Positions 1 to 64,000 of a DNA stretch of 64,000 bases are shown here, piece by piece. Made by a program: the position numbers and the translations under genes. The notes under the pieces are model-generated. The model was not told the DNA's origin. It saw only the letters and a list, made by a program, of their open reading frames with translations, and ran no database searches. Source of the DNA: Anaerolineae bacterium (lineage in GTDB: Bacteria > Chloroflexota > Anaerolineae > CG2-30-64-16); contig JAXGQB010000013.1 in the NCBI GenBank assembly GCA_040766655.1, positions 31 to 64,030 of the forward strand, in the 5' to 3' direction. Every line of letters begins with the position of its first letter. Positions within the stretch are counted from its first letter, which is position 1.

Positions 1-485
1 GCGAACGTGACGGTCGGCTTGTCGCCCGTGAAGACGCGCGCCCGGCTCTTCCCGAAGGACATCGCCTGGTTATTCGAGCCCTGCGCCTGGCGGAGGATCA
101 TGATGAACAGGCCGCCGATCAGCAACAGGGGCAGAATCGTGCCCAGGACGGTGAACCAGCCCGACATGTTGCTGGGCGGGGCGACCTTCAGCTCGACCTT
201 CGAGAGTTCTTCCGGCGTCACGCCCAGGCGCGTCAACGAGGTCGTCAGGTTGACGCCCTCTTCCTTGTTCGACACAAACACCGACTTGTCGTCCAGTTGG
301 ACGGTGAGCTTATCCCCGTCAACCACAATCCGGCCGACCTCGCCGCTCCGGATCAGGGCCGCGACATCGGTCAGCCCTTTCTCCGGCGGCCGGTCCGCCG
401 ATTGTGAGGCACTGTAGAATAGAACGGCCACTGCGACGACGATCAGGACGTAGACCATGCCGTTCTTGCGCCAATTGGCATTCAC
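1..485 (-). CDS. ftsH: ATP-dependent zinc metalloprotease FtsH, N-terminal part (gene runs off the window start)
   Basis: Reverse translation from GTG at 485 (alternative ATG at 458) reads VNANWRKNGMVYVLIVVAVAVLFY ... ILPLLLIGGLFIMILRQAQGSNNQAMSFGKSRARVFTGDKPTVTF. That is two TM segments around a periplasmic loop, then the SFGKSRA lead-in typical of FtsH. Absent from the ORF track because it is edge-truncated. Confidence 0.8.
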   Translation of the reverse strand, partial: MNANWRKNGMVYVLIVVAVAVLFYSASQSADRPPEKGLTDVAALIRSGEVGRIVVDGDKLTVQLDDKSVFVSNKEEGVNLTTSLTRLGVTPEELSKVELKVAPPSNMSGWFTVLGTILPLLLIGGLFIMILRQAQGSNNQAMSFGKSRARVFTGDKPTVTF

Positions 486-630
486 GATAGACAACCTCCA
501 AGCGGGCAGACTCGATGGTTCAAACGCGACGAGTTCGACCCGTTACCTCAAGGGCGATTATAACAGGTTTCTCCCCCCGGGACTAGGCGTCTGGATTACA
601 GTAATCGCACTCCATTATGATTTAGGTCAT

Positions 631-659
631 TTGACACCACCCGTGCCGTGTGATACTCT
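631..659 (+). promoter_or_regulatory. Sigma-70-like promoter TTGACA-N17-TACTCT upstream of the riboswitch
   Basis: ttgaca at 631-636 and tactct at 654-659 with a 17-nt spacer. It lies just upstream of the aptamer. Confidence 0.4.
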
Positions 660-667
660 CCATTCCG

Positions 668-890
668 TAAGAATCGAATAGATGTCGTGGAGACCCGGGG
701 TAAGCCGGTGCAATGCCGGAGCTGTCCCGCAACTGTAAGCCCTAAATGCCAGGGCGAGCCAGAAAACCCGCCTCCACTTCGTTCTCGACGACCTTCGTGG
801 TAAAGGGAGTGGGAACCGGCGAAGTGCGTGCAGGTAGATGGCACCGCCGGCTCAGATCGCTCCCCTTGCCGATTTCGGGCAGGGGGTTTT
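668..890 (+). promoter_or_regulatory. Cobalamin (B12) riboswitch with intrinsic-terminator expression platform
   Basis: The aptamer core ggtaagccggtgcaatgccggagctgtcccgcaactgtaagc (699-740) matches the conserved GGTG..AAT.CCGG.GCTGTCCCGCAACTGTAA core. A B12-box-like gagccagaaaacccgcc sits at 756-772. A terminator hairpin ccccttgcc/ggcaggggg (862-886) is followed by tttt (887-890). Confidence 0.75.
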
Positions 891-940
891 CATTTAAACG
901 AGCCCCCGATTGCCCTCGAAACATTCGGGGTTACTGCACC

Positions 941-1951
941 GTGATTACCAACCTACACAAGGCCGCACTGGCGGCCATCCTGGCGGTCTTTCTCCTGTCC
1001 GGCGGTTTCGTTCCTGCGCAGGCGGGCGGAGATGTAGAAAGCGCCGCATGCCGTGCCATCCAGTGGCTCGATCGGGAGCAGAAGGCGGACGGCGGCTTCG
1101 GGTTCACGACCCAGACCAGCCCGGCCGTCACGGCCGATGTGGTCTATGCCCTGGCGCTGTTCGGCGAGGACCTCACCGGCCCGCGTTGGACCACCCCGGC
1201 GGGCAAGAACCCGCTCGACGCACTTGCCGCAGTCGCCGTGCCCAACTTTGTTGAGGCAGACCCCGGGCAGGCCGGCAAGGTGGCCCGCGCGGTCGCGTTA
1301 GCCGGTGGGAACCCGCGCAACTTCGGCGGTGTGGACCTGGTCCAGCTGATCCAGGATTTCTACGATCCTGCCACCGGCCTCTATCATCCCAACTTCCTCT
1401 TCAGGCACGCGTTGGCCGTCGAGGGACTCCTGCGCAGTGGCGTGACCCCGCCGCAGGGCGCCTACGATGCGCTGCTGGACGCGCAGCTCGACGACGGCGG
1501 CTGGTTCTGGGCACTCGGCGGCACGCAGAGCGACGTGGACACCACGGGCCGCGTGCTCCAGATCATCAGCGGCGTGGCCCAGGTCCAGGCGCCGGACGCG
1601 TACGCCAGGGCAGGCGACTGGTTGGCCGAGATCCAGTTGCCGGAGGGCGACTGGAATACGGGGGCGACTCCGGGGCCGGCAAACTCTAACTCGACTGCAC
1701 TCGCGGTCGGGGGGCTGTTGGCGGCCGGCCACGATCCGCAGGCCGCGCCGTATCTCAAAGGGGGCGTCAGCGCACTGGAGGCGCTCCTGGCCTTCCAGGA
1801 GCCTTCCGGGGCTTTCATCTATATCAATCTGCCCGGCCAGGAGGAGGTCCGCGTGATGGCAACCGCGGACGCCCTGACCGCTTTGGCCCCGCTGATCAGC
1901 GGAGGGCCCGTCTGCAAGTCGATCTACCTGCCCGTGCTCCTGGCTCACTGA
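941..1951 (+). CDS. Secreted alpha/alpha-toroid protein with prenyltransferase / squalene-cyclase-type repeats
   Basis: GTG at 941 is in frame with track ORF 746..1951, whose 5' part overlaps the riboswitch. Signal peptide AALAAILAVFLLSGGFVPAQA. Repeated motifs QKADGGFGF, QLDDGGWFWA, QLPEGDWNTG and QEPSGAFIY are typical of the terpenoid-cyclase/prenyltransferase repeat. The start is uncertain because the RBS is weak. Confidence 0.65.
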   Translation: MITNLHKAALAAILAVFLLSGGFVPAQAGGDVESAACRAIQWLDREQKADGGFGFTTQTSPAVTADVVYALALFGEDLTGPRWTTPAGKNPLDALAAVAVPNFVEADPGQAGKVARAVALAGGNPRNFGGVDLVQLIQDFYDPATGLYHPNFLFRHALAVEGLLRSGVTPPQGAYDALLDAQLDDGGWFWALGGTQSDVDTTGRVLQIISGVAQVQAPDAYARAGDWLAEIQLPEGDWNTGATPGPANSNSTALAVGGLLAAGHDPQAAPYLKGGVSALEALLAFQEPSGAFIYINLPGQEEVRVMATADALTALAPLISGGPVCKSIYLPVLLAH

Positions 1952-2003
1952 GCGGGTCAGCCGGGCAAGGTCCGACCCATATCATTTTAGGAGAGATCGT
2001 TTC

Positions 2004-2582
2004 ATGTCCCACCGCAACCTTGTCACGCTTGTTCTGCTGTTGATCCTTGTTTCCCTGTCTGCCGGCGCAGCGTTCGCGCAGACCGATGCCACCAAGCAGG
2101 TCGGCCTCGTCGTCACATTCGCGGACGGCACGTCGCATAAGGAGATCGTCACGGTGCCGGCCGGCGCCACCGCGCTCGAGGTGCTCTCGGCCGCAAAGCT
2201 GACGGTCGTCACGTCTGAGACCGCATTTGGCCCCGCGCTGTGCAAGATCAACAACACCGGCTGTCCCGCGGAAGACTGCTTCTGCGACGCGGCGGCCTTC
2301 TGGGCCTACTACCACCTGGCCGGCAATGCCTGGGCCGGCGCGATGGAGAGCGCCGGTGCCTACGTTCCTGCGAATGGATCGGTGGAGGGGTTCGCCTGGA
2401 GCGGGTTCGACAGCTCGTTCAACCCGACCGTGCAGCCGCCCGTCTACACGTTCGCACAGCTCATGGCCGAGCTGACGCCCGAGCCCGTCCCGGTGCCCGA
2501 GCCCGCGACCATCCTGTTGCTGGGCAGCGGCGTGGCCGCGCTGGCGGGGTACGCGCGTCGAAAACGCAGCGCGGCAGCGTAA
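2004..2582 (+). CDS. DUF4430-like (transcobalamin beta-domain-like) secreted protein with C-terminal PEP-CTERM sorting signal
   Basis: Signal peptide VLLLILVSLSAGAAFA. A beta-grasp-like segment ends in FWAYYHLAGNAWAGAMESAGAYVPANGSVEGFAWSG, with a Cys cluster CKINNTGCPAEDCFC. The C-terminus PVPEPATILLLGSGVAALAGYARRKR has the PEP motif, a TM helix and a basic tail. Confidence 0.7.
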   Translation: MSHRNLVTLVLLLILVSLSAGAAFAQTDATKQVGLVVTFADGTSHKEIVTVPAGATALEVLSAAKLTVVTSETAFGPALCKINNTGCPAEDCFCDAAAFWAYYHLAGNAWAGAMESAGAYVPANGSVEGFAWSGFDSSFNPTVQPPVYTFAQLMAELTPEPVPVPEPATILLLGSGVAALAGYARRKRSAAA

Positions 2583-2603
2583 GCAGCTGGTGAGTTTGCT
2601 ACT

Positions 2604-4088
2604 GTGAAGAGGTTCATCCGCCCGGTTCGGTCCCTTCTCCTGGCAGCCCTCCTTGTGGGGACCGCCGGCATCGCCGCGCAGACGCGCTGGGTGACCGCGC
2701 AGGAAATCGGCGGGCAAGCTGCCCCCGCGCAGCAGATCGGTGAAGGACCGAACCGTGCGGCCCTGGTGGTGAGCTTCGGCAACGGCATCGTACAGTCACG
2801 TTGCGTTGCCTTTCCCGAAGCAAGCATCACCGGGCAGGATTTGCTTCTTCGATCCGGCCTGGGGCCCGTGACGTCGCCGGAAGGTGCCGTCTGCGCCTTA
2901 GATGGTCAGGGCTGCCCGCCGGACGATTGCTTCTGCGCTTGCCCGTTTCCCGATTGCGAGTATTGGGCCTATTACCACTGGCAGGGCGACGCGTGGTCGT
3001 ATTCCAACGTGGGCGCCTTCGGCCAGAAGATCACGGACGGCTCACTTGAGGGGTGGTCCTGGGGCCAGGGCGACTTCACCCAGGCCGAGCCGCCGCCGGT
3101 GATTGCGTACGAGGACATCTGCCCGGCCGCGGCGCCGGCCACCGCGACGCCGACCGCGACGCCCACGCAACAGGTGGTCGTCATACAGCGGCCGGTCGTC
3201 ACCTTTCAGGCGGGGGCTGCGACCCTGGCGGCCGGTCAGTGTACGGCCCTATCGTGGCAGACGCAGGGCGCGGTCACGGTCCTGCTCGACGGCTCGCCGG
3301 TCAGCCAACTGGGCAGCCAACAGGTTTGCCCGCCGGCGACACAGCGCTATACGTTGATCGCGGCCAACAGCGCGGGGCAGAGCGTGGCCTACGTCGACAT
3401 TCAGGTCAGCGCGCCTGCAACCGCGACACCAACGGTGGTGGCCACCGCGACTGCGACGAGTGCATTGGGGCAGCCCACGGCGCCGGTGTCGGCAGTGAGC
3501 CCGGCGGCCACCCCCGTGATCCAGCCGCGGCCGGGTGTCGTCCAACCCGTGCCCACAATCTTCTCTCCGCCGACCGTGATGCCCGCGGCGCCGGTCGCCG
3601 CGCCTGCGCCGGAGATGGTGGGAGGGGTTCCGTTGGCGCCGACCGCGCAGCCGGACGTCGTCATCATCGCGTCGCCCTATCCTACGCCCACGCCCTTCGT
3701 GCTGGCGCCGCTGCCGACCGAGACGCCGCGGCCGCGCCGCGAGCTGGGTGCGGATGGCCGCGCAACACCCACGCCCATTCTGCCGGCAGGCGGCCTGGCA
3801 TCGGGCGGCGGCGAGATCGCATCTGGGCCGGCATCTGCAGCGCCGCGCTCCGGAGTTCCTTCCGCAGCCGATCGCATGGCGCAGGCGCGTGCGTTCGACC
3901 CGGATCTGCTGCCTGGCTATGCCGCCTATGCCCTGGCCCTGGCGTTCCTGGCAGGGCTCGGCTGGTTCGTCATGCACCGGAAAAACGGCCATCATTCGTC
4001 AACGGTCAAGCGGCCCGCGCAGGCGGACAAGCGGCCGTCTGACAGGTTGCGCGAGCTTCACAACGAGCAGGCGGGCCAATTGTCTTGA
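2604..4088 (+). CDS. Membrane-anchored paralogue: DUF4430-like domain, Ig-like domain, Pro/Thr/Ala-rich stalk and C-terminal TM anchor
   Basis: GTG start with a signal peptide. It carries the same Cys motif (CALDGQGCPPDDCFCACPFPDCEYWAYYHWQGDAWSY) as the preceding gene. A long PTPTAT/PAAP low-complexity stalk leads to the terminal TM AYALALAFLAGLGWFVMHRK. Confidence 0.65.
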   Translation: MKRFIRPVRSLLLAALLVGTAGIAAQTRWVTAQEIGGQAAPAQQIGEGPNRAALVVSFGNGIVQSRCVAFPEASITGQDLLLRSGLGPVTSPEGAVCALDGQGCPPDDCFCACPFPDCEYWAYYHWQGDAWSYSNVGAFGQKITDGSLEGWSWGQGDFTQAEPPPVIAYEDICPAAAPATATPTATPTQQVVVIQRPVVTFQAGAATLAAGQCTALSWQTQGAVTVLLDGSPVSQLGSQQVCPPATQRYTLIAANSAGQSVAYVDIQVSAPATATPTVVATATATSALGQPTAPVSAVSPAATPVIQPRPGVVQPVPTIFSPPTVMPAAPVAAPAPEMVGGVPLAPTAQPDVVIIASPYPTPTPFVLAPLPTETPRPRRELGADGRATPTPILPAGGLASGGGEIASGPASAAPRSGVPSAADRMAQARAFDPDLLPGYAAYALALAFLAGLGWFVMHRKNGHHSSTVKRPAQADKRPSDRLRELHNEQAGQLS

Positions 4089-5161
4089 CCACGGAAGAGA
4101 CGTTTCATCCTTCTGCCTGGTTGGCCTGGCTGGCCGCGGCCGTGCTGCCGGCGCTCTCCACGCGCAATCCGCTCTACCTCAGCCTCGTCATGATCTCAGT
4201 GGCCATCACGTACGGGGCGCTCGGCCGGCGCAATCCGACGGCACGGAGCTGGAGCGCGTTCGTGCGCTTCGGCGCGTTCCTGTGGCTCCTCACGATCCCG
4301 TTCGTCACGCTCACGTCACATCATGGCACGATCGTGCTGTTTCGCCTGCCTGCCAGCTGGCCCATCATCGGCGGCCCGATCACGCTGGAGGCATTCCTGT
4401 ACGGCCTGACCGGCGGGTTCGCGCTCATCACGCTGCTGCTGATCTTCGCGACGTTCAACGTCGCGGTGGACCAGGCGCGCCTGCTGCGCCTGACGCCCGG
4501 CTTCCTCTACCAGGTGGGCGTGGTGGCCGGCATCGCCGTGGCCTTCGTGCCCACCATGGTGGCCACCTGGCAGTCGATCCGTGAGGCGCAGCAGGTCCGG
4601 GGGCACAAGGTGCGCGGCATCCGGGACATGCTGCCCCTGATCATGCCGCTGCTGGTCACTGCGCTCGAACGCGCGATGCAGTTGGCGGAGTCCATGGAGG
4701 CGCGCGGCTTCGGCGGGCAGGTGTTGGTGGCGACGCCGCGGCAGCGGCTGGCACACCAGCTGGCGCTGTTGGCCGGGCTGGGGTTGCTCGGGCTGGGGCT
4801 GGCGGTCAACGGCTTTCTGCCGGGGATGCGGCTGGCCGGCACCCTGCAGCTGGGCGGCGGGATGGCGCTCATGGCGTGGGCCTTCTGGGACGTGGGCCGC
4901 CGCTCGAAACGCACCCGGTATCATCGCTGGCCTTGGACCCGGCTCGATCGCGTCGTGATGCTGCTGGGGCTCATCGGCGCACTCGGCTGGCTGGCGATCA
5001 TGATCGCCCAGCCGCAGTGGCTGCACTACTATCCCTACGCGCCCTATTCGCCCTGGCCGGTGTTCAATCCCCTGCCAGGCGGCATCCTCCTGCTGTTGGC
5101 CCTGCCCGGCGCATTATTGCGCCAACCTTACCAAGAGAGCGAGGTTGCCACGCCAGCGTGA
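4085..5161 (+). CDS. ecfT: ECF transporter transmembrane (T) component, EcfT/CbiQ family
   Basis: Polytopic membrane protein carrying the coupling-helix signature TALERAMQLAESMEARGFG. The TTG start overlaps the upstream stop (TTGA). Confidence 0.75.
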   Translation: MTTEETFHPSAWLAWLAAAVLPALSTRNPLYLSLVMISVAITYGALGRRNPTARSWSAFVRFGAFLWLLTIPFVTLTSHHGTIVLFRLPASWPIIGGPITLEAFLYGLTGGFALITLLLIFATFNVAVDQARLLRLTPGFLYQVGVVAGIAVAFVPTMVATWQSIREAQQVRGHKVRGIRDMLPLIMPLLVTALERAMQLAESMEARGFGGQVLVATPRQRLAHQLALLAGLGLLGLGLAVNGFLPGMRLAGTLQLGGGMALMAWAFWDVGRRSKRTRYHRWPWTRLDRVVMLLGLIGALGWLAIMIAQPQWLHYYPYAPYSPWPVFNPLPGGILLLLALPGALLRQPYQESEVATPA

Positions 5162-6807
5162 TAAACCTTTCACACGTGACCTACACCTACCCGGACCAGG
5201 CGCGTCCGGCCCTGGCCGACTTCAGCGTGGCCCTGCCCGAGGGGGAGCTGATCCTGGTGGTCGGGCCGTCGGGGGCCGGGAAATCGACGTTTCTGCGCAC
5301 CCTGAACGGCCTCGCGCCGCACTTCTACGGCGGCATCTGGTCCGGCAAGATCGAAGTCGGCGGGCGCAACCCGGTCGACGTCGCGCCGCGCGGGATGGCG
5401 GACCTGGTGGGCTTCGTCTTCCAGGATCCCGAGGCACAGTTCGTGGTTGACACGGTCGAGGACGAGCTTGCGTTCGCGATGGAGAACTTCGCGCTGCCGC
5501 CCGCCACCATGCGCAAGCGCATCGAGGAGGTGCTGGACCAGATGGGCATCGCGGCGCTGCGCCAGCGGCGGATCAGCGCGCTGTCCGGGGGCGAGAAGCA
5601 GCGCGTGGCGATCGCATCGGTGTTGGCGCTGCAGCCCGAGATCCTGGTGCTCGACGAGCCGACCTCGCAGCTCGATCCCCAGGCCGCGGAAGAAGTGCTG
5701 CTGGCCCTGCGGCAATTGAACGAAGACCAGGGCCTGACGGTGATCCTGAGCGAGCACCGGCTCGAACGCGTGGCGCAGTACGCGGACAGCATCCTTTACC
5801 TGCCTGCGCTCGGCGCCGCGCCCGTGCTGGACGAACCGCGCGCGATCATGGCGCAGCTGCCCCTGGTCCCGCCCCTGGTGGAGCTGGGCCGCGTGCTGAA
5901 CTGGGAGCCGCTGCCCCTGACGATCAAGGAGGGCCGGCCGTTTGCCCGCCGCGTCATGCCCAGGCTGGCATCGGCCGTGGCGTCCGAGCCGCCGGCCGCC
6001 GTCGTTTCCGCAACCGGTCAGGCGCCTGTTCCGGCGCCGGCGGAGCCGGTCATCTCGGTGCACGACCTGCACTATTCGTATCATGGGCACCGCGCGCTGC
6101 GCGGGCCGACCTTCGAGGTGCAGCGCGGCGAGTTCGTGGCCCTGATGGGGCGCAACGGCTCCGGCAAGAGCACCCTGCTGAAGGCGCTGGTCGGCCTGCT
6201 CACGGGCGACGAGGGCCGCGTGACTATCGCCGGCCTCGACACGCGCCGCGCGTCGATGGACGAGATCATCCGCCACGTCGGTTACGTGCCGCAGCATCCA
6301 GGCTCGCTCCTCTTCAGCGAGACGCTGGACGCGGAGCTGGCATTCACGCGCAAGAGCCACGGCATGCCGCCAGATCCGGAGGGCGATGCCGCGCTGCTCG
6401 CGCAGCTTGGGCTGGCTGCGGTGGCCGGCCGTGACCCGCGGGACCTCAGCGGCGGCGAGCAGCAGCGCGCGGCGCTGGCTGCGATCCTGGTGGCTGAGCC
6501 CCAGATCATCCTGCTGGACGAGCCCACGCGCGGGCTTGACTATGTGCAGAAACGCAACCTTGCGGATCTGCTGCTGGACCTGCGGCAGCAGGGGCGCACG
6601 GTGGTGATGGCGACCCACGACGTGGAGCTGGCGGCCTCCTGTGCGGACCGCGTCATTCTGATGGGCGAGGGCCAGATCGTGGTCGATGGGCCGGCGCGCG
6701 AGGTGATGAGCGATTCCCAGGTGTTCGCGTCGCAGATCAACAAGCTCTTCCGCGATCCGCATTACCTCGTGGTGCAGGACGTGCTGGCCGCGCTGGAACG
6801 GGCGTAG
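5158..6807 (+). CDS. ecfA: ECF transporter ATPase, fused EcfA1-EcfA2 (two ABC domains)
   Basis: GTG at 5158 overlaps the ecfT stop (GTGA). There are two Walker A sites (GPSGAGKST, GRNGSGKST) and two ABC signatures (LSGGEKQR, LSGGEQQR). The track ORF 4876.. has a spurious 5' extension. Confidence 0.85.
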   Translation: MINLSHVTYTYPDQARPALADFSVALPEGELILVVGPSGAGKSTFLRTLNGLAPHFYGGIWSGKIEVGGRNPVDVAPRGMADLVGFVFQDPEAQFVVDTVEDELAFAMENFALPPATMRKRIEEVLDQMGIAALRQRRISALSGGEKQRVAIASVLALQPEILVLDEPTSQLDPQAAEEVLLALRQLNEDQGLTVILSEHRLERVAQYADSILYLPALGAAPVLDEPRAIMAQLPLVPPLVELGRVLNWEPLPLTIKEGRPFARRVMPRLASAVASEPPAAVVSATGQAPVPAPAEPVISVHDLHYSYHGHRALRGPTFEVQRGEFVALMGRNGSGKSTLLKALVGLLTGDEGRVTIAGLDTRRASMDEIIRHVGYVPQHPGSLLFSETLDAELAFTRKSHGMPPDPEGDAALLAQLGLAAVAGRDPRDLSGGEQQRAALAAILVAEPQIILLDEPTRGLDYVQKRNLADLLLDLRQQGRTVVMATHDVELAASCADRVILMGEGQIVVDGPAREVMSDSQVFASQINKLFRDPHYLVVQDVLAALERA

Positions 6808-6817
6808 GCGAGGGCGC

Positions 6818-7633
6818 ATGCGATCACAGCGCATTGTCTCCGGGGCCATCATGGTCGTCGCCAGCCTGATCGGGGTGGGCGCCTTCCTCTACCCGTTCTT
6901 CCTGCCGTCGTTGGGCGCGGAGGGCATGGCCGCGCACACGAGCGACGCGCCGCTGCTGACCGTCGTGCTGCTTGGACTGTGCCTGGTCGCGGTGTTCGTC
7001 AACCTGACGGGCCGGCAGATGACGAGCAAGCTGATCGCCGTGTTGGGCATGCTGACCGCGGTCAACGCCGTGCTGCGCGCGGTGCCCGGTCCTGCCGGCT
7101 TCAACGCGATCTTCGTGCTGCCCATCCTTGCGGGTTACGCGTACGGCGCAACCTTCGGCTTCCTGTTGGGCGCCCTGTCGCTCCTGGTCTCCGCGCTGAT
7201 CGGCGGCGGGATCGGGCCGTGGCTGCCCTATCAGATGTTCGCCACCGGGTGGATGGGCCTGCTCTCCGCCTTGCTGCCGAAGTTTCCCCAACACCGCCGG
7301 TGGGAGCCGGCCATGCTGGCCGTGTGGGGCGGGGTGTTGGGGCTGATCTTCGGCGCGATGATGAACATCTGGTTCTGGCCCTTCATGCAGGGGGGTGCGG
7401 GCGCGGTGGCTGAGGGTGGCGCCTTCACGCCGGGGATGAGCGCGTGGCAGACGCTGAGGAACTACGCGGTCTTCTACGTGGCCACCAGCCTGTGGTGGGA
7501 TGTTGCCCGGGCCGTGGGCAACGCGGCGCTCATCCTGCTCTTCGGTGGCGCGATCCTGCGGGTCCTGCGCCGGTTCAAGCGCCGGTTCGGCTTCGAGCTG
7601 GAGCCCGAAGTGCGCCTGGCTGAGACCGGTTAG
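6818..7633 (+). CDS. ECF transporter substrate-specific (S) component, probably corrinoid-specific by context
   Basis: Small, very hydrophobic multi-TM protein directly after ecfT and ecfA in the riboswitch-controlled operon. Substrate is inferred from context only. Confidence 0.6.
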   Translation: MRSQRIVSGAIMVVASLIGVGAFLYPFFLPSLGAEGMAAHTSDAPLLTVVLLGLCLVAVFVNLTGRQMTSKLIAVLGMLTAVNAVLRAVPGPAGFNAIFVLPILAGYAYGATFGFLLGALSLLVSALIGGGIGPWLPYQMFATGWMGLLSALLPKFPQHRRWEPAMLAVWGGVLGLIFGAMMNIWFWPFMQGGAGAVAEGGAFTPGMSAWQTLRNYAVFYVATSLWWDVARAVGNAALILLFGGAILRVLRRFKRRFGFELEPEVRLAETG

Positions 7634-7640
7634 GCGCGAA

Positions 7641-7663
7641 ACCTCCGAGGCAACCTCGGAGGT
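7641..7663. terminator. Bidirectional hairpin between the convergent ECF operon and selD
   Basis: acctccgagg-caa-cctcggaggt forms a perfect 10-bp stem. Confidence 0.5.
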
Positions 7664-7705
7664 TATCGGGGAGTGGCCCATCCTGCAGTCGGGCTGGTGA
7701 GTCGT

Positions 7706-8755
7706 CTAGACGATCTCGATCCCGTCGCCCTCGACGACCTCGCCGATCACCCACCACTCCTGATCCCGCTCGCTGCAGAAGTGCCCGAACGCGCCCAGGT
7801 TTGCCGCGGGCACCGCGATGAGCAGCCCGCCGGAGGTTTGCGGATCATGCAGCAGAATCTGCTGCCAGTCTGCGAGATCCCTGGCAATCGTCACGAGTTG
7901 GCCATAGAACGCCTGGTTGCTGAACGCGCCGCCGGCAAAGGTCCACCCCTCGGCGTAACCGAGGGCCCCGGGGAGCCACGGCAGGTCGTCGAACCGGATG
8001 CGGAAGCGTACCTGCGCGGCATCGCTCATCTCCAGCGCGTGGCCGAGGAACCCGAAGCCGGTGATGTCGGTGACGGCACGCACGCCGGACGCCTGGCAGG
8101 CCTGGGCCGCGACGCGGTTGAGGCGCGTCATGCTGCGGATGGCCGCATCGAGGTGCTCGGGCGCGACCGTGTCGCGCTTGACCGCGGTCGTGATGACGCC
8201 GGTGCCCAGGGGCTTGGTCAGCACCAGCGCATCTCCCGGACGCGCGCCGCCCTTCATCATGATGCGATGGGGGTGGACGATGCCGGTCACCGCCAGGCCG
8301 TATTTCGGTTCCATGTCCTGGATCGTGTGCCCGCCGGCAATCGCGGCGCCGACCGAGCGCACGACCTCGGCGCCGCCCCGCAGGATCTCGGCCAGCACGG
8401 AGGCCGGCACGTTGGGCGGGAACGCGGCGATATTGAGCGCGAACAGGACTTCCCCGCCCATGGCGTAGACGTCGCTCATCGCATTGGCGGCCGCGATCGC
8501 GCCGTACTCGTAGGGCGTATCGACGATGGGCGTGAAGAAGTCCACCGTCTGGATCAGCGCCTGTTCATCGTTGAGCCGGTAGACGGCCGCGTCGTCCGGC
8601 GTGCCGAGACCGACTAACAGATCGGGAAACTGGTCGGCAGGAAAAAGATTGTCGAAAGCGCGCAGAACCTGCGCAAGCTGCTCAGGCGGCAGCTTGGAGG
8701 CTCAGCCTGCGCAGGAGCTCAGACTGGTGAGCTTCAGGATCTCTTCACGGGTCAC
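7706..8755 (-). CDS. selD: Selenide, water dikinase (selenophosphate synthetase) SelD, a selenocysteine-containing form with in-frame UGA at 8702-8704
   Basis: Track ORF 7706..8545 is the SelD body (DVYAMGG, GGHTIQD, KPLGTG). Continuing upstream in the same frame gives [74 protein letters not shown]. Here TGA occupies the position of the catalytic Cys/Sec in the glycine-rich N-terminal loop. GTG at 8755 is preceded by the AGGAG RBS at 8762-8766. Confidence 0.85.
8674..8696 (-). promoter_or_regulatory. Bacterial SECIS-like hairpin 5 nt downstream of the selD UGA
   Basis: The mRNA reads UGA-gccuc-CAAGCUGC-cgccuga-GCAGCUUG, an 8-bp perfect stem with a 7-nt loop. Confidence 0.65.
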
Positions 8756-8796
8756 GAAATCACTCCTGCCCGGCGGTCGTGCATCGGGCGGGAGTG

Positions 8797-8825
8797 ATTA
8801 TAGGTCGCGTCGGCGAGCGGGTCAA
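8797..8825 (-). promoter_or_regulatory. Promoter TTGACC-N17-TATAAT for selD
   Basis: On the reverse strand, ttgacc (8820-8825) and tataat (8797-8802) are separated by a 17-nt spacer, about 40 nt upstream of the start codon. Confidence 0.5.
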
Positions 8826-8842
8826 ACGCCGCCAGCCTTCGT

Positions 8843-8871
8843 TTGACAATACTCGCACTTGCGGGTACAAA
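8843..8871 (+). promoter_or_regulatory. Promoter TTGACA-N17-TACAAA for the tandem DarA-like gene
   Basis: ttgaca at 8843-8848 and tacaaa at 8866-8871 with a 17-nt spacer. Confidence 0.4.
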
Positions 8872-8937
8872 AAGAGGACACCGTGGAAGACCGGAAGGAA
8901 TTTTGCCGCGCACGTCGTTGTTACGCTGGAGATCGCC

Positions 8938-9621
8938 ATGTTTCTGATGTTCCTCATCATACAAAGCGAGGACGCGGACGTCCTGACGCGGCGTCTCAAC
9001 AACTCGGGCGTGCGGGTCACCCGGCTCAACACGATGGGTGCATTTCTGTCGCGCGGCAACGTCACGTTCCTGGTGGGCGCTCGTGAGGATGAAGTCGAAC
9101 GGGTGATGGACGTGGTGCGCAGGACCTGTCACACGCGCAAGCGTTACATGAATCCCCTGCCGTCCGGCGCGGAGCCGGCCCATCTCGCGATGGCAGCACC
9201 GGCCTATCCGCTGGAGGTCATCATCGGCGGCGCCACGGTGTTCATCATACCGGTCGCGCGTTTCGCCCGTCTGGGGAGAGGCGCTTCTGCCGGTGAGCCC
9301 GAAACATCGCCATCCACGACTGGAGGAAAAGGCATGCAGATGGTAGTGAGCATCGTGGGTGCAGACGATGCGGAACCCGTGACCCGGGCATTGATCGCCG
9401 CGCGTTACCGCGTCACCCGCATGAACACTGCGGGCGGCTTCTTCCGCCGCGGCAACGTCACGTTGCTGATCGGAGTCGAGGAGTCGGAGGTGGATGACGT
9501 CCTCCGGGTGATCGACACGAGTGTCCGCCAGCGCGAGCAGGCCAACCCGGTCGAATCCGGCATGCCGATGTACGGTGCAACGGTGTTCGTGCTCGACGCG
9601 GCCCGCTTCGAACGCCTGTAA
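8938..9621 (+). CDS. Tandem-domain PII-like cyclic-di-AMP receptor family protein (two YaaQ/DarA-type domains)
   Basis: ATG at 8938 follows a GGAGA RBS. Domain 1 is MFLMFLIIQSEDADVLTRRLNNSGVRVTRLNTMGAFLSRGNVTFLVG. Domain 2 is MQMVVSIVGADDAEPVTRALIAARYRVTRMNTAGGFFRRGNVTLLIG. Both match the pattern of the single-domain paralogue at 19764. Confidence 0.7.
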   Translation: MFLMFLIIQSEDADVLTRRLNNSGVRVTRLNTMGAFLSRGNVTFLVGAREDEVERVMDVVRRTCHTRKRYMNPLPSGAEPAHLAMAAPAYPLEVIIGGATVFIIPVARFARLGRGASAGEPETSPSTTGGKGMQMVVSIVGADDAEPVTRALIAARYRVTRMNTAGGFFRRGNVTLLIGVEESEVDDVLRVIDTSVRQREQANPVESGMPMYGATVFVLDAARFERL

Positions 9622-9639
9622 GGAGTTCCGGCCCAGCGC

Positions 9640-10998
9640 CTAGCCGATCAGGAGTGTTTCCTCGGGGTAGAAGATCGGCTGAGGTGGCCTGGGCTTTGCG
9701 AGCGCGACCACGATCGTCAGCGCCCCCAGCCTGCCCCAGAACATCATCGCCATAATGATCATCTGGCCGAAGAGATTGAGCTGACCGGTAAACGAGAGCG
9801 ACATGCCGGTCGTGGCAAAGGCCGAGACCACCTCGAACAGGGCCACCGTGGCCGGAACCCGGTGCGTGATCAGGATCAGCCACGCGGCCGCGCCGACCGC
9901 CAGCAGCGACACGGTGAGCACCGCGCCGGCACGGCGCACCGTTTCAGCTGCCAGCGTGCGGTGGCCCACCCGTGTGTCCGGCAGACCGCGCACGTAGGAC
10001 CAAAGCGACAGGATCATGACGGCGAACGTCCCCGTGGTGATCCCGCCTCCCATGGAGGCAGGCGCCGAGCCGATGAACATGAGCGGCATCAGGAGCCACC
10101 GGCTCGCTTCGGTGAGGTATTCCCAGCTTGGCAGCACGGCAAAGCCCGCGGTGCGGGCTGAGATGGCCTGAAATGCCGCCAGCTGGATGGCCCTGAGCGG
10201 CGGCGTACCGGCGAGCGACGCCCCAGCTTCGCCGATGAGGATGCCGATTCCTCCGAGGAGAATGAGCGCGGCATAGGTCGCCAGCGTGACGCGCGTGTGG
10301 AGTGTCAGACGTTTGCGGCGATCGGGCCAGGTCAGCAGGTCCGCGACGACCGGTATGCCCAATCCTCCCAATACGATGAGAGATCCGATCACGGTGAGGC
10401 TGAAGCCATCGGTCGGAAATGAGGGACTTGGGGTCGATGACCCGGTGAACAGCTCGAAGCCGGCGTTGCAGAACGCTGACGCCGCATGGAACAGGGCGTA
10501 GAACGCCGCGGTGGCCGGCCCCAACTCATCCACCCAGTTCAGCCACAACTGCATCGCACCGATGACCTGGATGATCGCACTTGTCAGGATCACGCGCCAG
10601 GTAACGGTCAGGATGGCCCTCGGCTCGGGCAGGCCGAGCGAATCGCGGAGGGCCAACCGATCCGACAGGTAGACCTTGCGGCCCAGCAGGCGGAGGATTA
10701 CCACCGCGCCCGCCATGAACCCGACGCCGCCGATCTCGATGAGGCTGAGCAGGATGACCTGGCCGAAGCGGGTCAGATCGCTGGCAGGCGTGATGGTGGC
10801 CAGGCCGGTGACCGCCAGCGCGGAGGTGGCGGTGAACGCTGCCTCGGCCAGGCTGAGCGGCCGGGTGGCTGCCTGCGGCAGGGAGAGGGCCAGCGTCCCC
10901 ACTACGACGAGCAGCGCGAGTCCGGCGATTAACCTCAATGCCGAGGGCAGCAAGTAGTGCCGGCCCGGTTGTCGCAGGCCGGATGTCCGCCATCCCAT
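9640..10998 (-). CDS. ktrB: Potassium uptake protein, TrkH/KtrB family membrane subunit
   Basis: Polytopic protein with repeated pore-loop motifs (TATSALAVTGLATI, IEIGGVGFMAG, AFCNAGF, GGLGIPV). Confidence 0.85.
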   Translation of the reverse strand: MGWRTSGLRQPGRHYLLPSALRLIAGLALLVVVGTLALSLPQAATRPLSLAEAAFTATSALAVTGLATITPASDLTRFGQVILLSLIEIGGVGFMAGAVVILRLLGRKVYLSDRLALRDSLGLPEPRAILTVTWRVILTSAIIQVIGAMQLWLNWVDELGPATAAFYALFHAASAFCNAGFELFTGSSTPSPSFPTDGFSLTVIGSLIVLGGLGIPVVADLLTWPDRRKRLTLHTRVTLATYAALILLGGIGILIGEAGASLAGTPPLRAIQLAAFQAISARTAGFAVLPSWEYLTEASRWLLMPLMFIGSAPASMGGGITTGTFAVMILSLWSYVRGLPDTRVGHRTLAAETVRRAGAVLTVSLLAVGAAAWLILITHRVPATVALFEVVSAFATTGMSLSFTGQLNLFGQMIIMAMMFWGRLGALTIVVALAKPRPPQPIFYPEETLLIG

Positions 10999-11667
10999 CT
11001 ACGAGATCTCCACGAGTGCCTCGGTCTGTTCGTTCGTGCCGATGGCGACGAGAATGTCGTTCCGATCGAAGACAAAGTCCGTGGACGGCGCGACGATGAC
11101 GCCTGCGTCGCGTTTCACGGCCAACAGCGTCACGCCCCAGCGAGCGCGCAGATTGGCCTCGTGAAGCGTCCGGCCGACGAAACTGGGCGGTGTCTGAAAT
11201 TCGATCACGCTGTGTTGCGTGCCCACGGGAAGCTGTTCGAGCAGCAGCGGTGCGGTCAACAAGTGCGCGAGGCGCTGGCCCGCTTCGTGCTCGGGCAGGA
11301 TGACGCGGTCTGCGCCGACCTTCAGCAGCACCGCTTGCTGGCGCTCGGTGAGCGCCTTGCACACCACCTTCCGGACCCCCAGGCTCTTGAGCGCGACAGT
11401 GGTCAGCACGTTGTTCTCGAAGTCCTGCCCGATGGCGACGATCACGGTGTCGAAGGACGTGATGTCCAATGCGCGCAGTGCGTCTTCGTCCGTGGAATCC
11501 AGTGCGACCGTCTGCGTCAACTCGTCCGCCATGTCCTGGACGATCTGGCGGTCATGGTCGATGCCCAGTACCGTGAAGCCGCGGCGCACGAGGGTCAGGG
11601 CTACACCACGGCCGAATCGGCCCAGGCCGATCACCGCGAATTCCGGACGCGCGTTTCTCCGTGCCAT
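10999..11667 (-). CDS. ktrA: Potassium uptake regulatory subunit, TrkA/KtrA (RCK_N and RCK_C domains)
   Basis: Rossmann motif FAVIGLGRFGRGVA with a C-terminal RCK_C-like segment. It sits directly adjacent to ktrB. Confidence 0.85.
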   Translation of the reverse strand: MARRNARPEFAVIGLGRFGRGVALTLVRRGFTVLGIDHDRQIVQDMADELTQTVALDSTDEDALRALDITSFDTVIVAIGQDFENNVLTTVALKSLGVRKVVCKALTERQQAVLLKVGADRVILPEHEAGQRLAHLLTAPLLLEQLPVGTQHSVIEFQTPPSFVGRTLHEANLRARWGVTLLAVKRDAGVIVAPSTDFVFDRNDILVAIGTNEQTEALVEIS

Positions 11668-11771
11668 CGAGTCACTCCTTCACTCGCTGAATGTAGTGTT
11701 CCTGCCTGAGGCTCGATCAAAGATGTGCTATCTTTGTCCATCAGATTGACTGTTCTATGGACATTTATGCA

Positions 11772-11800
11772 TTGAGAACCTTGCGCGCATGTTATACAAT
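11772..11800 (+). promoter_or_regulatory. Promoter TTGAGA-N17-TACAAT
   Basis: ttgaga at 11772-11777 and tacaat at 11795-11800, in the divergent region between ktrA and the cooC-like gene. Inverted repeats CAAAGAT-N5-ATCTTTG and GTCCAT-N15-ATGGAC lie just upstream (11715-11765). Confidence 0.45.
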
Positions 11801-11851
11801 ATAGCCGCCATGGGGCAGTCAATATCAAGCACCGATCGTGAGGGAGCTATT

Positions 11852-12634
11852 ATGCCAAAGATTGCAATTACTGGGAAGGGCGGTGTCGGCAAGACGACCC
11901 TGACAGCGCTTCTGTCGAATGCGTATCGCGAGCGAGGGCAGGATGTCATCGCCATAGATGCTGACCCGGCGGGCAATCTGGGATTAGCCTTCGGCCTGAC
12001 TGCGCAACTTGACGCCGAACTCAAGCCGATCGCGGAGATGGAATCGTTGATCTACGAGCGGACGGGCGCGCAGCCGGGCACCGTCGGTGGCTGGTTCAAG
12101 CTGAATCCTAAGGTGGATGATATCCCTGAGACGCTGAGCATCACCCATCGCGGGGTCCGGCTTCTGCGCCTCGGCACCGTGCGCTCCGGCGGCGCCGGCT
12201 GTCTGTGTCCGGAAAATGCGCTGCTCAAGGCGCTGGTCACGCACCTGCTCCTGCGGAAGAACCAGACGCTCATCCTGGACATGGAAGCCGGCATCGAGCA
12301 CCTGGGTCGGGGCACGGCCGGTTCGGTCGATGCGTTCATCATCGTTGTGGAGCCTGGCCTTCGGAGCCTGGGCACGGCCGAGCAGATCCGCCAGCTTGCA
12401 TCCGAGATCGGCGTGTCGCGCGTCTACCTGGTTGCCAACAAGACGCGTGGGCCACAAGATGAAGCTTTCATCCGGGAACATTCCAATGGGGTGCCCTTGC
12501 TCGGGAGCTTGCCGTTCACATCCAACGCGGTTGCGGCGGACCAGGGCGGGCTGGCGGTGTTCGATGCCGCTCCGGACCTGGTGGAGGCGGCCAGTCGCAT
12601 TGTCGATGCCCTCGAGTCGGCATCGTCCGGCTGA
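11852..12634 (+). CDS. CooC/AcsF-type P-loop NTPase (Ni-insertion accessory ATPase family, MinD/ParA superfamily)
   Basis: ATG at 11852 follows a GAGGGAG RBS. The N-terminus MPKIAITGKGGVGKTTL carries a deviant Walker A. The metal-binding CxC motif GAGCLCPEN is typical of CooC. Confidence 0.7.
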   Translation: MPKIAITGKGGVGKTTLTALLSNAYRERGQDVIAIDADPAGNLGLAFGLTAQLDAELKPIAEMESLIYERTGAQPGTVGGWFKLNPKVDDIPETLSITHRGVRLLRLGTVRSGGAGCLCPENALLKALVTHLLLRKNQTLILDMEAGIEHLGRGTAGSVDAFIIVVEPGLRSLGTAEQIRQLASEIGVSRVYLVANKTRGPQDEAFIREHSNGVPLLGSLPFTSNAVAADQGGLAVFDAAPDLVEAASRIVDALESASSG

Positions 12635-12668
12635 GCGACCCGAAGCCGCGCAAGGGAGATGAAGCGCC

Positions 12669-13619
12669 ATGGCAGATGAACATCGCCTGAACAGCTACGA
12701 CGACAGGCCTGTCTACACCATCAAGACGGTGGTCCAGGACACGGGCATTGCACCGGCGACTCTGCGCGCCTGGGAGCGACGCTATGGGGTTCTTTCGCCC
12801 GGGCGCAGTGATGGCGGCTATCGGCTCTACTCGGAACGCGATGTTGCTACGTTGCGATGGCTCAAGGCCCAGGTGGATGCAGGGGTGTCCATCAGCCGTG
12901 CGGTTGCCCTGCTGCAGATGCATCACGAGGCAGGCGAGAATCCCGAGCTGGAGCTGCCGCGGGACGCGCGCTACGTGACTTCGTTCGGTGAGATTCGGGG
13001 CCAAGAGAGCCTGATCAAGGAGCTGGTTGAGGCGCTTGCTTCGTTTCAGGAGCCGCTCGCGGAAGGGGTGCTGAATGAGGCGTTCGCTCTGTACGCCGTA
13101 GATGTGGTCGCAGAACAGATCATTACGCCTGCGCTGGTCGAGATCGGCGAACGCTGGCATCTCGGTGAGCTGAGCATCGCACAGGAGCACTTCGCGACTG
13201 CGTTTCTGCGCCGCAGGCTGGCCATCCTCTTCCATGCCTATCCGCAGCCCTTAACAGGCCCGCTGGCGCTGACTGCTTCCGCACCTGCTGAGTGGCATGA
13301 TGTGGGCATCCTGCTCGTCTCCCTGGCCCTGCGCCGTCACGGCTGGCGGGTGCTTTACCTGGGCCAGAACATGCCGGCGGATGGTTTGGTACGCGAGGTG
13401 CGGAAGCTGAAGCCGGATCTCATTTGTATCTCGGCCGCCACAGAGGAAAGCGCAGTGGCCCTGGAACCCATCTACCGCGAGGTGATGGCGTTGTCGGAAG
13501 GGCGTCCCCAGCTCGCGTTCGGCGGCAACGCGTTTCGGGAGCACCCGGAGCTTGCCGAGCGTTATGCCGGGGCCAAGATTGCACAAAGTGCGACGGGGTT
13601 TGTCGAAGCGTTGAGCTGA
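12669..13619 (+). CDS. carH: CarH/LitR-type MerR-family regulator with adenosylcobalamin-binding domain (light-responsive repressor family)
   Basis: MerR HTH YTIKTVVQDTGIAPATLRAWERRYG. The four-helix-bundle signature W-x9-EH is present (WHLGELSIAQEH). The B12 lower-ligand motif is ExHxxG (EWHDVG), followed by ISAAT and FGG. Confidence 0.8.
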   Translation: MADEHRLNSYDDRPVYTIKTVVQDTGIAPATLRAWERRYGVLSPGRSDGGYRLYSERDVATLRWLKAQVDAGVSISRAVALLQMHHEAGENPELELPRDARYVTSFGEIRGQESLIKELVEALASFQEPLAEGVLNEAFALYAVDVVAEQIITPALVEIGERWHLGELSIAQEHFATAFLRRRLAILFHAYPQPLTGPLALTASAPAEWHDVGILLVSLALRRHGWRVLYLGQNMPADGLVREVRKLKPDLICISAATEESAVALEPIYREVMALSEGRPQLAFGGNAFREHPELAERYAGAKIAQSATGFVEALS

Positions 13620-13647
13620 TCGCACACTGTTTGTCCTGGTCCAGACG

Positions 13648-13675
13648 ATCCGCAGCCGCAGGGCTGCGGATTTTT
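13648..13675 (+). terminator. Rho-independent terminator after carH-like gene
   Basis: The stem atccgcagcc-gcag-ggctgcggat is followed by ttttt. Confidence 0.7.
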
Positions 13676-13764
13676 GTTGGCTGCGTCGCGACGCCCGCCG
13701 GCTCATGCGCGATAAAAGCAAATTTATAAATGATTAAGATTACATTAATGGCTTCGACAAAGTA

Positions 13765-13793
13765 TTGACATCGAGTCGCTTTCGTAGTATAGT
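13765..13793 (+). promoter_or_regulatory. Promoter TTGACA-N17-TATAGT, preceded by an unusually AT-rich tract (13715-13760)
   Basis: ttgaca at 13765-13770 and tatagt at 13788-13793. Confidence 0.5.
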
Positions 13794-13847
13794 AGCTTAC
13801 AGTCTGAGGCGAATTGCAGGTAAGTGAAGGTGTAGGAAGGACGGTCG

Positions 13848-14516
13848 ATGATGGTACACAAAGGTAAGCAACGATCAGTGCCGGAGATTCTCATCGAGCT
13901 TCGTGAGGATGATCCGGAGTTTAAGCAGGCGATAACAGCACAGTCATTCCGGCCGGGCCAGGTAGTGGCAGATCCGGAACACTTGAGTCGGAACCTTTTC
14001 ACCCTGATGAAGGGTCGTGTTCAACTGGTGCGAGAGGGCCCCAATGGCCGCCGCCTGGCCATCGCGACGCTGGGGCCAGGCTCCATGTTCGGCGAGGGTG
14101 CCATTCTGGGGGCCGTCGATCCGTCGGTGAAGGCGGTGGCGTTGACGGACTGCATCGTGTGGGCCGTGCCGCAACCCCAGGCGCAGAGCCTGACGTTGCG
14201 CTATCCGGTGCTGAGCTGGGGTCTGCTGCAGACCGTCGGCCAGCGGCTGGCCCAGGTCGAGAATCGCATGGAAGAGGTCGCCTACAAGCGGCTGCCGGAA
14301 CGACTGGCCGGCTTGCTGCTTGAGTTGGCCAACGGCGGACGGGCGATCCGTGGCACCAGCCACCAGGCCCTGGCCGACATGCTGGGAACCTACCGCGAGA
14401 CGATCAGTGCCATCCTGCGCAGCTTCAAGGATGACGGCCTGGTGGAACTGGGCTATCGCAAGATCGAGTTACGCGATCTTCCGGGACTGAAATTGGCGGC
14501 CGGCACGATCGAATAG
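13848..14516 (+). CDS. Crp/Fnr family transcriptional regulator
   Basis: A cNMP-binding-like beta-barrel (LFTLMKGRVQLV...GPGSMFGEGA) with a C-terminal HTH (SHQALADMLGTYRETISAILRSFKDDGLV). Confidence 0.8.
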   Translation: MMVHKGKQRSVPEILIELREDDPEFKQAITAQSFRPGQVVADPEHLSRNLFTLMKGRVQLVREGPNGRRLAIATLGPGSMFGEGAILGAVDPSVKAVALTDCIVWAVPQPQAQSLTLRYPVLSWGLLQTVGQRLAQVENRMEEVAYKRLPERLAGLLLELANGGRAIRGTSHQALADMLGTYRETISAILRSFKDDGLVELGYRKIELRDLPGLKLAAGTIE

Positions 14517-14582
14517 GATGGATTGACGCAGGACCCGCCGGCGCACCTACCGGTGACCGGCTCCAGGCGAATAGCCACGCAA

Positions 14583-14616
14583 CCGGGGGCAGCCACTTGC
14601 TGTGCCCCGGTTTTTT
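14583..14616 (+). terminator. Rho-independent terminator after crp-family gene
   Basis: An imperfect hairpin ccgggggcagc...gctgtgccccgg is followed by tttttt. Confidence 0.55.
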
Positions 14617-14747
14617 GTGGGACTTATCAAAACGGCGCGTTTGATGTATTATGATCATGTAACGAGGGCCGCGATCACGCACGGGAACCACGCAGGGTGA
14701 TCCCGGTCTCAGATCCGTGCCAGCTGCCGGAGGCTGCGGAGGACACG

Positions 14748-15437
14748 ATGGACGAGATAATCGAAACGATGGAGTTGCCGCTCTTCCCGTTGAACACGGT
14801 CCTGTTCCCGGGCCAGCTGCTGCCGCTGCACATCTTCGAAGAACGATACCGGCTGATGATCCGGCATTGCCTGGCGCAGGATCTGCCGTTTGGCGTCGTT
14901 CTGATCAAGCGGGGGCAGGAAGTGGGCGCCATGGCTGAGCCGCACAACGTCGGGACGATGGCTCGCATCATCGAAAGCACGCATCTGCATAACGGCGCGA
15001 TGAACATCGTGACCGTCGGGGTCGAGCGATTCAGGATCCGGCGGCTGCTCGGCGGCCAGCCCTACCTGAGGGGCGAGGTCCAATCGCTTCCGATGGCCGG
15101 GCTGGACGAAGCTGAGGCGCTGGCCGGGACGGCCAGCCATGTGCGCGAGCAGGTGGCGCAGTACATCTCGCTGATCTCCGATGCTGCCGGACTGCAGATC
15201 CAGGTGGACGAGATTCCCTCCACGCCCCAACAGACGGGCTACCTTGCGGCCGTCACGATGCAGATCGACAACCGGGAGAAGCAGGATTTGCTGGGCGCGA
15301 CCACCCTGGCCCAGATGCTCAGGCGCGAAGTCTCGTTGTTGAACCGGGAGAATGCGCTCCTGACCTGGATGTCGGGCAGTAAGGAATGGCCCGAGTCGGT
15401 GCAGTTCGGATTCAGCGGAACGCTAATGCCCAACTGA
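14748..15437 (+). CDS. Lon protease N-terminal (LON substrate-binding) domain protein
   Basis: LPLFPLNTVLFPGQLLPLHIFEERYRLMI is the hallmark of the Lon N-domain. There is no AAA or protease domain. ATG 14748 is preferred over the track start 14697. Confidence 0.7.
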   Translation: MDEIIETMELPLFPLNTVLFPGQLLPLHIFEERYRLMIRHCLAQDLPFGVVLIKRGQEVGAMAEPHNVGTMARIIESTHLHNGAMNIVTVGVERFRIRRLLGGQPYLRGEVQSLPMAGLDEAEALAGTASHVREQVAQYISLISDAAGLQIQVDEIPSTPQQTGYLAAVTMQIDNREKQDLLGATTLAQMLRREVSLLNRENALLTWMSGSKEWPESVQFGFSGTLMPN

Positions 15438-15493
15438 GACCCGGCTGAGACTCAGGGTGTAGCGCGTGTCTGTGTAACGCTTCGCACAGGTAT

Positions 15494-15522
15494 TTGACAC
15501 ATCGTCGTTTCGGTGGTATGAT
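15494..15522 (+). promoter_or_regulatory. Promoter TTGACA-N17-TATGAT, giving a leader of about 160 nt for cspA
   Basis: ttgaca at 15494-15499 and tatgat at 15517-15522. Long 5' UTRs are typical of cold-shock genes. Confidence 0.5.
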
Positions 15523-15689
15523 CCCGACCGTCGTGAAGCTTGCGATCGTCTGTCAGGGAGTAGGACAGTCACCAGTCACCGGTGCGTACGTCTGGCCCGG
15601 TGGCTTTTCTTTAAGTCTCTCCCTGCTCATGCTCGCAATGTAATACATCACGACGATCAGTTCTTACCATGCCAAGGAGGCACTTTCTA

Positions 15690-15899
15690 ATGGAAAGCAC
15701 GGGTGTTGTCAAGTGGTTCAGCCGGAGCAAGGGTTATGGGTTCATTTCGCCGGATGGCGGGGACAAGGACGTGTTCGTTCACTACTCCAACATCACCGGC
15801 GAGGGTTTCCGAAATCTTGATGCGGGCGAGCGGGTGCAGTTTGTCGTCGAGGATACCCCGAAGGGTCCGCAGGCCGTGATGGTAACGCCCGCCCAGTAA
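15690..15899 (+). CDS. cspA: Cold-shock protein (CSD)
   Basis: [35 protein letters not shown] carries the RNP1 (KGYGFI) and RNP2 (VFVHY) motifs. An AAGGAGG RBS lies upstream of ATG 15690. Confidence 0.9.
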
Positions 15900-15925
15900 G
15901 GGCTGGTCACAACCAACCAACTTGA

Positions 15926-15951
15926 CCCCCGGCAATAACCCCGGGGGTTTT
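15926..15951 (+). terminator. Rho-independent terminator after cspA
   Basis: cccccgg-caataacc-ccggggg is followed by tttt. Confidence 0.7.
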
Positions 15952-16089
15952 CGGTTTAAATGGCAGGTCGCAGGGCGACGGCGTAGCGCAAATCACTTGT
16001 CAAGCGCCTTCGTTGTGGTAGAATGCGATAACAGGCGGCAGTGTATGCCTGGCTGAGTAAGTTTCTGATCCAGGAGTGATGGCAGTTTC

Positions 16090-17196
16090 GTGATCCGCCC
16101 GTTTGGTTTGCACGACATCTGGATGGTGCGACGCCTGCAACGCAGTGGCATCACCTTGACCGTCGAGCAGATGTTAACACATCCACACGAACCGCTCTGG
16201 ACGGCGCTTACGGCGCCCTGGCCGTGGGCCGGCGGGTCGGTGGGCGCGCTTGGGCGCGGTGGCGTTGCCACATTCGTGTTCGATGAGACGATCGATGGGC
16301 AGCGCAGGCACGGCTTTGCGCAACTGATGAAGCGCGCCAGCCGGCCAGAAGCGGACCTCCTTCACATCGCACCTGCCGCGCCCTTTGCGGAGACTGATGA
16401 GCGCACCATCGAGGTGATCTGGAACCGGTTGCTGGGGCACTGCTCCCTGGCTGCGGCCAGTCACAGTCTGCAGCGCATCTTTGCCAGCGCGCCGGAAGGG
16501 TGCTTCGAGCAGACCAGCCTCAAGCAGGCTGGTTTCTCTCATTATGCGCGGGAACGGATCTATCGGTTGGCGGTCGCGCCGGTAACTACGGAACGCGTCG
16601 CCGGGATCAGGCCGCAGCTGCCGCGTGATAGCTGGGCGCTTCAACGGCTCTATGCCCGCGGCACGCCCAAGCTGGTCCAGCAGGCCGAGGGCGCGATGGG
16701 CGGCAACGCGGGCGCGCCGCTCCTTTCGTGGTGGGAGCCTCACGAGTGGGATGGCCTGGTGTGGGAGCCGGCCGGCGAAGTGCGCGGCGCGGTCCAGGTG
16801 CACCGCGGCCGATCCGGTCACTGGCTGAGAGTGCTCGGCGCTAACGAGTTGTCGGCCCGCGAAGTGCGGCTCCTGATCGGGCAGGGCCTGCAACGGCTTA
16901 CCGAGAAGGTGGCGCCGCGCGATGGCAGCGATGATGCCGTCTATGTGACCGTCCGCGACTATGACGTCAATCTGAGCGCGGCGTTGACTGGTTTTGGATT
17001 TGCCCTGTTCATGGAACGGGCTCGCATGGTCAAGCACACGTCGGCGGGTGTCCGGGTATCCGAGCCCATGCCGGCTGCCGGGCGTGAGATGGTCGGTGAG
17101 TTGCCGGTGCGCGGGCCGGCGGGCTGCGATGCGCTGGCCGACCGCTCCATGCCGCTCGGCCATAAGCCCTTAGAAAACACGAGGATTTTCAGATAA
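16090..17196 (+). CDS. Hypothetical protein (possible duplicated GNAT-like fold, not established)
   Basis: A 368-aa ORF with GC3-rich codon usage consistent with coding. A possible promoter TTGTCA-N16-TAGAAT lies at 15997-16024. No diagnostic motif was recognised. Confidence 0.5.
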
Positions 17197-17198
17197 GT

Positions 17199-18941
17199 AT
17201 GGTACAGAGAAAGATCACAGACGACCTGGATGCGCTCCTGCAGGTGCTGCCGCCGCGGGTCGAGGAGGCTGTGCGGGCGGCGAATCACGGAGACGATCTC
17301 CTGGAGATCGTGATGGACCTGGGCCGGGTGCCGGAAGCGCGGTTCGTGGACCACGAGCTGGTGTTGAGCCCGGAGGAGGTGACGCAGGAGGACCTGGACC
17401 ACGTGATCGTCCGCATCAGCGAGTTCACGGGGGATAACCGCGCGGGGATCGAGCGGACGCTGCACCGGATTTCGGCGATCCGCAACCGGCAGGGGAAGGT
17501 GATCGGGCTGACGTGCCGGGTGGGGCGGGCGGTCTACGGGGTGATCGAGATCGTCGAGGATATCATGAAGTCGGGGCACAGCATACTGCTGCTGGGCCGG
17601 CCCGGGGTGGGGAAGACGACGCTGCTGCGCGAGGCGGCGCGGGTGCTGAGCGAGAAACGCCGGGTGGTGGTGGTCGACACGTCGAACGAGATCGGGGGCG
17701 ATGGCGATATTCCGCACCCGGCGATCGGCCGCGCGCGGCGAATGCAGGTGGCGGATCCGGCGCTGCAGCACGAGGTGATGATCGAGGCGGTGGAGAATCA
17801 CATGCCGCAGGTGATCGTGATCGACGAGATCGGCCGGGAACAGGAGGCGGCGGCGGCGCGCACGATCGCGGAACGGGGTGTGCAGCTGGTGGGCACGGCG
17901 CACGGCAATAGCCTGGAGAACCTGCTGATCAACCCGACGCTGTCGGACCTGGTGGGCGGGATCGAGAGTGTGACGCTGAGCGATGAGGAGGCGCGGCGCC
18001 GCGGTACGCAGAAGGCGGTACTGGAGCGCCGTGCGCCGCCGACGTTCGATGTGCTGATCGAGCTGCAGGACCGGCAACGCCTGGCGGTGCATCCCAGCGT
18101 GGCGGCGGCGGTGGATGCGCTGCTGCGCGGCCGCATGCCGCAGCCGGAGATCCGGTGGGTAGATGAGGCGGGTGTGGTGCAGGTGGAGGCGCAGGTGCTG
18201 CCGGGGGCAGCCATGGGTAACGGCGATCGGGGATTGGGTAACGGGGGTGCTACCTTCGGAAGCCTGGGAGATTGGGGACGGGAGACTGGGGGTGCTACCT
18301 ACGGTGGCCGTGGTGCTGCCGGGGGCAGCCTTGCCTTCGGCGGCCGTGAGGAGCGGGGGACTGGGATGGGGCGGCTGCCGTTCGAGAGGCGGGCGGAGGG
18401 GGCTGCGCCTGGCGCAGCTGTGGTGTTGCCAGGGGCAGCCGTGCTACCGGGGTCAACCTCGCCTGCGGGAGCCGTGGGGAGGAAGGCGCTGCGGGTGTAT
18501 CCGTACGGGGTGGGACGCAGCCGGTTGGTGCAGGCGGCGCAGAATTTGGGCGTGCCGGTGACGGTGGTGGATGGGCTGGAGCAGGCGAACGCGGTGATTA
18601 CGCTGAAGAATTACTACCGCAAGCATCCGCAGCCGATCGCCGATGCCGAGCGTCGGCGCGTGCCGGTGTATGTGCTGCGCTCGAATACGGTGAACCAGAT
18701 GGAGGCGATCCTGGGGGATATCTTCGGGGTGCCGGTGGCGTACGAGGATCCGATGTCGCGGGCGGTGGCGGAGACGCAGGAGGCGATCCGGCGGGTGCTG
18801 GGCGGCTCGGCTGCGGAGGAACTGCCGCCGGCGGGGCCGGACGTGCGGCGGATGCAGCACGAGATGGCGCGCTCGGCGAACCTGATCTCGCACAGCTATG
18901 GCTCGGAGCCGCGGCGCCGGGTGCGGATCTTCCAGGGCTGA
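17199..18941 (+). CDS. Ycf45/SpoIIIAA-like AAA ATPase with C-terminal R3H domain
   Basis: N-terminal [18 protein letters not shown], Walker [17 protein letters not shown], Walker [13 protein letters not shown], and a C-terminal R3H-like [28 protein letters not shown]. It contains a Gly-rich repeat-derived insertion at 18205-18460. Confidence 0.75.
18205..18460. repeat. Degenerate GGGGAYT-type array and Gly-rich low-complexity block inside the ycf45-like gene
   Basis: ggtaacggcgatcggggattgggtaacggggg ... ggagattggggacgggagactggggg is translated as [31 protein letters not shown]. It lies between the ATPase core and the C-terminal domains. Confidence 0.6.
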
Positions 18942-19576
18942 TGATGCGCGAGCGGGGGGCGCTGTTCGTCAGCTTCGAGGGGCCGGAGGGCGGGGGCAAG
19001 ACGACGCAGATCCAGCTGCTGGCGCGCTGGCTGCGCGAGGCGGGCCGCGAGGTGATCACGACGCGCGAGCCGGGCGGGACGCGCATCGGGGATGCGATCC
19101 GGGCGGTGTTGCTGAACCCGCAGCACGTGGAGATGCGGCCGGAGGCGGAGATTTTGCTGTTTTCGGCCGCGCGGGCGCAGATCGTGGGGGAGGTGATCCG
19201 GCCGCACCTGGCCCGGGGGGGTGTGGTGCTGTGCGACCGGTTCGCGGATTCGACGCTGGCGTACCAGGGATATGGGCGGGAGCTGGACCTGGGGGTGCTG
19301 CGGCAGATCACGGGGTTCGCGACGGGGTGGCTGACGCCGGACCTGACGATCTGCCTGGATCTGCCGGTGGTCGACGGGCTCCGGCGCAAGCAGGGTGGTG
19401 ATCTGGCGGAATGGAATCGGATGGAGCGCGAAGAGCTGGCGTTTCACGAGCGGGTGCGGGCGGGGTACCTGGCGCTGGCGGCCGGGGAACCGGATCGTTG
19501 GTTCGTCGTGGATGCGCGCCAGCCGGTTGAGGCGGTGCAGGCGGAGATCAGGGAGCGTTTGGGGATTGGGGATTAG
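18941..19576 (+). CDS. tmk: Thymidylate kinase
   Basis: FVSFEGPEGGGKTTQ P-loop, TREPGGT and DRF motifs. The last residues (LGIGD) and the TAG stop lie inside the heptamer array. Confidence 0.9.
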   Translation: MMRERGALFVSFEGPEGGGKTTQIQLLARWLREAGREVITTREPGGTRIGDAIRAVLLNPQHVEMRPEAEILLFSAARAQIVGEVIRPHLARGGVVLCDRFADSTLAYQGYGRELDLGVLRQITGFATGWLTPDLTICLDLPVVDGLRRKQGGDLAEWNRMEREELAFHERVRAGYLALAAGEPDRWFVVDARQPVEAVQAEIRERLGIGD

Positions 19577-19735
19577 GGATTGGGGATTAGGGATTGGGGA
19601 TTAGGGATTAGGGATTAGGGATTGGGGATCAGGGACTGGGGATCAGGGACTGGGGATTAGGGATTGGGGATTGGGAGATCTGGGTTCCCAGTCCCCAGTC
19701 CCCAGCCCCCAGCCCCCAGTATCTGGTATCCGGTA
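19561..19735. repeat. Heptamer array (GGGGATT/GGGATTA/GGGGATC/GGGGACT, about 16 units) followed by the inverted array (CCCCAGT/CCCCAGC), forming a long imperfect hairpin
   Basis: ggggattggggattagggattggggattaggg...gggactggggatcagggactgggga (19561-19675) faces tcccagtccccagtccccagcccccagcccccagtatctggtatccgg (19686-19735). Confidence 0.95.
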
Positions 19736-19763
19736 ACCGACTGCACCAGGAGGATCCGACACT

Positions 19764-20090
19764 ATGAAGCTTCTCATGGCGATCGTCAGCAGTGATGACT
19801 CCCGCGATGTGCTCGACAAGCTGACCAAGGCGGGGTTTCGGGCGACGGTGATCAGCACGACGGGCGGGTTCCTGCGCGAGGGCAATACGACGTTTTTCCT
19901 GGGCGTGGATGATCACAAGATCGGCCAGGCGATCGAGATCCTGCAGAGTGTGTGCCGCAGGCGGACGCAATGGGTCTCGCCGCTGCCGACGCTGGAGGGC
20001 CCGGGCCTGGAGATGGCGGAGCCGATCGAGGTGAGCGTGGGGGGCGCGGTGGTGTTCGTGCTGAACGTGGAGCAGTTCGTCCAGGTGTGA
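19764..20090 (+). CDS. darA: Cyclic-di-AMP receptor DarA/YaaQ family PII-like protein (single domain)
   Basis: MKLLMAIVSSDDSRDVLDKLTKAGFRATVISTTGGFLREGNTTFFLGVDD. The position directly after tmk matches the tmk-yaaQ synteny known from Bacillus. Confidence 0.75.
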   Translation: MKLLMAIVSSDDSRDVLDKLTKAGFRATVISTTGGFLREGNTTFFLGVDDHKIGQAIEILQSVCRRRTQWVSPLPTLEGPGLEMAEPIEVSVGGAVVFVLNVEQFVQV

Positions 20091-20134
20091 GGGTCGCCTG
20101 CCAGCCGGCGGTTTCAACCGCAGGCTGGCAGGCG

Positions 20135-20160
20135 AAACCGGCGGCCCCGCCGCCGGTTTT
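20135..20160 (+). terminator. Terminator after darA, preceded by a second hairpin at 20095-20134
   Basis: aaaccggcgg-ccccg-ccgccggttt plus t. Upstream is cgcctgccagcc...ggctggcaggcg, a 12-bp stem. Confidence 0.6.
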
Positions 20161-20200
20161 CAGGCGTTTATCAGGCGGCGGTTTTGAACCGCCACCGCAA

Positions 20201-20273
20201 GTTACATGACGCCGGGAGCGAGACCCTTCGCTGCGCTCAGGGTGACGCGGGCGGCGGGTGTTACATGACGCCG
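20201..20273. repeat. 14-bp direct repeat GTTACATGACGCCG flanking a 45-bp GC-rich element
   Basis: Copies lie at 20201-20214 and 20260-20273. The enclosed ggagcgagacccttcgctgcgctcagggtgacgcgggcggcgggt belongs to the CGCTCAGG hairpin family. The second copy contains the stop codon and last codons of the zinc-ribbon gene. Confidence 0.8.
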
Positions 20274-20680
20274 AAGTCGTCGGCCCCAGGGCCGGCGCCG
20301 GGTGTGTCTCCGCCGCCCAGGTCCGGCATGGATTCTTCGATGCTTTCGGGGTCTTCGCCGGCCTCGAGGCGCCCGACGACTTCGGCGAACTCGGGGCCGA
20401 GGTCTTCGCCTGTCTCGTCGGCCATCTTGCGCATGAAGCGGGCGAGGGATTTGGGGTCGTTTTCGTCGAGGCCATCGAGGCCTCCGAGGTCGTCTGGGCC
20501 GCCTTCGGCCGCCAAAGCGCTTTCCGAGCGTAGGACGGCGACGCGCGAGATGAGGCGGGTGAGGTGTGTGCCGCCGCAGCGCGGGCAGACGGGCTCGCGG
20601 CTTTGGGCATCGGCGTACGAGCGCCAGAGCAGGCTGACTCTGCGCTGGCAATCGTGGCAGGTGTATTCGTAGATGGGCAT
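20261..20680 (-). CDS. FmdB-family zinc-ribbon putative regulatory protein
   Basis: MPIYEYTCHDCQRRV...CPRCGG is the CxxC...CxxC zinc ribbon typical of the family, with an acidic C-terminal tail. Confidence 0.8.
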   Translation of the reverse strand: MPIYEYTCHDCQRRVSLLWRSYADAQSREPVCPRCGGTHLTRLISRVAVLRSESALAAEGGPDDLGGLDGLDENDPKSLARFMRKMADETGEDLGPEFAEVVGRLEAGEDPESIEESMPDLGGGDTPGAGPGADDFGVM

Positions 20681-20760
20681 GGCTGACCTCGCTCCGGTGT
20701 TGTGGGTGGGATTATAGCGCAGGTCGGCTGTGTTCTCAATGCGGGGATGTTGGGTGGGCG

Positions 20761-21426
20761 ATGAGCAACGTTGAACGTGAGGCTTCGGCCGATCTGGAAC
20801 AGCTGTCGGCGGAGTGGTACGCTGCGCTGGCGCGGCCGCGGCCGCTGCTGGTGGTGCTGTCGGGGCCGTCGGGGGTGGGCAAGGATGCGACGATCCAGCG
20901 GATGAAGGAGCGGGGCTATTCGTGCCATTTCGTGGTGACGGCGACGACGCGCGCGCGGCGGCCCAACGAGATCGACGGGGTGGATTATCACTTTGTCTCG
21001 GAGGCGACGTTCCTGGACCTGATCGAGCGCGGCGATCTGCTGGAGCACGCGCTGGTGTACGGCCAGTACAAGGGGATCCCGAAGGCGGGGGTGCGCGCGG
21101 CGCTGCTGAGCGGCCAGGATGTGGTGATGCGCATCGACGTGCAGGGCGCGGCGACGATCCGGCGCCTGGTGCCCCAGGCGGTGACGATTTTTCTGACGGC
21201 TGAGTCGGAGGAGGAGCTGATCGAGCGGCTGTGCCGGCGCAAGACGGAGGATCCGGCGCAGCTGGAGCGGCGCATCGAGACGGCGCGCGGGGAGCTACGC
21301 TGCACGACGGACTTCAAGTATCGCATCGTGAACCGGGAGTGTTCGCTGGATGAGACGGTGGAGAAGGTGATCGCGATCATCGAGGCGGAGAAGGCGCGCA
21401 TTGACTGGGAGCCGGTGACGCTATGA
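20761..21426 (+). CDS. gmk: Guanylate kinase
   Basis: LVVLSGPSGVGKD P-loop, TTRARRPNEIDGVDYHFVS, and YGQYKGIPK. Confidence 0.9.
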   Translation: MSNVEREASADLEQLSAEWYAALARPRPLLVVLSGPSGVGKDATIQRMKERGYSCHFVVTATTRARRPNEIDGVDYHFVSEATFLDLIERGDLLEHALVYGQYKGIPKAGVRAALLSGQDVVMRIDVQGAATIRRLVPQAVTIFLTAESEEELIERLCRRKTEDPAQLERRIETARGELRCTTDFKYRIVNRECSLDETVEKVIAIIEAEKARIDWEPVTL

Positions 21427-22280
21427 CGGGGACTGGGGAACTGGGATCGGGGATTGGCGACCAGGGTCCTTCGACTGCGCTCCCTTCGGGAGCTCCGCTC
21501 AGGATGCCTGATGCTGGGGGATCGGGGACTGGCGACCAGGGGGCTCCGGCGCGGGGGGTGCGTCTGCCGCTGACGAAGCCGGTGATCACGTATGTGGTGC
21601 TGGGCGTGATCGTGGTGATCTTCGTGGCGGACACGATCATCGGCGCGGTGGCGGGCATGCCGATCCTGTCGTATCTCGGCGCGCAGATCAACAGCTGGGT
21701 GGGGGCGGGGGAATATTGGCGGCTGTTCTCGTCGATCTTTCTGCACGCGAGCCTGACGCACCTGGCGTTCAATGGCTGGGCGCTCTACAGTATCGGCCGC
21801 GATATCGAGGCGTTTTACGGCCATCGCTGGTTTGCGGCGATCTATTTTCTCGCCGGGCTGGCGGGCAGCCTGGCGTGGTATGTGCTGGGCCGGGACGGTG
21901 CGTCGGTGGGCGCGTCGGGCGCGATCTTCGGGCTGATCGGCGCCGAAGGGGCGTTCTTCCTGCGCAATCGGACGCTGTTCGGCAAGTTCGGCAGCCAGCG
22001 CCTGAGCAACCTGGCGGTCCTGATCGGGATCAACCTACTCTTTGGCTTTACGGTGCCCAACATCAACAACCATGCACACCTGGGTGGACTGGCGGCGGGC
22101 TTCCTCCTGGGATTTCTGCTGGCGCCGCGCTATGTGGTGCAGTGGTCGTACGAGGGGCTGGCGGCCGCGCCGCGGCTGGTGGACACGCAGTCGCGGGCCG
22201 CGCGAGCGGTGGTGGTGGCCGGTGCGGTGGTGGTGCTGGCGGTGCTGGTGGTGCTGGGGAACGCGCGGTGGGGGGCGTAG
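21423..22280 (+). CDS. Rhomboid family intramembrane serine protease
   Basis: WRLFSSIFLHASLTHLAFN, the catalytic GASGAIFGL and HLGGLAAGF motifs. ATG 21423 overlaps the gmk stop (ATGA). The first ~40 aa are encoded by repeat sequence. Confidence 0.85.
   Translation: MTGTGELGSGIGDQGPSTALPSGAPLRMPDAGGSGTGDQGAPARGVRLPLTKPVITYVVLGVIVVIFVADTIIGAVAGMPILSYLGAQINSWVGAGEYWRLFSSIFLHASLTHLAFNGWALYSIGRDIEAFYGHRWFAAIYFLAGLAGSLAWYVLGRDGASVGASGAIFGLIGAEGAFFLRNRTLFGKFGSQRLSNLAVLIGINLLFGFTVPNINNHAHLGGLAAGFLLGFLLAPRYVVQWSYEGLAAAPRLVDTQSRAARAVVVAGAVVVLAVLVVLGNARWGA
21428..21540. repeat. GGGGACT-type heptamers flanking a GTCCTTCGACTGCGC...GCTCCGCTCAGGATGCC hairpin module (within the rhomboid 5' end)
   Basis: ggggactggggaactgggatcggggattgg...ccttcgactgcgctcccttcgggagctccgctcaggatgcctgatgctgggggatcggggactgg. 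Confidence 0.9.
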
Positions 22281-22283
22281 GGC

Positions 22284-22313
22284 GGTTGAAGGTTGAAAGT
22301 TGAAGGTTGAAGG
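22284..22313. repeat. GGTTGAA heptamer array (intergenic)
   Basis: ggttgaaggttgaaagttgaaggttgaagg. Confidence 0.9.
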
Positions 22314-22346
22314 GGGAGGCCTGGCCCGAGGGGGCTGCGGAGGTGC

Positions 22347-23288
22347 GTGATGGCTGATGGTGTGCGGCCGTCGGCGATTGCGGGGCGGTGGTATCCGGGG
22401 GATGCAGGGGCGCTGCGCCGCGAGGTGGCGGGGTTCCTGGCGCAGGTGGCGCCGGTGGAACTGCCCGGTCCGCTCCTGGGGCTGGTCGTGCCGCACGCTG
22501 GCTATGCCTACTCGGGGCCGACCGCGGCGCGGGCGTTCGCGCAGGTGCGCGGAAGCGGCTTCAAGCGGGTGGTGCTGCTGGGGCCGTTGCACCGCCCGAT
22601 CTGGGGCAGCCGGCTGGGGTCGTTCATGGCGCCCGACGCGACGGCGTACCGTACGCCCCTCGGCGATGTTCCCATCGATCGTGAGTTCCTGCAGGCGCTC
22701 GACGCACGCGTCGGACTGACGACCGTGCACGGGGATGAGGAGCACGCGCTCGAGATCGAGCTGCCGTTCCTGCAGGTGGCGCTGGGCGATTTCTCGCTGG
22801 TTCCGATCATGATGGGGGATCATATCGCCGATCCACACGCGGCGGAACGCGCGGGACGGCTGGCCGCGGCGGTGGCGGATGCTGGATACCAGAAGCTGGA
22901 TGCTGGTTCCCAGTCGCCAGTACCCAGTATCCAGTCTCCAGTCCCCAGTCCCCAGTCCCCAGTATCCGGCATCCAGTATCCGGATACGCTACTGGTGGCG
23001 AGCACGGACCTGAGCCATCTGGAGGATTATGGGGCGGTGCGGCGGACGGACGAGCGGCTGGTGGACCTGGTGAATGCGTTTGACGTCGATGGGCTGCGGG
23101 AGGCGCTGGTGCGCGGGACGGTGCAGGCCTGCGGCGCGATGGGCCTGGTGACGGTTCTGGAGGCGTGCCGGCTGCTGGGCGCGCGTGGGGCGTCGGTGCT
23201 GGAATATACGACGTCGGGCGATGTGACGGGGCAGCGGGCGCCGGGGGTGTATACGGTGGGCTACCTGGCCGCTGCGATCTACGGCTGA
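22347..23288 (+). CDS. MEMO1-family protein (AmmeMemoRadiSam system protein B)
   Basis: AGRWYPGD, VVPHAGYAYSGPTAA, HALEIELPFLQ and STDLSH motifs. It contains an in-frame heptamer insertion. Confidence 0.8.
   Translation: MMADGVRPSAIAGRWYPGDAGALRREVAGFLAQVAPVELPGPLLGLVVPHAGYAYSGPTAARAFAQVRGSGFKRVVLLGPLHRPIWGSRLGSFMAPDATAYRTPLGDVPIDREFLQALDARVGLTTVHGDEEHALEIELPFLQVALGDFSLVPIMMGDHIADPHAAERAGRLAAAVADAGYQKLDAGSQSPVPSIQSPVPSPQSPVSGIQYPDTLLVASTDLSHLEDYGAVRRTDERLVDLVNAFDVDGLREALVRGTVQACGAMGLVTVLEACRLLGARGASVLEYTTSGDVTGQRAPGVYTVGYLAAAIYG
22881..22986. repeat. CCAGTAT/CCCCAGT heptamer array inserted in frame in the Memo-like gene
   Basis: gctggataccagaagctggatgctggttcccagtcgccagtacccagtatccagtctccagtccccagtccccagtccccagtatccggcatccagtatccgg. 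Translated as GYQKLDAGSQSPVPSIQSPVPSPQSPVSGIQYPD. Confidence 0.95.
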
Positions 23289-23290
23289 TC

Positions 23291-26071
23291 ATGCTGTACG
23301 CGGATGTGTGTGTCAATACGCCGCTGGGCGCGCCGCGGCCGGTGGCCGCGGCCGGAGGCCCGGCCCCGGCCGATAATAGATTGAAGATTGAAGATGGAAG
23401 ATTAGGACCCCAGGCCCCTGTCCCCAATTCCCAGTCCCCGGTCTCCAGTCCCCAGTCCCTGATTCCCAGTCCCCAATCCTTGGCATCCAGTTCCGTCTTC
23501 ACGTACGAGGTGCCTGCGGCGCTGGCGGCGCGGGTGCAGCCGGGCCACCTGGTCTGGGTCCCGTTCCGCGGGCGGCGCATCCAGGGGGTGGTGCTGCGGC
23601 TGCACGATGCGGCGCCTGATTTTCAGACCCGGGAGTTGATCTCGTTGGTATGGGCACAGCCCGTGCTGAACGAGGCTCAGCTCGCGCTTGCGTACTGGAT
23701 CAGCGAGTATTATCTGGCCCCGCTCATCGAATCGCTGCGCCTGATGCTGCCGGTTGGGCTGTCGCAGCGCGGGCAGACTGTCTTTCGCCGCACGCCGGCG
23801 CCGGCGCCGGCCGGGCTTTCAGCCAAACAGGGCGAGCTGCTGGCGCGGATCGCGCGCGAGCCAGCGGATTGGGCGGAGATCACGGCGGAGGTGAAGCGCG
23901 TGACGCAGCGCAGGGATCTCGAGCCGCTGATCGAGATGGGGCTGGTGGTGCGGGATGTGGCGTTTCCCTCGCCGCCGCCGCGGCCGAAGACGGATCGGCG
24001 GGTGCGCCTGATCGCGGACGCGGCGGCGGTGGCCGCCGCGCTGGAGGGCCTGGGGCGCAAGTCGAAGAAGGGGGTCGCGCTGCGGTGGCTGGCCAGGCAT
24101 AAGGCGGTGCTGGATCTGCTGGCGGCGCACGCGGAGCCATTGTGGATCGGCCGGGTGTATGCGGAGACGGGCGCGACGTTGCAGACGCTGCGCGACCTGG
24201 AGGCGGCGGGGCTGGTCACGGTGGCGGAGGAGGTCATCTGGCGCGATCCGCTGGCGCACCATGAGTTCCAGCTCGATGTGAAACCTGTCCTGACGGATGA
24301 CCAGGCGGCGGTGTGGGGGACGGTGGCCGCGGCTGTGGCCGCGGGATTGAAGATTGAAGATGGAAGATTGAAGATGGGGGACGCGGGCGGCAGAGACGTA
24401 GCCTGCTACGTCTCTGAAAGTGCGCCGTTGGGGACCGATCCCCAGTCCTCCGATCCCCAGTCCCCAGTCGCCAGTATCCAGCATCCAGAATCCAGTCCCC
24501 AATCCCCTGCCACCGATCCCCAGTCCCCGGTTCCTGGCAGCCGGGCATTCTTGCTGCACGGGGTGACGGGGTCGGGGAAGACGGAGATTTATCTGCGCGC
24601 GATCGAGGTGTGCCTGGCGCAGGGGCGGCAGGCGGTGGTGCTGGTGCCGGAGATCGCGCTGACGCCGCAGACGATCCGCCGCTTTGCGGCGCGCTTCCCG
24701 GGCAGAGTGACGGTGTGGCACAGCGAGATGGGCGACGGCGAGCGCTTCGATGTGTGGCGCCGCGTGCGCACGAATCACCCGGCCGCGCAGGTGGTGGTGG
24801 GCTCGAGGTCGGCGCTGTTCCTGTCTTATCCGCAGCTCGGCCTGATCGCGGTGGACGAGGAGCACGAGCCGTCGTACAAGCAGGAGCGCACGCCGCGCTA
24901 TCACGCGCGGACGGTGGCGCTGGCACTGGGCCGGGCGACGGGTGCGACGGTGCTGCTGGGCAGCGCGACGCCTGCGCTGGAGACGTATTACGCGGCGCGG
25001 CGCGGGGAACTGACGCTGCTGACCCTGCCCCAGCGCATCAAGTCGGAGCTGCCCCCGGTGACGGTGGTGGATATGCGCCAGGAGCTGCGCATGGGCAACC
25101 GGAGCATGTTCAGCCGGCGCCTGTCGCAGGGGCTGCAACGGGTGCTGGCGAACGGGGAGCAGGCGATCCTCTACCTGAACCGGCGGGGCGCGGCGACGTT
25201 CGTGCTGTGCCGCGATTGCGGGTACGTGGCGACGTGCGCCAAGTGCGCCTCGCCGCTGACGTTTCACGGGGAGGGGGACCTGGTGTGCCACCAGTGCAGC
25301 CGGCGCTATCCCGCGCCCGTGGTGTGCCCGGAGTGCGGCAGCAAGCGCATCCGCTATTTCGGCGCGGGCACGGAGCGGGTCGAGGAGGCGGTGAAGCAAG
25401 AGTTTCCCACCGCGCGCACGCTGCGCTGGGATCGCGATGTGACGGGAGCCAAAGGCAGCCACGACGCGATCCTGACGACGTTCGTCAAGCACGAGGCCGA
25501 TGTGCTGATCGGCACGCAGATGATCGCGAAGGGGCTGGATCTGCCCCTAGTGACGCTGGTGGGCGCGATCGCAGCGGACGTGGGGCTGTTTCTGCCGGAT
25601 TTTCGCGCGAGCGAGCGGACGTTCCAGCTGCTGACGCAGGTGGCGGGGCGCGCGGGGCGCAGTGCGCTGGGCGGGGAGGTGGTGGTGCAGACGTATCACC
25701 CGGAGCACTATGCGATCCAGGCCGCGAGCGAGCACGATTACGAGGGTTTCTACCGCGAGGAGATGGCGTTTCGCCGACAGCAGGCGTATCCGCCGCTACG
25801 ACGGCTGGCGCGGCTGGTGTACCACCACGGGCAGCGCGCCCGGGTGCAGGCGGATGCGGAGGCGCTGGCGGCGACGCTGCGGGGGGAGATTGCGGCGGGA
25901 GGGCTGGCAGATACGGATCTGATCGGCCCGGCGCCGTGCTTCTTTGCGCGGCAGCGCGGGGAGTGGCGGTGGCAGGTGGTGGTGCGCGGCCCGGAGCCGG
26001 CCGCGCTGCTGCGGCGGGTGGCGCTGGGGCCGGGGTGGCGGGTGGATGTTGATCCGGTGGACTTGCTGTGA
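23291..26071 (+). CDS. priA: Primosomal protein N' (replication restart helicase PriA)
   Basis: ATG 23291 gives MLYADVCVNTPLG. Walker A LLHGVTGSGKTEIY and DEEHE are present. The Cys-rich zinc region is CRDCGYVATCAKCASPLTFH...CHQCS...CPECGS. The track ORF start 23165 is a spurious extension overlapping the preceding gene. Confidence 0.9.
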   Translation: MLYADVCVNTPLGAPRPVAAAGGPAPADNRLKIEDGRLGPQAPVPNSQSPVSSPQSLIPSPQSLASSSVFTYEVPAALAARVQPGHLVWVPFRGRRIQGVVLRLHDAAPDFQTRELISLVWAQPVLNEAQLALAYWISEYYLAPLIESLRLMLPVGLSQRGQTVFRRTPAPAPAGLSAKQGELLARIAREPADWAEITAEVKRVTQRRDLEPLIEMGLVVRDVAFPSPPPRPKTDRRVRLIADAAAVAAALEGLGRKSKKGVALRWLARHKAVLDLLAAHAEPLWIGRVYAETGATLQTLRDLEAAGLVTVAEEVIWRDPLAHHEFQLDVKPVLTDDQAAVWGTVAAAVAAGLKIEDGRLKMGDAGGRDVACYVSESAPLGTDPQSSDPQSPVASIQHPESSPQSPATDPQSPVPGSRAFLLHGVTGSGKTEIYLRAIEVCLAQGRQAVVLVPEIALTPQTIRRFAARFPGRVTVWHSEMGDGERFDVWRRVRTNHPAAQVVVGSRSALFLSYPQLGLIAVDEEHEPSYKQERTPRYHARTVALALGRATGATVLLGSATPALETYYAARRGELTLLTLPQRIKSELPPVTVVDMRQELRMGNRSMFSRRLSQGLQRVLANGEQAILYLNRRGAATFVLCRDCGYVATCAKCASPLTFHGEGDLVCHQCSRRYPAPVVCPECGSKRIRYFGAGTERVEEAVKQEFPTARTLRWDRDVTGAKGSHDAILTTFVKHEADVLIGTQMIAKGLDLPLVTLVGAIAADVGLFLPDFRASERTFQLLTQVAGRAGRSALGGEVVVQTYHPEHYAIQAASEHDYEGFYREEMAFRRQQAYPPLRRLARLVYHHGQRARVQADAEALAATLRGEIAAGGLADTDLIGPAPCFFARQRGEWRWQVVVRGPEPAALLRRVALGPGWRVDVDPVDLL
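23378..23492. repeat. GATTGAA and CCCCAGT arrays, in-frame insertion 1 in priA
   Basis: agattgaagattgaagatggaagatt...cccctgtccccaattcccagtccccggtctccagtccccagtccctgattcccagtccccaatcc. It lies between the conserved NTPLG and VFTYEVP segments. Confidence 0.9.
24345..24533. repeat. Composite element (GATTGAA array, AGAGACGTAGC hairpin, then CCCCAGT/CCAGTAT array), in-frame insertion 2 in priA
   Basis: gattgaagattgaagatggaagattgaagatgg...cagagacgtagcctgctacgtctctg...gatccccagtcctccgatccccagtccccagtcgccagtatccagcatccagaatccagtcccc. It ends ~20 nt before the Walker A coding segment. Confidence 0.95.
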
Positions 26072-26652
26072 TTGAAAATGGAAGATGGAAGATGGAAGAT
26101 AGAAGATGGAAGGTGCTGATCCTGGTCGTGGCGCTTGCGGGGGCGGGGTGGATCGCCGTCAACCGGGTGCCGGGGCCGGATGTGGCAGGGGCGAGTGCGG
26201 AGGGCCGGCTTACAGGCCAGCCCCTACCGGCTGCGCCGGCGGTGGGGCATCCCGCGCCTGAAATTCAGCTGGTCGACACGGCGGGGGAGCGGTTCGAGCT
26301 CTCCGCGCTGCGCGGGACGCCGGTGGTGCTCAATTTCTGGGCCACGTGGTGCCCGCCGTGCCGCGCGGAGATGCCGGAGCTGGAGGCCGCGCACGTGAGC
26401 CTGGCGGACCAGGTGGCGGTGGTGGGGGTGAACCAGGGGGAGTCGCAGGCCGAGGTGGCCGCGTTCGCCCAGGGCATCGGCGTCTCCTTCCCGCTGCCGC
26501 TGGACGAGCGCATGGACGCCAGCCGGACCTATGCGGTGCGCAGCCTGCCCACCACATTCTTCATCGACCGGTCGGGGATCATTCGCCGGATCCAGGTGGG
26601 TCCGCTGACCGAGGCGACGCTGGCGCAGAGCCTGCGCGCGATCTATCCCTGA
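26068..26652 (+). CDS. TlpA/ResA-family thiol-disulfide oxidoreductase (membrane-anchored thioredoxin fold)
   Basis: VVLNFWATWCPPCRAEMPELE contains the CxxC motif, and there is one N-terminal TM (WKVLILVVALAGAGWIAV). All candidate start codons (GTG 26068, ATG 26078, 26085, 26092) lie inside a heptamer array. Confidence 0.8.
   Translation: MIENGRWKMEDRRWKVLILVVALAGAGWIAVNRVPGPDVAGASAEGRLTGQPLPAAPAVGHPAPEIQLVDTAGERFELSALRGTPVVLNFWATWCPPCRAEMPELEAAHVSLADQVAVVGVNQGESQAEVAAFAQGIGVSFPLPLDERMDASRTYAVRSLPTTFFIDRSGIIRRIQVGPLTEATLAQSLRAIYP
26070..26112. repeat. GATGGAA/GATTGAA heptamer array spanning the priA stop and tlpA-like start
   Basis: gattgaaaatggaagatggaagatggaagatagaagatggaagg. Confidence 0.9.
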
Positions 26653-26664
26653 GAGGCGGACGGC

Positions 26665-27456
26665 ATGCTTCCTGTGCTTCAGATCGGGCCTTTGGCCATC
26701 CAGACGTATCCGCTCCTGGTGGTGCTGGCGGGGTGGGCGGCCCTGGCAGTGGGGGCGCGCGCGGCCCGGCTCCTCCAGTTCGATGGGGATCACGTCTACA
26801 ACGCGGGGCTGTACGGGTTTGTGGGCGGGGTGATTGCGGCGCGGCTGGCCCACGTGGTCCGTTTCTGGCCCGCGTACCGGTCCCAGCCGCTCGAGATCTT
26901 CGGGTTCAATACGACGGCGTTCCTGCTGTGGCCGGGGGTGGTGGCGGCGGTGGCGGTGGCGGGTTGGTACATCTATCGCCGGCGGCTGCCGCTGCGCCCG
27001 ATGCTGGATGCGTTTGCGCCGGGCCTGCTGGTGGGGCTGGCCATCGCGGCGATGGGCGCGCTGCTGGCGGGGCGGAATGCGGGCGCGGCGACGGACCTAC
27101 CCTGGGCCATCGATCTGTGGGGCGTGCGCCGCCATCCGGTGCAGGCCTACGAGGCGCTGGGGTTCCTCGGGGTGGCCGCGGTGTCGTGCGCCGCCTTGCG
27201 GGCGGGCGCACGATTGAAGATTGCAGATGGAAAATCGAAGATGGGTGTGCGGCCGGGCGCGCTGGCGCTGACCGCGCTGCTGGGCTGGGGGTTGGTGGTG
27301 TGGTTTGTGGAGGCGTTTCGCACACCGGAAGTCGCGCCAACCTTCGGCTGGCCTGCGCTGTTGGGCGGGGTGCGGGTGTGGCAGGTGGTGGGGCTGGGTG
27401 CGGCGTTGGTCGCGATGGGTGCCCTGCGGGCGCGGGCGCGACCGATGGAAGATTGA
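26665..27456 (+). CDS. lgt: Prolipoprotein diacylglyceryl transferase
   Basis: Polytopic membrane protein whose N-terminus QIGPLAIQTYPLLVVLAGWAA...GGVIAARLAHV is typical of Lgt. It carries a short in-frame heptamer insertion and its stop lies within an array. Confidence 0.75.
   Translation: MLPVLQIGPLAIQTYPLLVVLAGWAALAVGARAARLLQFDGDHVYNAGLYGFVGGVIAARLAHVVRFWPAYRSQPLEIFGFNTTAFLLWPGVVAAVAVAGWYIYRRRLPLRPMLDAFAPGLLVGLAIAAMGALLAGRNAGAATDLPWAIDLWGVRRHPVQAYEALGFLGVAAVSCAALRAGARLKIADGKSKMGVRPGALALTALLGWGLVVWFVEAFRTPEVAPTFGWPALLGGVRVWQVVGLGAALVAMGALRARARPMED
27212..27245. repeat. GATTGAA-type heptamers inserted in frame in lgt
   Basis: gattgaagattgcagatggaaaatcgaagatggg, translated as RLKIADGKSKMG. 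Confidence 0.8.
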
Positions 27457-27531
27457 AGATGGAAGATTCCACGTTGTAGGTTGCAGGTTGCAGGTTGAAG
27501 GTTGTAGAGACGTAGCATGCTACGTCTCTAC
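27444..27531. repeat. Composite element: GATGGAA/GGTTGCA arrays plus the AGAGACGTAGC-ATGC-TACGTCTCT hairpin (intergenic, between convergent genes)
   Basis: gatggaagattgaagatggaagattcc...gtaggttgcaggttgcaggttgaaggttgtagagacgtagcatgctacgtctctac. Confidence 0.95.
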
Positions 27532-27545
27532 GTATTATGTACGTA

Positions 27546-29084
27546 TTATGGGGGCGGGCGGTAGTCGGCGGGGGTGTCGATGTCTTTGAGCACGTCGTCA
27601 GTGGGCCAGTCGACGTAGGCGACGCGGTGTTGGTGCTGGCGGATTATGGCGCGGGCGCCGGTGTCGCCGGTGAGTGCGGCGATGGCGGCGAAGGTGGTGC
27701 GGTCGAAGAGGACGGGGTTGCCCCGCTGGCCGGCATGCCTGGGCGCGACGACGGGCGCGAGGGTCTCGCGGTGGCGCTGGATGAGGGCGGTGAGGAGCTC
27801 GGGGGTGACCCCGGGCTGGTCGGCGAGGAGGAAAACGGCTGCTCCGGCGGGACCTGGGTCGGTCCCTACCGGCGGCGCCGGCGTGGGGGGCGCGCTGTGA
27901 CCTGGCCCTGCGGTGACGGCGGCGAGGCCGGCGCGCACGCTGCGACTCTGCCCCGCTGACCAGTCGGGCACGGCGACGATCTGCAGCCGGGGGTCGCCGG
28001 AGAGCACCCCCAGGGCGTCCCGAACTGCTGCCTCCTGCGCGCCGACGGTGACGGCGACCCGGTCGATGTCGGGGCAGGCCAGCGCCTGCCGGACGACGTG
28101 GGCGACCAGGGGCAGGCCTTCCCAGGGGAGCAGTTGCTTGAGAGAACCGTATCGCCGCGCCTCGCCGGCGGCCAGGACGACGGCATGGACGCGGCCCCAG
28201 ACCTCGTGGATGGGGTCGTCGGTCTGCGCCGCGCCGATGAGGACGGCAGACACGCGTGGGTGCTGGAGGAGGAGACGCGCGGTTTCGCGCGCGGCGGCCG
28301 GCGCCCGGGATTGAAGATTGAAGATGGGGCCAACTTCGTTGGCCCAAGATTGAAGATTTCGGTCCCCGGCATCTAGAATCCTGTCCCCAGTATCCGGTTC
28401 CCGTTCCGCAGTCCCCGATCCCCGTTCCCCGATCCCCGCTCCCACGTCGCTCTTGTTGATGAAGGGGACGAGGCGCGCGGCAGCCGTGCCTTTGGCGCCG
28501 CCGAGGGGGTGGGCAAGGACGGCGGCCACCATGGCGGGGGTAACGGGGTCGCCCAGGGATGCACCGGTCAGCGCGGCGACTCGCTCGGGGCGGTGGACGA
28601 ACTCGGCGGTCAGGGGGTGGCCGATGACGTCCAGCCCGACGATGGGCACGACGACGCTGGTGGCGGCGGGGATGACGGGCTCGTGAGCCGCCGGGGCCTT
28701 GAACGGCAGGCATCGGGCGCCGTCCGCCTCGATCACGATGACGTCGACCGAGGGGTGGGCGGCGATGCGGTCGATGAGTGCGCACCCGAGCCCCTGGACC
28801 TTCTCCTGCTCCACGATCGTGCCGCCCGCCAACAGCACGTGGCCGTGCTCGGCCAGGAGGCCGGGCAGCTGCGACAGGAGTGCACCCTCGCCCTGCAGCA
28901 CGAGCCGGGCCGGTGCGCGGGACATTTGCTCGACGAAGATCTTGGTGGTCATCGTGGTGACCACTTTGAGGCCATCCACCACGAGCTCATCGGCCAGCCG
29001 GAACATGAGCGTGGTCTTCCCGCCGCCGCCCACGAGGGCTACGACGTCGCCGGGGTGAATGCGGAGTGCGGTTCTGATCAACAT
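27546..29084 (-). CDS. Fusion protein: YqeC-type selenium-dependent hydroxylase accessory domain plus MocA/YgfJ-type molybdenum-cofactor cytidylyltransferase domain
   Basis: The N-terminal half has GDVVALVGGGGKTTLMFRLA...FINKSD (YqeC-like P-loop). The C-terminal half has VHAVVLAAGEARRYGSLKQLLPWEG...LLADQPGVTPE (MobA-like NTP transferase). Confidence 0.75.
   Translation of the reverse strand: MLIRTALRIHPGDVVALVGGGGKTTLMFRLADELVVDGLKVVTTMTTKIFVEQMSRAPARLVLQGEGALLSQLPGLLAEHGHVLLAGGTIVEQEKVQGLGCALIDRIAAHPSVDVIVIEADGARCLPFKAPAAHEPVIPAATSVVVPIVGLDVIGHPLTAEFVHRPERVAALTGASLGDPVTPAMVAAVLAHPLGGAKGTAAARLVPFINKSDVGAGIGERGSGTAEREPDTGDRILDAGDRNLQSWANEVGPIFNLQSRAPAAARETARLLLQHPRVSAVLIGAAQTDDPIHEVWGRVHAVVLAAGEARRYGSLKQLLPWEGLPLVAHVVRQALACPDIDRVAVTVGAQEAAVRDALGVLSGDPRLQIVAVPDWSAGQSRSVRAGLAAVTAGPGHSAPPTPAPPVGTDPGPAGAAVFLLADQPGVTPELLTALIQRHRETLAPVVAPRHAGQRGNPVLFDRTTFAAIAALTGDTGARAIIRQHQHRVAYVDWPTDDVLKDIDTPADYRPPP
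28308..28444. repeat. Composite element (GATTGAA array, GGGCCAAC-TTCG-TTGGCCC hairpin, CCCCGAT/CCAGTAT array) in frame inside the YqeC domain
   Basis: ggattgaagattgaagatggggccaacttcgttggcccaagattgaagatttcggtccccggcatctagaatcctgtccccagtatccggttcccgttccgcagtccccgatccccgttccccgatccccgctccc. Confidence 0.95.
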
Positions 29085-29103
29085 GGGCGGGACCTTCTTC
29101 CTC

Positions 29104-30756
29104 CTATGCCAGCCATCGCAGCCCCTTGGGATAGTGGCTCTTCAGGCGGCCGGCGACGCGCTTGGCCCAGCCGATGCCGAATTCATCGACGGTGACCAGG
29201 GTCCAGCCATCCTCGCCGGGATGGTCGACCGTCTCGCCGCGCAGGTAGCTTACCAGGCGCGGGTCATTGGGTGCAAAGTTGGCCGCGCGGCGGATGGGGG
29301 CGGCGATTGACGGTTGCAGGTTGAAGGTTGAAGGTTGCGCGTCGGGCTCGTGGGGCGCGGGCGCGGCGCTGCGTAGCGCGAGGGCGAGCGCGTGGCTCGG
29401 CTCGAAGCGGCCGCGCTTGGCCTCGCCCAACCACCAGCCCGGGTGCAGAAATCTGAGGCCTGTCAGGTCGGGCAGGCCGGGGGGGAGCGCGTACACGTAC
29501 GAGCCCACCAGGGCCAGGGAAGCGCTCTGCGGGACGATTGGAGATTGAAGATTGTCCTTCGGCTGCGCCGCGGCTCCGCCGCCGCTCCGTTCAGGATGCT
29601 CAAGGTGCGGCTGACCGAAGGTCAGCTGGGTGCGGAGGAAGGCGGTGAACTGGTCGCGGACGGCGCGCGGCGGCGATTGAAGGTTGGGCCAGCTTGGCTG
29701 GCCCAAGGTTGCAGTTTGAAAGTTGCGCGTCGGGCCGGCGGCGCGTGGGGCGGGCGCGGCGGCGTCTCTGGCGGAGCGGTCTCTTTGTAAGAGAGCGGCG
29801 AAGTGGCCTTCGCCCGGGCCGGTGTGGGGCCACAGGCGGACGCAGTTGACCAGGTCGGGACGCTGCAGGTCGTCGGGCAGCCAGTCGGGGCGGCCGGGGG
29901 TGAAGATTGAAGATTGGGATGCGGGCGGGGGAACGAGGCTGAAGTCGGGGTGCTGCTGCAGGAAGCGCGCGACGGTCCCCTCGTTCTCCTCGGGCGCGAA
30001 GGTGCAGGTGCTGTAGACGAGGCGGCCGCCGGGGCGCACGAGCCGGGCCGCGTGCTCCAGGATGCCGTCCTGCCGCGCGGCGCAGCCGGCAACGAGCGCG
30101 GGCGACCACGCGCGGCGCGCGGCCTCGCTGCGGCGGAACATGCCTTCCCCGGAGCAGGGTGCATCGACCAGCACGGCGTCGAAGACCCCGGGCCAGCGCG
30201 CGGCCAGGCGCTCGGGCGTCTCGGTGGTGATGGCTACGTTGGTGGCTCCCCAGCGCTCGAGGTTGCCGGCGAGCTCCCAGGCGCGCTTGTGCACGACTTC
30301 GTTGGCGATGAGCAGGCCTGCGCCCTGCATGCGGGCGGCGATGTGGGTGGCCTTGCCCCCGGGCGCGGCGGACAGGTCGAGGATGGTCTCGCCGGGCTGC
30401 GGCTGGAGCAGCTCGACGGGCGCGAGGGAGGCGGGGTCCTGCAGGTAGTAGAGGCCGGCCGCGTGGTAGGGGTGCTGGCCGGGGCGGGAATCGCCGGCCA
30501 GGAGGTATGCTTCGCCGGACCAGGGAATCGGCGCGAGGTCGAAGGGGAGCCGGGGCAGCAGGCCGGCGGGGGTGGCCTTGAGGGTGTTGACGCGCAGGGC
30601 GGTGGCGGGCGGCTGGTCGCAGGTGGCGAGGAACGCGGGATAGCCGGCGCGGAGGAGGGACTCCATGCGCGCGAGGTAGGCGGGGGGGAGGGGGATGGAA
30701 GATTGAAGATTGGGCCAACTTCGTTGGCCCAAGATGGAAGATCCGACTGCGCTCAC
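29104..30756 (-). CDS. RsmB/RsmF-family rRNA (cytosine-C5) methyltransferase with C-terminal PUA-like extension
   Basis: LRVNTLK, YYLQDPASLAPVELL, LDLSAAPGGKATH, DAVLVDAPCSGEGMFRR and VYSTCTF motifs. It is interrupted in frame by five repeat blocks. Confidence 0.8.
   Translation of the reverse strand: MSAVGSSILGQRSWPNLQSSIPLPPAYLARMESLLRAGYPAFLATCDQPPATALRVNTLKATPAGLLPRLPFDLAPIPWSGEAYLLAGDSRPGQHPYHAAGLYYLQDPASLAPVELLQPQPGETILDLSAAPGGKATHIAARMQGAGLLIANEVVHKRAWELAGNLERWGATNVAITTETPERLAARWPGVFDAVLVDAPCSGEGMFRRSEAARRAWSPALVAGCAARQDGILEHAARLVRPGGRLVYSTCTFAPEENEGTVARFLQQHPDFSLVPPPASQSSIFTPGRPDWLPDDLQRPDLVNCVRLWPHTGPGEGHFAALLQRDRSARDAAAPAPRAAGPTRNFQTATLGQPSWPNLQSPPRAVRDQFTAFLRTQLTFGQPHLEHPERSGGGAAAQPKDNLQSPIVPQSASLALVGSYVYALPPGLPDLTGLRFLHPGWWLGEAKRGRFEPSHALALALRSAAPAPHEPDAQPSTFNLQPSIAAPIRRAANFAPNDPRLVSYLRGETVDHPGEDGWTLVTVDEFGIGWAKRVAGRLKSHYPKGLRWLA
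29305..30742. repeat. Five separate repeat blocks inside the rsmF-like gene
   Basis: Blocks lie at 29305-29338, 29536-29600, 29675-29727, 29900-29920 and 30694-30742. Examples: gattgacggttgcaggttgaaggttgaaggttgcg; gattggagattgaagattgtccttcggctgcgcc...gctccgttcaggatgc; gattgaaggttgggccagcttggctggcccaaggttgcagtttgaaagttg; gaagattgaagattggg; gatggaagattgaagattgggccaacttcgttggcccaagatggaagat. Confidence 0.9.
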
Positions 30757-30855
30757 TGCGTTGTGCCAACCTTCGGTTGGCCCTCCGTTCGGGTTGCCTG
30801 TCGGGCCAACTTGCGGGCCGGCGGGCCGGATTGGCCCAGGGTTTGGGTTTCTTCA

Positions 30856-30886
30856 GGTGCCCGGCACTTTCGAAGTGCCGGGCACC
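30856..30886. repeat. GTGCCCGGCACTT palindrome (family H3)
   Basis: ggtgcccggcacttTCGAaagtgccgggcacc is a perfect hairpin. Confidence 0.9.
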
Positions 30887-30893
30887 TAAGTAC

Positions 30894-30918
30894 AAAAAGC
30901 CTGCGCACGGGGCGCAGG
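30894..30918 (-). terminator. Rho-independent terminator after ggt
   Basis: The minus strand reads stop-ccctgcgc-cccgt-gcgcagg-cttttt. Confidence 0.65.
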
Positions 30919-30919
30919 G

Positions 30920-32770
30920 CTACAGCGGCATGGCGCAGCCGTCGGCGCGGGGGTCGCTGCCGCCGGTCAGGACGCCGGTGGCGGGGTCGCGCAGGATGAT
31001 CTGGCCCCGGCCGAACAGGGCACGCGCGTGGCCGGTCACGAGGTGGACGGGGTGACCCATGGCCGCGAGCGCGGCGAGTGTGTCGGGGGACATGCCCTCC
31101 TCCAGTGCGACGTCGCCCGCTATGCCCGCGGGGGTGGCGGCGCCGGGGTCGGTGATGCAGAAGCGGGGCCGGTCGAGCGCGGCCTGTGGGTCGGCGCGGT
31201 CGTCGATGAGCGCGCAGGCCACCTGCATATGGCCCTGGGGCTGCATGAAGCCGCCCATGACGCCGAAGCAGGCGTAGAGGCTGCCGGCGTGCCCCGCACC
31301 GGCGGGGCCTGGGTCGGCCCCTACGGACGGGCCCAGGTCGAGCGTGGCGAGGGCGGGGATGATGGTGTGATAGGGTCGTTTGCGCGGCGCGAGCGCGTTG
31401 GGGTGCGGGAGGTCGGCGGGGCCTGGGCCGACGAGGCCCGGGCCGACACGCAGGTCGGCCCCTACGGCGCCGGCGGGCGGGGGGGCGGCGGCCGCGCCGG
31501 CGACCGGCGCGGCCAGGACGAAGTTGTGGCCGCGGTTCTGCAGGGTGAAGCCGCGGCCTCTCGGGACGGATCCCGCGGCATTGTCCCGCAGGCCTGACGC
31601 CTGGGGGACGATCCCGGTGCCGAAGCCAGCGTAGTTGCTGTTGATGAAGGAGCACGCGTTGCCCTCGCCATCGACCACCGAGAGGTAGACAGTATCGGAG
31701 CCACTGGTTGGGCTGCCGCGTTGCGGGTCGACCGCCGCGCGGCGCGGGTCGATGAGCTTGCGGCGGTCGTGTGCGTACGATTTCGACAGCAGGTTGTCCA
31801 GGGGCGCGGGGCTGAAGCGGGGATCTGCGACGTACCAGCGCGCGTCGGCGAACGCGAGCCGCATGGACTCGATCTGCAGGTGGAGGCGCTCCGGCGACAG
31901 GGGGGCGAGATGCGCCAGGTCGAACCCCTCCAGCAGGTTGAGGGCGAGGAGTGCGGCGAGCCCCTGGCCGTTGGGGGGGCACTCCCAGAAGCGGATGCCG
32001 CGGTAGACGGTGCTGATGGGCTCGTCCCAGGTGCTGGTGTGCGCGGCGAGGTCGGCCTCGGTGAGGACGCCGCCGGACTGCTGGACGGCGCGGGCGATGT
32101 CGGCCGCGATCTCGCCCTCGTAGAAGGCGGCCTTGCCCCCCTCAGCGACGAGCTGCAGGGTGTGGGCGAGGCCGGGGTTGCGGAAGATCTCGCCGGGCCG
32201 GGGCGCGCGGCCGTCGATGGTGAGGTCGAGGCCGCCCAGGGCGTGGCGGAGCTGGCGCTCGACGCCCAGCGCCCAGAAGTGGGCGGTGAGGGGCGCGACG
32301 GGAAAGCCGTCCGCGGCGAGGCGGATGGCGGGCGCGAGGACCTGGGGCAGGGCGAGCCGGCCGTGCCGGGCGACCAGGTCGCACCAGCCGGCGCATGCGC
32401 CGGGGACGGTGACGGTGTGGGCGTGGAAGGGGGGCAACGCGGCGCCGGTGGCGCCGGTGCCAAACCCCTGCCGGCGGAGCAGGTCGAGGGTGAGGGCGGC
32501 GGGCGCGCGGCCGGAGCCGTTGAGCGCGGTGACGCGGCCGGTGGCGGCCTCGTAGTAGAGGGCGAAGCAGTCGCCGCCGATGCCGGTGGAGGTGGGCTCG
32601 GTGACGTTGAGCGCGGCCGCGGTGGCCACGGCCGCGTCCGCGGCGTTGCCGCCCGCCGCGAGGATCTCGAGGCCGGCGGCGACCGCGAGGGGCTGCGAGG
32701 TGGCGACCATGCCGCGGCGGCCGTGGACGGGCGAGCGGCGGGAGGCGAAGGTCGGGTCTGACATGCTCAT
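30920..32770 (-). CDS. ggt: Gamma-glutamyltransferase family protein (cytoplasmic type, no signal peptide)
   Basis: The start MSMSDPTFASRRSPVHGRRGMVATSQPLA is at 32770. GIGGDCF, the nucleophile context SGSDTVYLSVVD, HPNALAPRKRPYHT and MGGFMQPQGH motifs are present. The upstream 192 codons of track ORF 30920..33346 are repeat sequence and overlap the nitroreductase gene. Confidence 0.85.
   Translation of the reverse strand: MSMSDPTFASRRSPVHGRRGMVATSQPLAVAAGLEILAAGGNAADAAVATAAALNVTEPTSTGIGGDCFALYYEAATGRVTALNGSGRAPAALTLDLLRRQGFGTGATGAALPPFHAHTVTVPGACAGWCDLVARHGRLALPQVLAPAIRLAADGFPVAPLTAHFWALGVERQLRHALGGLDLTIDGRAPRPGEIFRNPGLAHTLQLVAEGGKAAFYEGEIAADIARAVQQSGGVLTEADLAAHTSTWDEPISTVYRGIRFWECPPNGQGLAALLALNLLEGFDLAHLAPLSPERLHLQIESMRLAFADARWYVADPRFSPAPLDNLLSKSYAHDRRKLIDPRRAAVDPQRGSPTSGSDTVYLSVVDGEGNACSFINSNYAGFGTGIVPQASGLRDNAAGSVPRGRGFTLQNRGHNFVLAAPVAGAAAAPPPAGAVGADLRVGPGLVGPGPADLPHPNALAPRKRPYHTIIPALATLDLGPSVGADPGPAGAGHAGSLYACFGVMGGFMQPQGHMQVACALIDDRADPQAALDRPRFCITDPGAATPAGIAGDVALEEGMSPDTLAALAAMGHPVHLVTGHARALFGRGQIILRDPATGVLTGGSDPRADGCAMPL
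31305..31500. repeat. GTAGGGGCCGAC-type GC-rich hairpin repeats, two in-frame blocks in ggt
   Basis: Blocks lie at 31305-31340 and about 31408-31500. Sequences are gggcctgggtcggcccctacggacgggcccaggtcg and ggcctgggccgacgaggcccgggccgacacgcaggtcggcccctacgg. Translated on the gene strand as VGADLRVGPGLVGPGPADL and DLGPSVGADPGPAG. Confidence 0.85.
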
Positions 32771-32904
32771 GGCTCCGGGCCGCCCGGTGGGGCCGACCCA
32801 ATGGCGGCGGGTGTTTGCCGCAGAGGTCACAGAGGGCGCAGAGTGCTGGTCTGAGGCTGCGATGCCTCGACGGTCTCCGGGCGCTCTGTGCGATCTGCGG
32901 CGAG

Positions 32905-32993
32905 GGCGAGGAGACCTCGCCCCTACGCCAGGGCGAGGAGACCTCGCCCCTACACCTCGGCGAGGAGACCTCGCCCCTACATCTCGGCGAGGA
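32905..32993. repeat. Three and a half tandem 27-bp units, each a GGCGAGG-AGA-CCTCGCC hairpin followed by CCTAC
   Basis: Units start at 32905, 32932 and 32959. The last partial unit supplies the final codons and stop of the nitroreductase gene. Confidence 0.9.
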
Positions 32994-33558
32994 TCAGGTC
33001 GTCCAGCGCGCGCTTGGGCACGTGGTGGACGCGGTCCGCGTCGCGCCAGTACTTGATATCGCCGTCGGGGCCGACGGGATCGACGACGACGGTCTCCCTG
33101 GGCCGGCCCAGCGCGAGGACGGCGAGGATCTCGTAGCGATCCTCGATGGCGAGGACTTCGCGCAGCCGGCCGCGCTGGATGGAGCCGAGGATGCAGCCGC
33201 CGAGTCCGCGCTCGACCGCGCCGAGCAGGATGTTCTGCATGGCCAGGCCCTGGTCGATGCCGACGTAGGTCGGGACGGCGCCGGCCGTGTCGGACAGGAC
33301 GACGATGTAGGCTGCGGGCCGCTCGCCCTCCGCGGGGCCGGGCCACTCCTTGAGGTAACCGGCCCAGGCGAGGGTGGCAAAGATGGCGGCGTTGGTGTGA
33401 CGATCCGTGCAGAGGATGTAGCGCAGGGGCTGCAGGTTGCGTGCCGATGCGGCGAGGCGGGCGAGGGCGACGAGCTCGCGCAGGGTGGCGAGGTCGACCG
33501 GCTCCTCTTCGAAGAAACGGCGGTAGCTGCGGTTGTTCAGTGCCAGGCGGTCGAGCAT
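32977..33558 (-). CDS. Nitroreductase family protein
   Basis: NRRSYRRF, LARLAASARNLQP and a YIVVL...GIDQGLAMQNILLGA pattern typical of the NADH-oxidase/nitroreductase fold. Confidence 0.8.
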   Translation of the reverse strand: MLDRLALNNRSYRRFFEEEPVDLATLRELVALARLAASARNLQPLRYILCTDRHTNAAIFATLAWAGYLKEWPGPAEGERPAAYIVVLSDTAGAVPTYVGIDQGLAMQNILLGAVERGLGGCILGSIQRGRLREVLAIEDRYEILAVLALGRPRETVVVDPVGPDGDIKYWRDADRVHHVPKRALDDLILAEM

Positions 33559-33662
33559 GGGTGTCCTCCGGGATGGCGACGGACGGCGGCCGGCCGGTCG
33601 GGGCCCACGGGCAGCGGCGAGGCCGTGGGCCCGGCGGCGGATGCCGAGGGTGCGGGCGTATC

Positions 33663-36158
33663 TTACCCCTTGTCCCGCAGGGCGCGCCAGACGCGCTCGG
33701 CGGTGAACGGGAAATCGTCGATGCGGACGCCGGTGGCGTCGTGGATGGCGGCGGCCACGGCGGCTGCGACGGGCAGATAGGGCACTTCGCCCATGCCGCG
33801 CGCGCCCCAGGGGCCGTTGGGATCGGGCACTTCGACGATGATGGACTGGAGCTCGGCGGGCACGTCGAGGATGGTGGGGATGAGGTAGGTGCTGAGCCGG
33901 TCGCTCAACACCCGCCCGTCCTGCGTCTTCCAGTCCTCGAGGAGGGCGTAGCCGAGGGCCTGGACGACAGCGCCCTCGATCTGGCCGACGACCTGCTGCG
34001 GGTTGATGGCCCGACCCACATCGTCGGCGCAGATGAATTTCTCGACGCGCACCTGGCCGGTCTCCATGTCGACCGCGACCTGGACGGCCTGGGCCGTGTA
34101 GCCATAGGCGAAGTTGGGCTGGCCGTAGCCGGTGTCGTGGTCCATCGTGGTGGTCTTGGGCGCCAGGTAGACGGTCTCGCCGACGGCGGGGCGCTCCTCG
34201 CTCTCCCAGGCGGCCAGCGCCTTTTCGGCCGCGGCCTTGACTGCGTTGCCGCTCATGTAGGTCAGGCGGGAGGCGGACGCGCTGCCGGAGCTGCCCATGA
34301 GGGATGTGTCTGAGACGACGACGCGCACCTTCGCCAGCGGCAGGCCGAGCACCTCGGCCGCGGCCTGGGCGATGATGGTGTGGTTGCCCTGGCCGCAGTC
34401 GGCGCCGGCGTAGTAGACGACTGCTTCGGCGATCTCGGCGCTGCCGCGCAACTCGACGCGCGCGTAGCTGTTTTCCTGGTAGCCGAGGGAGAAGCCGACG
34501 TTCTTGAAGCCGGCGACGAAGCCGATGCCGCGACGGATGCTGGCGCCGGACGCGGCCGGCGCCGATTGAAGATTGTCCTTCGACTGCGCGGCCGCTGCGG
34601 CGGCGCTCCGCTCAGGATGCCTGGTATCCGGTATCCGGTCCTTCGACTGCGCGGCCGCTGCGGCGGCGCTCCGCTCAGGATGCCTGGTATCCGGTATCCG
34701 ATCCCCGGTCTCTGCCTCCCGGTCCCCGGTCTCTGCCTCCCGATCCCCGGTCCCCGATCCCCAGTCCCCGGTCCCCGATCCCCGGTCGCCGGGATCCAGC
34801 AGGGCGGGGCGATGCCAGTGGCCGGCGGGGTCCTGCTGCCAGCCGGCGGCGGCCGCGGTGGCGATGACTGCGTCGGTGAGCCCCACGCCGCCGGGGATGG
34901 GCGTCCCGACGGTGAGGAGCTTGTCGGCGGTCAGGATGTTCTTCAGCCGCAGCTCGACGGGGTCCAGGCCCAGGGCCTCGGCGAGGCGATCCATCTGCAG
35001 CTCGGCGGCAAAGTGGCCCTGGGGCCCGCCGAAGCCGCGGAAGGCGGCGCCGGGGACGTTGTTGGTGTAGACGGCGTAGGTGTCGACCGCGACGTGGGGG
35101 ATCTCGTACGGCCCGGTGCAGGTCTGCGTGGTGTTGCCGAGCACCTTGTTGCTGGTGTACATGTACGCGCCGCCGTCCGCGATGACCCGCACCTCGACCG
35201 CGGTCAGCATGCCGTCGCGCCTGGCGCCCCAGCGGGTGTAGATCTTCATGGCGTGGCGCTTGCCGTGGCCGATGAGTGATTCCTCGCGCGTCCAGATCGT
35301 CTTGATGGGGCGGCCGCGCAACTCCTCACGCTGGCCCAGGCGCCAGGCGGCCAGGGCCAGGGTGATCTGCACGGACATGTCCTCGCGGCCGCCGAACGCA
35401 CCGCCGATGGCGGGGTAGATGACGCGCACCTGGTCGAGCGGCAGGTCGAGGGCATGGGCGATCTGCGCCTGGTCCTCGTGCGCCCACTGGCCGGCGACCT
35501 CGACGGTCACGCGGCCGGCTTCGTCCAGGTAGGCGACGCCCGCTTCCGGCTGGAGGTAGGCGTGTTCCTGGACCGGCGTCTGATAGATGTTCTCGATGAT
35601 GACGTCTGCCTCGGCGAAGCCCTGTGCCAGGTCGCCCTTGCGGATGCGGTAGCTGTAGCAGACGTTGCTGTCCCGGTTGGGATGCAGCAGCAGGGCCCCG
35701 GGCTGCATCGCCTCTTCGGCATCGAGCACGAGGGGCAGGTCCTCCCACTCGACCCGGATGAGCCTGGTGGCCGCGCGGGCCTGGGCTTCCGTCTCGGCCA
35801 CGACGAGCGCCACCTGGTCGCCGACGAAGCGCACTACGTCGGCGCCTGGCGCGGCTGACCCGGGACCGCAGAGCACGGGCTGATCCTTGATCTGCAGGCC
35901 GTAGGCGTTGACGGGAACGTCCTGCGCGGTGAAGACGGCCACGACCCCGGGTGCGGCCGCCGCCGCGGTCGTGTCGATGCTGAGCACGCGCGCATGCACT
36001 TTACCCGCGAAGAGGGTGGCCATGTGGAGCATGCCGGGATGCGCGATGTCGCCGGGATAGAGGGTCTTGCCGGTGACTTTGCCCGGCGCGTCGATGCGGC
36101 GGGCGCTGGCTCCGACGCCATCAGGAGAGGGATTGGCTGCGGAAGATGGTGCGCTCAT
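33663..36158 (-). CDS. Xanthine dehydrogenase family molybdopterin-binding subunit (set 1)
   Basis: Start [10 protein letters not shown]...RIDAPGKVTGKTLYPGDI is at 36158, and ATGA overlaps the upstream stop. GGAFGGRED, AFRGFGGPQG and a GQIEGAVVQALGYALLE-type C-terminal motif are present. The track start 36746 is a spurious extension. Confidence 0.85.
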   Translation of the reverse strand: MSAPSSAANPSPDGVGASARRIDAPGKVTGKTLYPGDIAHPGMLHMATLFAGKVHARVLSIDTTAAAAAPGVVAVFTAQDVPVNAYGLQIKDQPVLCGPGSAAPGADVVRFVGDQVALVVAETEAQARAATRLIRVEWEDLPLVLDAEEAMQPGALLLHPNRDSNVCYSYRIRKGDLAQGFAEADVIIENIYQTPVQEHAYLQPEAGVAYLDEAGRVTVEVAGQWAHEDQAQIAHALDLPLDQVRVIYPAIGGAFGGREDMSVQITLALAAWRLGQREELRGRPIKTIWTREESLIGHGKRHAMKIYTRWGARRDGMLTAVEVRVIADGGAYMYTSNKVLGNTTQTCTGPYEIPHVAVDTYAVYTNNVPGAAFRGFGGPQGHFAAELQMDRLAEALGLDPVELRLKNILTADKLLTVGTPIPGGVGLTDAVIATAAAAGWQQDPAGHWHRPALLDPGDRGSGTGDWGSGTGDREAETGDREAETGDRIPDTRHPERSAAAAAAQSKDRIPDTRHPERSAAAAAAQSKDNLQSAPAASGASIRRGIGFVAGFKNVGFSLGYQENSYARVELRGSAEIAEAVVYYAGADCGQGNHTIIAQAAAEVLGLPLAKVRVVVSDTSLMGSSGSASASRLTYMSGNAVKAAAEKALAAWESEERPAVGETVYLAPKTTTMDHDTGYGQPNFAYGYTAQAVQVAVDMETGQVRVEKFICADDVGRAINPQQVVGQIEGAVVQALGYALLEDWKTQDGRVLSDRLSTYLIPTILDVPAELQSIIVEVPDPNGPWGARGMGEVPYLPVAAAVAAAIHDATGVRIDDFPFTAERVWRALRDKG
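34564..34790. repeat. Composite in-frame insertion in the Mo subunit: GATTGAA, then a 63-bp unit duplicated in tandem (34575-34637, 34638-34700), then a CCCCGGT/CCCCGAT/CCCCAGT array
   Basis: gtccttcgactgcgcggccgctgcggcggcgctccgctcaggatgcctggtatccggtatccg occurs twice. Translated as RIPDTRHPERSAAAAAAQSKD twice, preceded by GDRGSGTGDWGSGTGDREAETGDREAETGD. Confidence 0.95.
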
Positions 36159-37657
36159 GGGACCGCCTTCTCGACCGCTTCGAGTATCTTGTAGTAGCCG
36201 GTGCAGCGACACAGGTTGCCGGTCAGCGCTTCCTTGATCTGGCCCGGGGTCGGGTGTTCGACCTCTTCCAGCAGATTCGCGGCCGACATGAGGATGCCGG
36301 GGGTGCAATAGCCGCACTGAACCGCAGCGGCTTCGATGAACGACTGCTGCAGCGGGTGGAGGACGATGGTTTCGTCTTGCACCTGGGCCAGGCCTTCGAC
36401 CGTGACGACGTTGCAGCCCTCCGCGCGCTCGGCAGGCACCAGGCAGCTCATGACCGCGATGCCGTCGAGCCAGACGGTGCACGCACCGCACTCGCCCTCG
36501 TCGCACCCTTCCTTGGTGCCGGTGAGGCCGGCGTCCTCGCGCAGTGCGCGCAGGAGGGTCTTGCCGCGGGCGTGCGGCAGCTCGACGGGCTGGCCGTTGA
36601 GGGTGAAGCGGATCGGTGCATCCGGGCCGACGTGGCCTGGGCCGGCGGGGCCCAGGTCGACGGGGCCAAGGTCGGCCCCTACGGTGTCCCGGCCGCCCGT
36701 ATGCGGCGCCGCATGGCCGTTGCCATCGCGGCCGTGCTTGCCCCACAGCAGCACGGGCCGCTCAGGCCACCCGACCTGGCCCTGGCTGGCCTCGCGTTCG
36801 GTGCCGTCGCGCAACTGCCGCAGCGCGCGGGCGGTGTACACGCCGACCATCTCGCGGCGGTAGTCGGCTCCGGCCCGGATATCCGTGATCGGCCGGGAGG
36901 CCGCGGAAACGAGTTGCGCTGCGTGCTCGACCACATCCTCGCTGAGTTGCTTGCCGGCCAGGTAGGCCTCCGCCTCCGCCGCGCGCAGGATCGTCGGCGC
37001 GACTGCACCCATGGCAATGCGCGCCCGCGTGACCCGGCCGTCGCCGTCGAAATCGAGGACCGCGGCCACATTCAGCAGGCTGATCGCCTGTGCCTGGCGC
37101 AGGCCCAGCTTGAGAAACGTCCCGCGCTCGCTCGGCCTGAGGATCGGCACGTCGATACGGACGACCATCTCGTCGGGCTGGAGTGCGGTGCGGCGCACGC
37201 CGTGGAAGAACTCGCCGAACGCCAGGGTGCGCTCGCCGCGGGCCGCGCTGGCCAGCGTGATCCTGGCGTCCATGGCCCAAAGGGGCGTAATCGTATCGTT
37301 TGCCGGGCTGGCCGTCACCAGGTTGCCGGCCACGGTCCCGCGGTTGCGGATCTGTGGTGCGCCCACCAGCCAGCACGCACGCGCCAGGGGAAACGCATGT
37401 TGCACCGCCAGATCACTGCCGACGACTTGATTGTGGGTGACAGCAGCGCCGAGCGTCAGGACATCGCCGCTCAGAGTGATCTCGTCCAGCCCGGCCACGC
37501 GCGAAACGTCCATCAGGATTTTCTGCGAGCGCACGCCGCGCTCCAATTCCAGGATCAGATCGGTGCCGCCCGACATCACACGGCAGGACTCGCCGTGCTG
37601 GGCCAGCAACGCGAGTGCTTCTTCGATTGTCGATGGTGCATGATAGCTATGCCACAT
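36155..37657 (-). CDS. Fused FAD-binding (CoxM/XdhB-like) and [2Fe-2S] (CoxS/XdhC-like) subunit of xanthine dehydrogenase family enzyme (set 1)
   Basis: ATG 37657 ([24 protein letters not shown]) starts the FAD domain ([22 protein letters not shown]). After the linker comes [10 protein letters not shown]...[12 protein letters not shown]...CGYCTPG...LCRCTGY. Confidence 0.8.
36622..36685. repeat. GTAGGGGCCGAC-type repeat forming the linker between the FAD and FeS domains
   Basis: tccgggccgacgtggcctgggccggcggggcccaggtcgacggggccaaggtcggcccctacgg. Translated as [22 protein letters not shown]. Confidence 0.8.
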
Positions 37658-37672
37658 AGATATCCTCACTTT

Positions 37673-37837
37673 TGGGGACTGGGGACTGGGGATCGGGGAC
37701 TGGGGACCAGCATCCAGCATCCAGTATCCAGCATCCAGGGATGTAGGGCGTGCCACCAGGCTGGGTGGCCGGGCCACCAGGCTGGGTGGCCTTAAGGACG
37801 GGCACCAGGCCCTATGCTACTGGGGCCTGGTGCCCGG
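37673..37837. repeat. Intergenic mosaic: GGGGACT array, CCAGCAT array, two 21-bp GCCACCAGGCTGGGTGGC hairpin units, and a 12-bp-stem hairpin
   Basis: ggggactggggactggggatcggggactggggaccagcatccagcatccagtatccagcatcc...gccaccaggctgggtggccgggccaccaggctgggtggcc...gggcaccaggccctatgctactggggcctggtgccc. Confidence 0.95.
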
Positions 37838-37847
37838 GCCTTTGGGC

Positions 37848-39185
37848 TTAGCCGACCCGCTTCCAGACCTGCACGGCCAACTCCCGTGCACGAGCCATGA
37901 TCGCAGCTTCGTCGAGCGTTGTCAACTGGCGATCCTTCATCAGCACCTTGCCGGAAGCAATGGTGTGCGTCACGACCGCGGCATCCACGCCGAACAGGAT
38001 GTGCCACGGCAGGTTGCCCGGCGAAAGGGGCGTGGGCGGGTCATAATCCCACACGACCAGGTCGGCAAACGCGCCGGGCGTGATCTCGCCCAGCGGCTTG
38101 GGGAAGAATACCCGCGCCAGATCCGCGTTGTTCGCGTACTGCATGGCCAGCACCACGTCGCCCGGCATCGTGCGCGGATCGCGCGTGTTGTGCTTGTGCG
38201 CCAGGTAGGTGGCCTTCATCTCGTCGACCATGAAGTTCGAGAACCCGTCGTTGCCGAGCGCGACCGGGATGCCGCTTGCCAGCATGCCTGTGACGTCCGG
38301 CAGTCCGACCGCGTTGTTCATGTTCGAGCGCGGCTGGTGCGTCACGTGCGTGCGCGTCTCGCGCAGGATGTCCTTCTCGTACGCGTCGAGGTGCACGCAG
38401 TGGACGGCGATCGATTTTGGCCCGAGAATGCCATGGTTGTGCAGCCGCTCGACCACGCGCATGTTGTACTTGCGCAGGCTGTGGTCCTGATCGGCCTGAT
38501 CCTCCGCGACGTGGATGTGGAAGCCGGTGTCCAGGCCCTGGGCCGCGGCCACCGAGTTATCGAGCGTCTCGTCGGACAGCGTCAGGGCCGCGTGCAGGCC
38601 GAACGAGCCGGCGAGCTGCGGGTCCTTCTCCGCACGGCAGCGTTTGAGCCAGCGAACGTTCTCCGCGATGCCGGCCGCCGCGCCGTCCATGCCGTTACGG
38701 TCGGTCACTTCGTAGCAGAGGCTGGCGCGCAGTCCGGCCTCCTTGACCGCCTCGGCAATGACGTCCAGGCTGCCATCGATCGCGTTCGGGCTGGCGTGGT
38801 GGTCGATCAGCGTGGTGCAGCCGTGCTTCACGGCATCCACCAGGCAGATGAGGGCGCTGTACTTCACGTCCTCCCACAGCAGCGCCATGTCGAGATTCCA
38901 CCACAGCTTCTCGAGGATCTCCACGAAGTTGGTCGCAGGCGCGCCGGGAATGGCCATGCCGCGGGAGAACACGCCGTAGAAGTGGGTGTGGCCGCATGGC
39001 ATGCCGGGAAGGACGACCTTGCCGCCCACGTTGAGCCGCTCTGCGTGCGGATGGCGGGCGAGCAACTCCGCGGTGGTCCCGACCTCTGCGATCGTGTCGC
39101 CTTCGATGTAGACCGCGCCGTCAGGAATCAGCTCGTTGGCGGCCCCCAGGGTGAACACCCGCCCATTGGTTACCAGTAAACTCAT
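37848..39185 (-). CDS. ssnA: SsnA-type amidohydrolase (chlorohydrolase/deaminase superfamily, selenium-metabolism-linked family)
   Basis: The N-terminus MSLLVTNGRVFTL...VVLPGMPCGHTHFYGVFSRGM parallels the E. coli SsnA HNHFYSGLSRG region. Metal ligands HxH and a downstream HVAE are present. Confidence 0.75.
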   Translation of the reverse strand: MSLLVTNGRVFTLGAANELIPDGAVYIEGDTIAEVGTTAELLARHPHAERLNVGGKVVLPGMPCGHTHFYGVFSRGMAIPGAPATNFVEILEKLWWNLDMALLWEDVKYSALICLVDAVKHGCTTLIDHHASPNAIDGSLDVIAEAVKEAGLRASLCYEVTDRNGMDGAAAGIAENVRWLKRCRAEKDPQLAGSFGLHAALTLSDETLDNSVAAAQGLDTGFHIHVAEDQADQDHSLRKYNMRVVERLHNHGILGPKSIAVHCVHLDAYEKDILRETRTHVTHQPRSNMNNAVGLPDVTGMLASGIPVALGNDGFSNFMVDEMKATYLAHKHNTRDPRTMPGDVVLAMQYANNADLARVFFPKPLGEITPGAFADLVVWDYDPPTPLSPGNLPWHILFGVDAAVVTHTIASGKVLMKDRQLTTLDEAAIMARARELAVQVWKRVG

Positions 39186-39202
39186 GTGAGTCTCCTTGTT
39201 CC

Positions 39203-42200
39203 TTATTCGATGATCAGGTGCGGCAGCGTATCGGTCACACCCTTCAGGAGGACGGCCAGCTCGGCCGCATCGCGCAGAGACAGCGAGCCGGTGAACTGCT
39301 TCCGAACCGCTACGTCACGGACCTCGAAGTCGTGGGTCAGCACGATGCGCGCCTCGGGGCACTCATACACCAGGTGGCCGTTGTCGCGGCTGAGCCGGGT
39401 CTCGCGGCCCATATCGCGATGCCGGATGACGCGGCAATCGCTGTTGCGATTGCCGTTGGTGATGCGATAGGCATTGTGATTCTCTGCCAGGAAGTCCTTC
39501 TCGTTCAGGAAGAGGCGCGGCTTGTCCAGCCAGGGCTGGCCGTGATGCACGCAGAAGGTGGTGCAGTCGCCGCACGCATTGCAGAAGTCGTTGATGTTGA
39601 TGATCTGCCGCTCCTGGCCGATCACGAAGCGCTCGTAGCCTGTCACGCGCGCCGCGTCTCTCGTCATGGTCAGGCGGGGCAGCATGACGTCGACGGGGCG
39701 CATCAGGAAGGTCTGGTTCGCGCGGTTGGGGCACACCTCGACGCACTTGTCGCAGAAGGTGGTGCACTGCACGCAGCGCGCGGCCTCCGCCTCGGCCTGC
39801 TCGCGGGTGAAGCTCAGATCGATGAGGTCGAAGCTCTGGCGCAGCTCGATCGGCAGCATGTTGGTGGGCACCTGCGGCAGCTTGCGCGCGCGCACGTGCT
39901 TGACCTCGGTGATCTCCTCGGCAGTGAGGCGGGGCATGTCCGCCGGCGGCTGGTCGAACGGAACGCCGAACTGCCAGCAGATCGACTCGGCCGCGCGGCG
40001 TCCGTCGCCGCACGCAGCGATGATGCTTTCGGGCCCGGCCTCGGCCGCGTCGCCGCCCGCGTAGACGCCGGGGACGCCGGTGCTGCCGCTGGTGTGGTCG
40101 ATGGCGATGCCGCCATCGCTGCACACCGTCACGACGCTGCCTTCCAGGAATGCGAAGTCAGGGTTCTGGCCGACGGCCACGATCACGGTGTCGCAGGGGA
40201 TCTGGAACTCGCTGCCAGGGATCGCAACCGGCCTGCGACGGCCGTCCGGCCCGGGCTCGCCCAGCTCGTTGCGCAGGCACTCCAACGCCACGACGGCGCC
40301 GGCGTCTCCGGCGCTGGGGCCTTCCCCGGCGCGCACGACGCGCACGGGCGTGGTGAGCTCGAGGAGGACGTTGCCTTCCTCCAGCGCGCCCTCGATCTCC
40401 TCGATGCTGGCCGGCATCTCCTGGCGGGTGCGGCGGTAGACGATGGTGGTCGGGTTGCCGGTCAGGCGCTGCGAGGTGCGCACCGCGTCCATGGCCGTGT
40501 CGCCGCCGCCGATCACCAACGCTTTGCTGCCCAGGTGCGGCCTCTCGCCGCGGCGGGTGCGATCCAGCAGGGTGAGCGCGGCCCACACGCCGGGGCCATC
40601 CATGCCGGGGATGCGCAAGGGGGTGTCCCGCTGGAAGCCCGTTGCGAGATATACGGCGTCGAACCCCTGATCGAGTAGCTTTTCCGGCGCACCGGTGATG
40701 GGATGGTTCAGCGCCAGCTGGACGCCCATGCCCAGGACGCGATCCACGTCGCGCTGGATGACTTCCCACGGCAGGCGGAACACCGGCACCATGCGCATCA
40801 TGCCCGCGATGACGTCCTTCGCCTCGAAGATGGTCACGTCGATGCCGTTGAGCGCCAGGTAGAAAGCGGCCGACCAGCCCGATGGGCCCGAGCCGATCAC
40901 GGCCGCCCGCTTGCCCACTTTTTCCTTGGGAACCAGCGGGGTCGCGACGCCGTTTTCCTCCGCGTAGCGTTTCAGCGCGCGGATGGCGACCGTCTCTTCG
41001 TAGTCGTTGCGCACGCAGCGCGTCTGGCACAGGTGATTGCAGACGTACCCCGTGACGCCCGGCAGCGGATTGCGTGCCAGGATCACGTCCAGCGCCTTGT
41101 CAGGGTCGCCTTCCTTGATCCACCAGTTGTATTCCGGCACATCCTGGCAGACCGCGCATTGCTCCATGCACGGCGCCACGATGCAGTCCCACAGGCCCAG
41201 GCCCGACCGCACCTTGGGCAGGCCGTAGGGCACGTATTCCTTCTTCCACCGGTGATCGGTGAGCGCGGCGGCCGCGGCGGCCTGCAGGTTCTCCAGCTTG
41301 TTGGCGGAGAACTGCTCGAGGCTCGTCGCGCCGGCCGCAGCCATGGCGGCGCCGAGGTTGTCCAGCCACTGGGAGAAGCGGGCGTAGCCGCCGGGCTTCA
41401 GCAGGTCGGAGCACGCCGTGATGGGAACCGGCCCGCACGAGGCGATCGTGGCGACGTTCAGGGCGTCGGCGCCGGCCGAGTAGGAGACGCGCAGGTTGCC
41501 GTTGAACTCGTGCGCCAGCTTGTTGAACAGGTTCATGGTCACCGGGTAGAGCGCACGGCCCGACATGTACATCTCGTCGCCGGGCATCACCTGCTTGTGG
41601 TTGTGCATGGCGAGGGTGTTGCTCAGCTTGACGCCGAAGGCCAGCCCCTGCTGCGCAGCCACTGTCTGCATCCGGCGGATGAGTCCGACGGCCTTGTCGT
41701 ACGCGATGTCGTGCTCGAAGACGGAATCGGGGATGTAGATCTCCTTGAAGCCCAGGGCATTGTGCAGGATATCGAGCACCTGCTCTTTACCGAGCAGCGT
41801 GGGGTTCATCTTGACGATCGTGTGCAGCTTGCGCTCGGTCAGGAGATACTCGGTGATGCGCTCGATCTCATCCGGCGGGCAGCCGTGCATGGTGGACAGC
41901 GTGATGCTGTTCGCGATGCTGTCGGGAATCTCGATGTCGGCGAACTGGGGGAAGTCGCGGCGCAGGATGGCCTTGATCTGGGCCACCTCTTCCGCGGCGT
42001 TCTCCATCTTGTTCATGAAGTTGACCACGCGCGGGCTCTGGATGCCCTCGAGGTTATAGCCGACGCTCATGTCGAAGATGGCGCCCATCGAATGGGCGCC
42101 CACGGACTGGGCACCGACGGGCGGGGTGACACCGTCCCTGCCGTCCCAACCCAGGATGCGCGGCAGGAGGTGGAGGATTGCCCACGCGACCACATACTCG

Positions 42201-42583
42201 TGCGCGGACTCTTCCAGCTTCAGTTCCTGGGACCACTCGACGTTGTAGCCCTCGTCTTCCATATCGATGCAGGGCCGCGGGATCTCCAGCTCGTCCAGGA
42301 TCTGGACCGTCTTCAGCTCGATGAAGCGGCCGCCGCACAGCCACGCGCTGATGATGTTCTGGCTGAGCTGCGTGTGCGGGCCGGCAGAAGGTCCGATCGG
42401 AGTGGCAAGGTACTTGCCGTAGACGTTGGGGACGGCAAACGCGATGCCCGGCATCGGCGCATCTGGCTTTGGGGTGTAGAAGAACGACTTGTGGATGCCG
42501 AAGATGGACCCGTTCGCCTCGTACTCCTTCAGAATCCGTCGCAGTTGGACGGCGAAGGGTTGAATCATCAAGTAGTCGGACAT
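39203..42583 (-). CDS. ygfK: YgfK-type Fe-S/flavin oxidoreductase (putative selenate reductase subunit YgfK family)
   Basis: MSDYLMIQPFAVQLRRILKEYEANGSIFGIHKSFFYTP parallels the YgfK N-terminus. The order is a DHOD/DPD-like TIM barrel, then a GltD-like domain (AVIGSGPSGWSAA, VIGGGDTAMD), then C-terminal ferredoxin clusters (CVQCTTFCDKCVEVCP, CNACGDCTTFC). The start is 7 codons downstream of the track start. Confidence 0.8.
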   Translation of the reverse strand: MSDYLMIQPFAVQLRRILKEYEANGSIFGIHKSFFYTPKPDAPMPGIAFAVPNVYGKYLATPIGPSAGPHTQLSQNIISAWLCGGRFIELKTVQILDELEIPRPCIDMEDEGYNVEWSQELKLEESAHEYVVAWAILHLLPRILGWDGRDGVTPPVGAQSVGAHSMGAIFDMSVGYNLEGIQSPRVVNFMNKMENAAEEVAQIKAILRRDFPQFADIEIPDSIANSITLSTMHGCPPDEIERITEYLLTERKLHTIVKMNPTLLGKEQVLDILHNALGFKEIYIPDSVFEHDIAYDKAVGLIRRMQTVAAQQGLAFGVKLSNTLAMHNHKQVMPGDEMYMSGRALYPVTMNLFNKLAHEFNGNLRVSYSAGADALNVATIASCGPVPITACSDLLKPGGYARFSQWLDNLGAAMAAAGATSLEQFSANKLENLQAAAAAALTDHRWKKEYVPYGLPKVRSGLGLWDCIVAPCMEQCAVCQDVPEYNWWIKEGDPDKALDVILARNPLPGVTGYVCNHLCQTRCVRNDYEETVAIRALKRYAEENGVATPLVPKEKVGKRAAVIGSGPSGWSAAFYLALNGIDVTIFEAKDVIAGMMRMVPVFRLPWEVIQRDVDRVLGMGVQLALNHPITGAPEKLLDQGFDAVYLATGFQRDTPLRIPGMDGPGVWAALTLLDRTRRGERPHLGSKALVIGGGDTAMDAVRTSQRLTGNPTTIVYRRTRQEMPASIEEIEGALEEGNVLLELTTPVRVVRAGEGPSAGDAGAVVALECLRNELGEPGPDGRRRPVAIPGSEFQIPCDTVIVAVGQNPDFAFLEGSVVTVCSDGGIAIDHTSGSTGVPGVYAGGDAAEAGPESIIAACGDGRRAAESICWQFGVPFDQPPADMPRLTAEEITEVKHVRARKLPQVPTNMLPIELRQSFDLIDLSFTREQAEAEAARCVQCTTFCDKCVEVCPNRANQTFLMRPVDVMLPRLTMTRDAARVTGYERFVIGQERQIININDFCNACGDCTTFCVHHGQPWLDKPRLFLNEKDFLAENHNAYRITNGNRNSDCRVIRHRDMGRETRLSRDNGHLVYECPEARIVLTHDFEVRDVAVRKQFTGSLSLRDAAELAVLLKGVTDTLPHLIIE

Positions 42584-43449
42584 GGCAAACTCCTGTTCAG
42601 CCAATCGATCATGAATTGCAGCACCGCGGCCTTCTCGGGCTCGTTGTGCGTTTCATGGTAGTAGCCTTCCCACAGCTTCAGCGTGCAGCGCCCCCCTGGC
42701 ATCCGGGCCGCGAACTCCTCCGAAGCTTTCGCAGATGTGAGCTTGTCTTGCGTGCCGTGGACCAGCAGCAGGGGCAAGGGGAACCCAGCTGCGTGCGCTA
42801 ACGCCCACTCGCCGGACTCAAACATTCCCAGTGCCAGGCGCACGGAAATCTTGTTATGGACCAGGGGGTCGCTCGTGTAGGCGCGAATGACCTCGGGGTC
42901 GCGCGCCAGGCCCTCGAGGGCCAGTCCGTTGGTAATCTGGAGTCCCCCGTGGATCTTGTTGATGGCCTTGACCAGCGCGACCTGGATGGGCGGCGGCGTC
43001 GCCGTCAGGCGAAGCGCAGGGCTGGTGGCGACCACGCCGGCGATGCCGTGCTTGCTGTGCAAGCCGGGCTCCCTGCGCAAGCCGTAATTGAGCACCAGGT
43101 TGCCGCCCAGGCTGTGGCCGTAGAGGAAGCGCGGCAGGCCGCTGTATCGTGCAGCGGCCTCGTCCAGGAGCCGGTCGATGTCGGTCATGAGGTCATCGTA
43201 GGCCGGCGTGTGGCCGCGCGGGCCGCCCGAACGGCCGTGGCCGCGCAGGTCGAAGCCGAGGAGCACGTATCCCGCATCGTTGAGCGCGGCAGCCACGTGA
43301 GCGTAGCGCCCGCTATGTTCGCCGATCCCATGCACCAGGCAGACCACGGCACTGGGCGTTTCGTTCGGGGACCAGCACTGGTGGTACAGCGGCAGGCCGT
43401 CGTGTGACTGCCCGGTGAACTCGATGTGGCGTGGTTCAGTGCGCGTCAA
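42568..43449 (-). CDS. Alpha/beta hydrolase (lysophospholipase / monoacylglycerol-lipase-like)
   Basis: VCLVHGIGEHSGRY, the nucleophile elbow GHSLGG, and a late HGTQD...YHE. The preferred start is TTG 43449, 6 nt after AGGAGA. The track start 43500 lies inside a palindromic repeat. Confidence 0.7.
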   Translation of the reverse strand: MTRTEPRHIEFTGQSHDGLPLYHQCWSPNETPSAVVCLVHGIGEHSGRYAHVAAALNDAGYVLLGFDLRGHGRSGGPRGHTPAYDDLMTDIDRLLDEAAARYSGLPRFLYGHSLGGNLVLNYGLRREPGLHSKHGIAGVVATSPALRLTATPPPIQVALVKAINKIHGGLQITNGLALEGLARDPEVIRAYTSDPLVHNKISVRLALGMFESGEWALAHAAGFPLPLLLVHGTQDKLTSAKASEEFAARMPGGRCTLKLWEGYYHETHNEPEKAAVLQFMIDWLNRSLPCPTT

Positions 43450-43470
43450 TGTGTATCTCCTTGGCCCGCA

Positions 43471-43501
43471 GGTGCCCGGCACTTGCCAAGTGCCGGGCAC
43501 C
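43471..43501. repeat. GTGCCCGGCACTT palindrome (H3)
   Basis: ggtgcccggcacttGCCAagtgccgggcacc, between the PLP gene stop and the hydrolase start. Confidence 0.9.
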
Positions 43502-43526
43502 TACCTGTGGGGTCCTGGCCCCTTGG

Positions 43527-44987
43527 TTACGCCAGCCCAACCTTGGCGTTGAACTCCTCGATCAACGCGTCGATCTCATCGACCTGGCCGTGCACGCCGG
43601 TCCAGTAGTCCTTCTTGTGCCACTGATCCATGATTTCCTCATAGGTCTTGCCCTGCTGCTCGACCCAGGTGTAGTACTTCAGGTTGTGGACGCGTTTGCG
43701 CGCGGGATAGGTGAGCTCCTCGACGTAGTCGGTGGTGAGGCCGAGGATGTGCTGGTGGTAGACCGCCGCCGCGTCGCATGCCGTGAATTCGCCATGCCCC
43801 TCGACCAGTTCCTGCAAGCGGCTGGTGTACAGTTCCATGGAGTCGGTGAGCACGGTCACCACGACGTCGCCCTCGCCCCATTCGTACCACTTAGCCATCT
43901 TGATCGCGGACGCGATGTTGGCCGCGCCGGAGATGCCGACCAGGTCCAACTGCTCAACCAATTCCTCGGACACGCCCTGTTTCAACAGGTACTTGCGCCC
44001 TTCCGGCTCCATGAAGAGCCGGATCATCTGCATGGGGATCTCGTCATCGATCGCCATGACCATGTCGGTGTTCCTGAGATTGTGGATCCACGGCACGTGC
44101 TTGTCGCCGATGCCCTCGATGCGGTGCGCGCCGAAGCCATTCTGGAGCAGCGTGGGGCACTGCAACGCCTCGCTGGCGGCCACCTTGCTCTCGGGGAAGA
44201 GGGTCTTCAGGTAATCGCCCACCCCGATGGTGCCGGCCGAGCCGGTGGTGAAGACCGAGCCGGCCAGCCGGTCATTCGGGCCCATTGCCTTCTCGAGCAT
44301 CTCCTTCACCGCATTGCCGGTGACGTCGTAGTGCCAGAGATGGTTGCCGAACTCGTCGAACTGGTTGAAGATCACCAGGTCCTCGCCCGAGCGGCGCAGT
44401 TCCCAGCACTTGTCGAAGATTTCCTTGACGTTGCTCTCCGTGCCGGGCGTGGCGATCACCTCGCCAGCGACGTTCTGCAGCCATTCGAAGCGCTCGCGGC
44501 TCATGCCCTCGGGCAGGATGGCGACCGATTCGCACGCCAGCAGCGCCGAATCGTATGCACCGCCGCGGCAGTAGTTGCCGGTCGAGGGCCAGACGGCCTT
44601 CTGTGTGGTCGGGTCAAACTGCCCCGTGACCAGCCGGGGGACCAGGCAGCCGAAGGCCGCGCCGACCTTGTGCGCGCCGGTGGGAAACCATTTGCCCACC
44701 AGCACCAGGATGCGCGCATCCACGCCGGTCAACGCCTTGGGCAGCTCGAGGTAGTTGACGCCGCCGAAGCCGCCACCTTCAGCGACCGGCTCGTTCTTCC
44801 AGGTGATCCGGAAGAGGTTGCGCGGGTTGATGTCCCAGAGGCCGATGCCCTTCAACTCTGCCTTGATCTTGTCGGGGATCAGTTCCGGGTTACGCTGCTG
44901 GGCGAAGGTCGGGATGATGATGTTGCGCTCGCGCGCTCGCTGCACGGTGCGCTCGAGGCTTTCGGGATGGACAGTCAGATCGATCAT
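43527..44987 (-). CDS. Fold-type II PLP-dependent enzyme, TrpB-like / OrtB-like family (function unknown)
   Basis: A 486-aa protein in which FPTGAHKVGAAF resembles the TrpB-type HTGAHK PLP-lysine motif. A glycine-rich GSAGTIG loop is also present. No closer assignment is possible by eye. Confidence 0.55.
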   Translation of the reverse strand: MIDLTVHPESLERTVQRARERNIIIPTFAQQRNPELIPDKIKAELKGIGLWDINPRNLFRITWKNEPVAEGGGFGGVNYLELPKALTGVDARILVLVGKWFPTGAHKVGAAFGCLVPRLVTGQFDPTTQKAVWPSTGNYCRGGAYDSALLACESVAILPEGMSRERFEWLQNVAGEVIATPGTESNVKEIFDKCWELRRSGEDLVIFNQFDEFGNHLWHYDVTGNAVKEMLEKAMGPNDRLAGSVFTTGSAGTIGVGDYLKTLFPESKVAASEALQCPTLLQNGFGAHRIEGIGDKHVPWIHNLRNTDMVMAIDDEIPMQMIRLFMEPEGRKYLLKQGVSEELVEQLDLVGISGAANIASAIKMAKWYEWGEGDVVVTVLTDSMELYTSRLQELVEGHGEFTACDAAAVYHQHILGLTTDYVEELTYPARKRVHNLKYYTWVEQQGKTYEEIMDQWHKKDYWTGVHGQVDEIDALIEEFNAKVGLA

Positions 44988-45003
44988 GGTGATGCCTTTC
45001 TGT

Positions 45004-45038
45004 TAAGTGCGGGGCACTTCCGAAGTGCCCCGCACTTA
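45004..45038. repeat. GTGCGGGGCACTT palindrome (H3 variant)
   Basis: taagtgcggggcacttCCGaagtgccccgcactta. Confidence 0.9.
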
Positions 45039-45051
45039 CTGGTTGTATGTG

Positions 45052-46329
45052 CTATTTGCCGAGCGCGCGTTTCACGTCGGCCAGGTCTTTATTGACGATG
45101 TAGGGTTCCGACACGGACTTGCGGGCGGAGGCAATGTCCTTGAGGCCATTGCCGGTGACGAGCACGACGATGCGCTCCTCAGGATGCACCAGGCCCTCTT
45201 TGACCGCCTGGACGAGCCCTGCGTAGGAGGCAGCGCCCGCAGGCTCGGCGAAGACGCCGCTGCGCTGGGCCACCACCGGGATCGCGGCGATGATCTCTTC
45301 GTCGGTGACCTTCACGTAGGCGCCGCCGGTCGCCCTGACCGCGCGCAACCCCTTGATCCGGTCCGCGGGCAGTCCGGCCGAGATGCTGTCGGCGATCGTG
45401 TGCGCGTCGATCGGCTGCATGTCCATCGCGTCGATGCCACGCTGCCATGCGTCGTACAACGCAGCCGAACCTGCGGCCTGGACGCCCAGGATGCGCGGCA
45501 TCCTGGTGATCCAGCCGAGGCTGTACAGGTCGAACAGGCCCTTGTACAGCCCGCCGATGATGCAGCCGTCGCCGACCGAGACGACGATCCAATCCGGTGC
45601 GTCCCAGAGATCGGGTGATTGGCCGGCGGTCCTGGTCTGCGCGTTGAATTGCTCGCAGATCTCGAGGGAGGCGGTCTTCTTCCCCTCGCTCATGTAGGGG
45701 TTGTAGCCCGTGTTGCGGTTGTACCAGCCGAATTCCTTCGCGGCCCACGCACACAACTCGAACGCATCGTCGTAGCTGCCGCGCACCAGCATCACCGTGC
45801 TGCCGTAGACCAGCAACTGCGCCACCTTGGCGGGGGGCGCGGACTCCGGGACGAAGATCACGTTGGGCTGTCCCACGCTGGCGCAGATCGCGGACAACGC
45901 GGCGCCTGCGTTGCCCGTGCTGGACGTCGTGATGACCTCAGCGCCCTTTTCATGCGCCTTGACCACCGCGATCGCACTGGCGCGGTCCTTGAACGACGCG
46001 CTGGGATTGCGGCCGTCATCCTTGACCCACACGTGTTTCAGCCCCAGGCCTGCGGCCAGGCGATCGGCCCGGTAGAGCGGCGTCCAGCCGATGGCGAGCG
46101 GCGGCACCGGGCTGTCCGGCTGGATCGGAAGCAGGGGCCTGTAGCGCCAGATGGTGTTGTCGTGGTGCTGTGCCAGCGACAGCGGGCTGATACGGGTCTT
46201 GATCAGCTCGTAATCGTACTGCACGTCGAGGATGCCGTCGTCTCCGTGGTGCGGGCAGACGTATGCCACCTCATCCGCGCCATACTCCGCGCCGCAGATC
46301 AGGCACTTCAACGATTTTACGTGATCCAC
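45052..46329 (-). CDS. Threonine-synthase-like PLP-dependent enzyme with N-terminal zinc ribbon
   Basis: N-terminal zinc ribbon CLICGAEY...CPHHG. PLP lysine motif PSASFKDRAS, STGNAGAALS, and a GxGDG-like VSVGDGCIIGG loop. Confidence 0.7.
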   Translation of the reverse strand: MDHVKSLKCLICGAEYGADEVAYVCPHHGDDGILDVQYDYELIKTRISPLSLAQHHDNTIWRYRPLLPIQPDSPVPPLAIGWTPLYRADRLAAGLGLKHVWVKDDGRNPSASFKDRASAIAVVKAHEKGAEVITTSSTGNAGAALSAICASVGQPNVIFVPESAPPAKVAQLLVYGSTVMLVRGSYDDAFELCAWAAKEFGWYNRNTGYNPYMSEGKKTASLEICEQFNAQTRTAGQSPDLWDAPDWIVVSVGDGCIIGGLYKGLFDLYSLGWITRMPRILGVQAAGSAALYDAWQRGIDAMDMQPIDAHTIADSISAGLPADRIKGLRAVRATGGAYVKVTDEEIIAAIPVVAQRSGVFAEPAGAASYAGLVQAVKEGLVHPEERIVVLVTGNGLKDIASARKSVSEPYIVNKDLADVKRALGK

Positions 46330-46349
46330 AACGGGCTCCTCCCCTTGTT

Positions 46350-46382
46350 AAGTGCCGGGCACTTCCGAAGTGCCCGGCACTT
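46350..46382. repeat. GTGCCGGGCACTT palindrome (H3)
   Basis: aagtgccgggcacttCCGaagtgcccggcactt. Confidence 0.9.
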
Positions 46383-46413
46383 GGTGACGCGCCAGGCACC
46401 TCCGGTGTGCGTC

Positions 46414-47382
46414 TCAATCATGAACGATCCACGTGCCGGTCTTGCCGTCCAGCGCGTCGACGATGTGCGGCGGGTCGGTGATCAGGCCCTTGCCGTGCGG
46501 GTTCGCTTCCATGTAGGCGATCATGGCCTCGATCTTGGGCCCCATGCTGCCGGAGAGGAAGTGACCCTGCTTATAGAGCTCCTTGGCCTCGCTCAGCGTC
46601 AGCACGTCCAGCCATTGTTGGTCGGGCTTGTTGAAGTTGATCGCCACCTTCTGAACTGCGGTGCTGATCAGGAAGACGTCGACCTGCATCTCGGCCGCCA
46701 GGAGCGCGCTCGCGCGATCCTTGTCGATGACCGCGAAGACGCCCTTCAGGTCGCCGTTCTCCTCGCGGATGACTGGGATGCCGCCACCGCCCACGCCCAC
46801 CACGATGAAGCCGTTGGCGACGAGCGTCTTGATCGCCTCGATCTCGACGATCTCGAGCGGGATCGGGGAAGCGATCATGCGGCGCCATCCGCGGCCCGCA
46901 TCCTCCTTCACCATCCAGCCCTCGGCCTCGAACCGCTCCGCATTTTCTTTGGTGGTGAAGCCGCCGATGCCCTTAGTGGGATTGGTGAAGCCAGGATCAT
47001 CGCGGCCGACCAGCACCTGTGTGACCACGGCGGCGACGGAGCGCTTGATGCCCCGGCGGGTGAACTCGTTGTCCAGCGCGCGGGCGATCATGTAGCCGAT
47101 CGAGCCCTGCGTGTCCGCGCCGATGACATCCAGCGGCGTGGTGTGGACCTCGTGCTCGGCCAACTCGTTGCGACGCAAGATGAAGCCCACCTGCGGGCCG
47201 TTGCCGTGGGTCACGATCACGTTCCAGCCGCGCTCGACCATATTCGCAATATGCTTGCAGGTCTCTTCGACGGCTTGCACCTGCGACTGCGTATCCTCGT
47301 GCTGTTTGTCCAGGATCAGGGCATTGCCGCCCACGGCGACGACGGCGACCTTGTCGGTTCCGTCCGTGATGGAAATCGTCAT
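46414..47382 (-). CDS. arcC: Carbamate kinase
   Basis: VAVGGNAL, THGNGPQVG, GADTQGSIGY and GGGGIPV motifs. Confidence 0.9.
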   Translation of the reverse strand: MTISITDGTDKVAVVAVGGNALILDKQHEDTQSQVQAVEETCKHIANMVERGWNVIVTHGNGPQVGFILRRNELAEHEVHTTPLDVIGADTQGSIGYMIARALDNEFTRRGIKRSVAAVVTQVLVGRDDPGFTNPTKGIGGFTTKENAERFEAEGWMVKEDAGRGWRRMIASPIPLEIVEIEAIKTLVANGFIVVGVGGGGIPVIREENGDLKGVFAVIDKDRASALLAAEMQVDVFLISTAVQKVAINFNKPDQQWLDVLTLSEAKELYKQGHFLSGSMGPKIEAMIAYMEANPHGKGLITDPPHIVDALDGKTGTWIVHD

Positions 47383-47393
47383 ACGCTCGCTCC

Positions 47394-48383
47394 TCAGCCC
47401 ATCGTCAGGGCCATGACGGCCTTCTGCGCGTGGAGGCGGTTCTCTGCCTCGTCATAGACCACCGAGTTGGGCCCGTCGATGACCGCGTCGGTGACCTCGA
47501 TGTTGCGGTCCGCGGGAAGCGGGTGCATGTAGATGGCGTCGGGCTGGGCCAGGGCCATCTTCTGCTCGTCGGTGATCCAGTTTTTGAAGGAGTCCTGGAG
47601 CTTCTTGCCCTCGACCTTGTCGGTGGTGGTGAGCAGCGGGCCCCACGACTTGGCGTAGATGACATCCGCATCCTTGAAGGCGATGTCCATACCGTTGGGA
47701 TCCTCGACGATCTCGAAGGCGGTCTTGTACTTGCGCGCCTGTTCCTGGGCCATGCCGACGATGTCGGGCATCAACTGGAAGCCGGGCGGGTAGGCCAGGG
47801 TCACGTCCATGCCGAAGCGCGGCATCTGCAGGATCAACGACTGCGGCACAGAGATCGGCTTCAGGTAGGACGCGGCGTAGGCCCAGGAGACGACGATCTT
47901 CTTCTTGCGCAGGTCGCGGCCCTTCTTTTCCATGATGGTCATCAGGTCGGCCAGGCACTGGAAGGGGTGGTAGATCTCGCACTGCATGTTGAGCACCGGC
48001 ACGCGGGAGGCCTTTGCCACCGCGTTCAGGTACGCGTTGCCGATGGGCCAGTCGCAGTGACGGATGGCGATGCCGTCGAAGTAGCGGCCGAAGATCTCGC
48101 CGATCTCCTTCGGCGTGTCGCCGTGCGCGATCTGGGTCGTCGTGCTCTCGATGAAGGCGCCGTGGCCGCCGAGCTGGGCCATGCCGGCCTCGAATGAGCC
48201 GCGGGTGCGCGTGCTGCTGAAGAAGAACAGCATGGCGAGCACCTTGTCGCGCAGATATGCGTGAGGTTCGTTCAACGCGCGCTTGCGCTTGAGATCGAAC
48301 GCCACATCCAATACGGTCTCGACCTCCTCCTTCGAGAAGTCGAGATCGCCGATCATGTCACGCCCATGAAGAAAAGTCTGCAT
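47394..48383 (-). CDS. YgeW-like carbamoyltransferase (ATCase/OTCase superfamily, substrate unresolved)
   Basis: SSTRTRGSFE, HPFQCLADL, SWAYAASYLKPISVPQ (YgeW-like rather than the OTCase DVWxSMG) and MHPLPADR. Confidence 0.7.
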   Translation of the reverse strand: MQTFLHGRDMIGDLDFSKEEVETVLDVAFDLKRKRALNEPHAYLRDKVLAMLFFFSSTRTRGSFEAGMAQLGGHGAFIESTTTQIAHGDTPKEIGEIFGRYFDGIAIRHCDWPIGNAYLNAVAKASRVPVLNMQCEIYHPFQCLADLMTIMEKKGRDLRKKKIVVSWAYAASYLKPISVPQSLILQMPRFGMDVTLAYPPGFQLMPDIVGMAQEQARKYKTAFEIVEDPNGMDIAFKDADVIYAKSWGPLLTTTDKVEGKKLQDSFKNWITDEQKMALAQPDAIYMHPLPADRNIEVTDAVIDGPNSVVYDEAENRLHAQKAVMALTMG

Positions 48384-48413
48384 GTGTATATCTCCTTTGT
48401 AAGTGATTGGTGG

Positions 48414-48522
48414 TTAGGGACTGGGCGTCGGATACTGGATACCGGATGCCCGTTCCCAGTGACCAGTATCCAGTTCCTAGTCCCCGGTCCCCAGTCTCCA
48501 GTATCCAGTATCTGGTATCCGG
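48414..48522. repeat. Intergenic inverted heptamer arrays (GGATACT vs CCAGTAT, plus CCCCGGT/CCCCAGT)
   Basis: tagggactgggcgtcggatactggataccggatgcccgttcccagtgaccagtatccagttcctagtccccggtccccagtctccagtatccagtatctggtatccgg. It abuts the stop codon of the pyrB-like gene. Confidence 0.95.
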
Positions 48523-49503
48523 TCAGTCCACCGCGCCCAGGACGAGCGCCAGCAGGGCCATGCGCATCACGACGCCGTTGAAGGCCTCCTGCCAGTAGCG
48601 GGACCAGCGCGTTATGTCCACATCGAGCGGAATCTCGTCCATGCGCGGCAGCGAGTGCAGCAGCATCGCGTCGGGCTTGGCCTTGCGCTCGAGCAGATCG
48701 CGCGTGATCTTGTAGGCAGCTGGCGTCAGGCTGTAGTCCGTCGCAGCTTCCTGGCGGGCCTTGGTGTAGTCCGGCTGGATCACCGGTTCGACGAGGATCA
48801 CGTCTGCTTCCGAAATGACCTGCTCGACGTGTTCGGCCTCCTTGAAGTCGAGCGAATACTGCTTGAAGTCGTTCTTGTACTCTTCGGGCATGCGCATATC
48901 GGGCGACCCGGGGAACAGGTCGTCCGGGCCGGGCGAGACGAACGTGATGGGGCAGTCGAACTGCGTGAGCGCGTAGCCCAGCGAGTGCATGGTGCGCATC
49001 CGCATGTCGCCCACGGCCACCCACTTCAGCCCATCGATCCGGTGCTTCTGCTGCAGGACGGTGTACAGATCGGTGAGGATCTGCGTCGGGTGTTCGCCCC
49101 AGCCATCGCCTCCGTTGAGGACCGGCACCGATGCCCATTTCGCGGCCTCGTGCGGTGCGCCCTTCTGGAAGTGACGCATCACGATCACGTCGCCGTAGAA
49201 CTCCAGCATCTTGACGGTATCTTTGATCGATTCCTGGTACCAGTCACCGGCCCGGGTCATCTTGGCGTCCGAGAAGCCGGTGACGTGGCCGCCCAGCCGG
49301 TGCATCGCGGCCTCGTGTGCCAGGCGGGTGCGGGTGGATGGCTGGTAGAAGGCAGTGACGAGAATCTTGTCCTTCAGCAGATCCAGGTTGCGCCGATCGC
49401 GGGCAACCGGTTCCAGCCGCGTCGCTACGTCGAAGACGCGGAAGAACTCCTGGCGTTCAAAGTCTTTGAGCGAAAGGATGTCACGACCAATGAAGCTGCG
49501 CAT
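48523..49503 (-). CDS. Aspartate carbamoyltransferase-like catalytic chain (PyrB family paralogue)
   Basis: PSTRTRLAHE, GEHPTQILTDL, VGDMRMRTMHSL and LHSLPRMDEI (ATCase-type LPR..EI). Confidence 0.75.
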   Translation of the reverse strand: MRSFIGRDILSLKDFERQEFFRVFDVATRLEPVARDRRNLDLLKDKILVTAFYQPSTRTRLAHEAAMHRLGGHVTGFSDAKMTRAGDWYQESIKDTVKMLEFYGDVIVMRHFQKGAPHEAAKWASVPVLNGGDGWGEHPTQILTDLYTVLQQKHRIDGLKWVAVGDMRMRTMHSLGYALTQFDCPITFVSPGPDDLFPGSPDMRMPEEYKNDFKQYSLDFKEAEHVEQVISEADVILVEPVIQPDYTKARQEAATDYSLTPAAYKITRDLLERKAKPDAMLLHSLPRMDEIPLDVDITRWSRYWQEAFNGVVMRMALLALVLGAVD

Positions 49504-49534
49504 ACGAAGTTCCTCTCCTGTATGGGATGCAGTG

Positions 49535-49616
49535 GCCGGTCGTGCGAGGTCCGCCTCGCCAGCCGGTCGTGCGAGTTCTGCCTCGCCAGCGGGGTGAGTA
49601 AGATCTCACCCCGCTG
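49535..49616. repeat. Two tandem 27-bp units (GCCGGTCGTGCGAGG-TCCG-CCTCGCCA), then a 12-bp-stem hairpin
   Basis: gccggtcgtgcgaggtccgcctcgcca / gccggtcgtgcgagttctgcctcgcca, followed by cagcggggtgag-taagat-ctcaccccgctg. Confidence 0.9.
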
Positions 49617-49629
49617 CTGTGAAAACCCT

Positions 49630-50847
49630 CTATTCTTGTTCCTTCATGATCTTGGGCAAGGCCGCGTAAAACTCGGTGGCCTGGACGACCTCGTCCAGCG
49701 GCACGTTTTCGTTCCGCATGTGCGCGGTCTTCTCGTCGCCGGGGCCGAGGCCGATGGAGGGGATGCCCGCCTTGCCAGCCCAATAGGTGCCGTTGGTCGA
49801 GAAGTCCCACGTGCCGAGCCGGCGCGGTTCTCCCCACAGCGCCTCGACCGTGCGCTGCCCCGCCAATGCCAGCGGATGATCGTCCTCAAGCAGCCAGGCC
49901 GGGTAGTACTTGCTCACGGGGAAGACGAATCCGGTGTAGGACGGCTCCTCGTAGAAGAGCTCTTCCACGAGGATCTCCTTCTGCAGGTAATCGGGAATGA
50001 GCCCCTTGATCTGGTTGATCACGTGATCGTGGGGCTCATTCGACGTGATACGCCGGTCGAGGTAGATGGTGAACTCGTCGGGCACGGCGTTGAGAGAGGC
50101 CGTGCGAACATGCACGTCGGTGACGGAGATGGAGGGGTTGCCCTGCACGGGATGCATGCCCATGCCGAAACGGAAACGACGATCCAGCTCGCGAATCTGC
50201 GTGATGATCGACATCATCTTGTACACAGCGTTGTCGCCCAGGTAGTGCGAGGCCGCGTGCGCCGACCGGCCCGACGCCGTGATCTTCATCTCGATGCGGC
50301 CCTTGTGCCCCCGGTAGACCTGCATCTTGGTCGGCTCGCCGATCACCACGAAGTCGGGCCGCACCTTGGGGTCGACCTCGACGAACGTGTTGGGCGCAAT
50401 GCCGTCACACCACTCTTCCATGTTGCCGAAGTAGTAGACCGTGTAGCCGTCCAGCCAGCCCAGGTCGCGCGCCATGGCCAGGCCATACACCATGCCGGGC
50501 GTGCTGCCCTTTTCGTCGCACGCGCCGCGCGCATAAAGCCGGCCGTCTTCCACCTTGCCGATGAAGGGATCCCACTCCCATTCTTTGGGATCGCCGACGC
50601 CCACCGTATCGATGTGGCTGTCGTAGACGATGACCTTAGGCCCGTCACCGATGCGGCCGACGGTGTTGCCCATCTTGTCGAAGCGTGCTTCCTCCCAGCC
50701 GAGCTTGCGCATCTCTGCCTGGATGCGTTCGCCGACCGGGCCGATCTCGGAATTCATCGAGGGGATGGCGCAGATGTCGCGCATGAACTGGATGATGTCT
50801 TCACGACTCTGCTGAACGCGTGCCTGTAGTTCCTTCAGTTGATCCAT
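49630..50847 (-). CDS. ygeY: YgeY-type M20 family metallohydrolase (selenium-metabolism-linked hydrolase family)
   Basis: MDQLKELQARVQQSREDIIQFMRDICAIPS, SHIDTVGVGD, YARGACDEKGS and NMEEWCDG. ATG 50847 lies downstream of GGAGGGAGG. Confidence 0.75.
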   Translation of the reverse strand: MDQLKELQARVQQSREDIIQFMRDICAIPSMNSEIGPVGERIQAEMRKLGWEEARFDKMGNTVGRIGDGPKVIVYDSHIDTVGVGDPKEWEWDPFIGKVEDGRLYARGACDEKGSTPGMVYGLAMARDLGWLDGYTVYYFGNMEEWCDGIAPNTFVEVDPKVRPDFVVIGEPTKMQVYRGHKGRIEMKITASGRSAHAASHYLGDNAVYKMMSIITQIRELDRRFRFGMGMHPVQGNPSISVTDVHVRTASLNAVPDEFTIYLDRRITSNEPHDHVINQIKGLIPDYLQKEILVEELFYEEPSYTGFVFPVSKYYPAWLLEDDHPLALAGQRTVEALWGEPRRLGTWDFSTNGTYWAGKAGIPSIGLGPGDEKTAHMRNENVPLDEVVQATEFYAALPKIMKEQE

Positions 50848-50867
50848 TCCGGGTTTACCTCCCTCCA

Positions 50868-50950
50868 CAATTGAAAATTGAAGATTGAAGATTGAAGATT
50901 GAAGAGCGCGACCCGTAATCTGTGATTTTCAATTTTCAATCTTCAATTCG
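50868..50950. repeat. Inverted GATTGAA arrays forming a long hairpin between cistrons
   Basis: caattgaaaattgaagattgaagattgaagattgaagag ... tgattttcaattttcaatcttcaattcgg. Confidence 0.95.
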
Positions 50951-50957
50951 GATTCGT

Positions 50958-53333
50958 CTAGACGTGCTTCAAACCCAGCTTGCAGGCGCGATCGGACCCC
51001 TTCTGCCGCAGGTCGTGGCCGATCAGGACGCGCTCCAGGTTCGCCGGGAGATCCTGCACGCGGCGGCCAGTGGCGTGGTAGATCGCGTTGACGATGGCCG
51101 GTGCGGTGGGCACCATTGCGGGTTCGGCCACGTTCTTGGCTCCGAACGGTCCGGGGCTGAAGTACTTCTCCACGCAGTGCCCGTCGATATCGGGAACGTC
51201 CACCGCGGTGGGAATGAGATACTCGTCGAAGTTGGTGGCCTGCATGTAGCCCTGGTCGAACTCCACCCGCTCCATGAGCGCGTAGCCGAGCCCCTGGGTG
51301 ATCCCGCCGTAGATCTGCCCCAGGATGCCCTGCGGGAAGATCACGGTGCCGGTGTTGTGTGCGGCCCAGAGGCCGGTGACGTCCACCTTGCCCGTGCCCG
51401 TATCGACGGTCACCTCCGCCACCTGCGCGCCGTAGTGGTACGCGAAGTAGGGTTTGCCCGTGCCGTCCTCCATCGACCAATGGATCGAGGGCGCATCCCA
51501 CCGGCCGCGTGCAGACAGCGTCAGGCCCATCTCGCGCGCGTGATTTGCCACGTCGTCGAAGCTGGCCGGCTCCTCCTGCGGCCCGATGAAGAGCTCGCCG
51601 TCGCGCAGCACCTGCACCAGGCTGCACCCGAAGAGGTTGGCCGCGGCGTGGTGCAGCAGGCTATTGAGGCGTTCCGAGGTGATGCGCATTGCGTTGCCGC
51701 CCATCACAGTGGCGCGCGAGGCCACCGTGGGGCCGCTGCCGAGAGCCGTATCGGTGTCCGGCCGGTGCATGTGGAAGCGTTCCGGCTTGAGCCCGAGCAC
51801 CTCGGCCGCGATGAGCGTGAAGACCGTGCGCGAGCCCGGTCCGTAGTCGGTCAGGCCCGAGGTGAAGGTGATCGAGTTGTCGTCGTTGACCTGCATCGTG
51901 CTGACCGCGAAGTCGGCGCCCTCGGCGCCCAGGGAGATGCCGTGGAAACAACAGGCCACGCCGATGCCCCGGCGCACGGCCGCGCCCGGGTTGGGCGTGC
52001 CCAGCGTGGGCCGGCGGTTGGCCTCGCCGTACTCACGTCGTTTCCGATCCCAATCGGAGGCACGGCGCACGTGCTCCAGGCATTCGACCAGCGCGACGTC
52101 GTCGCCCAGGGGCTGGCCGTGCGCGGTCTCGTCGCCGGGCCGCAGGCAGTTCATCAGCCGCATGTCGATCGGGTCGATGTCCAGGCGATGTGCCAGGTCG
52201 TCGATGGCCTGCTCGATGCAGGCCGTGACCTCCGTGTTGCCGAAGCCGCGGAACGCGCCGGTGTACCCGTTGTTCGTATATGCCACGTGGGTGTCAACGT
52301 GGCACGCGTCATAGCGATACGAGCCCATGGCGTGAATGTTGCCGCGCCACGCGACGAACGGCGTGATCGCGGAGTACGCGCCGCTGTCCACCAGCAGGTT
52401 GACCTTGCTGGCGCGCAGTTTGCCGCTGCGGTCGGCCCCGAGCCGGATGTGCACCCGCATGGGATTGCGCTTGTAGGAGAAGATCATCGACTCTTCGCGG
52501 CTGAAGGTCATCTGGACGGGGCGGCCGGCGAGCAGCGCCAGCCTGGCCACCTGGCCGGTGGTCTGATAAATCTGGTCATCCTTGCCGCCGAACGCGCCAC
52601 CGACGGGCGGCTGGATCACGCGCACGTTCTCCTCGCCCAGGCCCAGGACACGGCACAGGTTGCCGCGATCGTTGAACGGGCTCTGGCTGGGCGAATAGAC
52701 CGTGACGCCGGTGCTGTCGGGCCAGGGAACGGCCAGCGCGGCTTCGGTCTCGATGTAGGCGTGCTCCTGGTGCGCGGTGCTATAGTGCTCGTCCAGCACG
52801 ACCTCGGCCGATGCCAGGATCGGGTCCGGGTCGCCGTTGCGGACGATGTGCTTCACCAGCAGGTTGCCGCGCGGCTCGGTCGGTGAATCCCAGGGCTGCT
52901 GGCCGACGAGGGGTGCGTCCGGCTTCAGCGCCTCTTCCGGGTCGAAGACGCCGGGCAGCGGATCGAGCTCCCAGATGATCGCGTCCAGGCCGGCTGCAAG
53001 CGCCTCTTCGGTCTCGGCAGCGACGGCCGCCATCGCTTCGCCCACGTAGCGGACGTGCTCGTGGGCCAGCATGTACATGTCCTGGACCGGATAGCCGAAG
53101 TTGCCGTGGTTGACGAAATCCTCGCCCGTGATGGCTGCCTTCACCCCCGGCACCTGCAGGGCCGGCGTCACGTCCAGGCGGACGATGCGTGCGTGCGGCA
53201 CGTCGCTGCGCAGGCAGCGCGCGACCAGGGTGCCCGGCAGACGATAGTCCGCCGTGTACTTGGCCGTTCCCAGGACCTTTTCCAGCGCGTCGACGCGGCG
53301 CGCCGGCTTGCCGACATACTTCAACTCAGCCAT
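50958..53333 (-). CDS. Xanthine dehydrogenase family molybdopterin-binding subunit (set 2)
   Basis: MAELKYVGKPARRVDALEKVLGTAKYTADY, GGAFGGKDD, AFRGFGNTE and GQIYGGITQGLGYALME. Confidence 0.85.
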   Translation of the reverse strand: MAELKYVGKPARRVDALEKVLGTAKYTADYRLPGTLVARCLRSDVPHARIVRLDVTPALQVPGVKAAITGEDFVNHGNFGYPVQDMYMLAHEHVRYVGEAMAAVAAETEEALAAGLDAIIWELDPLPGVFDPEEALKPDAPLVGQQPWDSPTEPRGNLLVKHIVRNGDPDPILASAEVVLDEHYSTAHQEHAYIETEAALAVPWPDSTGVTVYSPSQSPFNDRGNLCRVLGLGEENVRVIQPPVGGAFGGKDDQIYQTTGQVARLALLAGRPVQMTFSREESMIFSYKRNPMRVHIRLGADRSGKLRASKVNLLVDSGAYSAITPFVAWRGNIHAMGSYRYDACHVDTHVAYTNNGYTGAFRGFGNTEVTACIEQAIDDLAHRLDIDPIDMRLMNCLRPGDETAHGQPLGDDVALVECLEHVRRASDWDRKRREYGEANRRPTLGTPNPGAAVRRGIGVACCFHGISLGAEGADFAVSTMQVNDDNSITFTSGLTDYGPGSRTVFTLIAAEVLGLKPERFHMHRPDTDTALGSGPTVASRATVMGGNAMRITSERLNSLLHHAAANLFGCSLVQVLRDGELFIGPQEEPASFDDVANHAREMGLTLSARGRWDAPSIHWSMEDGTGKPYFAYHYGAQVAEVTVDTGTGKVDVTGLWAAHNTGTVIFPQGILGQIYGGITQGLGYALMERVEFDQGYMQATNFDEYLIPTAVDVPDIDGHCVEKYFSPGPFGAKNVAEPAMVPTAPAIVNAIYHATGRRVQDLPANLERVLIGHDLRQKGSDRACKLGLKHV

Positions 53334-53859
53334 GGGTGACCTCCTGGGAACGGGGACTGGGGATCGGGGATCGGGTATCGGTCGCCCCGGCGCCCTTGCG
53401 GCGATCTGCCGCCGTGACCTCGATAGCGTCGACGATCTGCTGATAGCCGGTGCAGCGGCACAGGTTGCCGGCGATGGCCTCGCGAATCTCGGCCCGGTCG
53501 GGCGTCAGGGTTTTCGCCAGCAGCGCCTCGCCTGCCAGGATCATGCCGGGGATGCAGTAGCCGCATTGCACCGCACCGTAATCGATGAAGTTCTGCTGCA
53601 GGTCGTTCGGTCCTCCGTCTGGTCCGCGGATCCCTTCGATGGTGACGACCTCGCGGCCGCCGGCCTGCGGCGCCAGAACCATGCACGAGTTCACCAGGCG
53701 GCCGTCCAGCAACACGCTGCACGCGCCGCACTCGCCGACGCCACATCCTTCCTTGGTCCCGGTGAGGTTCAGGTGATCGCGCAGGAGATGGAGCAGGCTG
53801 ATGTCAGCCGGAGCCTCGACACTGATCGGATGGCCGTTGAGCGTGAATTCGATTTTCAT
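53326..53859 (-). CDS. [2Fe-2S]-binding subunit (set 2)
   Basis: MKIEFTLNGHPI, GCGVGECGACSV, CGYCIPG and LCRCTGY. The C-terminal tail is encoded by a heptamer array and overlaps the Mo-subunit start. Confidence 0.9.
   Translation of the reverse strand: MKIEFTLNGHPISVEAPADISLLHLLRDHLNLTGTKEGCGVGECGACSVLLDGRLVNSCMVLAPQAGGREVVTIEGIRGPDGGPNDLQQNFIDYGAVQCGYCIPGMILAGEALLAKTLTPDRAEIREAIAGNLCRCTGYQQIVDAIEVTAADRRKGAGATDTRSPIPSPRSQEVTHG
53350..53381. repeat. GGGGACT/GGGGATC heptamers in the 3' end of the FeS gene
   Basis: acggggactggggatcggggatcgggtatcgg. Confidence 0.85.
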
Positions 53860-54746
53860 GCAAGCTGCTCCTCGTCTGCGAGGTTGAAGACGGACATGAG
53901 TGCGCGCGCCACCATGGCCTGCAGGGCAGGTTCCTTGAACTCGCTGGACCAGCGTTTCCCCGTGACCTCCAGCATCTCGGCGACCGCGGCCTGGCCGGCT
54001 TCCTGGCAGAGGGCGACGGAGGGCGCCTGGCCGAGCATGTGTGCCTCAGTCTGTGAGAAACGATGGATATGTGGCGTGGCAGAGCCGGGCGCGATCCGCA
54101 CCTCGGCGATGCGGCCCTGGCCGTCGAGGCGGCCCAGCGCAGCAACCGTCAGGCGGGAGATGGCCATCGCGTTGCGCCGGCCCAGCTTCAGAAACACGCC
54201 GCGGCTGCCCCGCGCTGGCACGAGGTAGCTCAGCGCGGTCAGCAGGCCGCCGGGCGGGAGCTGGGTGCGATTCGGCCGGGTGACGAAGTCGGCTACCGGC
54301 CACGCCAGCTCTTCGGTGGGGGTGACGACATGCGCAACTGCATCCAGGCAGACCAGCGCAGGCAGCGAATCGGCGCAGGCGGCCGCGTTGGCGACGTTCC
54401 CGCCCAGGGTGCCCATGTTGCGAATCTGTGTCGCGCCCACCGAATGGCAGGCGTCGCTCAGCAGGGGCGCGGTCTCGCGCACGAGCGCGGATGCGACGAT
54501 CTCGCTGAACGTTGCCCCTGCACCGATCTGCACATGATCTCCCGCGCCGTTGGTGACGCGGCGGATCTCGTGCAGCTCCGGCACGAGCGTAATATCCACC
54601 ACCCGATCGCAAAGGTTGCGTTGTTCGCGCGCCAGCAGCACCAGGTCGGTGCCGCCCGCCAGCACGCGGCTGCGCACGCCCGGAGCGTTCAGCAGCGTCA
54701 CGGCGTGCGGGATGCTCTCTGCCCGCACGTAGCTAAATCGTTCCAT
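53856..54746 (-). CDS. FAD-binding subunit (CoxM/XdhB-like, set 2)
   Basis: ATG 54746 gives MERFSYVRAESIPHAV, with AGGTDLVLLARE and IRNMGTLGGNVANA. A GAGGGA RBS is present. Confidence 0.85.
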   Translation of the reverse strand: MERFSYVRAESIPHAVTLLNAPGVRSRVLAGGTDLVLLAREQRNLCDRVVDITLVPELHEIRRVTNGAGDHVQIGAGATFSEIVASALVRETAPLLSDACHSVGATQIRNMGTLGGNVANAAACADSLPALVCLDAVAHVVTPTEELAWPVADFVTRPNRTQLPPGGLLTALSYLVPARGSRGVFLKLGRRNAMAISRLTVAALGRLDGQGRIAEVRIAPGSATPHIHRFSQTEAHMLGQAPSVALCQEAGQAAVAEMLEVTGKRWSSEFKEPALQAMVARALMSVFNLADEEQLA

Positions 54747-55608
54747 GCTCGGCTCCCTCTTGGTGTTTCTGATCCGACACCGCATTGCCCTCGCGCGAGG
54801 GTTCCCCGAAGGTTGCCCCGGAGCGGACGATGCGGCGGACGATCTTGAAGTTATAGCAGTCGGTCACGAAGTAGTTTCGGAAAAATGCCACGGGCACATG
54901 CTTGTCGCTGAAAACCGTCTCTGCCAGGTTCAGGATTGCCTTGCCCTCCGCCACGCCAAGTCGCGCCGCGAGCGCCCCGTCCGCCTCGACCGCATACAGC
55001 TCCGAGCGGGAGTATGAGACCGGCAGCTCCGTGTATTGGCATAGAAACTCGAGCAGCGATCCCTGACCGTCAGACAGCTGTTCCAGGGTCACCCATCGCC
55101 GGTCGATCAGCCCATCCAGGTACGCGACGGGCCGGTCGTCGAGGGCATTCGTGATCTCGACCCGCACGAGCTCGCTGCCCGGCGCCACCTGAAGCGCCTC
55201 GGCAACGGATTCATCGGCCCCCACCAGGCTCACCGAGCGATCCATCACGACCACCGATGCGCCGGCGAGCTCGGCGACCGAGCGAAAACTGGCCAGTCGC
55301 TCCAACCCGCTGGAGATGTGGTTGGTGTGTGGCGCCACAAAGGTGCCGATTCCGTGCTTGCGGACGATGAATCCGTCCTTCTCCAGGTAGCCCAGCGCCT
55401 CGCGCAGCGTCGAGCGCGAGACGCCCAGGTATGCGGCGAGCTCTCCCTCCGAAGGCAGCGACTGGCCGGCCGTGTACACGCCCGATTCGATCAGTTCATA
55501 CAATGCATCAACGGCCCAGATATACAGCGGTCGCGCAATCGGACGCGGACGGGGGCCAGTTGCCTGGCGCGGGTCAGATATCTGGCCTCTAGGCAGTCGT
55601 GGCAACAT
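54733..55608 (-). CDS. GntR family transcriptional regulator (HutC-like with UTRA-type effector domain)
   Basis: Winged HTH LPSEGELAAYLGVSRSTLREALGYLEKDGFIVRKHGIGTFV. It is embedded between the transporter and hydroxylase genes. Confidence 0.8.
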   Translation of the reverse strand: MLPRLPRGQISDPRQATGPRPRPIARPLYIWAVDALYELIESGVYTAGQSLPSEGELAAYLGVSRSTLREALGYLEKDGFIVRKHGIGTFVAPHTNHISSGLERLASFRSVAELAGASVVVMDRSVSLVGADESVAEALQVAPGSELVRVEITNALDDRPVAYLDGLIDRRWVTLEQLSDGQGSLLEFLCQYTELPVSYSRSELYAVEADGALAARLGVAEGKAILNLAETVFSDKHVPVAFFRNYFVTDCYNFKIVRRIVRSGATFGEPSREGNAVSDQKHQEGAEHGTI

Positions 55609-57175
55609 GAGCCGGCTGCTCCCCAGTTCCCAGGGCCTCGTCCATGGGCACGCCGGCCATCATCAGGCCAAGCTGCTCGATGGTGGCCTGGTCCCGATTC
55701 ACCACGCCGATGATCTGGCCCTCGTAGATGACCGCAATGCGATCGGACAGCGCGCGGATCTCATCCAGGTCCTCGGAGATCAGCAGCACCGCTTTGCCCT
55801 CCGCGCGTTGTTGCAGCAGGCGCTGGTGGATGTACTCCGTCGCACCGATGTCGACGCCGCGCGATGGCTGCGCCGCAATCAGGACCTTGGGCCCCCGCGA
55901 GAGCTCACGGGCCATGATCGCCTTCTGGATATTGCCGCCGGAAAGGTTCTTGATGGGCGTGTCGAGTCCGGGCGTCTTCACTGCAAATTCCTTGATCAGC
56001 GATTTGGCGTGCGCGGCCATCTTGCCGAAATCCATGAAGACGCCACGCGTGAACTGTGGTGAGGCGTGGTCCAGCAGGAAGAGGTTCTCCTGCACCGAGA
56101 ATTCCTTGATCGCGCCGTCACGCATGCGCTCTTCGGGAATGAAGGCCTGGCCGGCCTTCAGCCGATCATGCACCGAGGCGTGTGTCAGGTCCACGCCGTC
56201 GACGATGATGTTGCCCGCGGTCACCTTGCGCATGCCGCCCAGGCAGCCGGCCAGTTCGCGCTGCCCGTTGCCCGATACGCCGGCCATGCCGAGGATCTCT
56301 CCCTCCCGGATCTCCAGGTCGACGCCGCGCAGCGCTTCCACGCCGCGGTCGCCCATGGCACGCAGCCCTTTGAGCTGGAGGAGCGGCTTGCCGGGCTTCT
56401 GTGGCGGAGGCGCGATGCGCTTGATCTCACGCCCGACCATCATGGTCGCCAGCTGGTCGCGGGTGACGTCCTTCGTCGCCACCTCGCCGCTGAACTTGCC
56501 GTCCCGCAGCACGGTGATCCGGTCGCTGATCGCCAGCACCTCGTAGAGCTTATGCGAGATAAAGACCAGCCCGTGTCCTTCCTTGACCATGCGCTTGAAT
56601 GTCACGAACAGGTCGTTGACTTCCTGCGGGGTCAGAACGGCAGTGGGCTCGTCCAGAATAATCATGGCTGCGCCGCGGTAGAGTGCCTTCAAAATCTCTA
56701 CGCGCTGCTGTTCGCCTACGGAGAGCTGCCAGATGTAGGCGTCAGGGTGTACTTTGAGGCCATACTCCTCCGAAAGCTCGCGCACACGCTTCTCGACCCG
56801 ATCGAGATCCAGAAGTGGTTCGCGTGAGGAGTGGAGCCCCAGTGCGACGTTCTCCGTCACGGTCAGCGTGGGGACCAGCATGAAGTGCTGGTGGATCATG
56901 CCGATGCCGGCGGCGATCGCATCGGCTGGGGAATTGAAGACGACCGGCTTGCCGTCGATGAGGATCTCGCCTTCGTCAGGCTTATAAAGGCCAAAGAGCT
57001 GGCGCATGAGCGTGCTCTTTCCTGCGCCATTTTCGCCCAACAGGGCATGCACTTCGCCGGCATTGACGTCAAAACAGACCTTGTCGTTTGCCAGCACGCC
57101 AGGGAAGCGCTTGACAATATCGCACATCTCGATGCGCTGGATGCTTTTGAAACTCTGACCCGCTGGATTGTTCAT
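55589..57175 (-). CDS. ABC transporter ATP-binding protein, duplicated ATPase (nucleoside/sugar CUT2 type)
   Basis: GENGAGKSTLM with LSVGEQQRVEI, then GVSGNGQRELA with LSGGNIQKAIMAREL. Confidence 0.9.
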   Translation of the reverse strand: MNNPAGQSFKSIQRIEMCDIVKRFPGVLANDKVCFDVNAGEVHALLGENGAGKSTLMRQLFGLYKPDEGEILIDGKPVVFNSPADAIAAGIGMIHQHFMLVPTLTVTENVALGLHSSREPLLDLDRVEKRVRELSEEYGLKVHPDAYIWQLSVGEQQRVEILKALYRGAAMIILDEPTAVLTPQEVNDLFVTFKRMVKEGHGLVFISHKLYEVLAISDRITVLRDGKFSGEVATKDVTRDQLATMMVGREIKRIAPPPQKPGKPLLQLKGLRAMGDRGVEALRGVDLEIREGEILGMAGVSGNGQRELAGCLGGMRKVTAGNIIVDGVDLTHASVHDRLKAGQAFIPEERMRDGAIKEFSVQENLFLLDHASPQFTRGVFMDFGKMAAHAKSLIKEFAVKTPGLDTPIKNLSGGNIQKAIMARELSRGPKVLIAAQPSRGVDIGATEYIHQRLLQQRAEGKAVLLISEDLDEIRALSDRIAVIYEGQIIGVVNRDQATIEQLGLMMAGVPMDEALGTGEQPAHVATTA

Positions 57176-57213
57176 CTTTCACTCCTGGCCTGGCGGCGCC
57201 CCGTCGGACGCGT

Positions 57214-57333
57214 TGGTTGCAGGTTCTAAGGTTGAAAGTTGCAGGTTGTGTGCTCGGAGGCGCTCCTCGGTTGAAGGTTGAACGTCTGCTACAGAACTTT
57301 CAACCTTCAACCTGCAACCTGCAACCTTCAACC
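57214..57333. repeat. Inverted GGTTGCA/GGTTGAA arrays forming a long intercistronic hairpin
   Basis: ggttgcaggttctaaggttgaaagttgcaggttg...ggttgaaggttgaacg...ctttcaaccttcaacctgcaacctgcaaccttcaacc. Confidence 0.95.
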
Positions 57334-57352
57334 GGTGACTGGTCGTTCGGGT

Positions 57353-58354
57353 TTAGGGTTCGACCTTGATGGCCCCGCTCTTGATGCCCTCGATCGCGGC
57401 CTCGGCGGCCTGCTTGACATCGTCGGGCAGCTGATATGCCGAATTGTAGGCGATCTTCAGCCCGCCGTTCTTCAGCTCCAGAACGAAAGCTTCTCCGCCC
57501 AACTTGCCGTCCTTGCGGTTGGCAATCATCTGCTTCAGGATCCCGGTCCAGTCATACTGCTGGCTGGCGACCACGTTCTCCGGGGCGAGCGTAGCCTGGT
57601 CCTGCTGCGTGCCGAACCACATCACGCTGCCCGCTTCCTTCGCCGCGCCGACGGAGCCAACGACCGACTGAGAGGAGCCGGTCAACACATCCGCGCCGGC
57701 TGCGATGTGGGTCTTGGCGGCCTCGGTCATCAGCGCGACGTCCGAGAACGAGCCGGTCCAGGTCTTCGCAAGCTTGAGGCCGGGATCGGTGGCAGTCACG
57801 CCCTGCACGAAGCCGTCGACGTACGTCTTGGCATCGCCCGCTTCCACGGGGCCGGTCACGCCGATTACCTTGGTCTTGGAGAGCATCGCGGCCATGACGC
57901 CGTTGACGTACCCGCCCTGCTCCGCCGCGGCCGTGTACGCGTAGACGTTAGGCATGCCGAACGTATTCACCTCGGTGCCCCAGGCGAAGGTCGTCTTGGG
58001 GAAGTCCGGGGCGATCTCCTGGACCGACGAGCCGTACTGCGAGCCGTGGCCGAGCACGATGTCGAAGCCCTGGCTGGCATAATCGCGGATGGCAGCTGCC
58101 GCGTCCGCCACCTTGAACATGTTCTCCGAGTACTTCAGCTCGACTGCGGCCTCGCCGCCCATCTCGGCCTGGATGCTCTTCAGTGCATCCCACATCGATT
58201 GGCTGAAGGCCAGGTCGGTCGTGGCGCTGGGCATCACCACTGCGATTCGTAGCGGCTTGTCGCCGGTCTGTCCACCGGTGGTCGCTGCGCCACCGCCGCA
58301 TGCGGTGAGCAGTGCGAGCACCATCACGAGAGCGAACAACGTGCGAAACTTCAT
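57353..58354 (-). CDS. BMP-family (PnrA/Med-like) ABC substrate-binding lipoprotein, likely purine/nucleoside-binding
   Basis: ATG 58354 gives MKFRTLFALVMVLALLTAC, a lipobox. A AVVMPSATTDLAFSQS type BMP fold pattern follows. The track start 58474 reads through a heptamer array. Confidence 0.8.
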   Translation of the reverse strand: MKFRTLFALVMVLALLTACGGGAATTGGQTGDKPLRIAVVMPSATTDLAFSQSMWDALKSIQAEMGGEAAVELKYSENMFKVADAAAAIRDYASQGFDIVLGHGSQYGSSVQEIAPDFPKTTFAWGTEVNTFGMPNVYAYTAAAEQGGYVNGVMAAMLSKTKVIGVTGPVEAGDAKTYVDGFVQGVTATDPGLKLAKTWTGSFSDVALMTEAAKTHIAAGADVLTGSSQSVVGSVGAAKEAGSVMWFGTQQDQATLAPENVVASQQYDWTGILKQMIANRKDGKLGGEAFVLELKNGGLKIAYNSAYQLPDDVKQAAEAAIEGIKSGAIKVEP

Positions 58355-58370
58355 TCTGTGTTCTCCTTTT

Positions 58371-58419
58371 CTGGATACTGGTTGCTGGATACTAGATACT
58401 GGATACTGATCACTGGATG
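58371..58419. repeat. GGATACT heptamer array (intercistronic)
   Basis: ctggatactggttgctggatactagatactggatactgatcactggatg. Confidence 0.9.
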
Positions 58420-58427
58420 TTGTTGTC

Positions 58428-59360
58428 TTAGTGTGCTCCTCGTTCGAAGGGTTTGTTGAGTGCGGCCGGGCCACGCACCCGGCTCACCGTCAGCGCCAGG
58501 GCGACGATGGTGAGCAGGTAGGGCAGCATCACGGCCACGTCGGACGGAATCGGAACGTTGAGGACCTGCATCCAAAGCTGGAACGCGTTGACCGTGCTGA
58601 AGAGCAGCGCGCCCAACATGATGCCCAGCGGCCGCCAGCCGCCGAAGTAGACCAACGCCACGGCGATGAAGCCCTGGCCCGCGGTCAGGTTCTCCTGGAA
58701 CAGGTTGACCAGCGCCAGCGACAGCGATGCGCCGGCCAGCCCGGCCAGCAGCGCGCCGGTGACGGTGCCCACGTAACGCACACGATCGACGTTCACGCCC
58801 AGCGAGTCCGCGGCCGCGGGCGTCTGTCCGACGGCCTTGAGGCGCAACCCCCACGTGGTCTTGTCCAGGATGAACCACGCGATCGGCACCAGCAGGAACG
58901 CGCCGTATACGGGCAGGCTCTGGTTGAAGGCGATATCGCCGATGTAGGGGATATCACCGAGCAGCGGGAGCTTGATAGGCTGGAAGCCCGTGATGGTCTT
59001 CACCGTGCCGATGGTCGTCTTGAACAGAAGGCTGGAGAGCCCGAGGCCGAACATGTAGAGACCGATGCCGCTGATGCCCTGTTCGGCCTTCAGGGTGACG
59101 CTGATGAAGGCCATGAGGAGGCCCATCAACACGCCGATCAGCGCGCCGGCCAGCAGGCCCAGCCACAGATTGCCCGTGTTCAAGGCGATGAAGAAGGCGC
59201 CGTAGGCGCTCATCAGCATGATGCCGTCCACGCCCAGGTTGACGACGCCCGACAGCTCCGCGATCGCTTCGCCGATGCCCGCATACAGATACGGCGTCGC
59301 CAGGCGCACGGCCGAGGTGAGAATGCCGACGATGATTGCGGCAGTCGTGAGCTCATTCAT
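58428..59360 (-). CDS. ABC transporter permease (BMP-system, second permease)
   Basis: Polytopic membrane protein of the branched-chain/ribose-type permease fold. Its start overlaps the upstream gene's stop. Confidence 0.85.
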   Translation of the reverse strand: MNELTTAAIIVGILTSAVRLATPYLYAGIGEAIAELSGVVNLGVDGIMLMSAYGAFFIALNTGNLWLGLLAGALIGVLMGLLMAFISVTLKAEQGISGIGLYMFGLGLSSLLFKTTIGTVKTITGFQPIKLPLLGDIPYIGDIAFNQSLPVYGAFLLVPIAWFILDKTTWGLRLKAVGQTPAAADSLGVNVDRVRYVGTVTGALLAGLAGASLSLALVNLFQENLTAGQGFIAVALVYFGGWRPLGIMLGALLFSTVNAFQLWMQVLNVPIPSDVAVMLPYLLTIVALALTVSRVRGPAALNKPFERGAH

Positions 59361-60487
59361 GAGTGAGCCTCCAGCTTCTTAGCCATTTCGATTGTCCGGC
59401 GGGTGGCGAGGCGGCGTGACCAGACCTGCGAGCCGATGACCAACAGCACGATCAGGCCCAGCAGGGAGTCGATCAGCGAGGCCGGCACCTGGACGGCCCG
59501 CTGCATCATATCGGCGCCGACGAGCAGGCTGCCGAAGAGCCACGACGCGGGGATCAGGCCAAGCGGGTGCAGTCCGCCGAAGAGTGCGGCCACGATGCCC
59601 GTGAAGCCATAGCCGCTCGTGACGCCCTCGAGGAGCCGGTGCTGCACGCCGATCACCTCGACCACGCCGGCCAGGCCAGCGAACCCGCCCGCGAGCGTCA
59701 GCGACAAGGCCTGGTAGAACGGCACGGGGATGCCGGCGTACTTGGAGGCTTCCGGGCTGAGGCCCACTGCCCGGATCCGGTAGCCGATCGTCGTGCGCCA
59801 CAGGAAGATGTAGACCAATACTGCGAGCACCACCGCAATGATGGCGCCGCTATGCAACTGGGTCTGTGGGATCCGGCCAAGCCAGACCTGTGTCGGCAGG
59901 CGATCGGACTGGTGGATGAAGGTTCCGGCGGCCACGCCCGCGGGATCGATCAGCGGGCCGCGAAGGAGCAGGTTCATGAGCTGGAGGCCGATGGCGTTCA
60001 TCATCACCGTGCTGAGGATCTCGTTCACGTTCAGACGGGCCTTGAGGATGCCCGGGATGAACCCCCAGAACGCGCCGGCAAGGAAGCCCATGATCATGGT
60101 CGCGGGGATCAGGAGCAAGCCGGGCCAGGTGCGGAACTGCAGCGAGAACCACGTGGCCATCAGGGCGCCGGCGATGATCTGGCCCTCGCCGCCGATGTTG
60201 AGCACGCTGGCGCGGAATGCGATGCAGATGCCCAGGCCCACGAGGAGCAGCGGCGTGGCCTTGACCAGCGACTGCGTGAAGCCATAGAAGCTGCCAAAGA
60301 CGCCTTTGACCATGGTGGCATACGCGGTCACGGGGTTCGCGCGCAGCAGCAGCAGCATGACTGCCCCTATCACCAGCGCGACCAGGATCGCCAGGATGGG
60401 CGAGGCGGCTCTGAGCAGGAGTCCCTGCCAGTCGAACGCCGGCTTGCGAGCCGGGCGCAGGGTGTCAGTGGCCGGATCTGATGGCAT
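59357..60487 (-). CDS. ABC transporter permease (BMP-system, first permease)
   Basis: Polytopic membrane protein. A GGAGGT RBS lies upstream of ATG 60487. Confidence 0.85.
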   Translation of the reverse strand: MPSDPATDTLRPARKPAFDWQGLLLRAASPILAILVALVIGAVMLLLLRANPVTAYATMVKGVFGSFYGFTQSLVKATPLLLVGLGICIAFRASVLNIGGEGQIIAGALMATWFSLQFRTWPGLLLIPATMIMGFLAGAFWGFIPGILKARLNVNEILSTVMMNAIGLQLMNLLLRGPLIDPAGVAAGTFIHQSDRLPTQVWLGRIPQTQLHSGAIIAVVLAVLVYIFLWRTTIGYRIRAVGLSPEASKYAGIPVPFYQALSLTLAGGFAGLAGVVEVIGVQHRLLEGVTSGYGFTGIVAALFGGLHPLGLIPASWLFGSLLVGADMMQRAVQVPASLIDSLLGLIVLLVIGSQVWSRRLATRRTIEMAKKLEAHS

Positions 60488-60714
60488 GGCCTACCTCCGA
60501 GTGTCGATGCGTTGCACGGGCGAATACGAAGCGATCAGTCAGACGGGGTCTGCGGGCGTGTTGAACCAGGTCCAGTGGCGGGAAGGACGCGCGGCCACTG
60601 CAACGAATGTGAGGAAAGTTCGGATGGCTCGTCGGCATGGACGATGGCTCCAAACAGAGACTATTGCAGAAAGGGCGATGGCAGACATCCTCAGACGTCT
60701 GAGGTCTGAGGACC
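60488..60714 (-). promoter_or_regulatory. Long (about 220 nt) structured 5' leader of the transporter/hydroxylase operon; candidate cis-regulatory RNA of unknown class
   Basis: The minus-strand transcript contains CCUCAGACGUCUGAGG. A long-range pairing CGUUGCA...UGCAACG encloses the hairpins CAGUGGC-N14-GCCACUG and CAGAC-CCC-GUCUG. Confidence 0.35.
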
Positions 60715-60743
60715 AGATTACCACAAATTTCACAAGTTGTCAA
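60715..60743 (-). promoter_or_regulatory. Promoter TTGACA-N17-TAATCT
   Basis: On the reverse strand, ttgaca (60738-60743) and taatct (60715-60720) are separated by a 17-nt spacer. Confidence 0.5.
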
Positions 60744-60774
60744 TACGCTGTGAAGAAAATTTAAGGTTGTAATC

Positions 60775-60821
60775 AAACACCCCCACGAAGCCTGCCGGCA
60801 CGAGGCTTCGTGGGGGTGTTT
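60775..60821. terminator. Strong hairpin terminator after the DHOD-like gene
   Basis: aaacacccccacgaagcc-tgccggcacga-ggcttcgtgggggtgttt is an 18-bp stem, with U-rich flanks on both strands. Confidence 0.7.
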
Positions 60822-60868
60822 GAGGAGCGCCGGCATCTTTCTCCGGCAAGAATGGCGTCCGGTCAGCC

Positions 60869-61861
60869 CTACTGCCAGCTGCCCAACACCTTCATGTAGT
60901 TGGCACGCTCGAACATCTCGGGCTCGGCGCAGTTGCGCTGGCTGAGTGAACCCTTCATCTGCGCGACAGACTCGTACTCGTGCTCCACCATCCACTGCTG
61001 CAGGCCCATGGTCAGGTCGCTGAGCTTCTCGGGCCCTTCCTCCAGCAGGACGGACGCGACGTTCACGACGTCTGCACCGGCCATGATCGCCTTGACCACA
61101 TCTTCAGTCGTATGCACACCGGTGGTCAGTGCCAGGGATGCCTTGAGGTGGCTGTACAGGATGGCGATCCAGCGCAGCGGCAGGCGCATCTCGTAGGACT
61201 GGCTCAACACCAGGTGCGGCGTGACCGTGAGTTCTTCGAGATCGAAGTCGGGCTGATAGAACCGGTTGAACAGCACCAGCGCATCCGCGCCGGCATCGTC
61301 CAGCCGCTTGACCATGTTCGAGATGGAGCTGAAGTAAGGGCTGAGCTTCATCGCGACCGGGATCGTGACGTTGGCCTTGACGGCAGACAGGATGTCGAGG
61401 TAAAGCTGCTCGATCTGGGCGCCGGTCTCTTCGAAGATCGTGGGCAGCAGGTAGACGTTCAGTTCCAGCGCATCCGCGCCTGCGTCCTGGATCTTCCGGG
61501 CGTACTCGATCCAGCCGCCCGCCGTGATGCCGTTGAGGCTGCCGATGATCGGCACATCGACGGCTCGTTTCGCCTCGCTGATCAGGTCGAGGTAAGCCTC
61601 GGGGCCCCGGTTGAAGTCGCTGCCTTGGGGATAGTAGGTGAGTGCCTCCGCGTAGAGGTAGCTGCCCTGCTCCAGCCGGTTGTGCTGCGTGATGGCTTCG
61701 AGGGTGATCTGTTCCTCGAAGAGCGAGTACATCGTGATGGCGGCCGCGCCTGCGTCGGCCATCTTGACGATGCCCTTGATCGATTTCGACAATGGCGAGG
61801 CCGACGGAACGATCGGGCTCTCGAGGGTCAGGCCCATGAAAGTCGTCGTGAGATCAGGCAT
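60869..61861 (-). CDS. Dihydroorotate dehydrogenase-like TIM-barrel flavoprotein (PFOR-associated family)
   Basis: ATG 61861 gives MPDLTTTFMGLTLESPIVPSASPL. Further patterns are IGSLNG, ALELNVY, VAMKLSPYF and TTGVHTTEDVVKAIMAGA. Confidence 0.7.
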   Translation of the reverse strand: MPDLTTTFMGLTLESPIVPSASPLSKSIKGIVKMADAGAAAITMYSLFEEQITLEAITQHNRLEQGSYLYAEALTYYPQGSDFNRGPEAYLDLISEAKRAVDVPIIGSLNGITAGGWIEYARKIQDAGADALELNVYLLPTIFEETGAQIEQLYLDILSAVKANVTIPVAMKLSPYFSSISNMVKRLDDAGADALVLFNRFYQPDFDLEELTVTPHLVLSQSYEMRLPLRWIAILYSHLKASLALTTGVHTTEDVVKAIMAGADVVNVASVLLEEGPEKLSDLTMGLQQWMVEHEYESVAQMKGSLSQRNCAEPEMFERANYMKVLGSWQ

Positions 61862-61882
61862 GGTTATGTCTCCCCTTTGCGT

Positions 61883-61922
61883 GCGCATGTGGACCCTGCA
61901 GACCCGCAGGGTCCACATGCGC
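61883..61922. other. Perfect 17-bp-stem hairpin between nifJ and the DHOD-like gene
   Basis: gcgcatgtggaccctgc-agaccc-gcagggtccacatgcgc. Confidence 0.85.
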
Positions 61923-61933
61923 CTGTGATAGTC

Positions 61934-64000
61934 TTATTCGCCCGTCTTAACCGCGGCTGCGGCCAACATTTCGTATTGCTTCCAGCGCTTGTCCACATCG
62001 GACTGCGCGAGCTTCAGCAGCATCTCGGCACGCTCCTCGTCGGATCGCACCAGCATGCTGTAGCGGGTTTCATTATAGATGTAATCGCGCAGCGGGATCT
62101 TGGGCGCCTTCGAGTCCAGCGTGAGCGGGTTCTGGCCCGCCTCGGCCAGGGTCGGGTTGAAGCGGTAGAGCGGCCAATGGCCCGAGTCCACGGCCAGCTT
62201 CTGCTGATTCATGCCCTTGGACATGTCGATGCCGTGTGCGATGCAGTGGCTGTACGCGATGATGAGGCTGGGCCCGGGATAGGCCTCGGCCTCCAGGAAC
62301 GCGCGCACCGTCTGCTGATCCGAAGCACCCATCGCCACCTGCGCCACGTAGATCGTGCCGTAAGTCATCGCGATTGCGCCCAGATCCTTCTTGGGCAATG
62401 GCTTGCCGGCTGCGGCGAAGCGGGCCACGGCCGCGCGCGGGGTCGCCTTGGAGGACTGGCCGCCCGTGTTGGAGTAGACCTGCGTGTCCAGCACGAGCAC
62501 GTTCACGTTGCGTCCGCTGGCCAGCACGTGGTCGAGGCCGCCGTAGCCGATATCGTATGCCCAGCCGTCCCCGCCGACGATCCAGACGGATCGCTTGACC
62601 AGTGCATCGGCCAGGCTGCTGAGCTGCACGGCCCACGGTTCGCGATGGCCGGTCAGGGTCTGTTTCAGGGTCGCGACGCGTTCCCGCTGTTCCGCGATGC
62701 CCTTCTCGGTCGACTGATCTGCGCCCAGCATCTCTGTCGCCAGCACGTCGCCGATGACGTCGCGATGCGCGTCCAGCAGCTCCGCGGCGAATTCGAGTTG
62801 CTTGTCCAGCGTCAGCCGGAAGCCCAGGCCGAACTCCGCGTTATCCTCGAAGAGGCTGTTGGACCAGGCCGGGCCGCGTCCCTCTTTGTTGACCGCCCAC
62901 GGCGTGGTCGGCAGGTTGGCACCGTAGATCGACGAGCAGCCGGTGGCGTTGGCAACGACCATGCGATCGCCGAACAGCTGGCTCATCAGCTTGACGTAGG
63001 GCGTCTCGCCGCAGCCGGAGCAGGCGCCGGAGAACTCGAATAGCGGCTGGAGCAGCTGCGAGTTCTTGACCGTGTTCAGGGGGATCAGCGTGCGATCCAG
63101 CTCGGGCAGGGCCTCGAAGAAGGCCCAGTTCTCGCGCTCCACGAAGCGATGCTCGGGCTGGGACTCCATGTTGATCGCCTTGCGCCGCGGGTTGCTCTTA
63201 TCCTTCGCGGGACACGCCTCGACGCACAGCCTGCAGCCGGTGCAGTCCTCCGGCGCCACCTGCACCGTGTATTTCATCCCGGGCAGGTCGCGGCTCTTGT
63301 AGTCCACCGACTGGTAACTGGCCGGCGCATCCGTCAACGCCTCGGGCGCATACACCTTGGTGCGGATCGCCGCGTGCGGGCAGACCAGCGCGCACTTGCC
63401 GCACTGGATGCACAGGCTCGGCTCCCAGATGGGGATCTCCAGCGCGATATTGCGCTTCTCCCACTGGGTGGTTGCTGATGGCCAGGTTCCGTCGATCGGC
63501 ATGGCGGACACCGGCAGCTCCTCGCCGCGGTTGGCCATGATCTCGGCAGTCACATCCTGGACGAACTGCGGTGCTTCGGCGGGCACTACGGGCGGCATCT
63601 CGATCGTGCTGGTGACCATCTTCGGGTAGTCGACCTTGTACAGGTGCGACAGGGTGTGGTCGACGGCCGCGAAGTTCTGCTGGACGACGGCCTCGCCGCG
63701 GCGGCCGTAAGAATGGCGGATCGACTCCTTGATCTTCTCGATCGCCTCATCGCGCGGCAGCACGCCGGAGATGGCGAAGAAACTGGTCTGCATGATCGTG
63801 TTGATGCGCTGGCCCATGCCGGTGTCTTTGGCCACCTTGTAGGCATCGATCACGTACAGCTGGATGTTCTTGTCCAGGATGGTCTGCTGAAGCGGCCGCG
63901 GCAACTGGTCCCACACCTCATCGGGCCCGTACAGGCTGTTCAGGAGGAAGACCGCGCCGTTTGCGGCTTTTTCGAGCAGAGGGTAGCGCTCCACGAAGAC
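61934..64000 (-). CDS. nifJ: Pyruvate:ferredoxin (flavodoxin) oxidoreductase, C-terminal ~690 aa (5' end beyond window)
   Basis: Ferredoxin domain CIQCGKCALVCPHAAIR and CTGCRLCVEACPAK. TPP domain GACSGCGETPY and GGDGWAYDIGYGGLDH. The frame stays open to position 64000. Confidence 0.9.
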   Translation of the reverse strand, partial: VFVERYPLLEKAANGAVFLLNSLYGPDEVWDQLPRPLQQTILDKNIQLYVIDAYKVAKDTGMGQRINTIMQTSFFAISGVLPRDEAIEKIKESIRHSYGRRGEAVVQQNFAAVDHTLSHLYKVDYPKMVTSTIEMPPVVPAEAPQFVQDVTAEIMANRGEELPVSAMPIDGTWPSATTQWEKRNIALEIPIWEPSLCIQCGKCALVCPHAAIRTKVYAPEALTDAPASYQSVDYKSRDLPGMKYTVQVAPEDCTGCRLCVEACPAKDKSNPRRKAINMESQPEHRFVERENWAFFEALPELDRTLIPLNTVKNSQLLQPLFEFSGACSGCGETPYVKLMSQLFGDRMVVANATGCSSIYGANLPTTPWAVNKEGRGPAWSNSLFEDNAEFGLGFRLTLDKQLEFAAELLDAHRDVIGDVLATEMLGADQSTEKGIAEQRERVATLKQTLTGHREPWAVQLSSLADALVKRSVWIVGGDGWAYDIGYGGLDHVLASGRNVNVLVLDTQVYSNTGGQSSKATPRAAVARFAAAGKPLPKKDLGAIAMTYGTIYVAQVAMGASDQQTVRAFLEAEAYPGPSLIIAYSHCIAHGIDMSKGMNQQKLAVDSGHWPLYRFNPTLAEAGQNPLTLDSKAPKIPLRDYIYNETRYSMLVRSDEERAEMLLKLAQSDVDKRWKQYEMLAAAAVKTGE

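Follow-up and report, generated by a model that had tools for sequence, protein, structure and literature searches.

Nested heptamer arrays and hairpin repeats between and within conserved genes of an uncultured Chloroflexota bacterium

Heptamer arrays and in-frame blocks in the window

The window analysed here comprises 64,000 nt of contig JAXGQB010000013.1 (GCA_040766655.1) from an uncultured Anaerolineales-type Chloroflexota bacterium. Tandem Repeats Finder reported period-7 arrays by the dozen from 19.5 to 58.4 kb, and a period scan detected 14-18 arrays at period 7 versus 0-1 at periods 5, 6, 8, 9, 10 and 11. The three heptamer families proposed in an earlier note on this DNA are real: counting two-unit patterns with ≤2 mismatches against expectations from dinucleotide shuffles, we observed 31 GATTGAAGATTGAA dimers (0.11 expected), 33 CCCCAGTCCCCAGT dimers (0.74 expected) and 22 CCAGTATCCAGTAT dimers (0.12 expected). 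The units group as GGGGAYT (equivalent to CCCCAGT), GATTGAA/GGTTGMA/GATGGAA and ATACTGG/ATGCTGG. Most unit sequences lack stop codons in all six frames and are therefore unusually easy to tolerate in genes.

In-ORF blocks were mapped against the syntenic relatives L012 and L013, PDB homologues and one species-level relative. Alignments with the repeat-free L012/L013 orthologues cover ATPase, Memo, PriA (2 blocks), Lgt, YqeC (2) and RsmF (4), while PDB homologues were used for GGT (2) and XDH, and L011 for FAD/FeS. Between 17.2 and 37.7 kb, 11 of the 16 genes carry a total of 17 in-frame blocks (~1.7 kb, 8% of this region); the host-gene names given previously are correct by Pfam. The blocks and arrays are as follows.

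18243..18362, + strand: SpoIIIAA/R3H (Ycf45-like) ATPase block, 40 aa, G-rich; degenerate GGGGAYT units, short hairpin
19559..19729, unstranded: inverted array pair, tmk 3' end; ~16 GGGGATT units, then CCCCAGT and CCAGTAT units
21430..21545, + strand: putative rhomboid N-terminal block; GGGGAYT units flanking 45-nt TCCTTCGAC...CTCAGGA core
22284..22313, unstranded: intergenic GGTTGAA array, rhomboid/Memo spacer; TGA in all three frames
22875..22986, + strand: Memo block, ~30-36 aa; ATGCTGG/ATACCAG units, then CCCAGTx and CCAGTAT units; hairpin
23330..23494, + strand: PriA block 1, ~50 aa; GC hairpin, then GATTGAA, then CCCCAGT units
24343..24538, + strand: PriA block 2, directly before Walker A, ~65 aa; GATTGAA units, AGAGACGTAGC palindrome, CCCCAGT/CCAGYAT units
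26070..26112, unstranded: GATGGAA array, PriA/AhpC junction; source of the AhpC ATG and first residues
27202..27245, + strand: Lgt block, 13 aa (RLKIADGKSKM), GATTGAA-type units
27444..27550, unstranded: Lgt/YqeC convergent spacer; GATGGAA and GGTTGCA arrays, second AGAGACGTAGC palindrome copy, 11-nt duplication
27843..27890, - strand: MobA-domain block of the YqeC-MobA protein, 16 aa, GTAG-REP-like
28299..28444, - strand: YqeC block after NKSD, 44 aa; GATTGAA units broken by the 18-nt palindrome GGCCAACTTCGTTGGCCC, then CCCCRGT units
29296..29346, - strand: RsmF block PSTFNLQPSIAAP, GGTTGMA units; missing from L013
29527..29622, - strand: RsmF block; GATTGAA units and 45-nt core, read as HPERSGGGAAAQPKDNLQS
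29675..29727, - strand: RsmF block; GATTGAA/GGTTG units and variant 18-nt palindrome (GGCCAGCTTGGCTGGCCC)
29895..29920, - strand: small RsmF block SQSSIF, GATTGAA units
30694..30742, - strand: putative RsmF N-terminal extension block; GATKGAA units, 18-nt palindrome
31283..31345, - strand: GGT block 2 LDLGPSVGADPGPAGAGHAGS, GTAGGGGCCGAC REP-like family; unaligned versus PDB 2nlz
31409..31516, - strand: GGT block 1, directly before HPNALAPRKRPYHT, ~35 aa; GTAGGGGCCGAC REP-like family
32903..32993, unstranded: GGT/nitroreductase spacer, 27-nt tandem hairpin repeat (GGGCGAGGAGACCTCGCCCCTACNNC)
34564..34792, - strand: XDH Mo-subunit block between MoCoBD_1 and MoCoBD_2, ~76 aa; GATTGAA units, two 45-nt cores (63-nt tandem duplication), GGTATCC and CCCCRGT units
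36622..36687, - strand: FAD/2Fe-2S inter-domain linker block, 22 aa, GTAG-REP-like
37673..37795, unstranded: intergenic 5'-leader region; GGGGACT and CCAGCAT units, 21-nt duplicated hairpin
48429..48524, unstranded: intergenic inverted arrays, GGATACY units facing CCAGTAT/CCCCRGT units; fold z -3.3 and -6.0
50869..50948, unstranded: intergenic inverted GATTGAA arrays, near-perfect long hairpin; fold z -9.4
53346..53381, unstranded: GGGGATC array in the spacer upstream of the second XDH-type gene
57215..57333, unstranded: intergenic inverted GGTTGMA arrays; fold z -7 to -8
58371..58418, unstranded: intergenic ATACTGG array

Arrays had been claimed for both spacers and ORFs over 18.2-58.4 kb, which holds for the spacers but not for ORFs beyond 38 kb, where all arrays are intergenic. 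The arrays at 37673-37795, previously called in-ORF, were rejected as such: in the long ORF, FAD_binding_5 begins only at residue 44, and position 37657 has an ATG with a GAGGA ribosome-binding site. In-ORF blocks are limited to 17-37 kb and arrays are missing from 1-18 kb. The blocks are densest inside a 16.7-kb GC-skew island, a coincident restriction for which random spread across the whole genome does not by itself account.

Lineage specificity, reading frame and turnover

Period-7 arrays were found in neither L012 nor L013, and every block is missing there too. The ATPase block, flanked on either side by Pfam domains, is missing from the L013 orthologue, as are the Lgt and MobA-domain blocks; the L013 alignment likewise confirmed the YqeC block at 28299..28444. 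The Memo block is missing from L012, L013 and >30 homologues, and PriA block 1 from orthologues of 64-66% identity. XDH has ~90 extra residues compared with PDB 1rm6, the FAD/FeS block shows a clean 66-nt presence/absence difference versus L011, and both blocks lie in inter-domain linkers. Comparison with repeat-free orthologues, PDB homologues and L011 thus bears out the idea of lineage-specific insertions placed between conserved parts of housekeeping proteins with the frame kept. The same blocks occur in ~20 independent ENA, NCBI, JGI and Logan assemblies and are therefore not assembly artefacts, a possibility that the earlier note had raised.

Two N-terminal cases are less certain. Four of the five RsmF blocks claimed were confirmed against L012/L013; the fifth is probably part of an N-terminal extension with a putative start codon, residues conserved with L013 being found upstream of the called ATG. 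The rhomboid block is probably coding: L001, L012 and L013 all share the ATGA in which the gmk stop overlaps the rhomboid start, although one gene caller begins the gene past the element.

All 13 in-ORF indels between relatives (3, 3, 3, 6, 6, 6, 15, 15, 33, 39, 54, 66 and 78 nt) are multiples of 3, for which the chance is (1/3)^13; spacer indels measured 4, 5, 73 and 94 nt. In + strand genes, the GATTGAA unit with a would-be in-frame TGA is GATGGAA in 3/3 arrays, as seen in Lgt, and spacer arrays retain TGA in all frames. These frame and stop statistics suggest that the in-ORF blocks are translated.

The polymorphism among relatives that the earlier note proposed looking for was seen, as elements differ between close relatives. 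At the tmk 3' end, where the stop codon lies inside the array, the 98.6%-identical L004 differs by indels of 7, 21 and 14 nt (tmk 211 -> 232 aa), and L004 carries one extra 27-nt unit in the GGT/nitroreductase spacer. Frame-keeping differences include 6+39 nt in the rhomboid block versus L001, and in PriA block 2 15+33 nt versus L001 and 78 nt versus the 99.8%-identical L139. Modules turn over at fixed sites in Memo, PriA block 1, XDH and the PriA/AhpC spacer: relatives of 84-87% identity have a GATTGAA-coded RLKIEDGK in place of the Memo block, a 45-nt core replaces the GATTGAA part of PriA block 1 in L001, and XDH of L011 has a block of different modules at the same site (the paralogue at 50958-53333 has none). 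The PriA/AhpC junction is an indel hotspot for whole elements, with a 94-nt element present in L004/L005/L132 and missing here and in L134/L135, and a different 73-nt element in L001.

Hairpin cores and the DNA-level origin of the blocks

Four cores recur: GGGCCAAC-TTCG-TTGGCCC (2 exact copies, 1 variant), AGAGACGTAGC-NN-GCTACGTCTCT (2 copies), TCCTTCGACTGCGC...GCTCCGCTCAGGA (4 copies) and GTAGGGGCCGAC (3 exact copies, 1 with one mismatch). The 18-nt palindrome sits in 5/5 copies between G5 and A6 of a GRTKG|AA unit, and reads SWANEVGP in YqeC and GQRSWPN in RsmF. XDH and RsmF read the 45-nt core from the same strand (HPERS..AQSKD), rhomboid from the opposite one (GPSTALPSGAPLRMP); cores found inside genes are also present in spacers. 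The GGT and FAD/FeS blocks, mistaken before for heptamer elements, belong to a GTAG-tagged, 15-nt-periodic GGGCCGAC family, and the MobA block aligns with these copies. The supposed mini-element is a nest of separate repeat kinds rather than one element.

The suggestion that insertions form surface loops was examined on Memo, whose AlphaFold2 model is confident (pLDDT 88.6, pTM 0.88; TM 0.80-0.81 to MEMO1 crystal structures). Its sole disordered, low-pLDDT stretch, residues 181-212 between helix 164-180 and strand 213-218, is the block, and we count this modelled loop location among the things shown; the PriA model was poor (pLDDT 58). Since host genes differ in the frame and the strand in which they read the same core, and the Memo block is a disordered loop, the driver is DNA-level repeat spread, with translation as a filter. 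Spacer hairpins fold with z -5 to -9 and the Memo block with z -6; overall folding of the YqeC, XDH and RsmF in-ORF blocks was no better than shuffles. Taken together, the data show lineage-specific insertion, frame conservation, rapid turnover and a DNA-level origin, and in at least ten housekeeping genes the repeats seem to be translated into flexible loops on the protein surface.

Pfam revealed no transposase in the window, and tblastn no match to IS200/IS608 TnpA in 907 kb of fetched DNA. No target-site duplication was visible at the 94-nt PriA/AhpC indel, and copying could therefore be recombinational rather than transpositional.

A proposed explanation and known repeat systems

We consider it fairly probable that nested, non-coding DNA repeats have undergone a lineage-specific bloom here, with frame-keeping copies in genes surviving as disordered peptides. 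A first layer would consist of heptanucleotide microsatellites of closely related units that grow, shrink and mutate fast, slipped-strand mispairing and inter-array recombination being the simplest mechanisms. Into or beside these arrays, small palindromic units may have been copied as a second layer: the 18-nt palindrome, a 24-nt palindrome, the ~45-nt core, whose inner hairpin varies, and the separate GTAG-tagged REP-like family. Spacer arrays are arranged as inverted copies that fold into long hairpins, possibly with terminator or RNA-stabiliser side effects. Within genes, an insertion would survive only if it preserves the frame, contains no stop codon and lies in a tolerant loop or linker; transcription and translation would then turn it into a disordered peptide (PQSPVPS, RLKIEDG, GDWGLGI and similar). 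Once seeded, a permissive site may turn over its content in place by module gain, loss, duplication and replacement.

SDRs, reportedly set out by Elhai in Genome Research in 2008, are small hairpin repeats that sit inside conserved sequence contexts, much like the small palindromes nested here at a fixed point in the heptamer; passages of PMC5861425 describe them indirectly. Nostoc PCC 7120 has the same arrays as our host, GGGGA(C/T)T heptamers with the complement CCCCAGT being a characterised repeat there, 32% intragenic (PMC4692102). GTAG-tagged REPs, which the REP-like units of the host resemble, are known from Chloroflexi, and in other bacteria REP clusters within ORFs code for 43-82 aa (PMC3733652); PMC6749651 is a further precedent. 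The ~45-nt core was found in >118 metagenome contigs (44-70% GC), nearly all of which lack the heptamer families of the window, and is not specific to the host organism. With heptamers, SDRs and GTAG REPs already known and this core widespread, the view that the architecture is undescribed is not supported, while the comparison with Rickettsia RPEs was apt as to consequence. The host repeats are a dense form of systems already described in cyanobacteria, Rickettsia and REP-bearing bacteria; what is new is the phylum, together with the density and the module turnover at fixed sites.

Gene content and repeat excess

Gene order in the window, where GC content is 62-74%, was set by GC3-guided ORF calling in combination with Pfam. 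A first gene run comprises a SpoIIIAA/R3H ATPase, tmk, a c-di-AMP receptor, a zinc-ribbon gene, gmk, rhomboid, Memo, PriA, an AhpC-like redoxin and Lgt. After Lgt follows a minus-strand run with YqeC-MobA, RsmF, GGT, a nitroreductase, a xanthine-dehydrogenase-type (XDH) Mo subunit, a fused FAD/2Fe-2S subunit and further metabolic genes. The nearest named homologues are proteins of Anaerolineae, Chloroflexi or Caldilineae MAGs, and these elements also occur in the GTDB species representative, an uncultured Anaerolineales bacterium (locus L011). An Rfam scan of the window at gathering thresholds matched a cobalamin riboswitch only and gave no match on the elements. This riboswitch and two c-di-AMP receptor genes (PF06153) are located as follows.

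674-789: cobalamin riboswitch (RF00174, 49 bits), upstream of a cluster with CbiQ-like and ABC-transporter ATPase genes
8779-9621: c-di-AMP receptor gene with two PF06153 stretches, adjoining TrkH/TrkA
19764-20090: single-domain c-di-AMP receptor gene, between tmk and gmk

Using Tandem Repeats Finder and a scan of our own, we found 14-18 arrays of period 7 in the window, compared with 0-1 at periods 5, 6 and 8-11. For two-unit patterns of the three heptamer families, counts were 31, 33 and 22, where shuffles gave expectations of 0.11, 0.74 and 0.12; the 33 (0.74 expected) were CCCCAGT/GGGGA(C/T)T dimers. The excess of heptamer arrays that the earlier note had read from the sequence is borne out, and all four hairpin cores that it listed were found repeatedly. 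Over the 64 kb sampled, the arrays past 38 kb are all intergenic, while most of those at 18-37 kb lie in ORFs.

In-frame blocks in conserved genes

Two syntenic relatives, L012 (a 1.92-Mb contig) and L013, were recovered and compared with the window gene by gene. Their PriA is 64% identical to that of the window by BLASTP and 77% over aligned columns, and neither relative has any period-7 array. Alignments against these relatives, PDB homologues and L011 confirmed the proposal that repeat elements are inserted in frame between conserved parts of proteins. In total, 17 such blocks amount to approximately 1,680 nt, or 8% of 17.2-37.7 kb, and affect 11 of the 16 genes there, all 11 host ORFs being uninterrupted.

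Additional segments in window proteins. Blocks compared with L012 and L013 are in frame and window-specific; other references are named, and diagnostic block peptides are predictions.
SpoIIIAA/R3H ATPase: 40 aa (L012/L013)
Memo: ~30 aa (L012/L013); diagnostic peptide SPVPSIQSPVPSPQSPVSGIQYPD
PriA: ~50 aa and ~65 aa (L012/L013); diagnostic peptide DVACYVSESAPLGTDPQSSDPQSPVASIQHPESSPQSPATDPQSPVPGSR
Lgt: 13 aa (L012/L013)
YqeC-MobA, minus strand: 44 aa and 16 aa (L012/L013); diagnostic peptide NLQSWANEVGPIFNLQSR
RsmF, minus strand: four internal blocks (L012/L013)
GGT, minus strand: two segments around HPNALAPRKRPYHT (PDB 2nlz)
XDH-type Mo subunit, minus strand: ~90 residues between MoCoBD_1 and MoCoBD_2 (PDB 1rm6); diagnostic peptide HPERSAAAAAAQSK
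FAD/FeS subunit, minus strand: a clean block of 22 aa (orthologue in L011, 90% identical, without block)

A second XDH-type Mo subunit at 50958-53333 has an ordinary spacing of 26 aa between MoCoBD_1 and MoCoBD_2 and no block, and serves as an internal control for the block at 34564-34792. In PriA (23291-26071), this lineage and P0069 are without a segment of ~75 aa (columns ~282-374 of alignment A1) that most orthologues of 60-66% identity possess; the deletion is the size of a domain and has no relation to the repeats.

Several assignments had to be revised. The arrays at 37673-37795, previously taken for an element within a protein, lie in a 5' leader. The blocks of GGT and of the FAD/FeS subunit had been grouped with the heptamer elements; together with the second YqeC block they consist instead of a separate GTAG-tagged, GGGCCGAC-based repeat with a 15-nt period. 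For the block placed at the rhomboid N-terminus, the relatives' conservation of the ATGA overlap with gmk makes a coding role probable, and the fifth RsmF block probably falls within an N-terminal extension; in neither gene is the start codon proven.

All 13 indels found within ORFs between relatives are multiples of three (3, 3, 3, 6, 6, 6, 15, 15, 33, 39, 54, 66 and 78 nt), and most are not multiples of seven; indels in spacers measure 4, 5, 73 and 94 nt. As read from the sequence, CCCCAGT, GGGGATT, CCAGTAT and the complement of GATTGAA have no stop in any frame. GATTGAA itself contains TGA, and in the arrays of plus-strand genes (3 of 3) the unit that would place TGA in frame is GATGGAA; arrays in spacers retain TGA in all frames. 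From these frame and stop statistics we infer that the blocks are translated.

Folding differed between locations. Spacer elements are inverted heptamer arrays with fold z-scores of -5 to -9 relative to shuffles. Within ORFs, the Memo block reached z -6 and the PriA blocks z -3 to -4. An RNA hairpin as a universal feature was rejected, the blocks of YqeC, XDH and RsmF folding no better than shuffles; several blocks do not fold as one palindrome.

The strong hairpins of Memo and PriA, and the G-tract runs that some blocks present in the mRNA sense of YqeC and XDH, might suggest that blocks are excised from RNA as intervening sequences or bypassed by the ribosome, as with the byp elements of yeast mitochondria and T4 gene 60. 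The frame-length and stop pattern disfavors such removal or bypass, which would leave no selection for multiples of three or against stops, yet all 13 indels keep the frame and the in-frame TGA is replaced. Neither splice-like boundaries nor conserved codons for take-off and landing were seen, Rfam had no match on the elements, and we consider an untranslated state extremely improbable.

The suggestion that blocks form surface loops agrees with the predicted structure of Memo. This model (38 homologues; pLDDT 88.6, pTM 0.88) matched MEMO1 crystal structures at TM 0.80-0.81, and its sole low-confidence part, residues 181-212 without secondary structure between the helix 164-180 and the strand 213-218, is the block, which is thus predicted to be a loop. 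For PriA, an AlphaFold2 model from a 12-sequence alignment (pLDDT 58) was too poor to place the blocks, which are its longest low-confidence stretches.

Identical DNA is read differently from host to host. The 18-nt palindrome appears as SWANEVGP in YqeC and as GQRSWPN in RsmF; one strand of a ~45-nt core is read in XDH and RsmF and the other in rhomboid; and a 24-nt palindrome occurs in PriA (GRDVACYVS) as well as in the Lgt/YqeC spacer. Frames and strands that vary by host, and the same units in spacers, are evidence that the DNA and not the protein drives the spread. The converse, in which low-complexity peptides are useful as flexible linkers or as interaction or phase-separation motifs and the DNA repeats are secondary, could account for blocks kept at the same sites in 84-90%-identical relatives and for the several blocks in inter-domain linkers. 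It sits poorly with this indifference to frame, strand and coding status, with the replacement of peptide content at one site by unrelated sequence between relatives (SPVPSIQ... versus RLKIEDGK in Memo), with strains above 99% identity that differ in whether a block is there and how long it is, and with repeat-free relatives that cope without blocks. We judge a protein-level driver very improbable.

Strain variation, hairpin cores and strand bias

The exact Memo protein with its block was found in 22 contigs from ENA, NCBI, JGI and Logan assemblies, and PriA with both blocks in several further contigs. Repeats are a classic cause of mis-assembly, and one NCBI contig (GCA_040769485.1) carries many 1-4-nt deletions at 17.5-20.1 kb. 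Against mis-joins by assembly or binning, approximately twenty contigs that were assembled independently, in different projects and by different assemblers, have blocks at identical sites, ordinary divergence around them and intact flanking ORFs. The blocks are not an artefact, and the chance that repeat-induced mis-joins created them is next to nil. In the NCBI contig (L133, JAXGKZ010000027.1), the equivalent of 17.5-20.1 kb has 28 indels of 1-4 nt relative to the window, 27 being deletions, and its ATPase and tmk genes are broken up by them; they resemble errors of assembly or consensus and are restricted to where the skew island described below begins.

A close strain, L004 (98.6% identical), differs from the window by a small set of indels, the following being the only ones. 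Outside the repeats, 1 nt differs in a spacer at 14611 and 3 nt at 34552. The array at the 3' end of tmk differs in steps of 7, 21 and 14 nt, changing the product from 211 aa in the window to 232 aa. A complete 94-nt element differs at the PriA/AhpC junction; it segregates among strains with identical Memo, and no target-site duplication is visible at this presence/absence site. Finally, a 27-nt hairpin repeat has one more unit in L004. In another strain, L139 (99.8% identical), 78 nt are missing inside PriA block 2. The presence/absence polymorphism sought was found: strains above 99% identity differ in which blocks they have and in how long these are. Three of the arrays concerned, or adjoining these sites, are located as follows.

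18941-19729: tmk, with its stop codon within a GGGGATT array and hence a repeat-coded C-terminus (LGIGD...)
26070-26112: GATGGAA array, providing the AhpC start codon and first residues (MEDRRWK)
32903-32993: GGT/nitroreductase spacer, with 3.4 tandem copies of the 27-nt GGGCGAGG-AGAC-CTCGCCCC hairpin

Since relatives free of the array have a similar, native AhpC N-terminus (MDRLRWN), the GATGGAA array may have grown out of the native coding sequence or replaced it.

Between more distant relatives, the content of a site is exchanged. In L001 (~89% identical), the Memo site holds GATTGAA units (RLKIEDGK) in place of the CCCAGTx units of the window, PriA block 1 has a 45-nt core in place of GATTGAA units, and the PriA/AhpC spacer contains a third, unrelated element of 73 nt. 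In L011, the XDH block occupies the same site with two extra copies of the 18-nt palindrome.

All five copies of the 18-nt palindrome lie between G5 and A6 of a GRTKGAA unit, each adding exactly six codons. The 45-nt core follows GATTG in three of eight copies and CCGG or CAGG in the other five. In the window, the plus strand carries the 45-nt cores in 4 of 4 cases and GATTGAA dimers in 28 of 31, whatever the gene orientation. In the separate GTAG-tagged GTAGGGGCCGAC family, GGGGCCGAC can form a stem with GTCGGCCC further downstream, as read in the copy upstream in GGT. The window copies of the 45-nt core are the following.

21467-21504, plus strand: 45-nt core
29555-29596, plus strand: 45-nt core
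34576-34617, plus strand: 45-nt core
34639-34680, plus strand: 45-nt core

Cores of this kind could be REP- or PATE-type single-strand-DNA transposons, inserted without duplication by an HUH Y1 enzyme (RAYT/TnpA-like) encoded elsewhere, 3' of a short GATTG target present in every GATTGAA unit. On this view the heptamer arrays would serve as landing pads, and the direction of the replication fork would set how elements are oriented. The fixed position of the 18-nt palindrome, the three cores after GATTG and the lack of a visible duplication at the 94-nt indel would suit such a process, as would the GTAG-tagged REP-like family, GTAG REPs having been reported in Chloroflexi (PMC3733652). The plus strand of cores and dimers likewise has a G/T-rich leading-strand signature, in an orientation sample that is small and partly non-independent. 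The five cores after CCGG or CAGG do not fit. No Y1 transposase was detected by Pfam in the window, and tblastn with IS200/IS608 TnpA queries found none in 907 kb, including 118 core loci, a weak negative. We regard transposition of this type as a possible but unlikely source of the cores. A MITE reading, which calls for terminal inverted repeats with a target-site duplication, does not fit: inverted heptamer arrays are present, but the 94-nt site shows no duplication.

The 45-nt core has the form TCCTTCGACTGCGC-variable hairpin-GCTCCGCTCAGGA(TGACA), often with an inverted partial copy (GCAGTCGAAGGA) upstream. An exact-flank scan located it in at least 118 metagenome contigs of 44-70% GC (loci L014-L131). 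Among the matches listed, 121 core copies contain 107 distinct inner sequences with pairing kept, nearly all of which fold as a hairpin (mean MFE -9.0 versus -4.5 for shuffles); fewer than 10% of the core-bearing contigs have any heptamer array, and none has the unit families of the window. This core is therefore not specific to the present organism, and the mini-element conceived at first reading as a single architecture is better described as a nest of independent repeat kinds. An Rfam E-value scan of 20 core loci gave no match, and a literature search with the core sequence returned unrelated primers only and no paper citing it. A contig scan with the 18-nt palindrome recovered modular elements in one Anaerolineales MAG only, the other five matches being ordinary terminators with a shared hairpin. 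A census of 5.8 billion protein sequences with concatenated block peptides returned the same four host proteins only; it is uninformative on spread because its E-values are too harsh for short low-complexity segments.

Overlapping the zone of dense in-ORF blocks is an island of GC skew.

17000-33700 (~17.0-33.7 kb): plus-strand GC skew 0.15-0.28, versus 0-0.1 in the flanks

At synonymous sites, genes of either orientation show a strong enrichment of G and T on the plus strand of the island, with GC3 skew of +0.27 to +0.50 for plus-strand genes and, on the coding strand, -0.34 to -0.60 for minus-strand genes; AT3 skew follows the same pattern. The edges coincide with gene borders. Both L001 and L004 have the island, as does L011 in its first kilobase, and orthologues in L012 and L013 are without it. 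Recombinational import gained no support, protein identity to L012 and L013 being no lower for island genes than for flank genes. Among 98 polarised substitutions, 25 C>T versus 29 G>A gave no clear asymmetry indicative of ongoing strand-biased mutation at this sample size. A bolder proposal, which we hold to be quite improbable, is that active single-strand-DNA micro-transposition onto heptamer landing pads would be continually remodelling loops of essential proteins, PriA included, with the 16.7-kb island as a possible second symptom of the same local process, through long single-strand exposure at forks stalled by hairpin or G4 repeats. If true, a single mechanism would underlie the invasion by repeats, the local strand bias of mutation and the evolution of protein loops.

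Significance and comparison with known repeat systems

Together, these data indicate that the STRR-type unit GGGGAYT is not a cyanobacterial peculiarity and also occurs, with nested hairpins, in a high-GC member of the Chloroflexota. The extent to which housekeeping genes are invaded (~8% of 20 kb and 11 of 16 genes, with host ORFs unbroken) amounts to a natural experiment, showing where PriA, Memo, Lgt, RsmF, GGT and XDH-type enzymes have loops and linkers that tolerate 10-76 extra disordered residues. Block length and presence, varying even among strains more than 99% identical, offer strain markers. Annotators and MAG binners should be warned that block-bearing proteins are not frameshifted or chimeric. 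The ~45-nt core, with its covarying inner hairpin, widespread in metagenomes and not in Rfam, merits its own description, as does the GC-skew island.

Among cyanobacterial repeats, STRR1 reportedly has the unit CCCCAGT, as Mazel and colleagues are said to have described in 1990. GGGGA(C/T)T arrays have been characterised in Nostoc PCC 7120, where they are G-quadruplex-capable and 32% intragenic (Rehm et al. 2015, PMC4692102). Frame conservation and translated products lay outside the analysis of the cyanobacterial papers. The window shares with these systems the identical unit, dispersed arrays in which 2 to more than 16 units stand in tandem at many loci, a length that varies strongly, G-quadruplex capability and a sizeable intragenic share as in Nostoc. 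It differs in its host, a high-GC (62-74%) member of the Chloroflexota and not a cyanobacterium, in that GATTGAA-type and ATACTGG-type units also dominate and arrays are paired with hairpin cores, and in that most copies at 17-37 kb lie inside conserved housekeeping ORFs.

The SDRs of Elhai and colleagues (2008) are said to be hairpin repeats of ~20-27 nt, precisely inserted in conserved short contexts including other repeats. The 18-nt palindrome at one fixed heptamer position resembles SDRs as so described. Unlike SDRs, the units found here also enter ORFs, where the frame is maintained, 18 nt being six codons. SDRs have been reported only in Nostocaceae (PMC5861425).

This in-frame habit invites comparison with a better-known group. 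RPEs are the classic in-frame case and are reportedly single palindromic elements of 100-150 bp in defined families of an obligate intracellular alpha-proteobacterium (Ogata and colleagues are said to have described them in 2000). As in Rickettsia, palindromic repeats here lie in frame in conserved functional genes, in predicted surface loops of the proteins, and one element is read in different frames. In contrast to RPEs, the blocks are mosaics of 7-nt arrays and 18-45-nt cores, reach 17 in 20 kb and turn over in content at fixed sites.

For GTAG REPs, which occur in Chloroflexi, copies inside replication and repair genes and clusters coding 43-82 aa have been reported (Di Nocera et al. 2013, PMC3733652). 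The GTAGGGGCCGAC family resembles them in having a GTAG tag followed by a palindromic stem. The window has four copies, each within an ORF, although REPs are mostly extragenic; the window shows no RAYT gene, and the heptamer arrays are without a REP counterpart. Heptamer-derived (GATAGRA)n satellites of Chloroflexus aurantiacus (Subirana and Messeguer 2019, PMC6749651) come from the same phylum and have a unit resembling GATGGAA/GATAGAA. They were reported as satellites only, with no hairpin cores, in-frame colonisation or population turnover described.

The idea that the whole architecture might be undescribed is not supported by these comparisons, its parts being of known kinds, namely STRR-type arrays, an SDR-like palindrome and REP-like GTAG units. 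Novelty lies in the phylum, in arrays being combined with nested cores, in how densely blocks are packed locally into housekeeping genes, PriA among them, and in the documented exchange of modules at fixed sites, which extends to variation within populations.

Follow-up and report, generated by a model that had tools for sequence, protein, structure and literature searches.

We found all genes of the cluster on the minus strand of the 64-kb window, i.e. the whole stretch of DNA that was analysed, with high third-position GC in their open reading frames. All genes given below lie on this strand, and NCBIfam scores are given in bits, each judged against the curated cut-off of the family. The genes which a sequence-only reading had listed at 27546-60743 are all present, and its notion of a Chloroflexota-like genome agrees with the nearest named relatives, Anaerolineae MAGs with 83-86% identity. 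Its 33-kb supercluster, however, is not a seamless block: the conserved unit comprises about 27 kb (33663-60487) plus the YqeC-MocA gene. Between YqeC-MocA and the rest of the array lie genes for an RsmF-like rRNA methyltransferase and GGT, which are not conserved alongside the cluster in other loci and look like passengers. A terminator-like hairpin follows GGT, and apart from it, promoter and terminator scans reached chance level only. These observations, and the lack of any relation of RsmF and GGT to purines, would fit a chance juxtaposition of unrelated co-directional operons without a common pathway, but such an origin is highly improbable: most genes between 33.7 and 55.6 kb overlap or sit less than 150 nt apart, and an order of 12-13 genes is repeated in full in three related loci (L172, L173 and L175) and in part in two more (L007 and L011). 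The whole layout, which recurs in at least three other genomes, reads GntR-YgeY-CT-CT-CK-ThrC-like-PLP486-abH-YgfK-SsnA-FAD/FeS-Mo in L172, L173 and L175 (CT, carbamoyltransferase; CK, carbamate kinase; abH, α/β-hydrolase), whose pathway proteins show 56-93% identity, and GntR just 31-35%.

Further genes adjoin this unit. A nitroreductase-family protein (32977..33558; Pfam PF00881), with a 72% identical homologue encoded 3' of the homologue of Mo subunit A (MoA) in L173, is possibly a cluster member. Next to the other end lie genes for a DHOD-like protein (60869-61918; NF005741, 469 vs 303) and the C-terminal part of a pyruvate:ferredoxin oxidoreductase (PFOR; 61934 to the window end at 64000; TIGR02176, 955 vs 911). 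L007 and L011 carry this pair upstream of the module too, and it is possibly linked to the cluster.

YgfK (39203..42583), a putative Fe-S flavoenzyme reducing 2,8-dioxopurine, and SsnA (37848..39185), a putative ring-opening amidohydrolase acting on the reduced product, both exceed their equivalog cut-offs (TIGR03315, 889.6 vs 835.3; NF005540, 543.7 vs 444, and TIGR03314, 512.8 vs 455.5) and are not the generic GltD and amidohydrolase proteins that the sequence-only reading had considered as an alternative. YgfK, with a dihydropyrimidine-dehydrogenase-like architecture, shares 38% identity with E. coli YgfK across 1084 aa, and SsnA shares 35% with its E. coli namesake. The gene order YgfK-SsnA-FAD(FeS)-Mo is identical to E. 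coli ygfK-ssnA-ygfM-xdhD, which bears out the E. coli-type gene vocabulary noticed earlier.

Both predicted XDH-family enzymes have FAD, 2Fe-2S and Mo parts. Set A consists of a fused FAD-binding and 2Fe-2S subunit (36155..37627; XdhB/XdhC/xdhA-type NCBIfam matches at residues 5-282 and 350-500; Pfam FAD_binding_5, CO_deh_flav_C, Fer2 and Fer2_2 on a near-identical contig) and MoA (33663..36155), which carries an in-frame repeat insertion at 34575-34810 and has counterparts encoded after SsnA in L172-L176. In set B, the Mo subunit (50958..53333), the 2Fe-2S subunit (53326..53859; best match XdhC_XDHase, 185.8 vs 217) and the FAD subunit (53856..54785; best match XdhB_XDHase, 194 vs 310) are separate proteins. 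The two Mo subunits share about 34% identity, match PucD best (542 for A and 514 for B vs 784), pass none of the NCBIfam equivalog models, and have neither the XdhD-type FeS-Mo fusion nor the E606-bearing XdhD insertion; the window contains no XdhD-type enzyme. MoA retains counterparts of bovine E802, R880 and E1261, and in Mo subunit B the three active-site positions of XDH are occupied by D/R/E. The neighbours of both subunits in the PDB include 4-HBCR, nicotinate DH, aldehyde OR, CODH and XDH alike, with no preference for purine enzymes, and substrates cannot be assigned from the Mo subunit sequences. We regard MoA as a candidate urate/2,8-dioxopurine oxidoreductase and Mo subunit B as a candidate (hypo)xanthine dehydrogenase.

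The YqeC-MocA/YgfJ fusion (27546..29084), a putative maturation protein for Mo and selenium cofactors, was borne out in its YqeC half (TIGR03172, 172.6 vs 73), whereas its C-terminal half matches the MocA/YgfJ model TIGR03310 best but below cut-off (142 vs 186). In Pfam, the protein is YqeC plus NTP_transf_3, and its linker holds sequence derived from a 7-nt repeat. A SelD selenophosphate synthetase is encoded 19 kb from the cluster (7706..8755); its translation reads SSCAG*ASKL at an in-frame UGA (selenocysteine) at 8702-8704, and with Cys at the stop position it scores 379 vs 125 (TIGR00476). As in the selenium-dependent molybdenum hydroxylase trait (Haft & Self 2008, PMC2276186), YqeC, a YgfJ-like domain and SelD thus occur near XDH-family genes; unlike in that trait, the chief and defining marker YqeB (TIGR03309) is missing from the window, and both Mo subunits fall far below TIGR03311. 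Selenium dependence is suggested solely by YqeC and SelD, and selenocysteine requires SelD anyway.

In the lower part of the array, YgeY (49630..50868), a putative M20 ureido-group hydrolase, and a YqeA-type carbamate kinase (46414..47382), which shares 48% identity with E. coli YqeA and putatively forms ATP from carbamoyl phosphate and ADP, exceed their cut-offs (TIGR03526, 443.6 vs 321.5; TIGR00746, 366.4 vs 358.3). The YgeW-like call did not hold as such: this knotted-type carbamoyltransferase (47394..48383) fails the YgeW models (190 vs 453) as well as the OTC model (254 vs 306). It has 35% identity with EcYgeW and carries YgeW-specific motifs, with three insertions and the C-terminal tail missing, and is, judging from these features, a shortened sister of YgeW (mini-YgeW). 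The proposed PyrB-like paralogue (48523..49503) marginally passes the ATCase model TIGR00670 (247 vs 237) and retains STRTR, R105, HPTQ and R167, and keeps its carbamoyl-phosphate site, but its acceptor site is altered: K84 and R229 are gone and a 5-aa insertion is present, conserved across homologues. With these aspartate β-carboxylate ligands missing, carbamoyl-aspartate is unlikely. The PyrB-like gene mostly occupies the YgeY position upstream of mini-YgeW (17 loci with PyrB-like only, four with YgeY only, two with both). Overall, the family models suggested as a check are passed by SsnA, YgfK, YgeY and YqeC, and carbamate kinase passes its model as well, whereas the YgeW, MocA/YgfJ and Mo subunit matches remain below cut-off.

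The marginal ATCase match, the adjoining DHOD-like gene and the architecture of YgfK could also indicate the breakdown of another N-heterocycle, such as orotate/dihydroorotate, pyrimidines or an environmental hydantoin; ATP would then be gained, by way of the carbamoyltransferases and carbamate kinase, from an N-carbamoyl amino acid that has nothing to do with urate. Many related loci do carry a CT-CT-CK-PLP-HyuA module but no SsnA, YgfK or XDH gene within ±10 kb. We consider such a role of the cluster improbable, since the equivalog models passed by SsnA and YgfK were made for urate-cluster proteins, the PyrB-like protein has lost its aspartate ligands, and two XDH-family enzymes are required for purines, not pyrimidines. 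Moreover, SsnA is contiguous with an equivalent lower module in L029 (Anaerolineaceae bin52, CP070708).

The gene list of the sequence-only reading had left out an α/β-hydrolase and two PLP enzymes within 27546-60743. The hydrolase (42568..43449; Pfam Hydrolase_4, 242 bits; PDB 6eic, 169 bits), whose gene overlaps the start of YgfK by 16 nt, belongs to the monoacylglycerol-lipase family, to which its similarity is greatest. PLP486 (43527..44987) is a 486-aa CysK-like fold-type-II enzyme with CysK/CBS matches below threshold only, and its partner, a threonine-synthase-derived (ThrC-like) enzyme (45052..46329), passes TIGR00260 (196 vs 167). Given these resemblances, the occurrence of PLP486 in unrelated neighbourhoods such as L068, and a view that covers 64 kb of the genome only, the three proteins might be hitch-hiking housekeeping enzymes (a lipase, a threonine synthase and a cysteine-synthase-like protein) of a canonical pathway with HyuA and YgeX encoded elsewhere. 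This is unlikely, as the α/β-hydrolase gene lies immediately 5' of SsnA or YgfK-SsnA in nine of nine loci, including L174, L176 and L177, which have no lower module, and none of these nine has a HyuA-like gene; among other loci, 21 of 58 carry one at most 4 kb downstream of PLP486. Likewise, the ThrC-like protein has STGNA for STGNT, and the Arg of its motif NP(Y/H)R(L/I)EGQKT, invariant among solved threonine synthases, is substituted in 59 of 60 module copies.

The PLP486 family (68-100% conserved, in at least 600 species genomes) occurs inside uricolytic clusters of several phyla without YgeX, and a YgeX-type gene is present in 0 of 160 related loci. ThrC-like genes accompany PLP486 in 55 of 80 loci. 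The pair resides in clusters with authentic YgeW, YgeY, SsnA, YgfK and XDH in Terriglobia, Desulfobacterales and SAR324, and is linked to uricolytic genes in these lineages as well as in Chloroflexota, Polyangiaceae, Marinilabiliaceae, Halanaerobiales and Acidimicrobiia. As noted earlier, HyuA, YgeX (DpaL) and YqeB are not recognisable in the whole 64-kb window, neither with E. coli nor with Chloroflexota-type queries, and hyuA could lie outside it. PLP486 is a candidate stand-in for YgeX, and the α/β-hydrolase a candidate stand-in for the hydantoinase HyuA.

The regulator and importer were recognised correctly from the start. The former (54733..55608) is of the GntR/HutC type by its GntR and HutC family matches, with a GntR+UTRA gene at the equivalent position in L007, L172, L173 and L175. 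The BMP/PnrA-type ABC importer (55589..60487) comprises a double ABC ATPase (55589-57175; ABC_tran twice), a Bmp/PnrA-type binding lipoprotein (57353-58354; Pfam Bmp, PF02608) and two BPD_transp_2 permeases (58428-59360 and 59357-60487).

The array from about 60.5 to 33.7 kb, together with YqeC-MocA (27.5-29.1 kb), is best explained, with a probability of roughly 0.7, as a Chloroflexota form of the pathway that breaks down uric acid reductively, without oxygen, via 2,8-dioxopurine. This pathway of gut bacteria, to which the work mentioned in the sequence-only reading corresponds, was solved in 2025, and each function was demonstrated biochemically for the E. coli and Clostridium homologues (PMC12507026; bioRxiv 10.1101/2025.04.24.650524). 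Since the gene set is that of this pathway, the kind of system is already known; three or four steps are apparently carried out by different, uncharacterised enzymes. The suspected variant purine route is thereby upheld, with other enzymes in the places of the missing HyuA, YgeX and YqeB.

Based on family membership and gene linkage, purines or nucleosides would be imported by the BMP-type transporter under GntR/HutC control. One of the XDH-type enzymes (probably set B) would oxidise hypoxanthine or xanthine to urate, and its counterpart, which is probably set A given its position equivalent to E. coli xdhD-ygfM, would reduce urate to 2,8-dioxopurine, whose ring would in turn be reduced by YgfK and opened by SsnA. 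The remaining hydantoin or dihydropyrimidine ring may then yield 2,3-diureidopropionate, probably through the ygfK/ssnA-coupled α/β-hydrolase. One ureido group would be phosphorolysed by mini-YgeW, and the other removed either by phosphorolysis through the ATCase-derived carbamoyltransferase or by hydrolysis through YgeY, so that carbamate kinase could gain one ATP per carbamoyl phosphate, of which up to two would arise per urate. The ThrC-like enzyme and/or PLP486, replacing YgeX, may convert 2,3-diaminopropionate or a ureido precursor to pyruvate and ammonia, and the neighbouring PFOR could oxidise the pyruvate. Maturation of the Mo cofactor, possibly with selenium, would fall to YqeC-MocA together with SelD, which is encoded in another part of the window.

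The reference urate clusters (E. coli ygeW-ygeX-ygeY-hyuA-yqeA ... ygfK-ssnA-ygfM-xdhD; Clostridium sporogenes and C. difficile) share with the window orthologous SsnA, YgfK, YgeY and carbamate kinase proteins as well as the order YgfK-SsnA-FAD-Mo; both also have a carbamoyltransferase related to YgeW adjoining carbamate kinase, a YqeC/MocA accessory protein and XDH-family Mo enzymes. In contrast to them, the window lacks HyuA, YgeX, YqeB and UacT, and the vacant positions are taken by two different PLP enzymes and an α/β-hydrolase. It also has three-part, XdhA-like Mo enzymes instead of FeS-Mo fused XdhD/XdhAC, a shorter sister of YgeW, a second, ATCase-derived carbamoyltransferase, GntR instead of σ54-YgeV regulation, and an ABC importer rather than a permease. 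The proposed ATP gain resembles arginine deiminase-type substrate-level phosphorylation, in which a carbamoyltransferase working in the phosphorolytic direction feeds carbamate kinase, but the acceptor sites differ (no OTC SMG loop, no ATCase K84 or R229), and the carbamoyltransferases of the window presumably act on ureido derivatives of 2,3-diaminopropionate.

PMC12507026 also notes SsnA loci of Chloroflexota that carry an F420-dependent luciferase-like reductase, and L029 is an example of this type. It shares with the window the lower module of PyrB-like and mini-YgeW carbamoyltransferases, BMP-type ABC transporter, ThrC-like enzyme and PLP486. Only L029, however, encodes a HyuA-like amidohydrolase and carries Fno, cofC/D/E and the luciferase-like gene; YgfK and the α/β-hydrolase are present in the window but absent from L029, and the window has no F420 genes. 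The statement in PMC12507026 that Chloroflexota are without YgfK does not hold for the present clade, i.e. the window, L011 and L172-L175.

The cluster is a member of the reductive urate (2,8-dioxopurine) pathway cluster type. Family scores, together with the ygfK-ssnA-FAD-Mo order of E. coli, which is kept exactly in the window, confirm the cluster noticed in the sequence-only reading and support its interpretation as an anaerobic purine-degradation type. With family calls made as bit score vs the curated NCBIfam cut-off, the HMM searches bear out the earlier assignments of SsnA (NF005540, 543.7 vs 444; TIGR03314, 512.8 vs 455.5), the adjoining YgfK (TIGR03315, 889.6 vs 835.3), the M20 hydrolase YgeY (TIGR03526, 443.6 vs 321.5), carbamate kinase (366.4 vs 358.3) and the YqeC domain (TIGR03172, 172.6 vs 73). 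In the proposed YqeC-MocA fusion, MocA/YgfJ is the top match of the second domain yet stays under the cut-off (142 vs 186); Pfam confirms the fusion as YqeC plus NTP_transf_3. The postulated GntR regulator is of the GntR/HutC type, and the BMP-type ABC importer is recovered, comprising a binding protein of the Bmp/PnrA type, a double ATPase and a pair of permeases. From 64.0 to 27.5 kb all real genes lie on the minus strand, with a third-position GC of 0.77-0.92 and a window GC content of 62-74%. A metagenome contig with 99.2% identity (ENA ERZ25038444, 73 kb) has the same gene set, and the closest named relatives of the encoded proteins are Anaerolineae MAGs (83-86% identity), so that the guess of a Chloroflexota-like host was reasonable.

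It was not until 2025 that the anaerobic urate pathway was elucidated, and this for gut Proteobacteria and Firmicutes alone. There, XdhD/XdhAC reduces urate to 2,8-dioxopurine, YgfK reduces the ring, SsnA opens the reduced ring and HyuA opens the second one to yield 2,3-diureidopropionate; YgeW then phosphorolyses one ureido group, with carbamate kinase turning carbamoyl phosphate into ATP, YgeY hydrolyses the other, and YgeX converts 2,3-diaminopropionate to pyruvate (PMC12507026; bioRxiv 10.1101/2025.04.24.650524). The two 2025 groups differ as to the ureido group attacked by YgeW. According to our comparisons, the urate pathway seems to extend to free-living Chloroflexota and several further phyla, with three or four of its steps taken over by non-orthologous enzymes; the interest of this cluster lies in the candidates for replacing HyuA, YgeW/YgeY and YgeX. 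Tentatively, at a probability of roughly 0.3, we propose that a widespread, mainly Anaerolineae environmental clade uses a re-engineered lower urate pathway, in which a lipase-family α/β-hydrolase would replace the hydantoinase, a shortened YgeW (mini-YgeW) and an ATCase derivative would phosphorolyse both ureido groups, and a new fold-type-II PLP pair would take over from diaminopropionate ammonia-lyase. Phosphorolysis of both ureido groups by two dedicated carbamoyltransferases would deliver two ATP per urate, not one. If confirmed, these assignments would provide functions for large families mis-annotated as cysteine synthase, threonine synthase, aspartate/ornithine carbamoyltransferase and lysophospholipase, reveal a route with twice the ATP yield from the ureido groups, bear on which ureido group YgeW-type enzymes attack, and amend the published view that YgfK is missing from Chloroflexota.

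Related loci were collected in two anchored searches, with the 486-aa CysK-like PLP enzyme PLP486 and with SsnA (80 loci each), and scored by tblastn against window proteins and E. coli proteins. Li et al. describe Chloroflexota SsnA loci without YgfK, which have an F420-dependent luciferase-like enzyme instead (PMC12507026). This generalisation has exceptions, since YgfK is present in L172, L173 and L175, loci in which the entire window layout recurs, and in L011, an Anaerolineales MAG having a YgfK-like gene. The F420 version is represented by L029 (Anaerolineaceae bin52, CP070708), which shares with the window the lower module of two carbamoyltransferases, BMP-type ABC transporter and PLP pair. 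Directly after SsnA (15841-20658), L029 carries Fno, cofE, a nitroreductase-family gene, cofD, cofC and the luciferase-like gene, so that a complete set of genes for F420 supply adjoins its urate module. Small 23S_rRNA_IVP-family and DinB-family genes, absent in the window, lie within the lower module of L172 (4347-4757, 5808-6473) and L173 (4697-5161, 6271-6942). The nitroreductase gene that follows the Mo subunit of hydroxylase A recurs in L173. RsmF and GGT look like passenger genes, as they do not accompany the cluster in related loci. A terminator-like hairpin with a T-run directly after the GGT stop was the sole notable match of the promoter and terminator scans, whose counts were otherwise at chance level. 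Genes for PFOR and a DHOD-like protein are located upstream of the cluster on the same strand; this order, PFOR and then a PRK07565-type DHOD-like gene directly upstream of the module (window 60869-64000; L007 1-2740; L011), is conserved in the closest relatives and could link the pyruvate output of the pathway to ferredoxin reduction. A literature search found no papers combining Anaerolineae, carbamate kinase and xanthine dehydrogenase.

HyuA was not recognised in the sequence-only reading, and this absence holds: neither the E. coli query nor 30 Chloroflexota-type HyuA queries had a match in the 64-kb window. PLP486 is followed within 4 kb downstream by a HyuA-like gene in 21 of the 58 loci whose downstream sequence is long enough. 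The window has an α/β-hydrolase (42568-43449) there in its place, closest by sequence to monoacylglycerol lipases and overlapping the start of YgfK by 16 nt. All six homologues of this hydrolase that were looked up (65-72% identical) are encoded directly upstream of SsnA or YgfK-SsnA; including the window, L007 and L011, this arrangement is found in 9/9 cases and a HyuA-like gene in 0/9. Based on this linkage, the α/β-hydrolase is a candidate for the ring-opening enzyme. The SsnA-anchored metagenome scan contained the hydrolase in 0/80 loci and is hence uninformative on hydrolase-vs-HyuA exclusivity, which was settled by the hydrolase homologues described above. Toxin-antitoxin pairs (MqsA-like, MazE/PIN, HicAB) occur between the α/β-hydrolase, SsnA and YgfK genes of L174 (11161-13532) and L177 (8862-11268).

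The enzyme initially described as a YgeW-like carbamoyltransferase, mini-YgeW (47394-48383), is related to YgeW, with 35% identity to the E. coli protein and YgeW-specific motifs in common (SQIAHG-T, N-QC..HP-Q, WAY--SY-KP-SVPQ, KSW-P), but it falls below the cut-off of the YgeW models (190 vs 453). Compared to YgeW, it is without three insertions and the C-terminal tail, and nothing else is missing. The second carbamoyltransferase (48523-49503), previously termed a PyrB-like paralogue, derives from ATCase: it passes the ATCase model cut-off marginally (247 vs 237) and retains the carbamoyl-phosphate site and R167, but in the alignment with E. coli PyrB both K84 and R229 are replaced and 5 aa are inserted. 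From established ATCase structures, we take K84 and R229 (E. coli numbering) to be the ligands of the aspartate β-carboxylate. Their loss and the insertion are kept in 10 homologues, and the true PyrB of one related locus (L015) keeps K84 and R229. The presence of PyrB-like and DHOD-like genes also raised the alternative of orotate fermentation, which we rejected because the PyrB-like enzyme is missing the aspartate ligands. Of the 26 loci that contain a YgeW-like gene and extend far enough upstream of it, 17 have only the PyrB-like gene, four only YgeY, two both and three neither. This mostly either/or pattern suggests that PyrB-like and YgeY are alternatives for a single step, the former phosphorolytic and the latter hydrolytic; both are encoded in the window. 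Mini-YgeW resembles a side-chain-acting (AOTC/YgeW-like) and the PyrB-like protein an α-amino-acting (ATCase-like) enzyme.

YgeX, likewise not recognised earlier, is absent from the 64-kb window with both E. coli and Chloroflexota-derived queries, and none of the 160 related loci contained a YgeX-best match in tblastn. The sole match in the window is the weak one of the ThrC-like PLP enzyme (45052-46329; 25% identity; NF006058, 53.6 bits vs 276). The gene for this protein accompanies that for PLP486 (43527-44987) in 55/80 PLP486 loci. In Terriglobia, Desulfobacterales and SAR324, the pair is part of clusters that also encode authentic YgeY, SsnA, YgfK, XDH and YgeW (the last 65-68% to E. coli); in Polyangiaceae, Marinilabiliaceae, Halanaerobiales and Acidimicrobiia, it likewise occurs together with uricolytic genes. 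The PLP486 family, currently annotated as 'cysteine synthase', is 68-100% conserved and occurs in at least 600 species genomes. When the window protein was compared with those of L012, L036, L051, L056, L063, L071, L072, L075 and L084, PLP486 was 68-76% identical across Chloroflexota, Terriglobia, Desulfobacterales, SAR324, Marinilabiliaceae, Halanaerobiales and Acidimicrobiia; identity this unusually high between distant lineages suggests a lateral spread of the module.

The ThrC-like protein could be read as a housekeeping threonine synthase, and it scores above the TIGR00260 cut-off (196 vs 167). All three aligned threonine synthases of solved structure have the Arg of the motif NP(Y/H)R(L/I)EGQKT; the window protein has Met at this position, 59/60 module copies have M/T/V/L, and STGNT is changed to STGNA. 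This Arg and the Thr of STGNT are presumably phosphate-site residues of the T. thermophilus threonine synthase; a literature search for a role of threonine synthase Arg160 found none. The motif loss and the cross-phylum linkage led us to reject the housekeeping function. From the lack of YgeX in 160 loci, the linkage of the PLP pair and the Arg loss, we infer that the ThrC-like enzyme and/or PLP486 performs the YgeX step. An AlphaFold2 model of PLP486 (12-sequence alignment) had a mean pLDDT of 55.5, too poor for a fold search.

Two hydroxylase paralogues were correctly anticipated, each with FAD, 2Fe-2S and Mo parts: FAD and 2Fe-2S are fused in one protein in hydroxylase A and encoded by separate genes in hydroxylase B. 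Their Mo subunits, MoA (33663-36155) and MoB (50958-53333), are only ~34% identical; both match PucD best and fail its cut-off (542 and 514, respectively, vs 784), and they score far under the Se-dependent XDH and XdhD-type models. An FeS-Mo fusion of the XdhD/XdhAC type was not found: both subunits are XdhA-like, with the FeS domain on a different polypeptide, and both are without the 11-aa insertion of XdhD (with E606) and keep R where XdhD has Q. At the three active-site positions corresponding to bovine E802, R880 and E1261, checked for the catalytic Glu and the substrate Arg, the alignment gives E/R/E for MoA, which in this respect resembles classical XDH, and D/R/E for MoB. MoA is located at the xdhD position, always after SsnA in this clade, and with an XDH-family enzyme in this position the urate reductase function may still be covered; Terriglobia have a MoA-like enzyme alongside an XdhD-like one. 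In PDB sequence searches with both Mo subunits, 4-HBCR, nicotinate DH, aldehyde OR, CODH and XDH score alike, and we therefore make no substrate call. MoA contains an insertion (34575-34810) composed of an exact 63-nt duplication and heptamer arrays, giving 830 aa vs 785-786 aa in the closest homologues. The insertion sits at the boundary of the natural L/M subunit split in nicotinate dehydrogenase, and in L176 the MoA homologue was called as two ORFs, split at about this point.

SelD is encoded on the minus strand (7706-8755; 379 vs 125 when Sec is translated as Cys) with an in-frame TGA (8702-8704) at the catalytic-Cys position ('SSCAG*ASKL'), and the organism therefore presumably decodes selenocysteine. 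YqeC and SelD suggest a predicted selenium dependence of the Mo hydroxylases; SelD is needed anyway because it is itself a selenoprotein. YqeB (TIGR03309), the marker of the selenium-dependent Mo hydroxylase trait and the third gene earlier listed as not recognised, indeed has no tblastn match in the 64-kb window with E. coli and Chloroflexota queries, and a tRNA scan of the window detected neither tRNA-Sec nor any other tRNA. In published work, a sequence signature for Se vs S dependence was not found.

The window furthermore contains ~25 tandem arrays of 7-nt units (CCCCAGT, GGGGATT, TTGAAGA and variants), among others at 19559-19720, 22909-22977, 23408-23491, 24439-24528, 28400-28443, 34698-34792, 37673-37738, 48455-48524, 50870-50905, 53346-53381, 57295-57333 and 58371-58418. 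Some arrays are intergenic and others keep the frame within coding sequences, namely in PriA-like, the YqeC-MocA linker, RsmF and MoA; the CCCCAGT unit equals the STRR1 heptamer of heterocystous cyanobacteria. A 37-nt palindromic element of the AAGTGCCCGGCACTT-CGAA-GTGCCGGGCACTT type, which may represent a REP-like element or form an RNA hairpin, occupies four intergenic gaps of the cluster (30851-30887, 43466-43502, 45001-45037, 46346-46382). Tandem repeats of 27 nt, each with a short inverted repeat, are found in the nitroreductase/GGT gap (32903-32993, 3.4 copies) and in the YgeY/PyrB-like gap (49535-49590, 2.1 copies).
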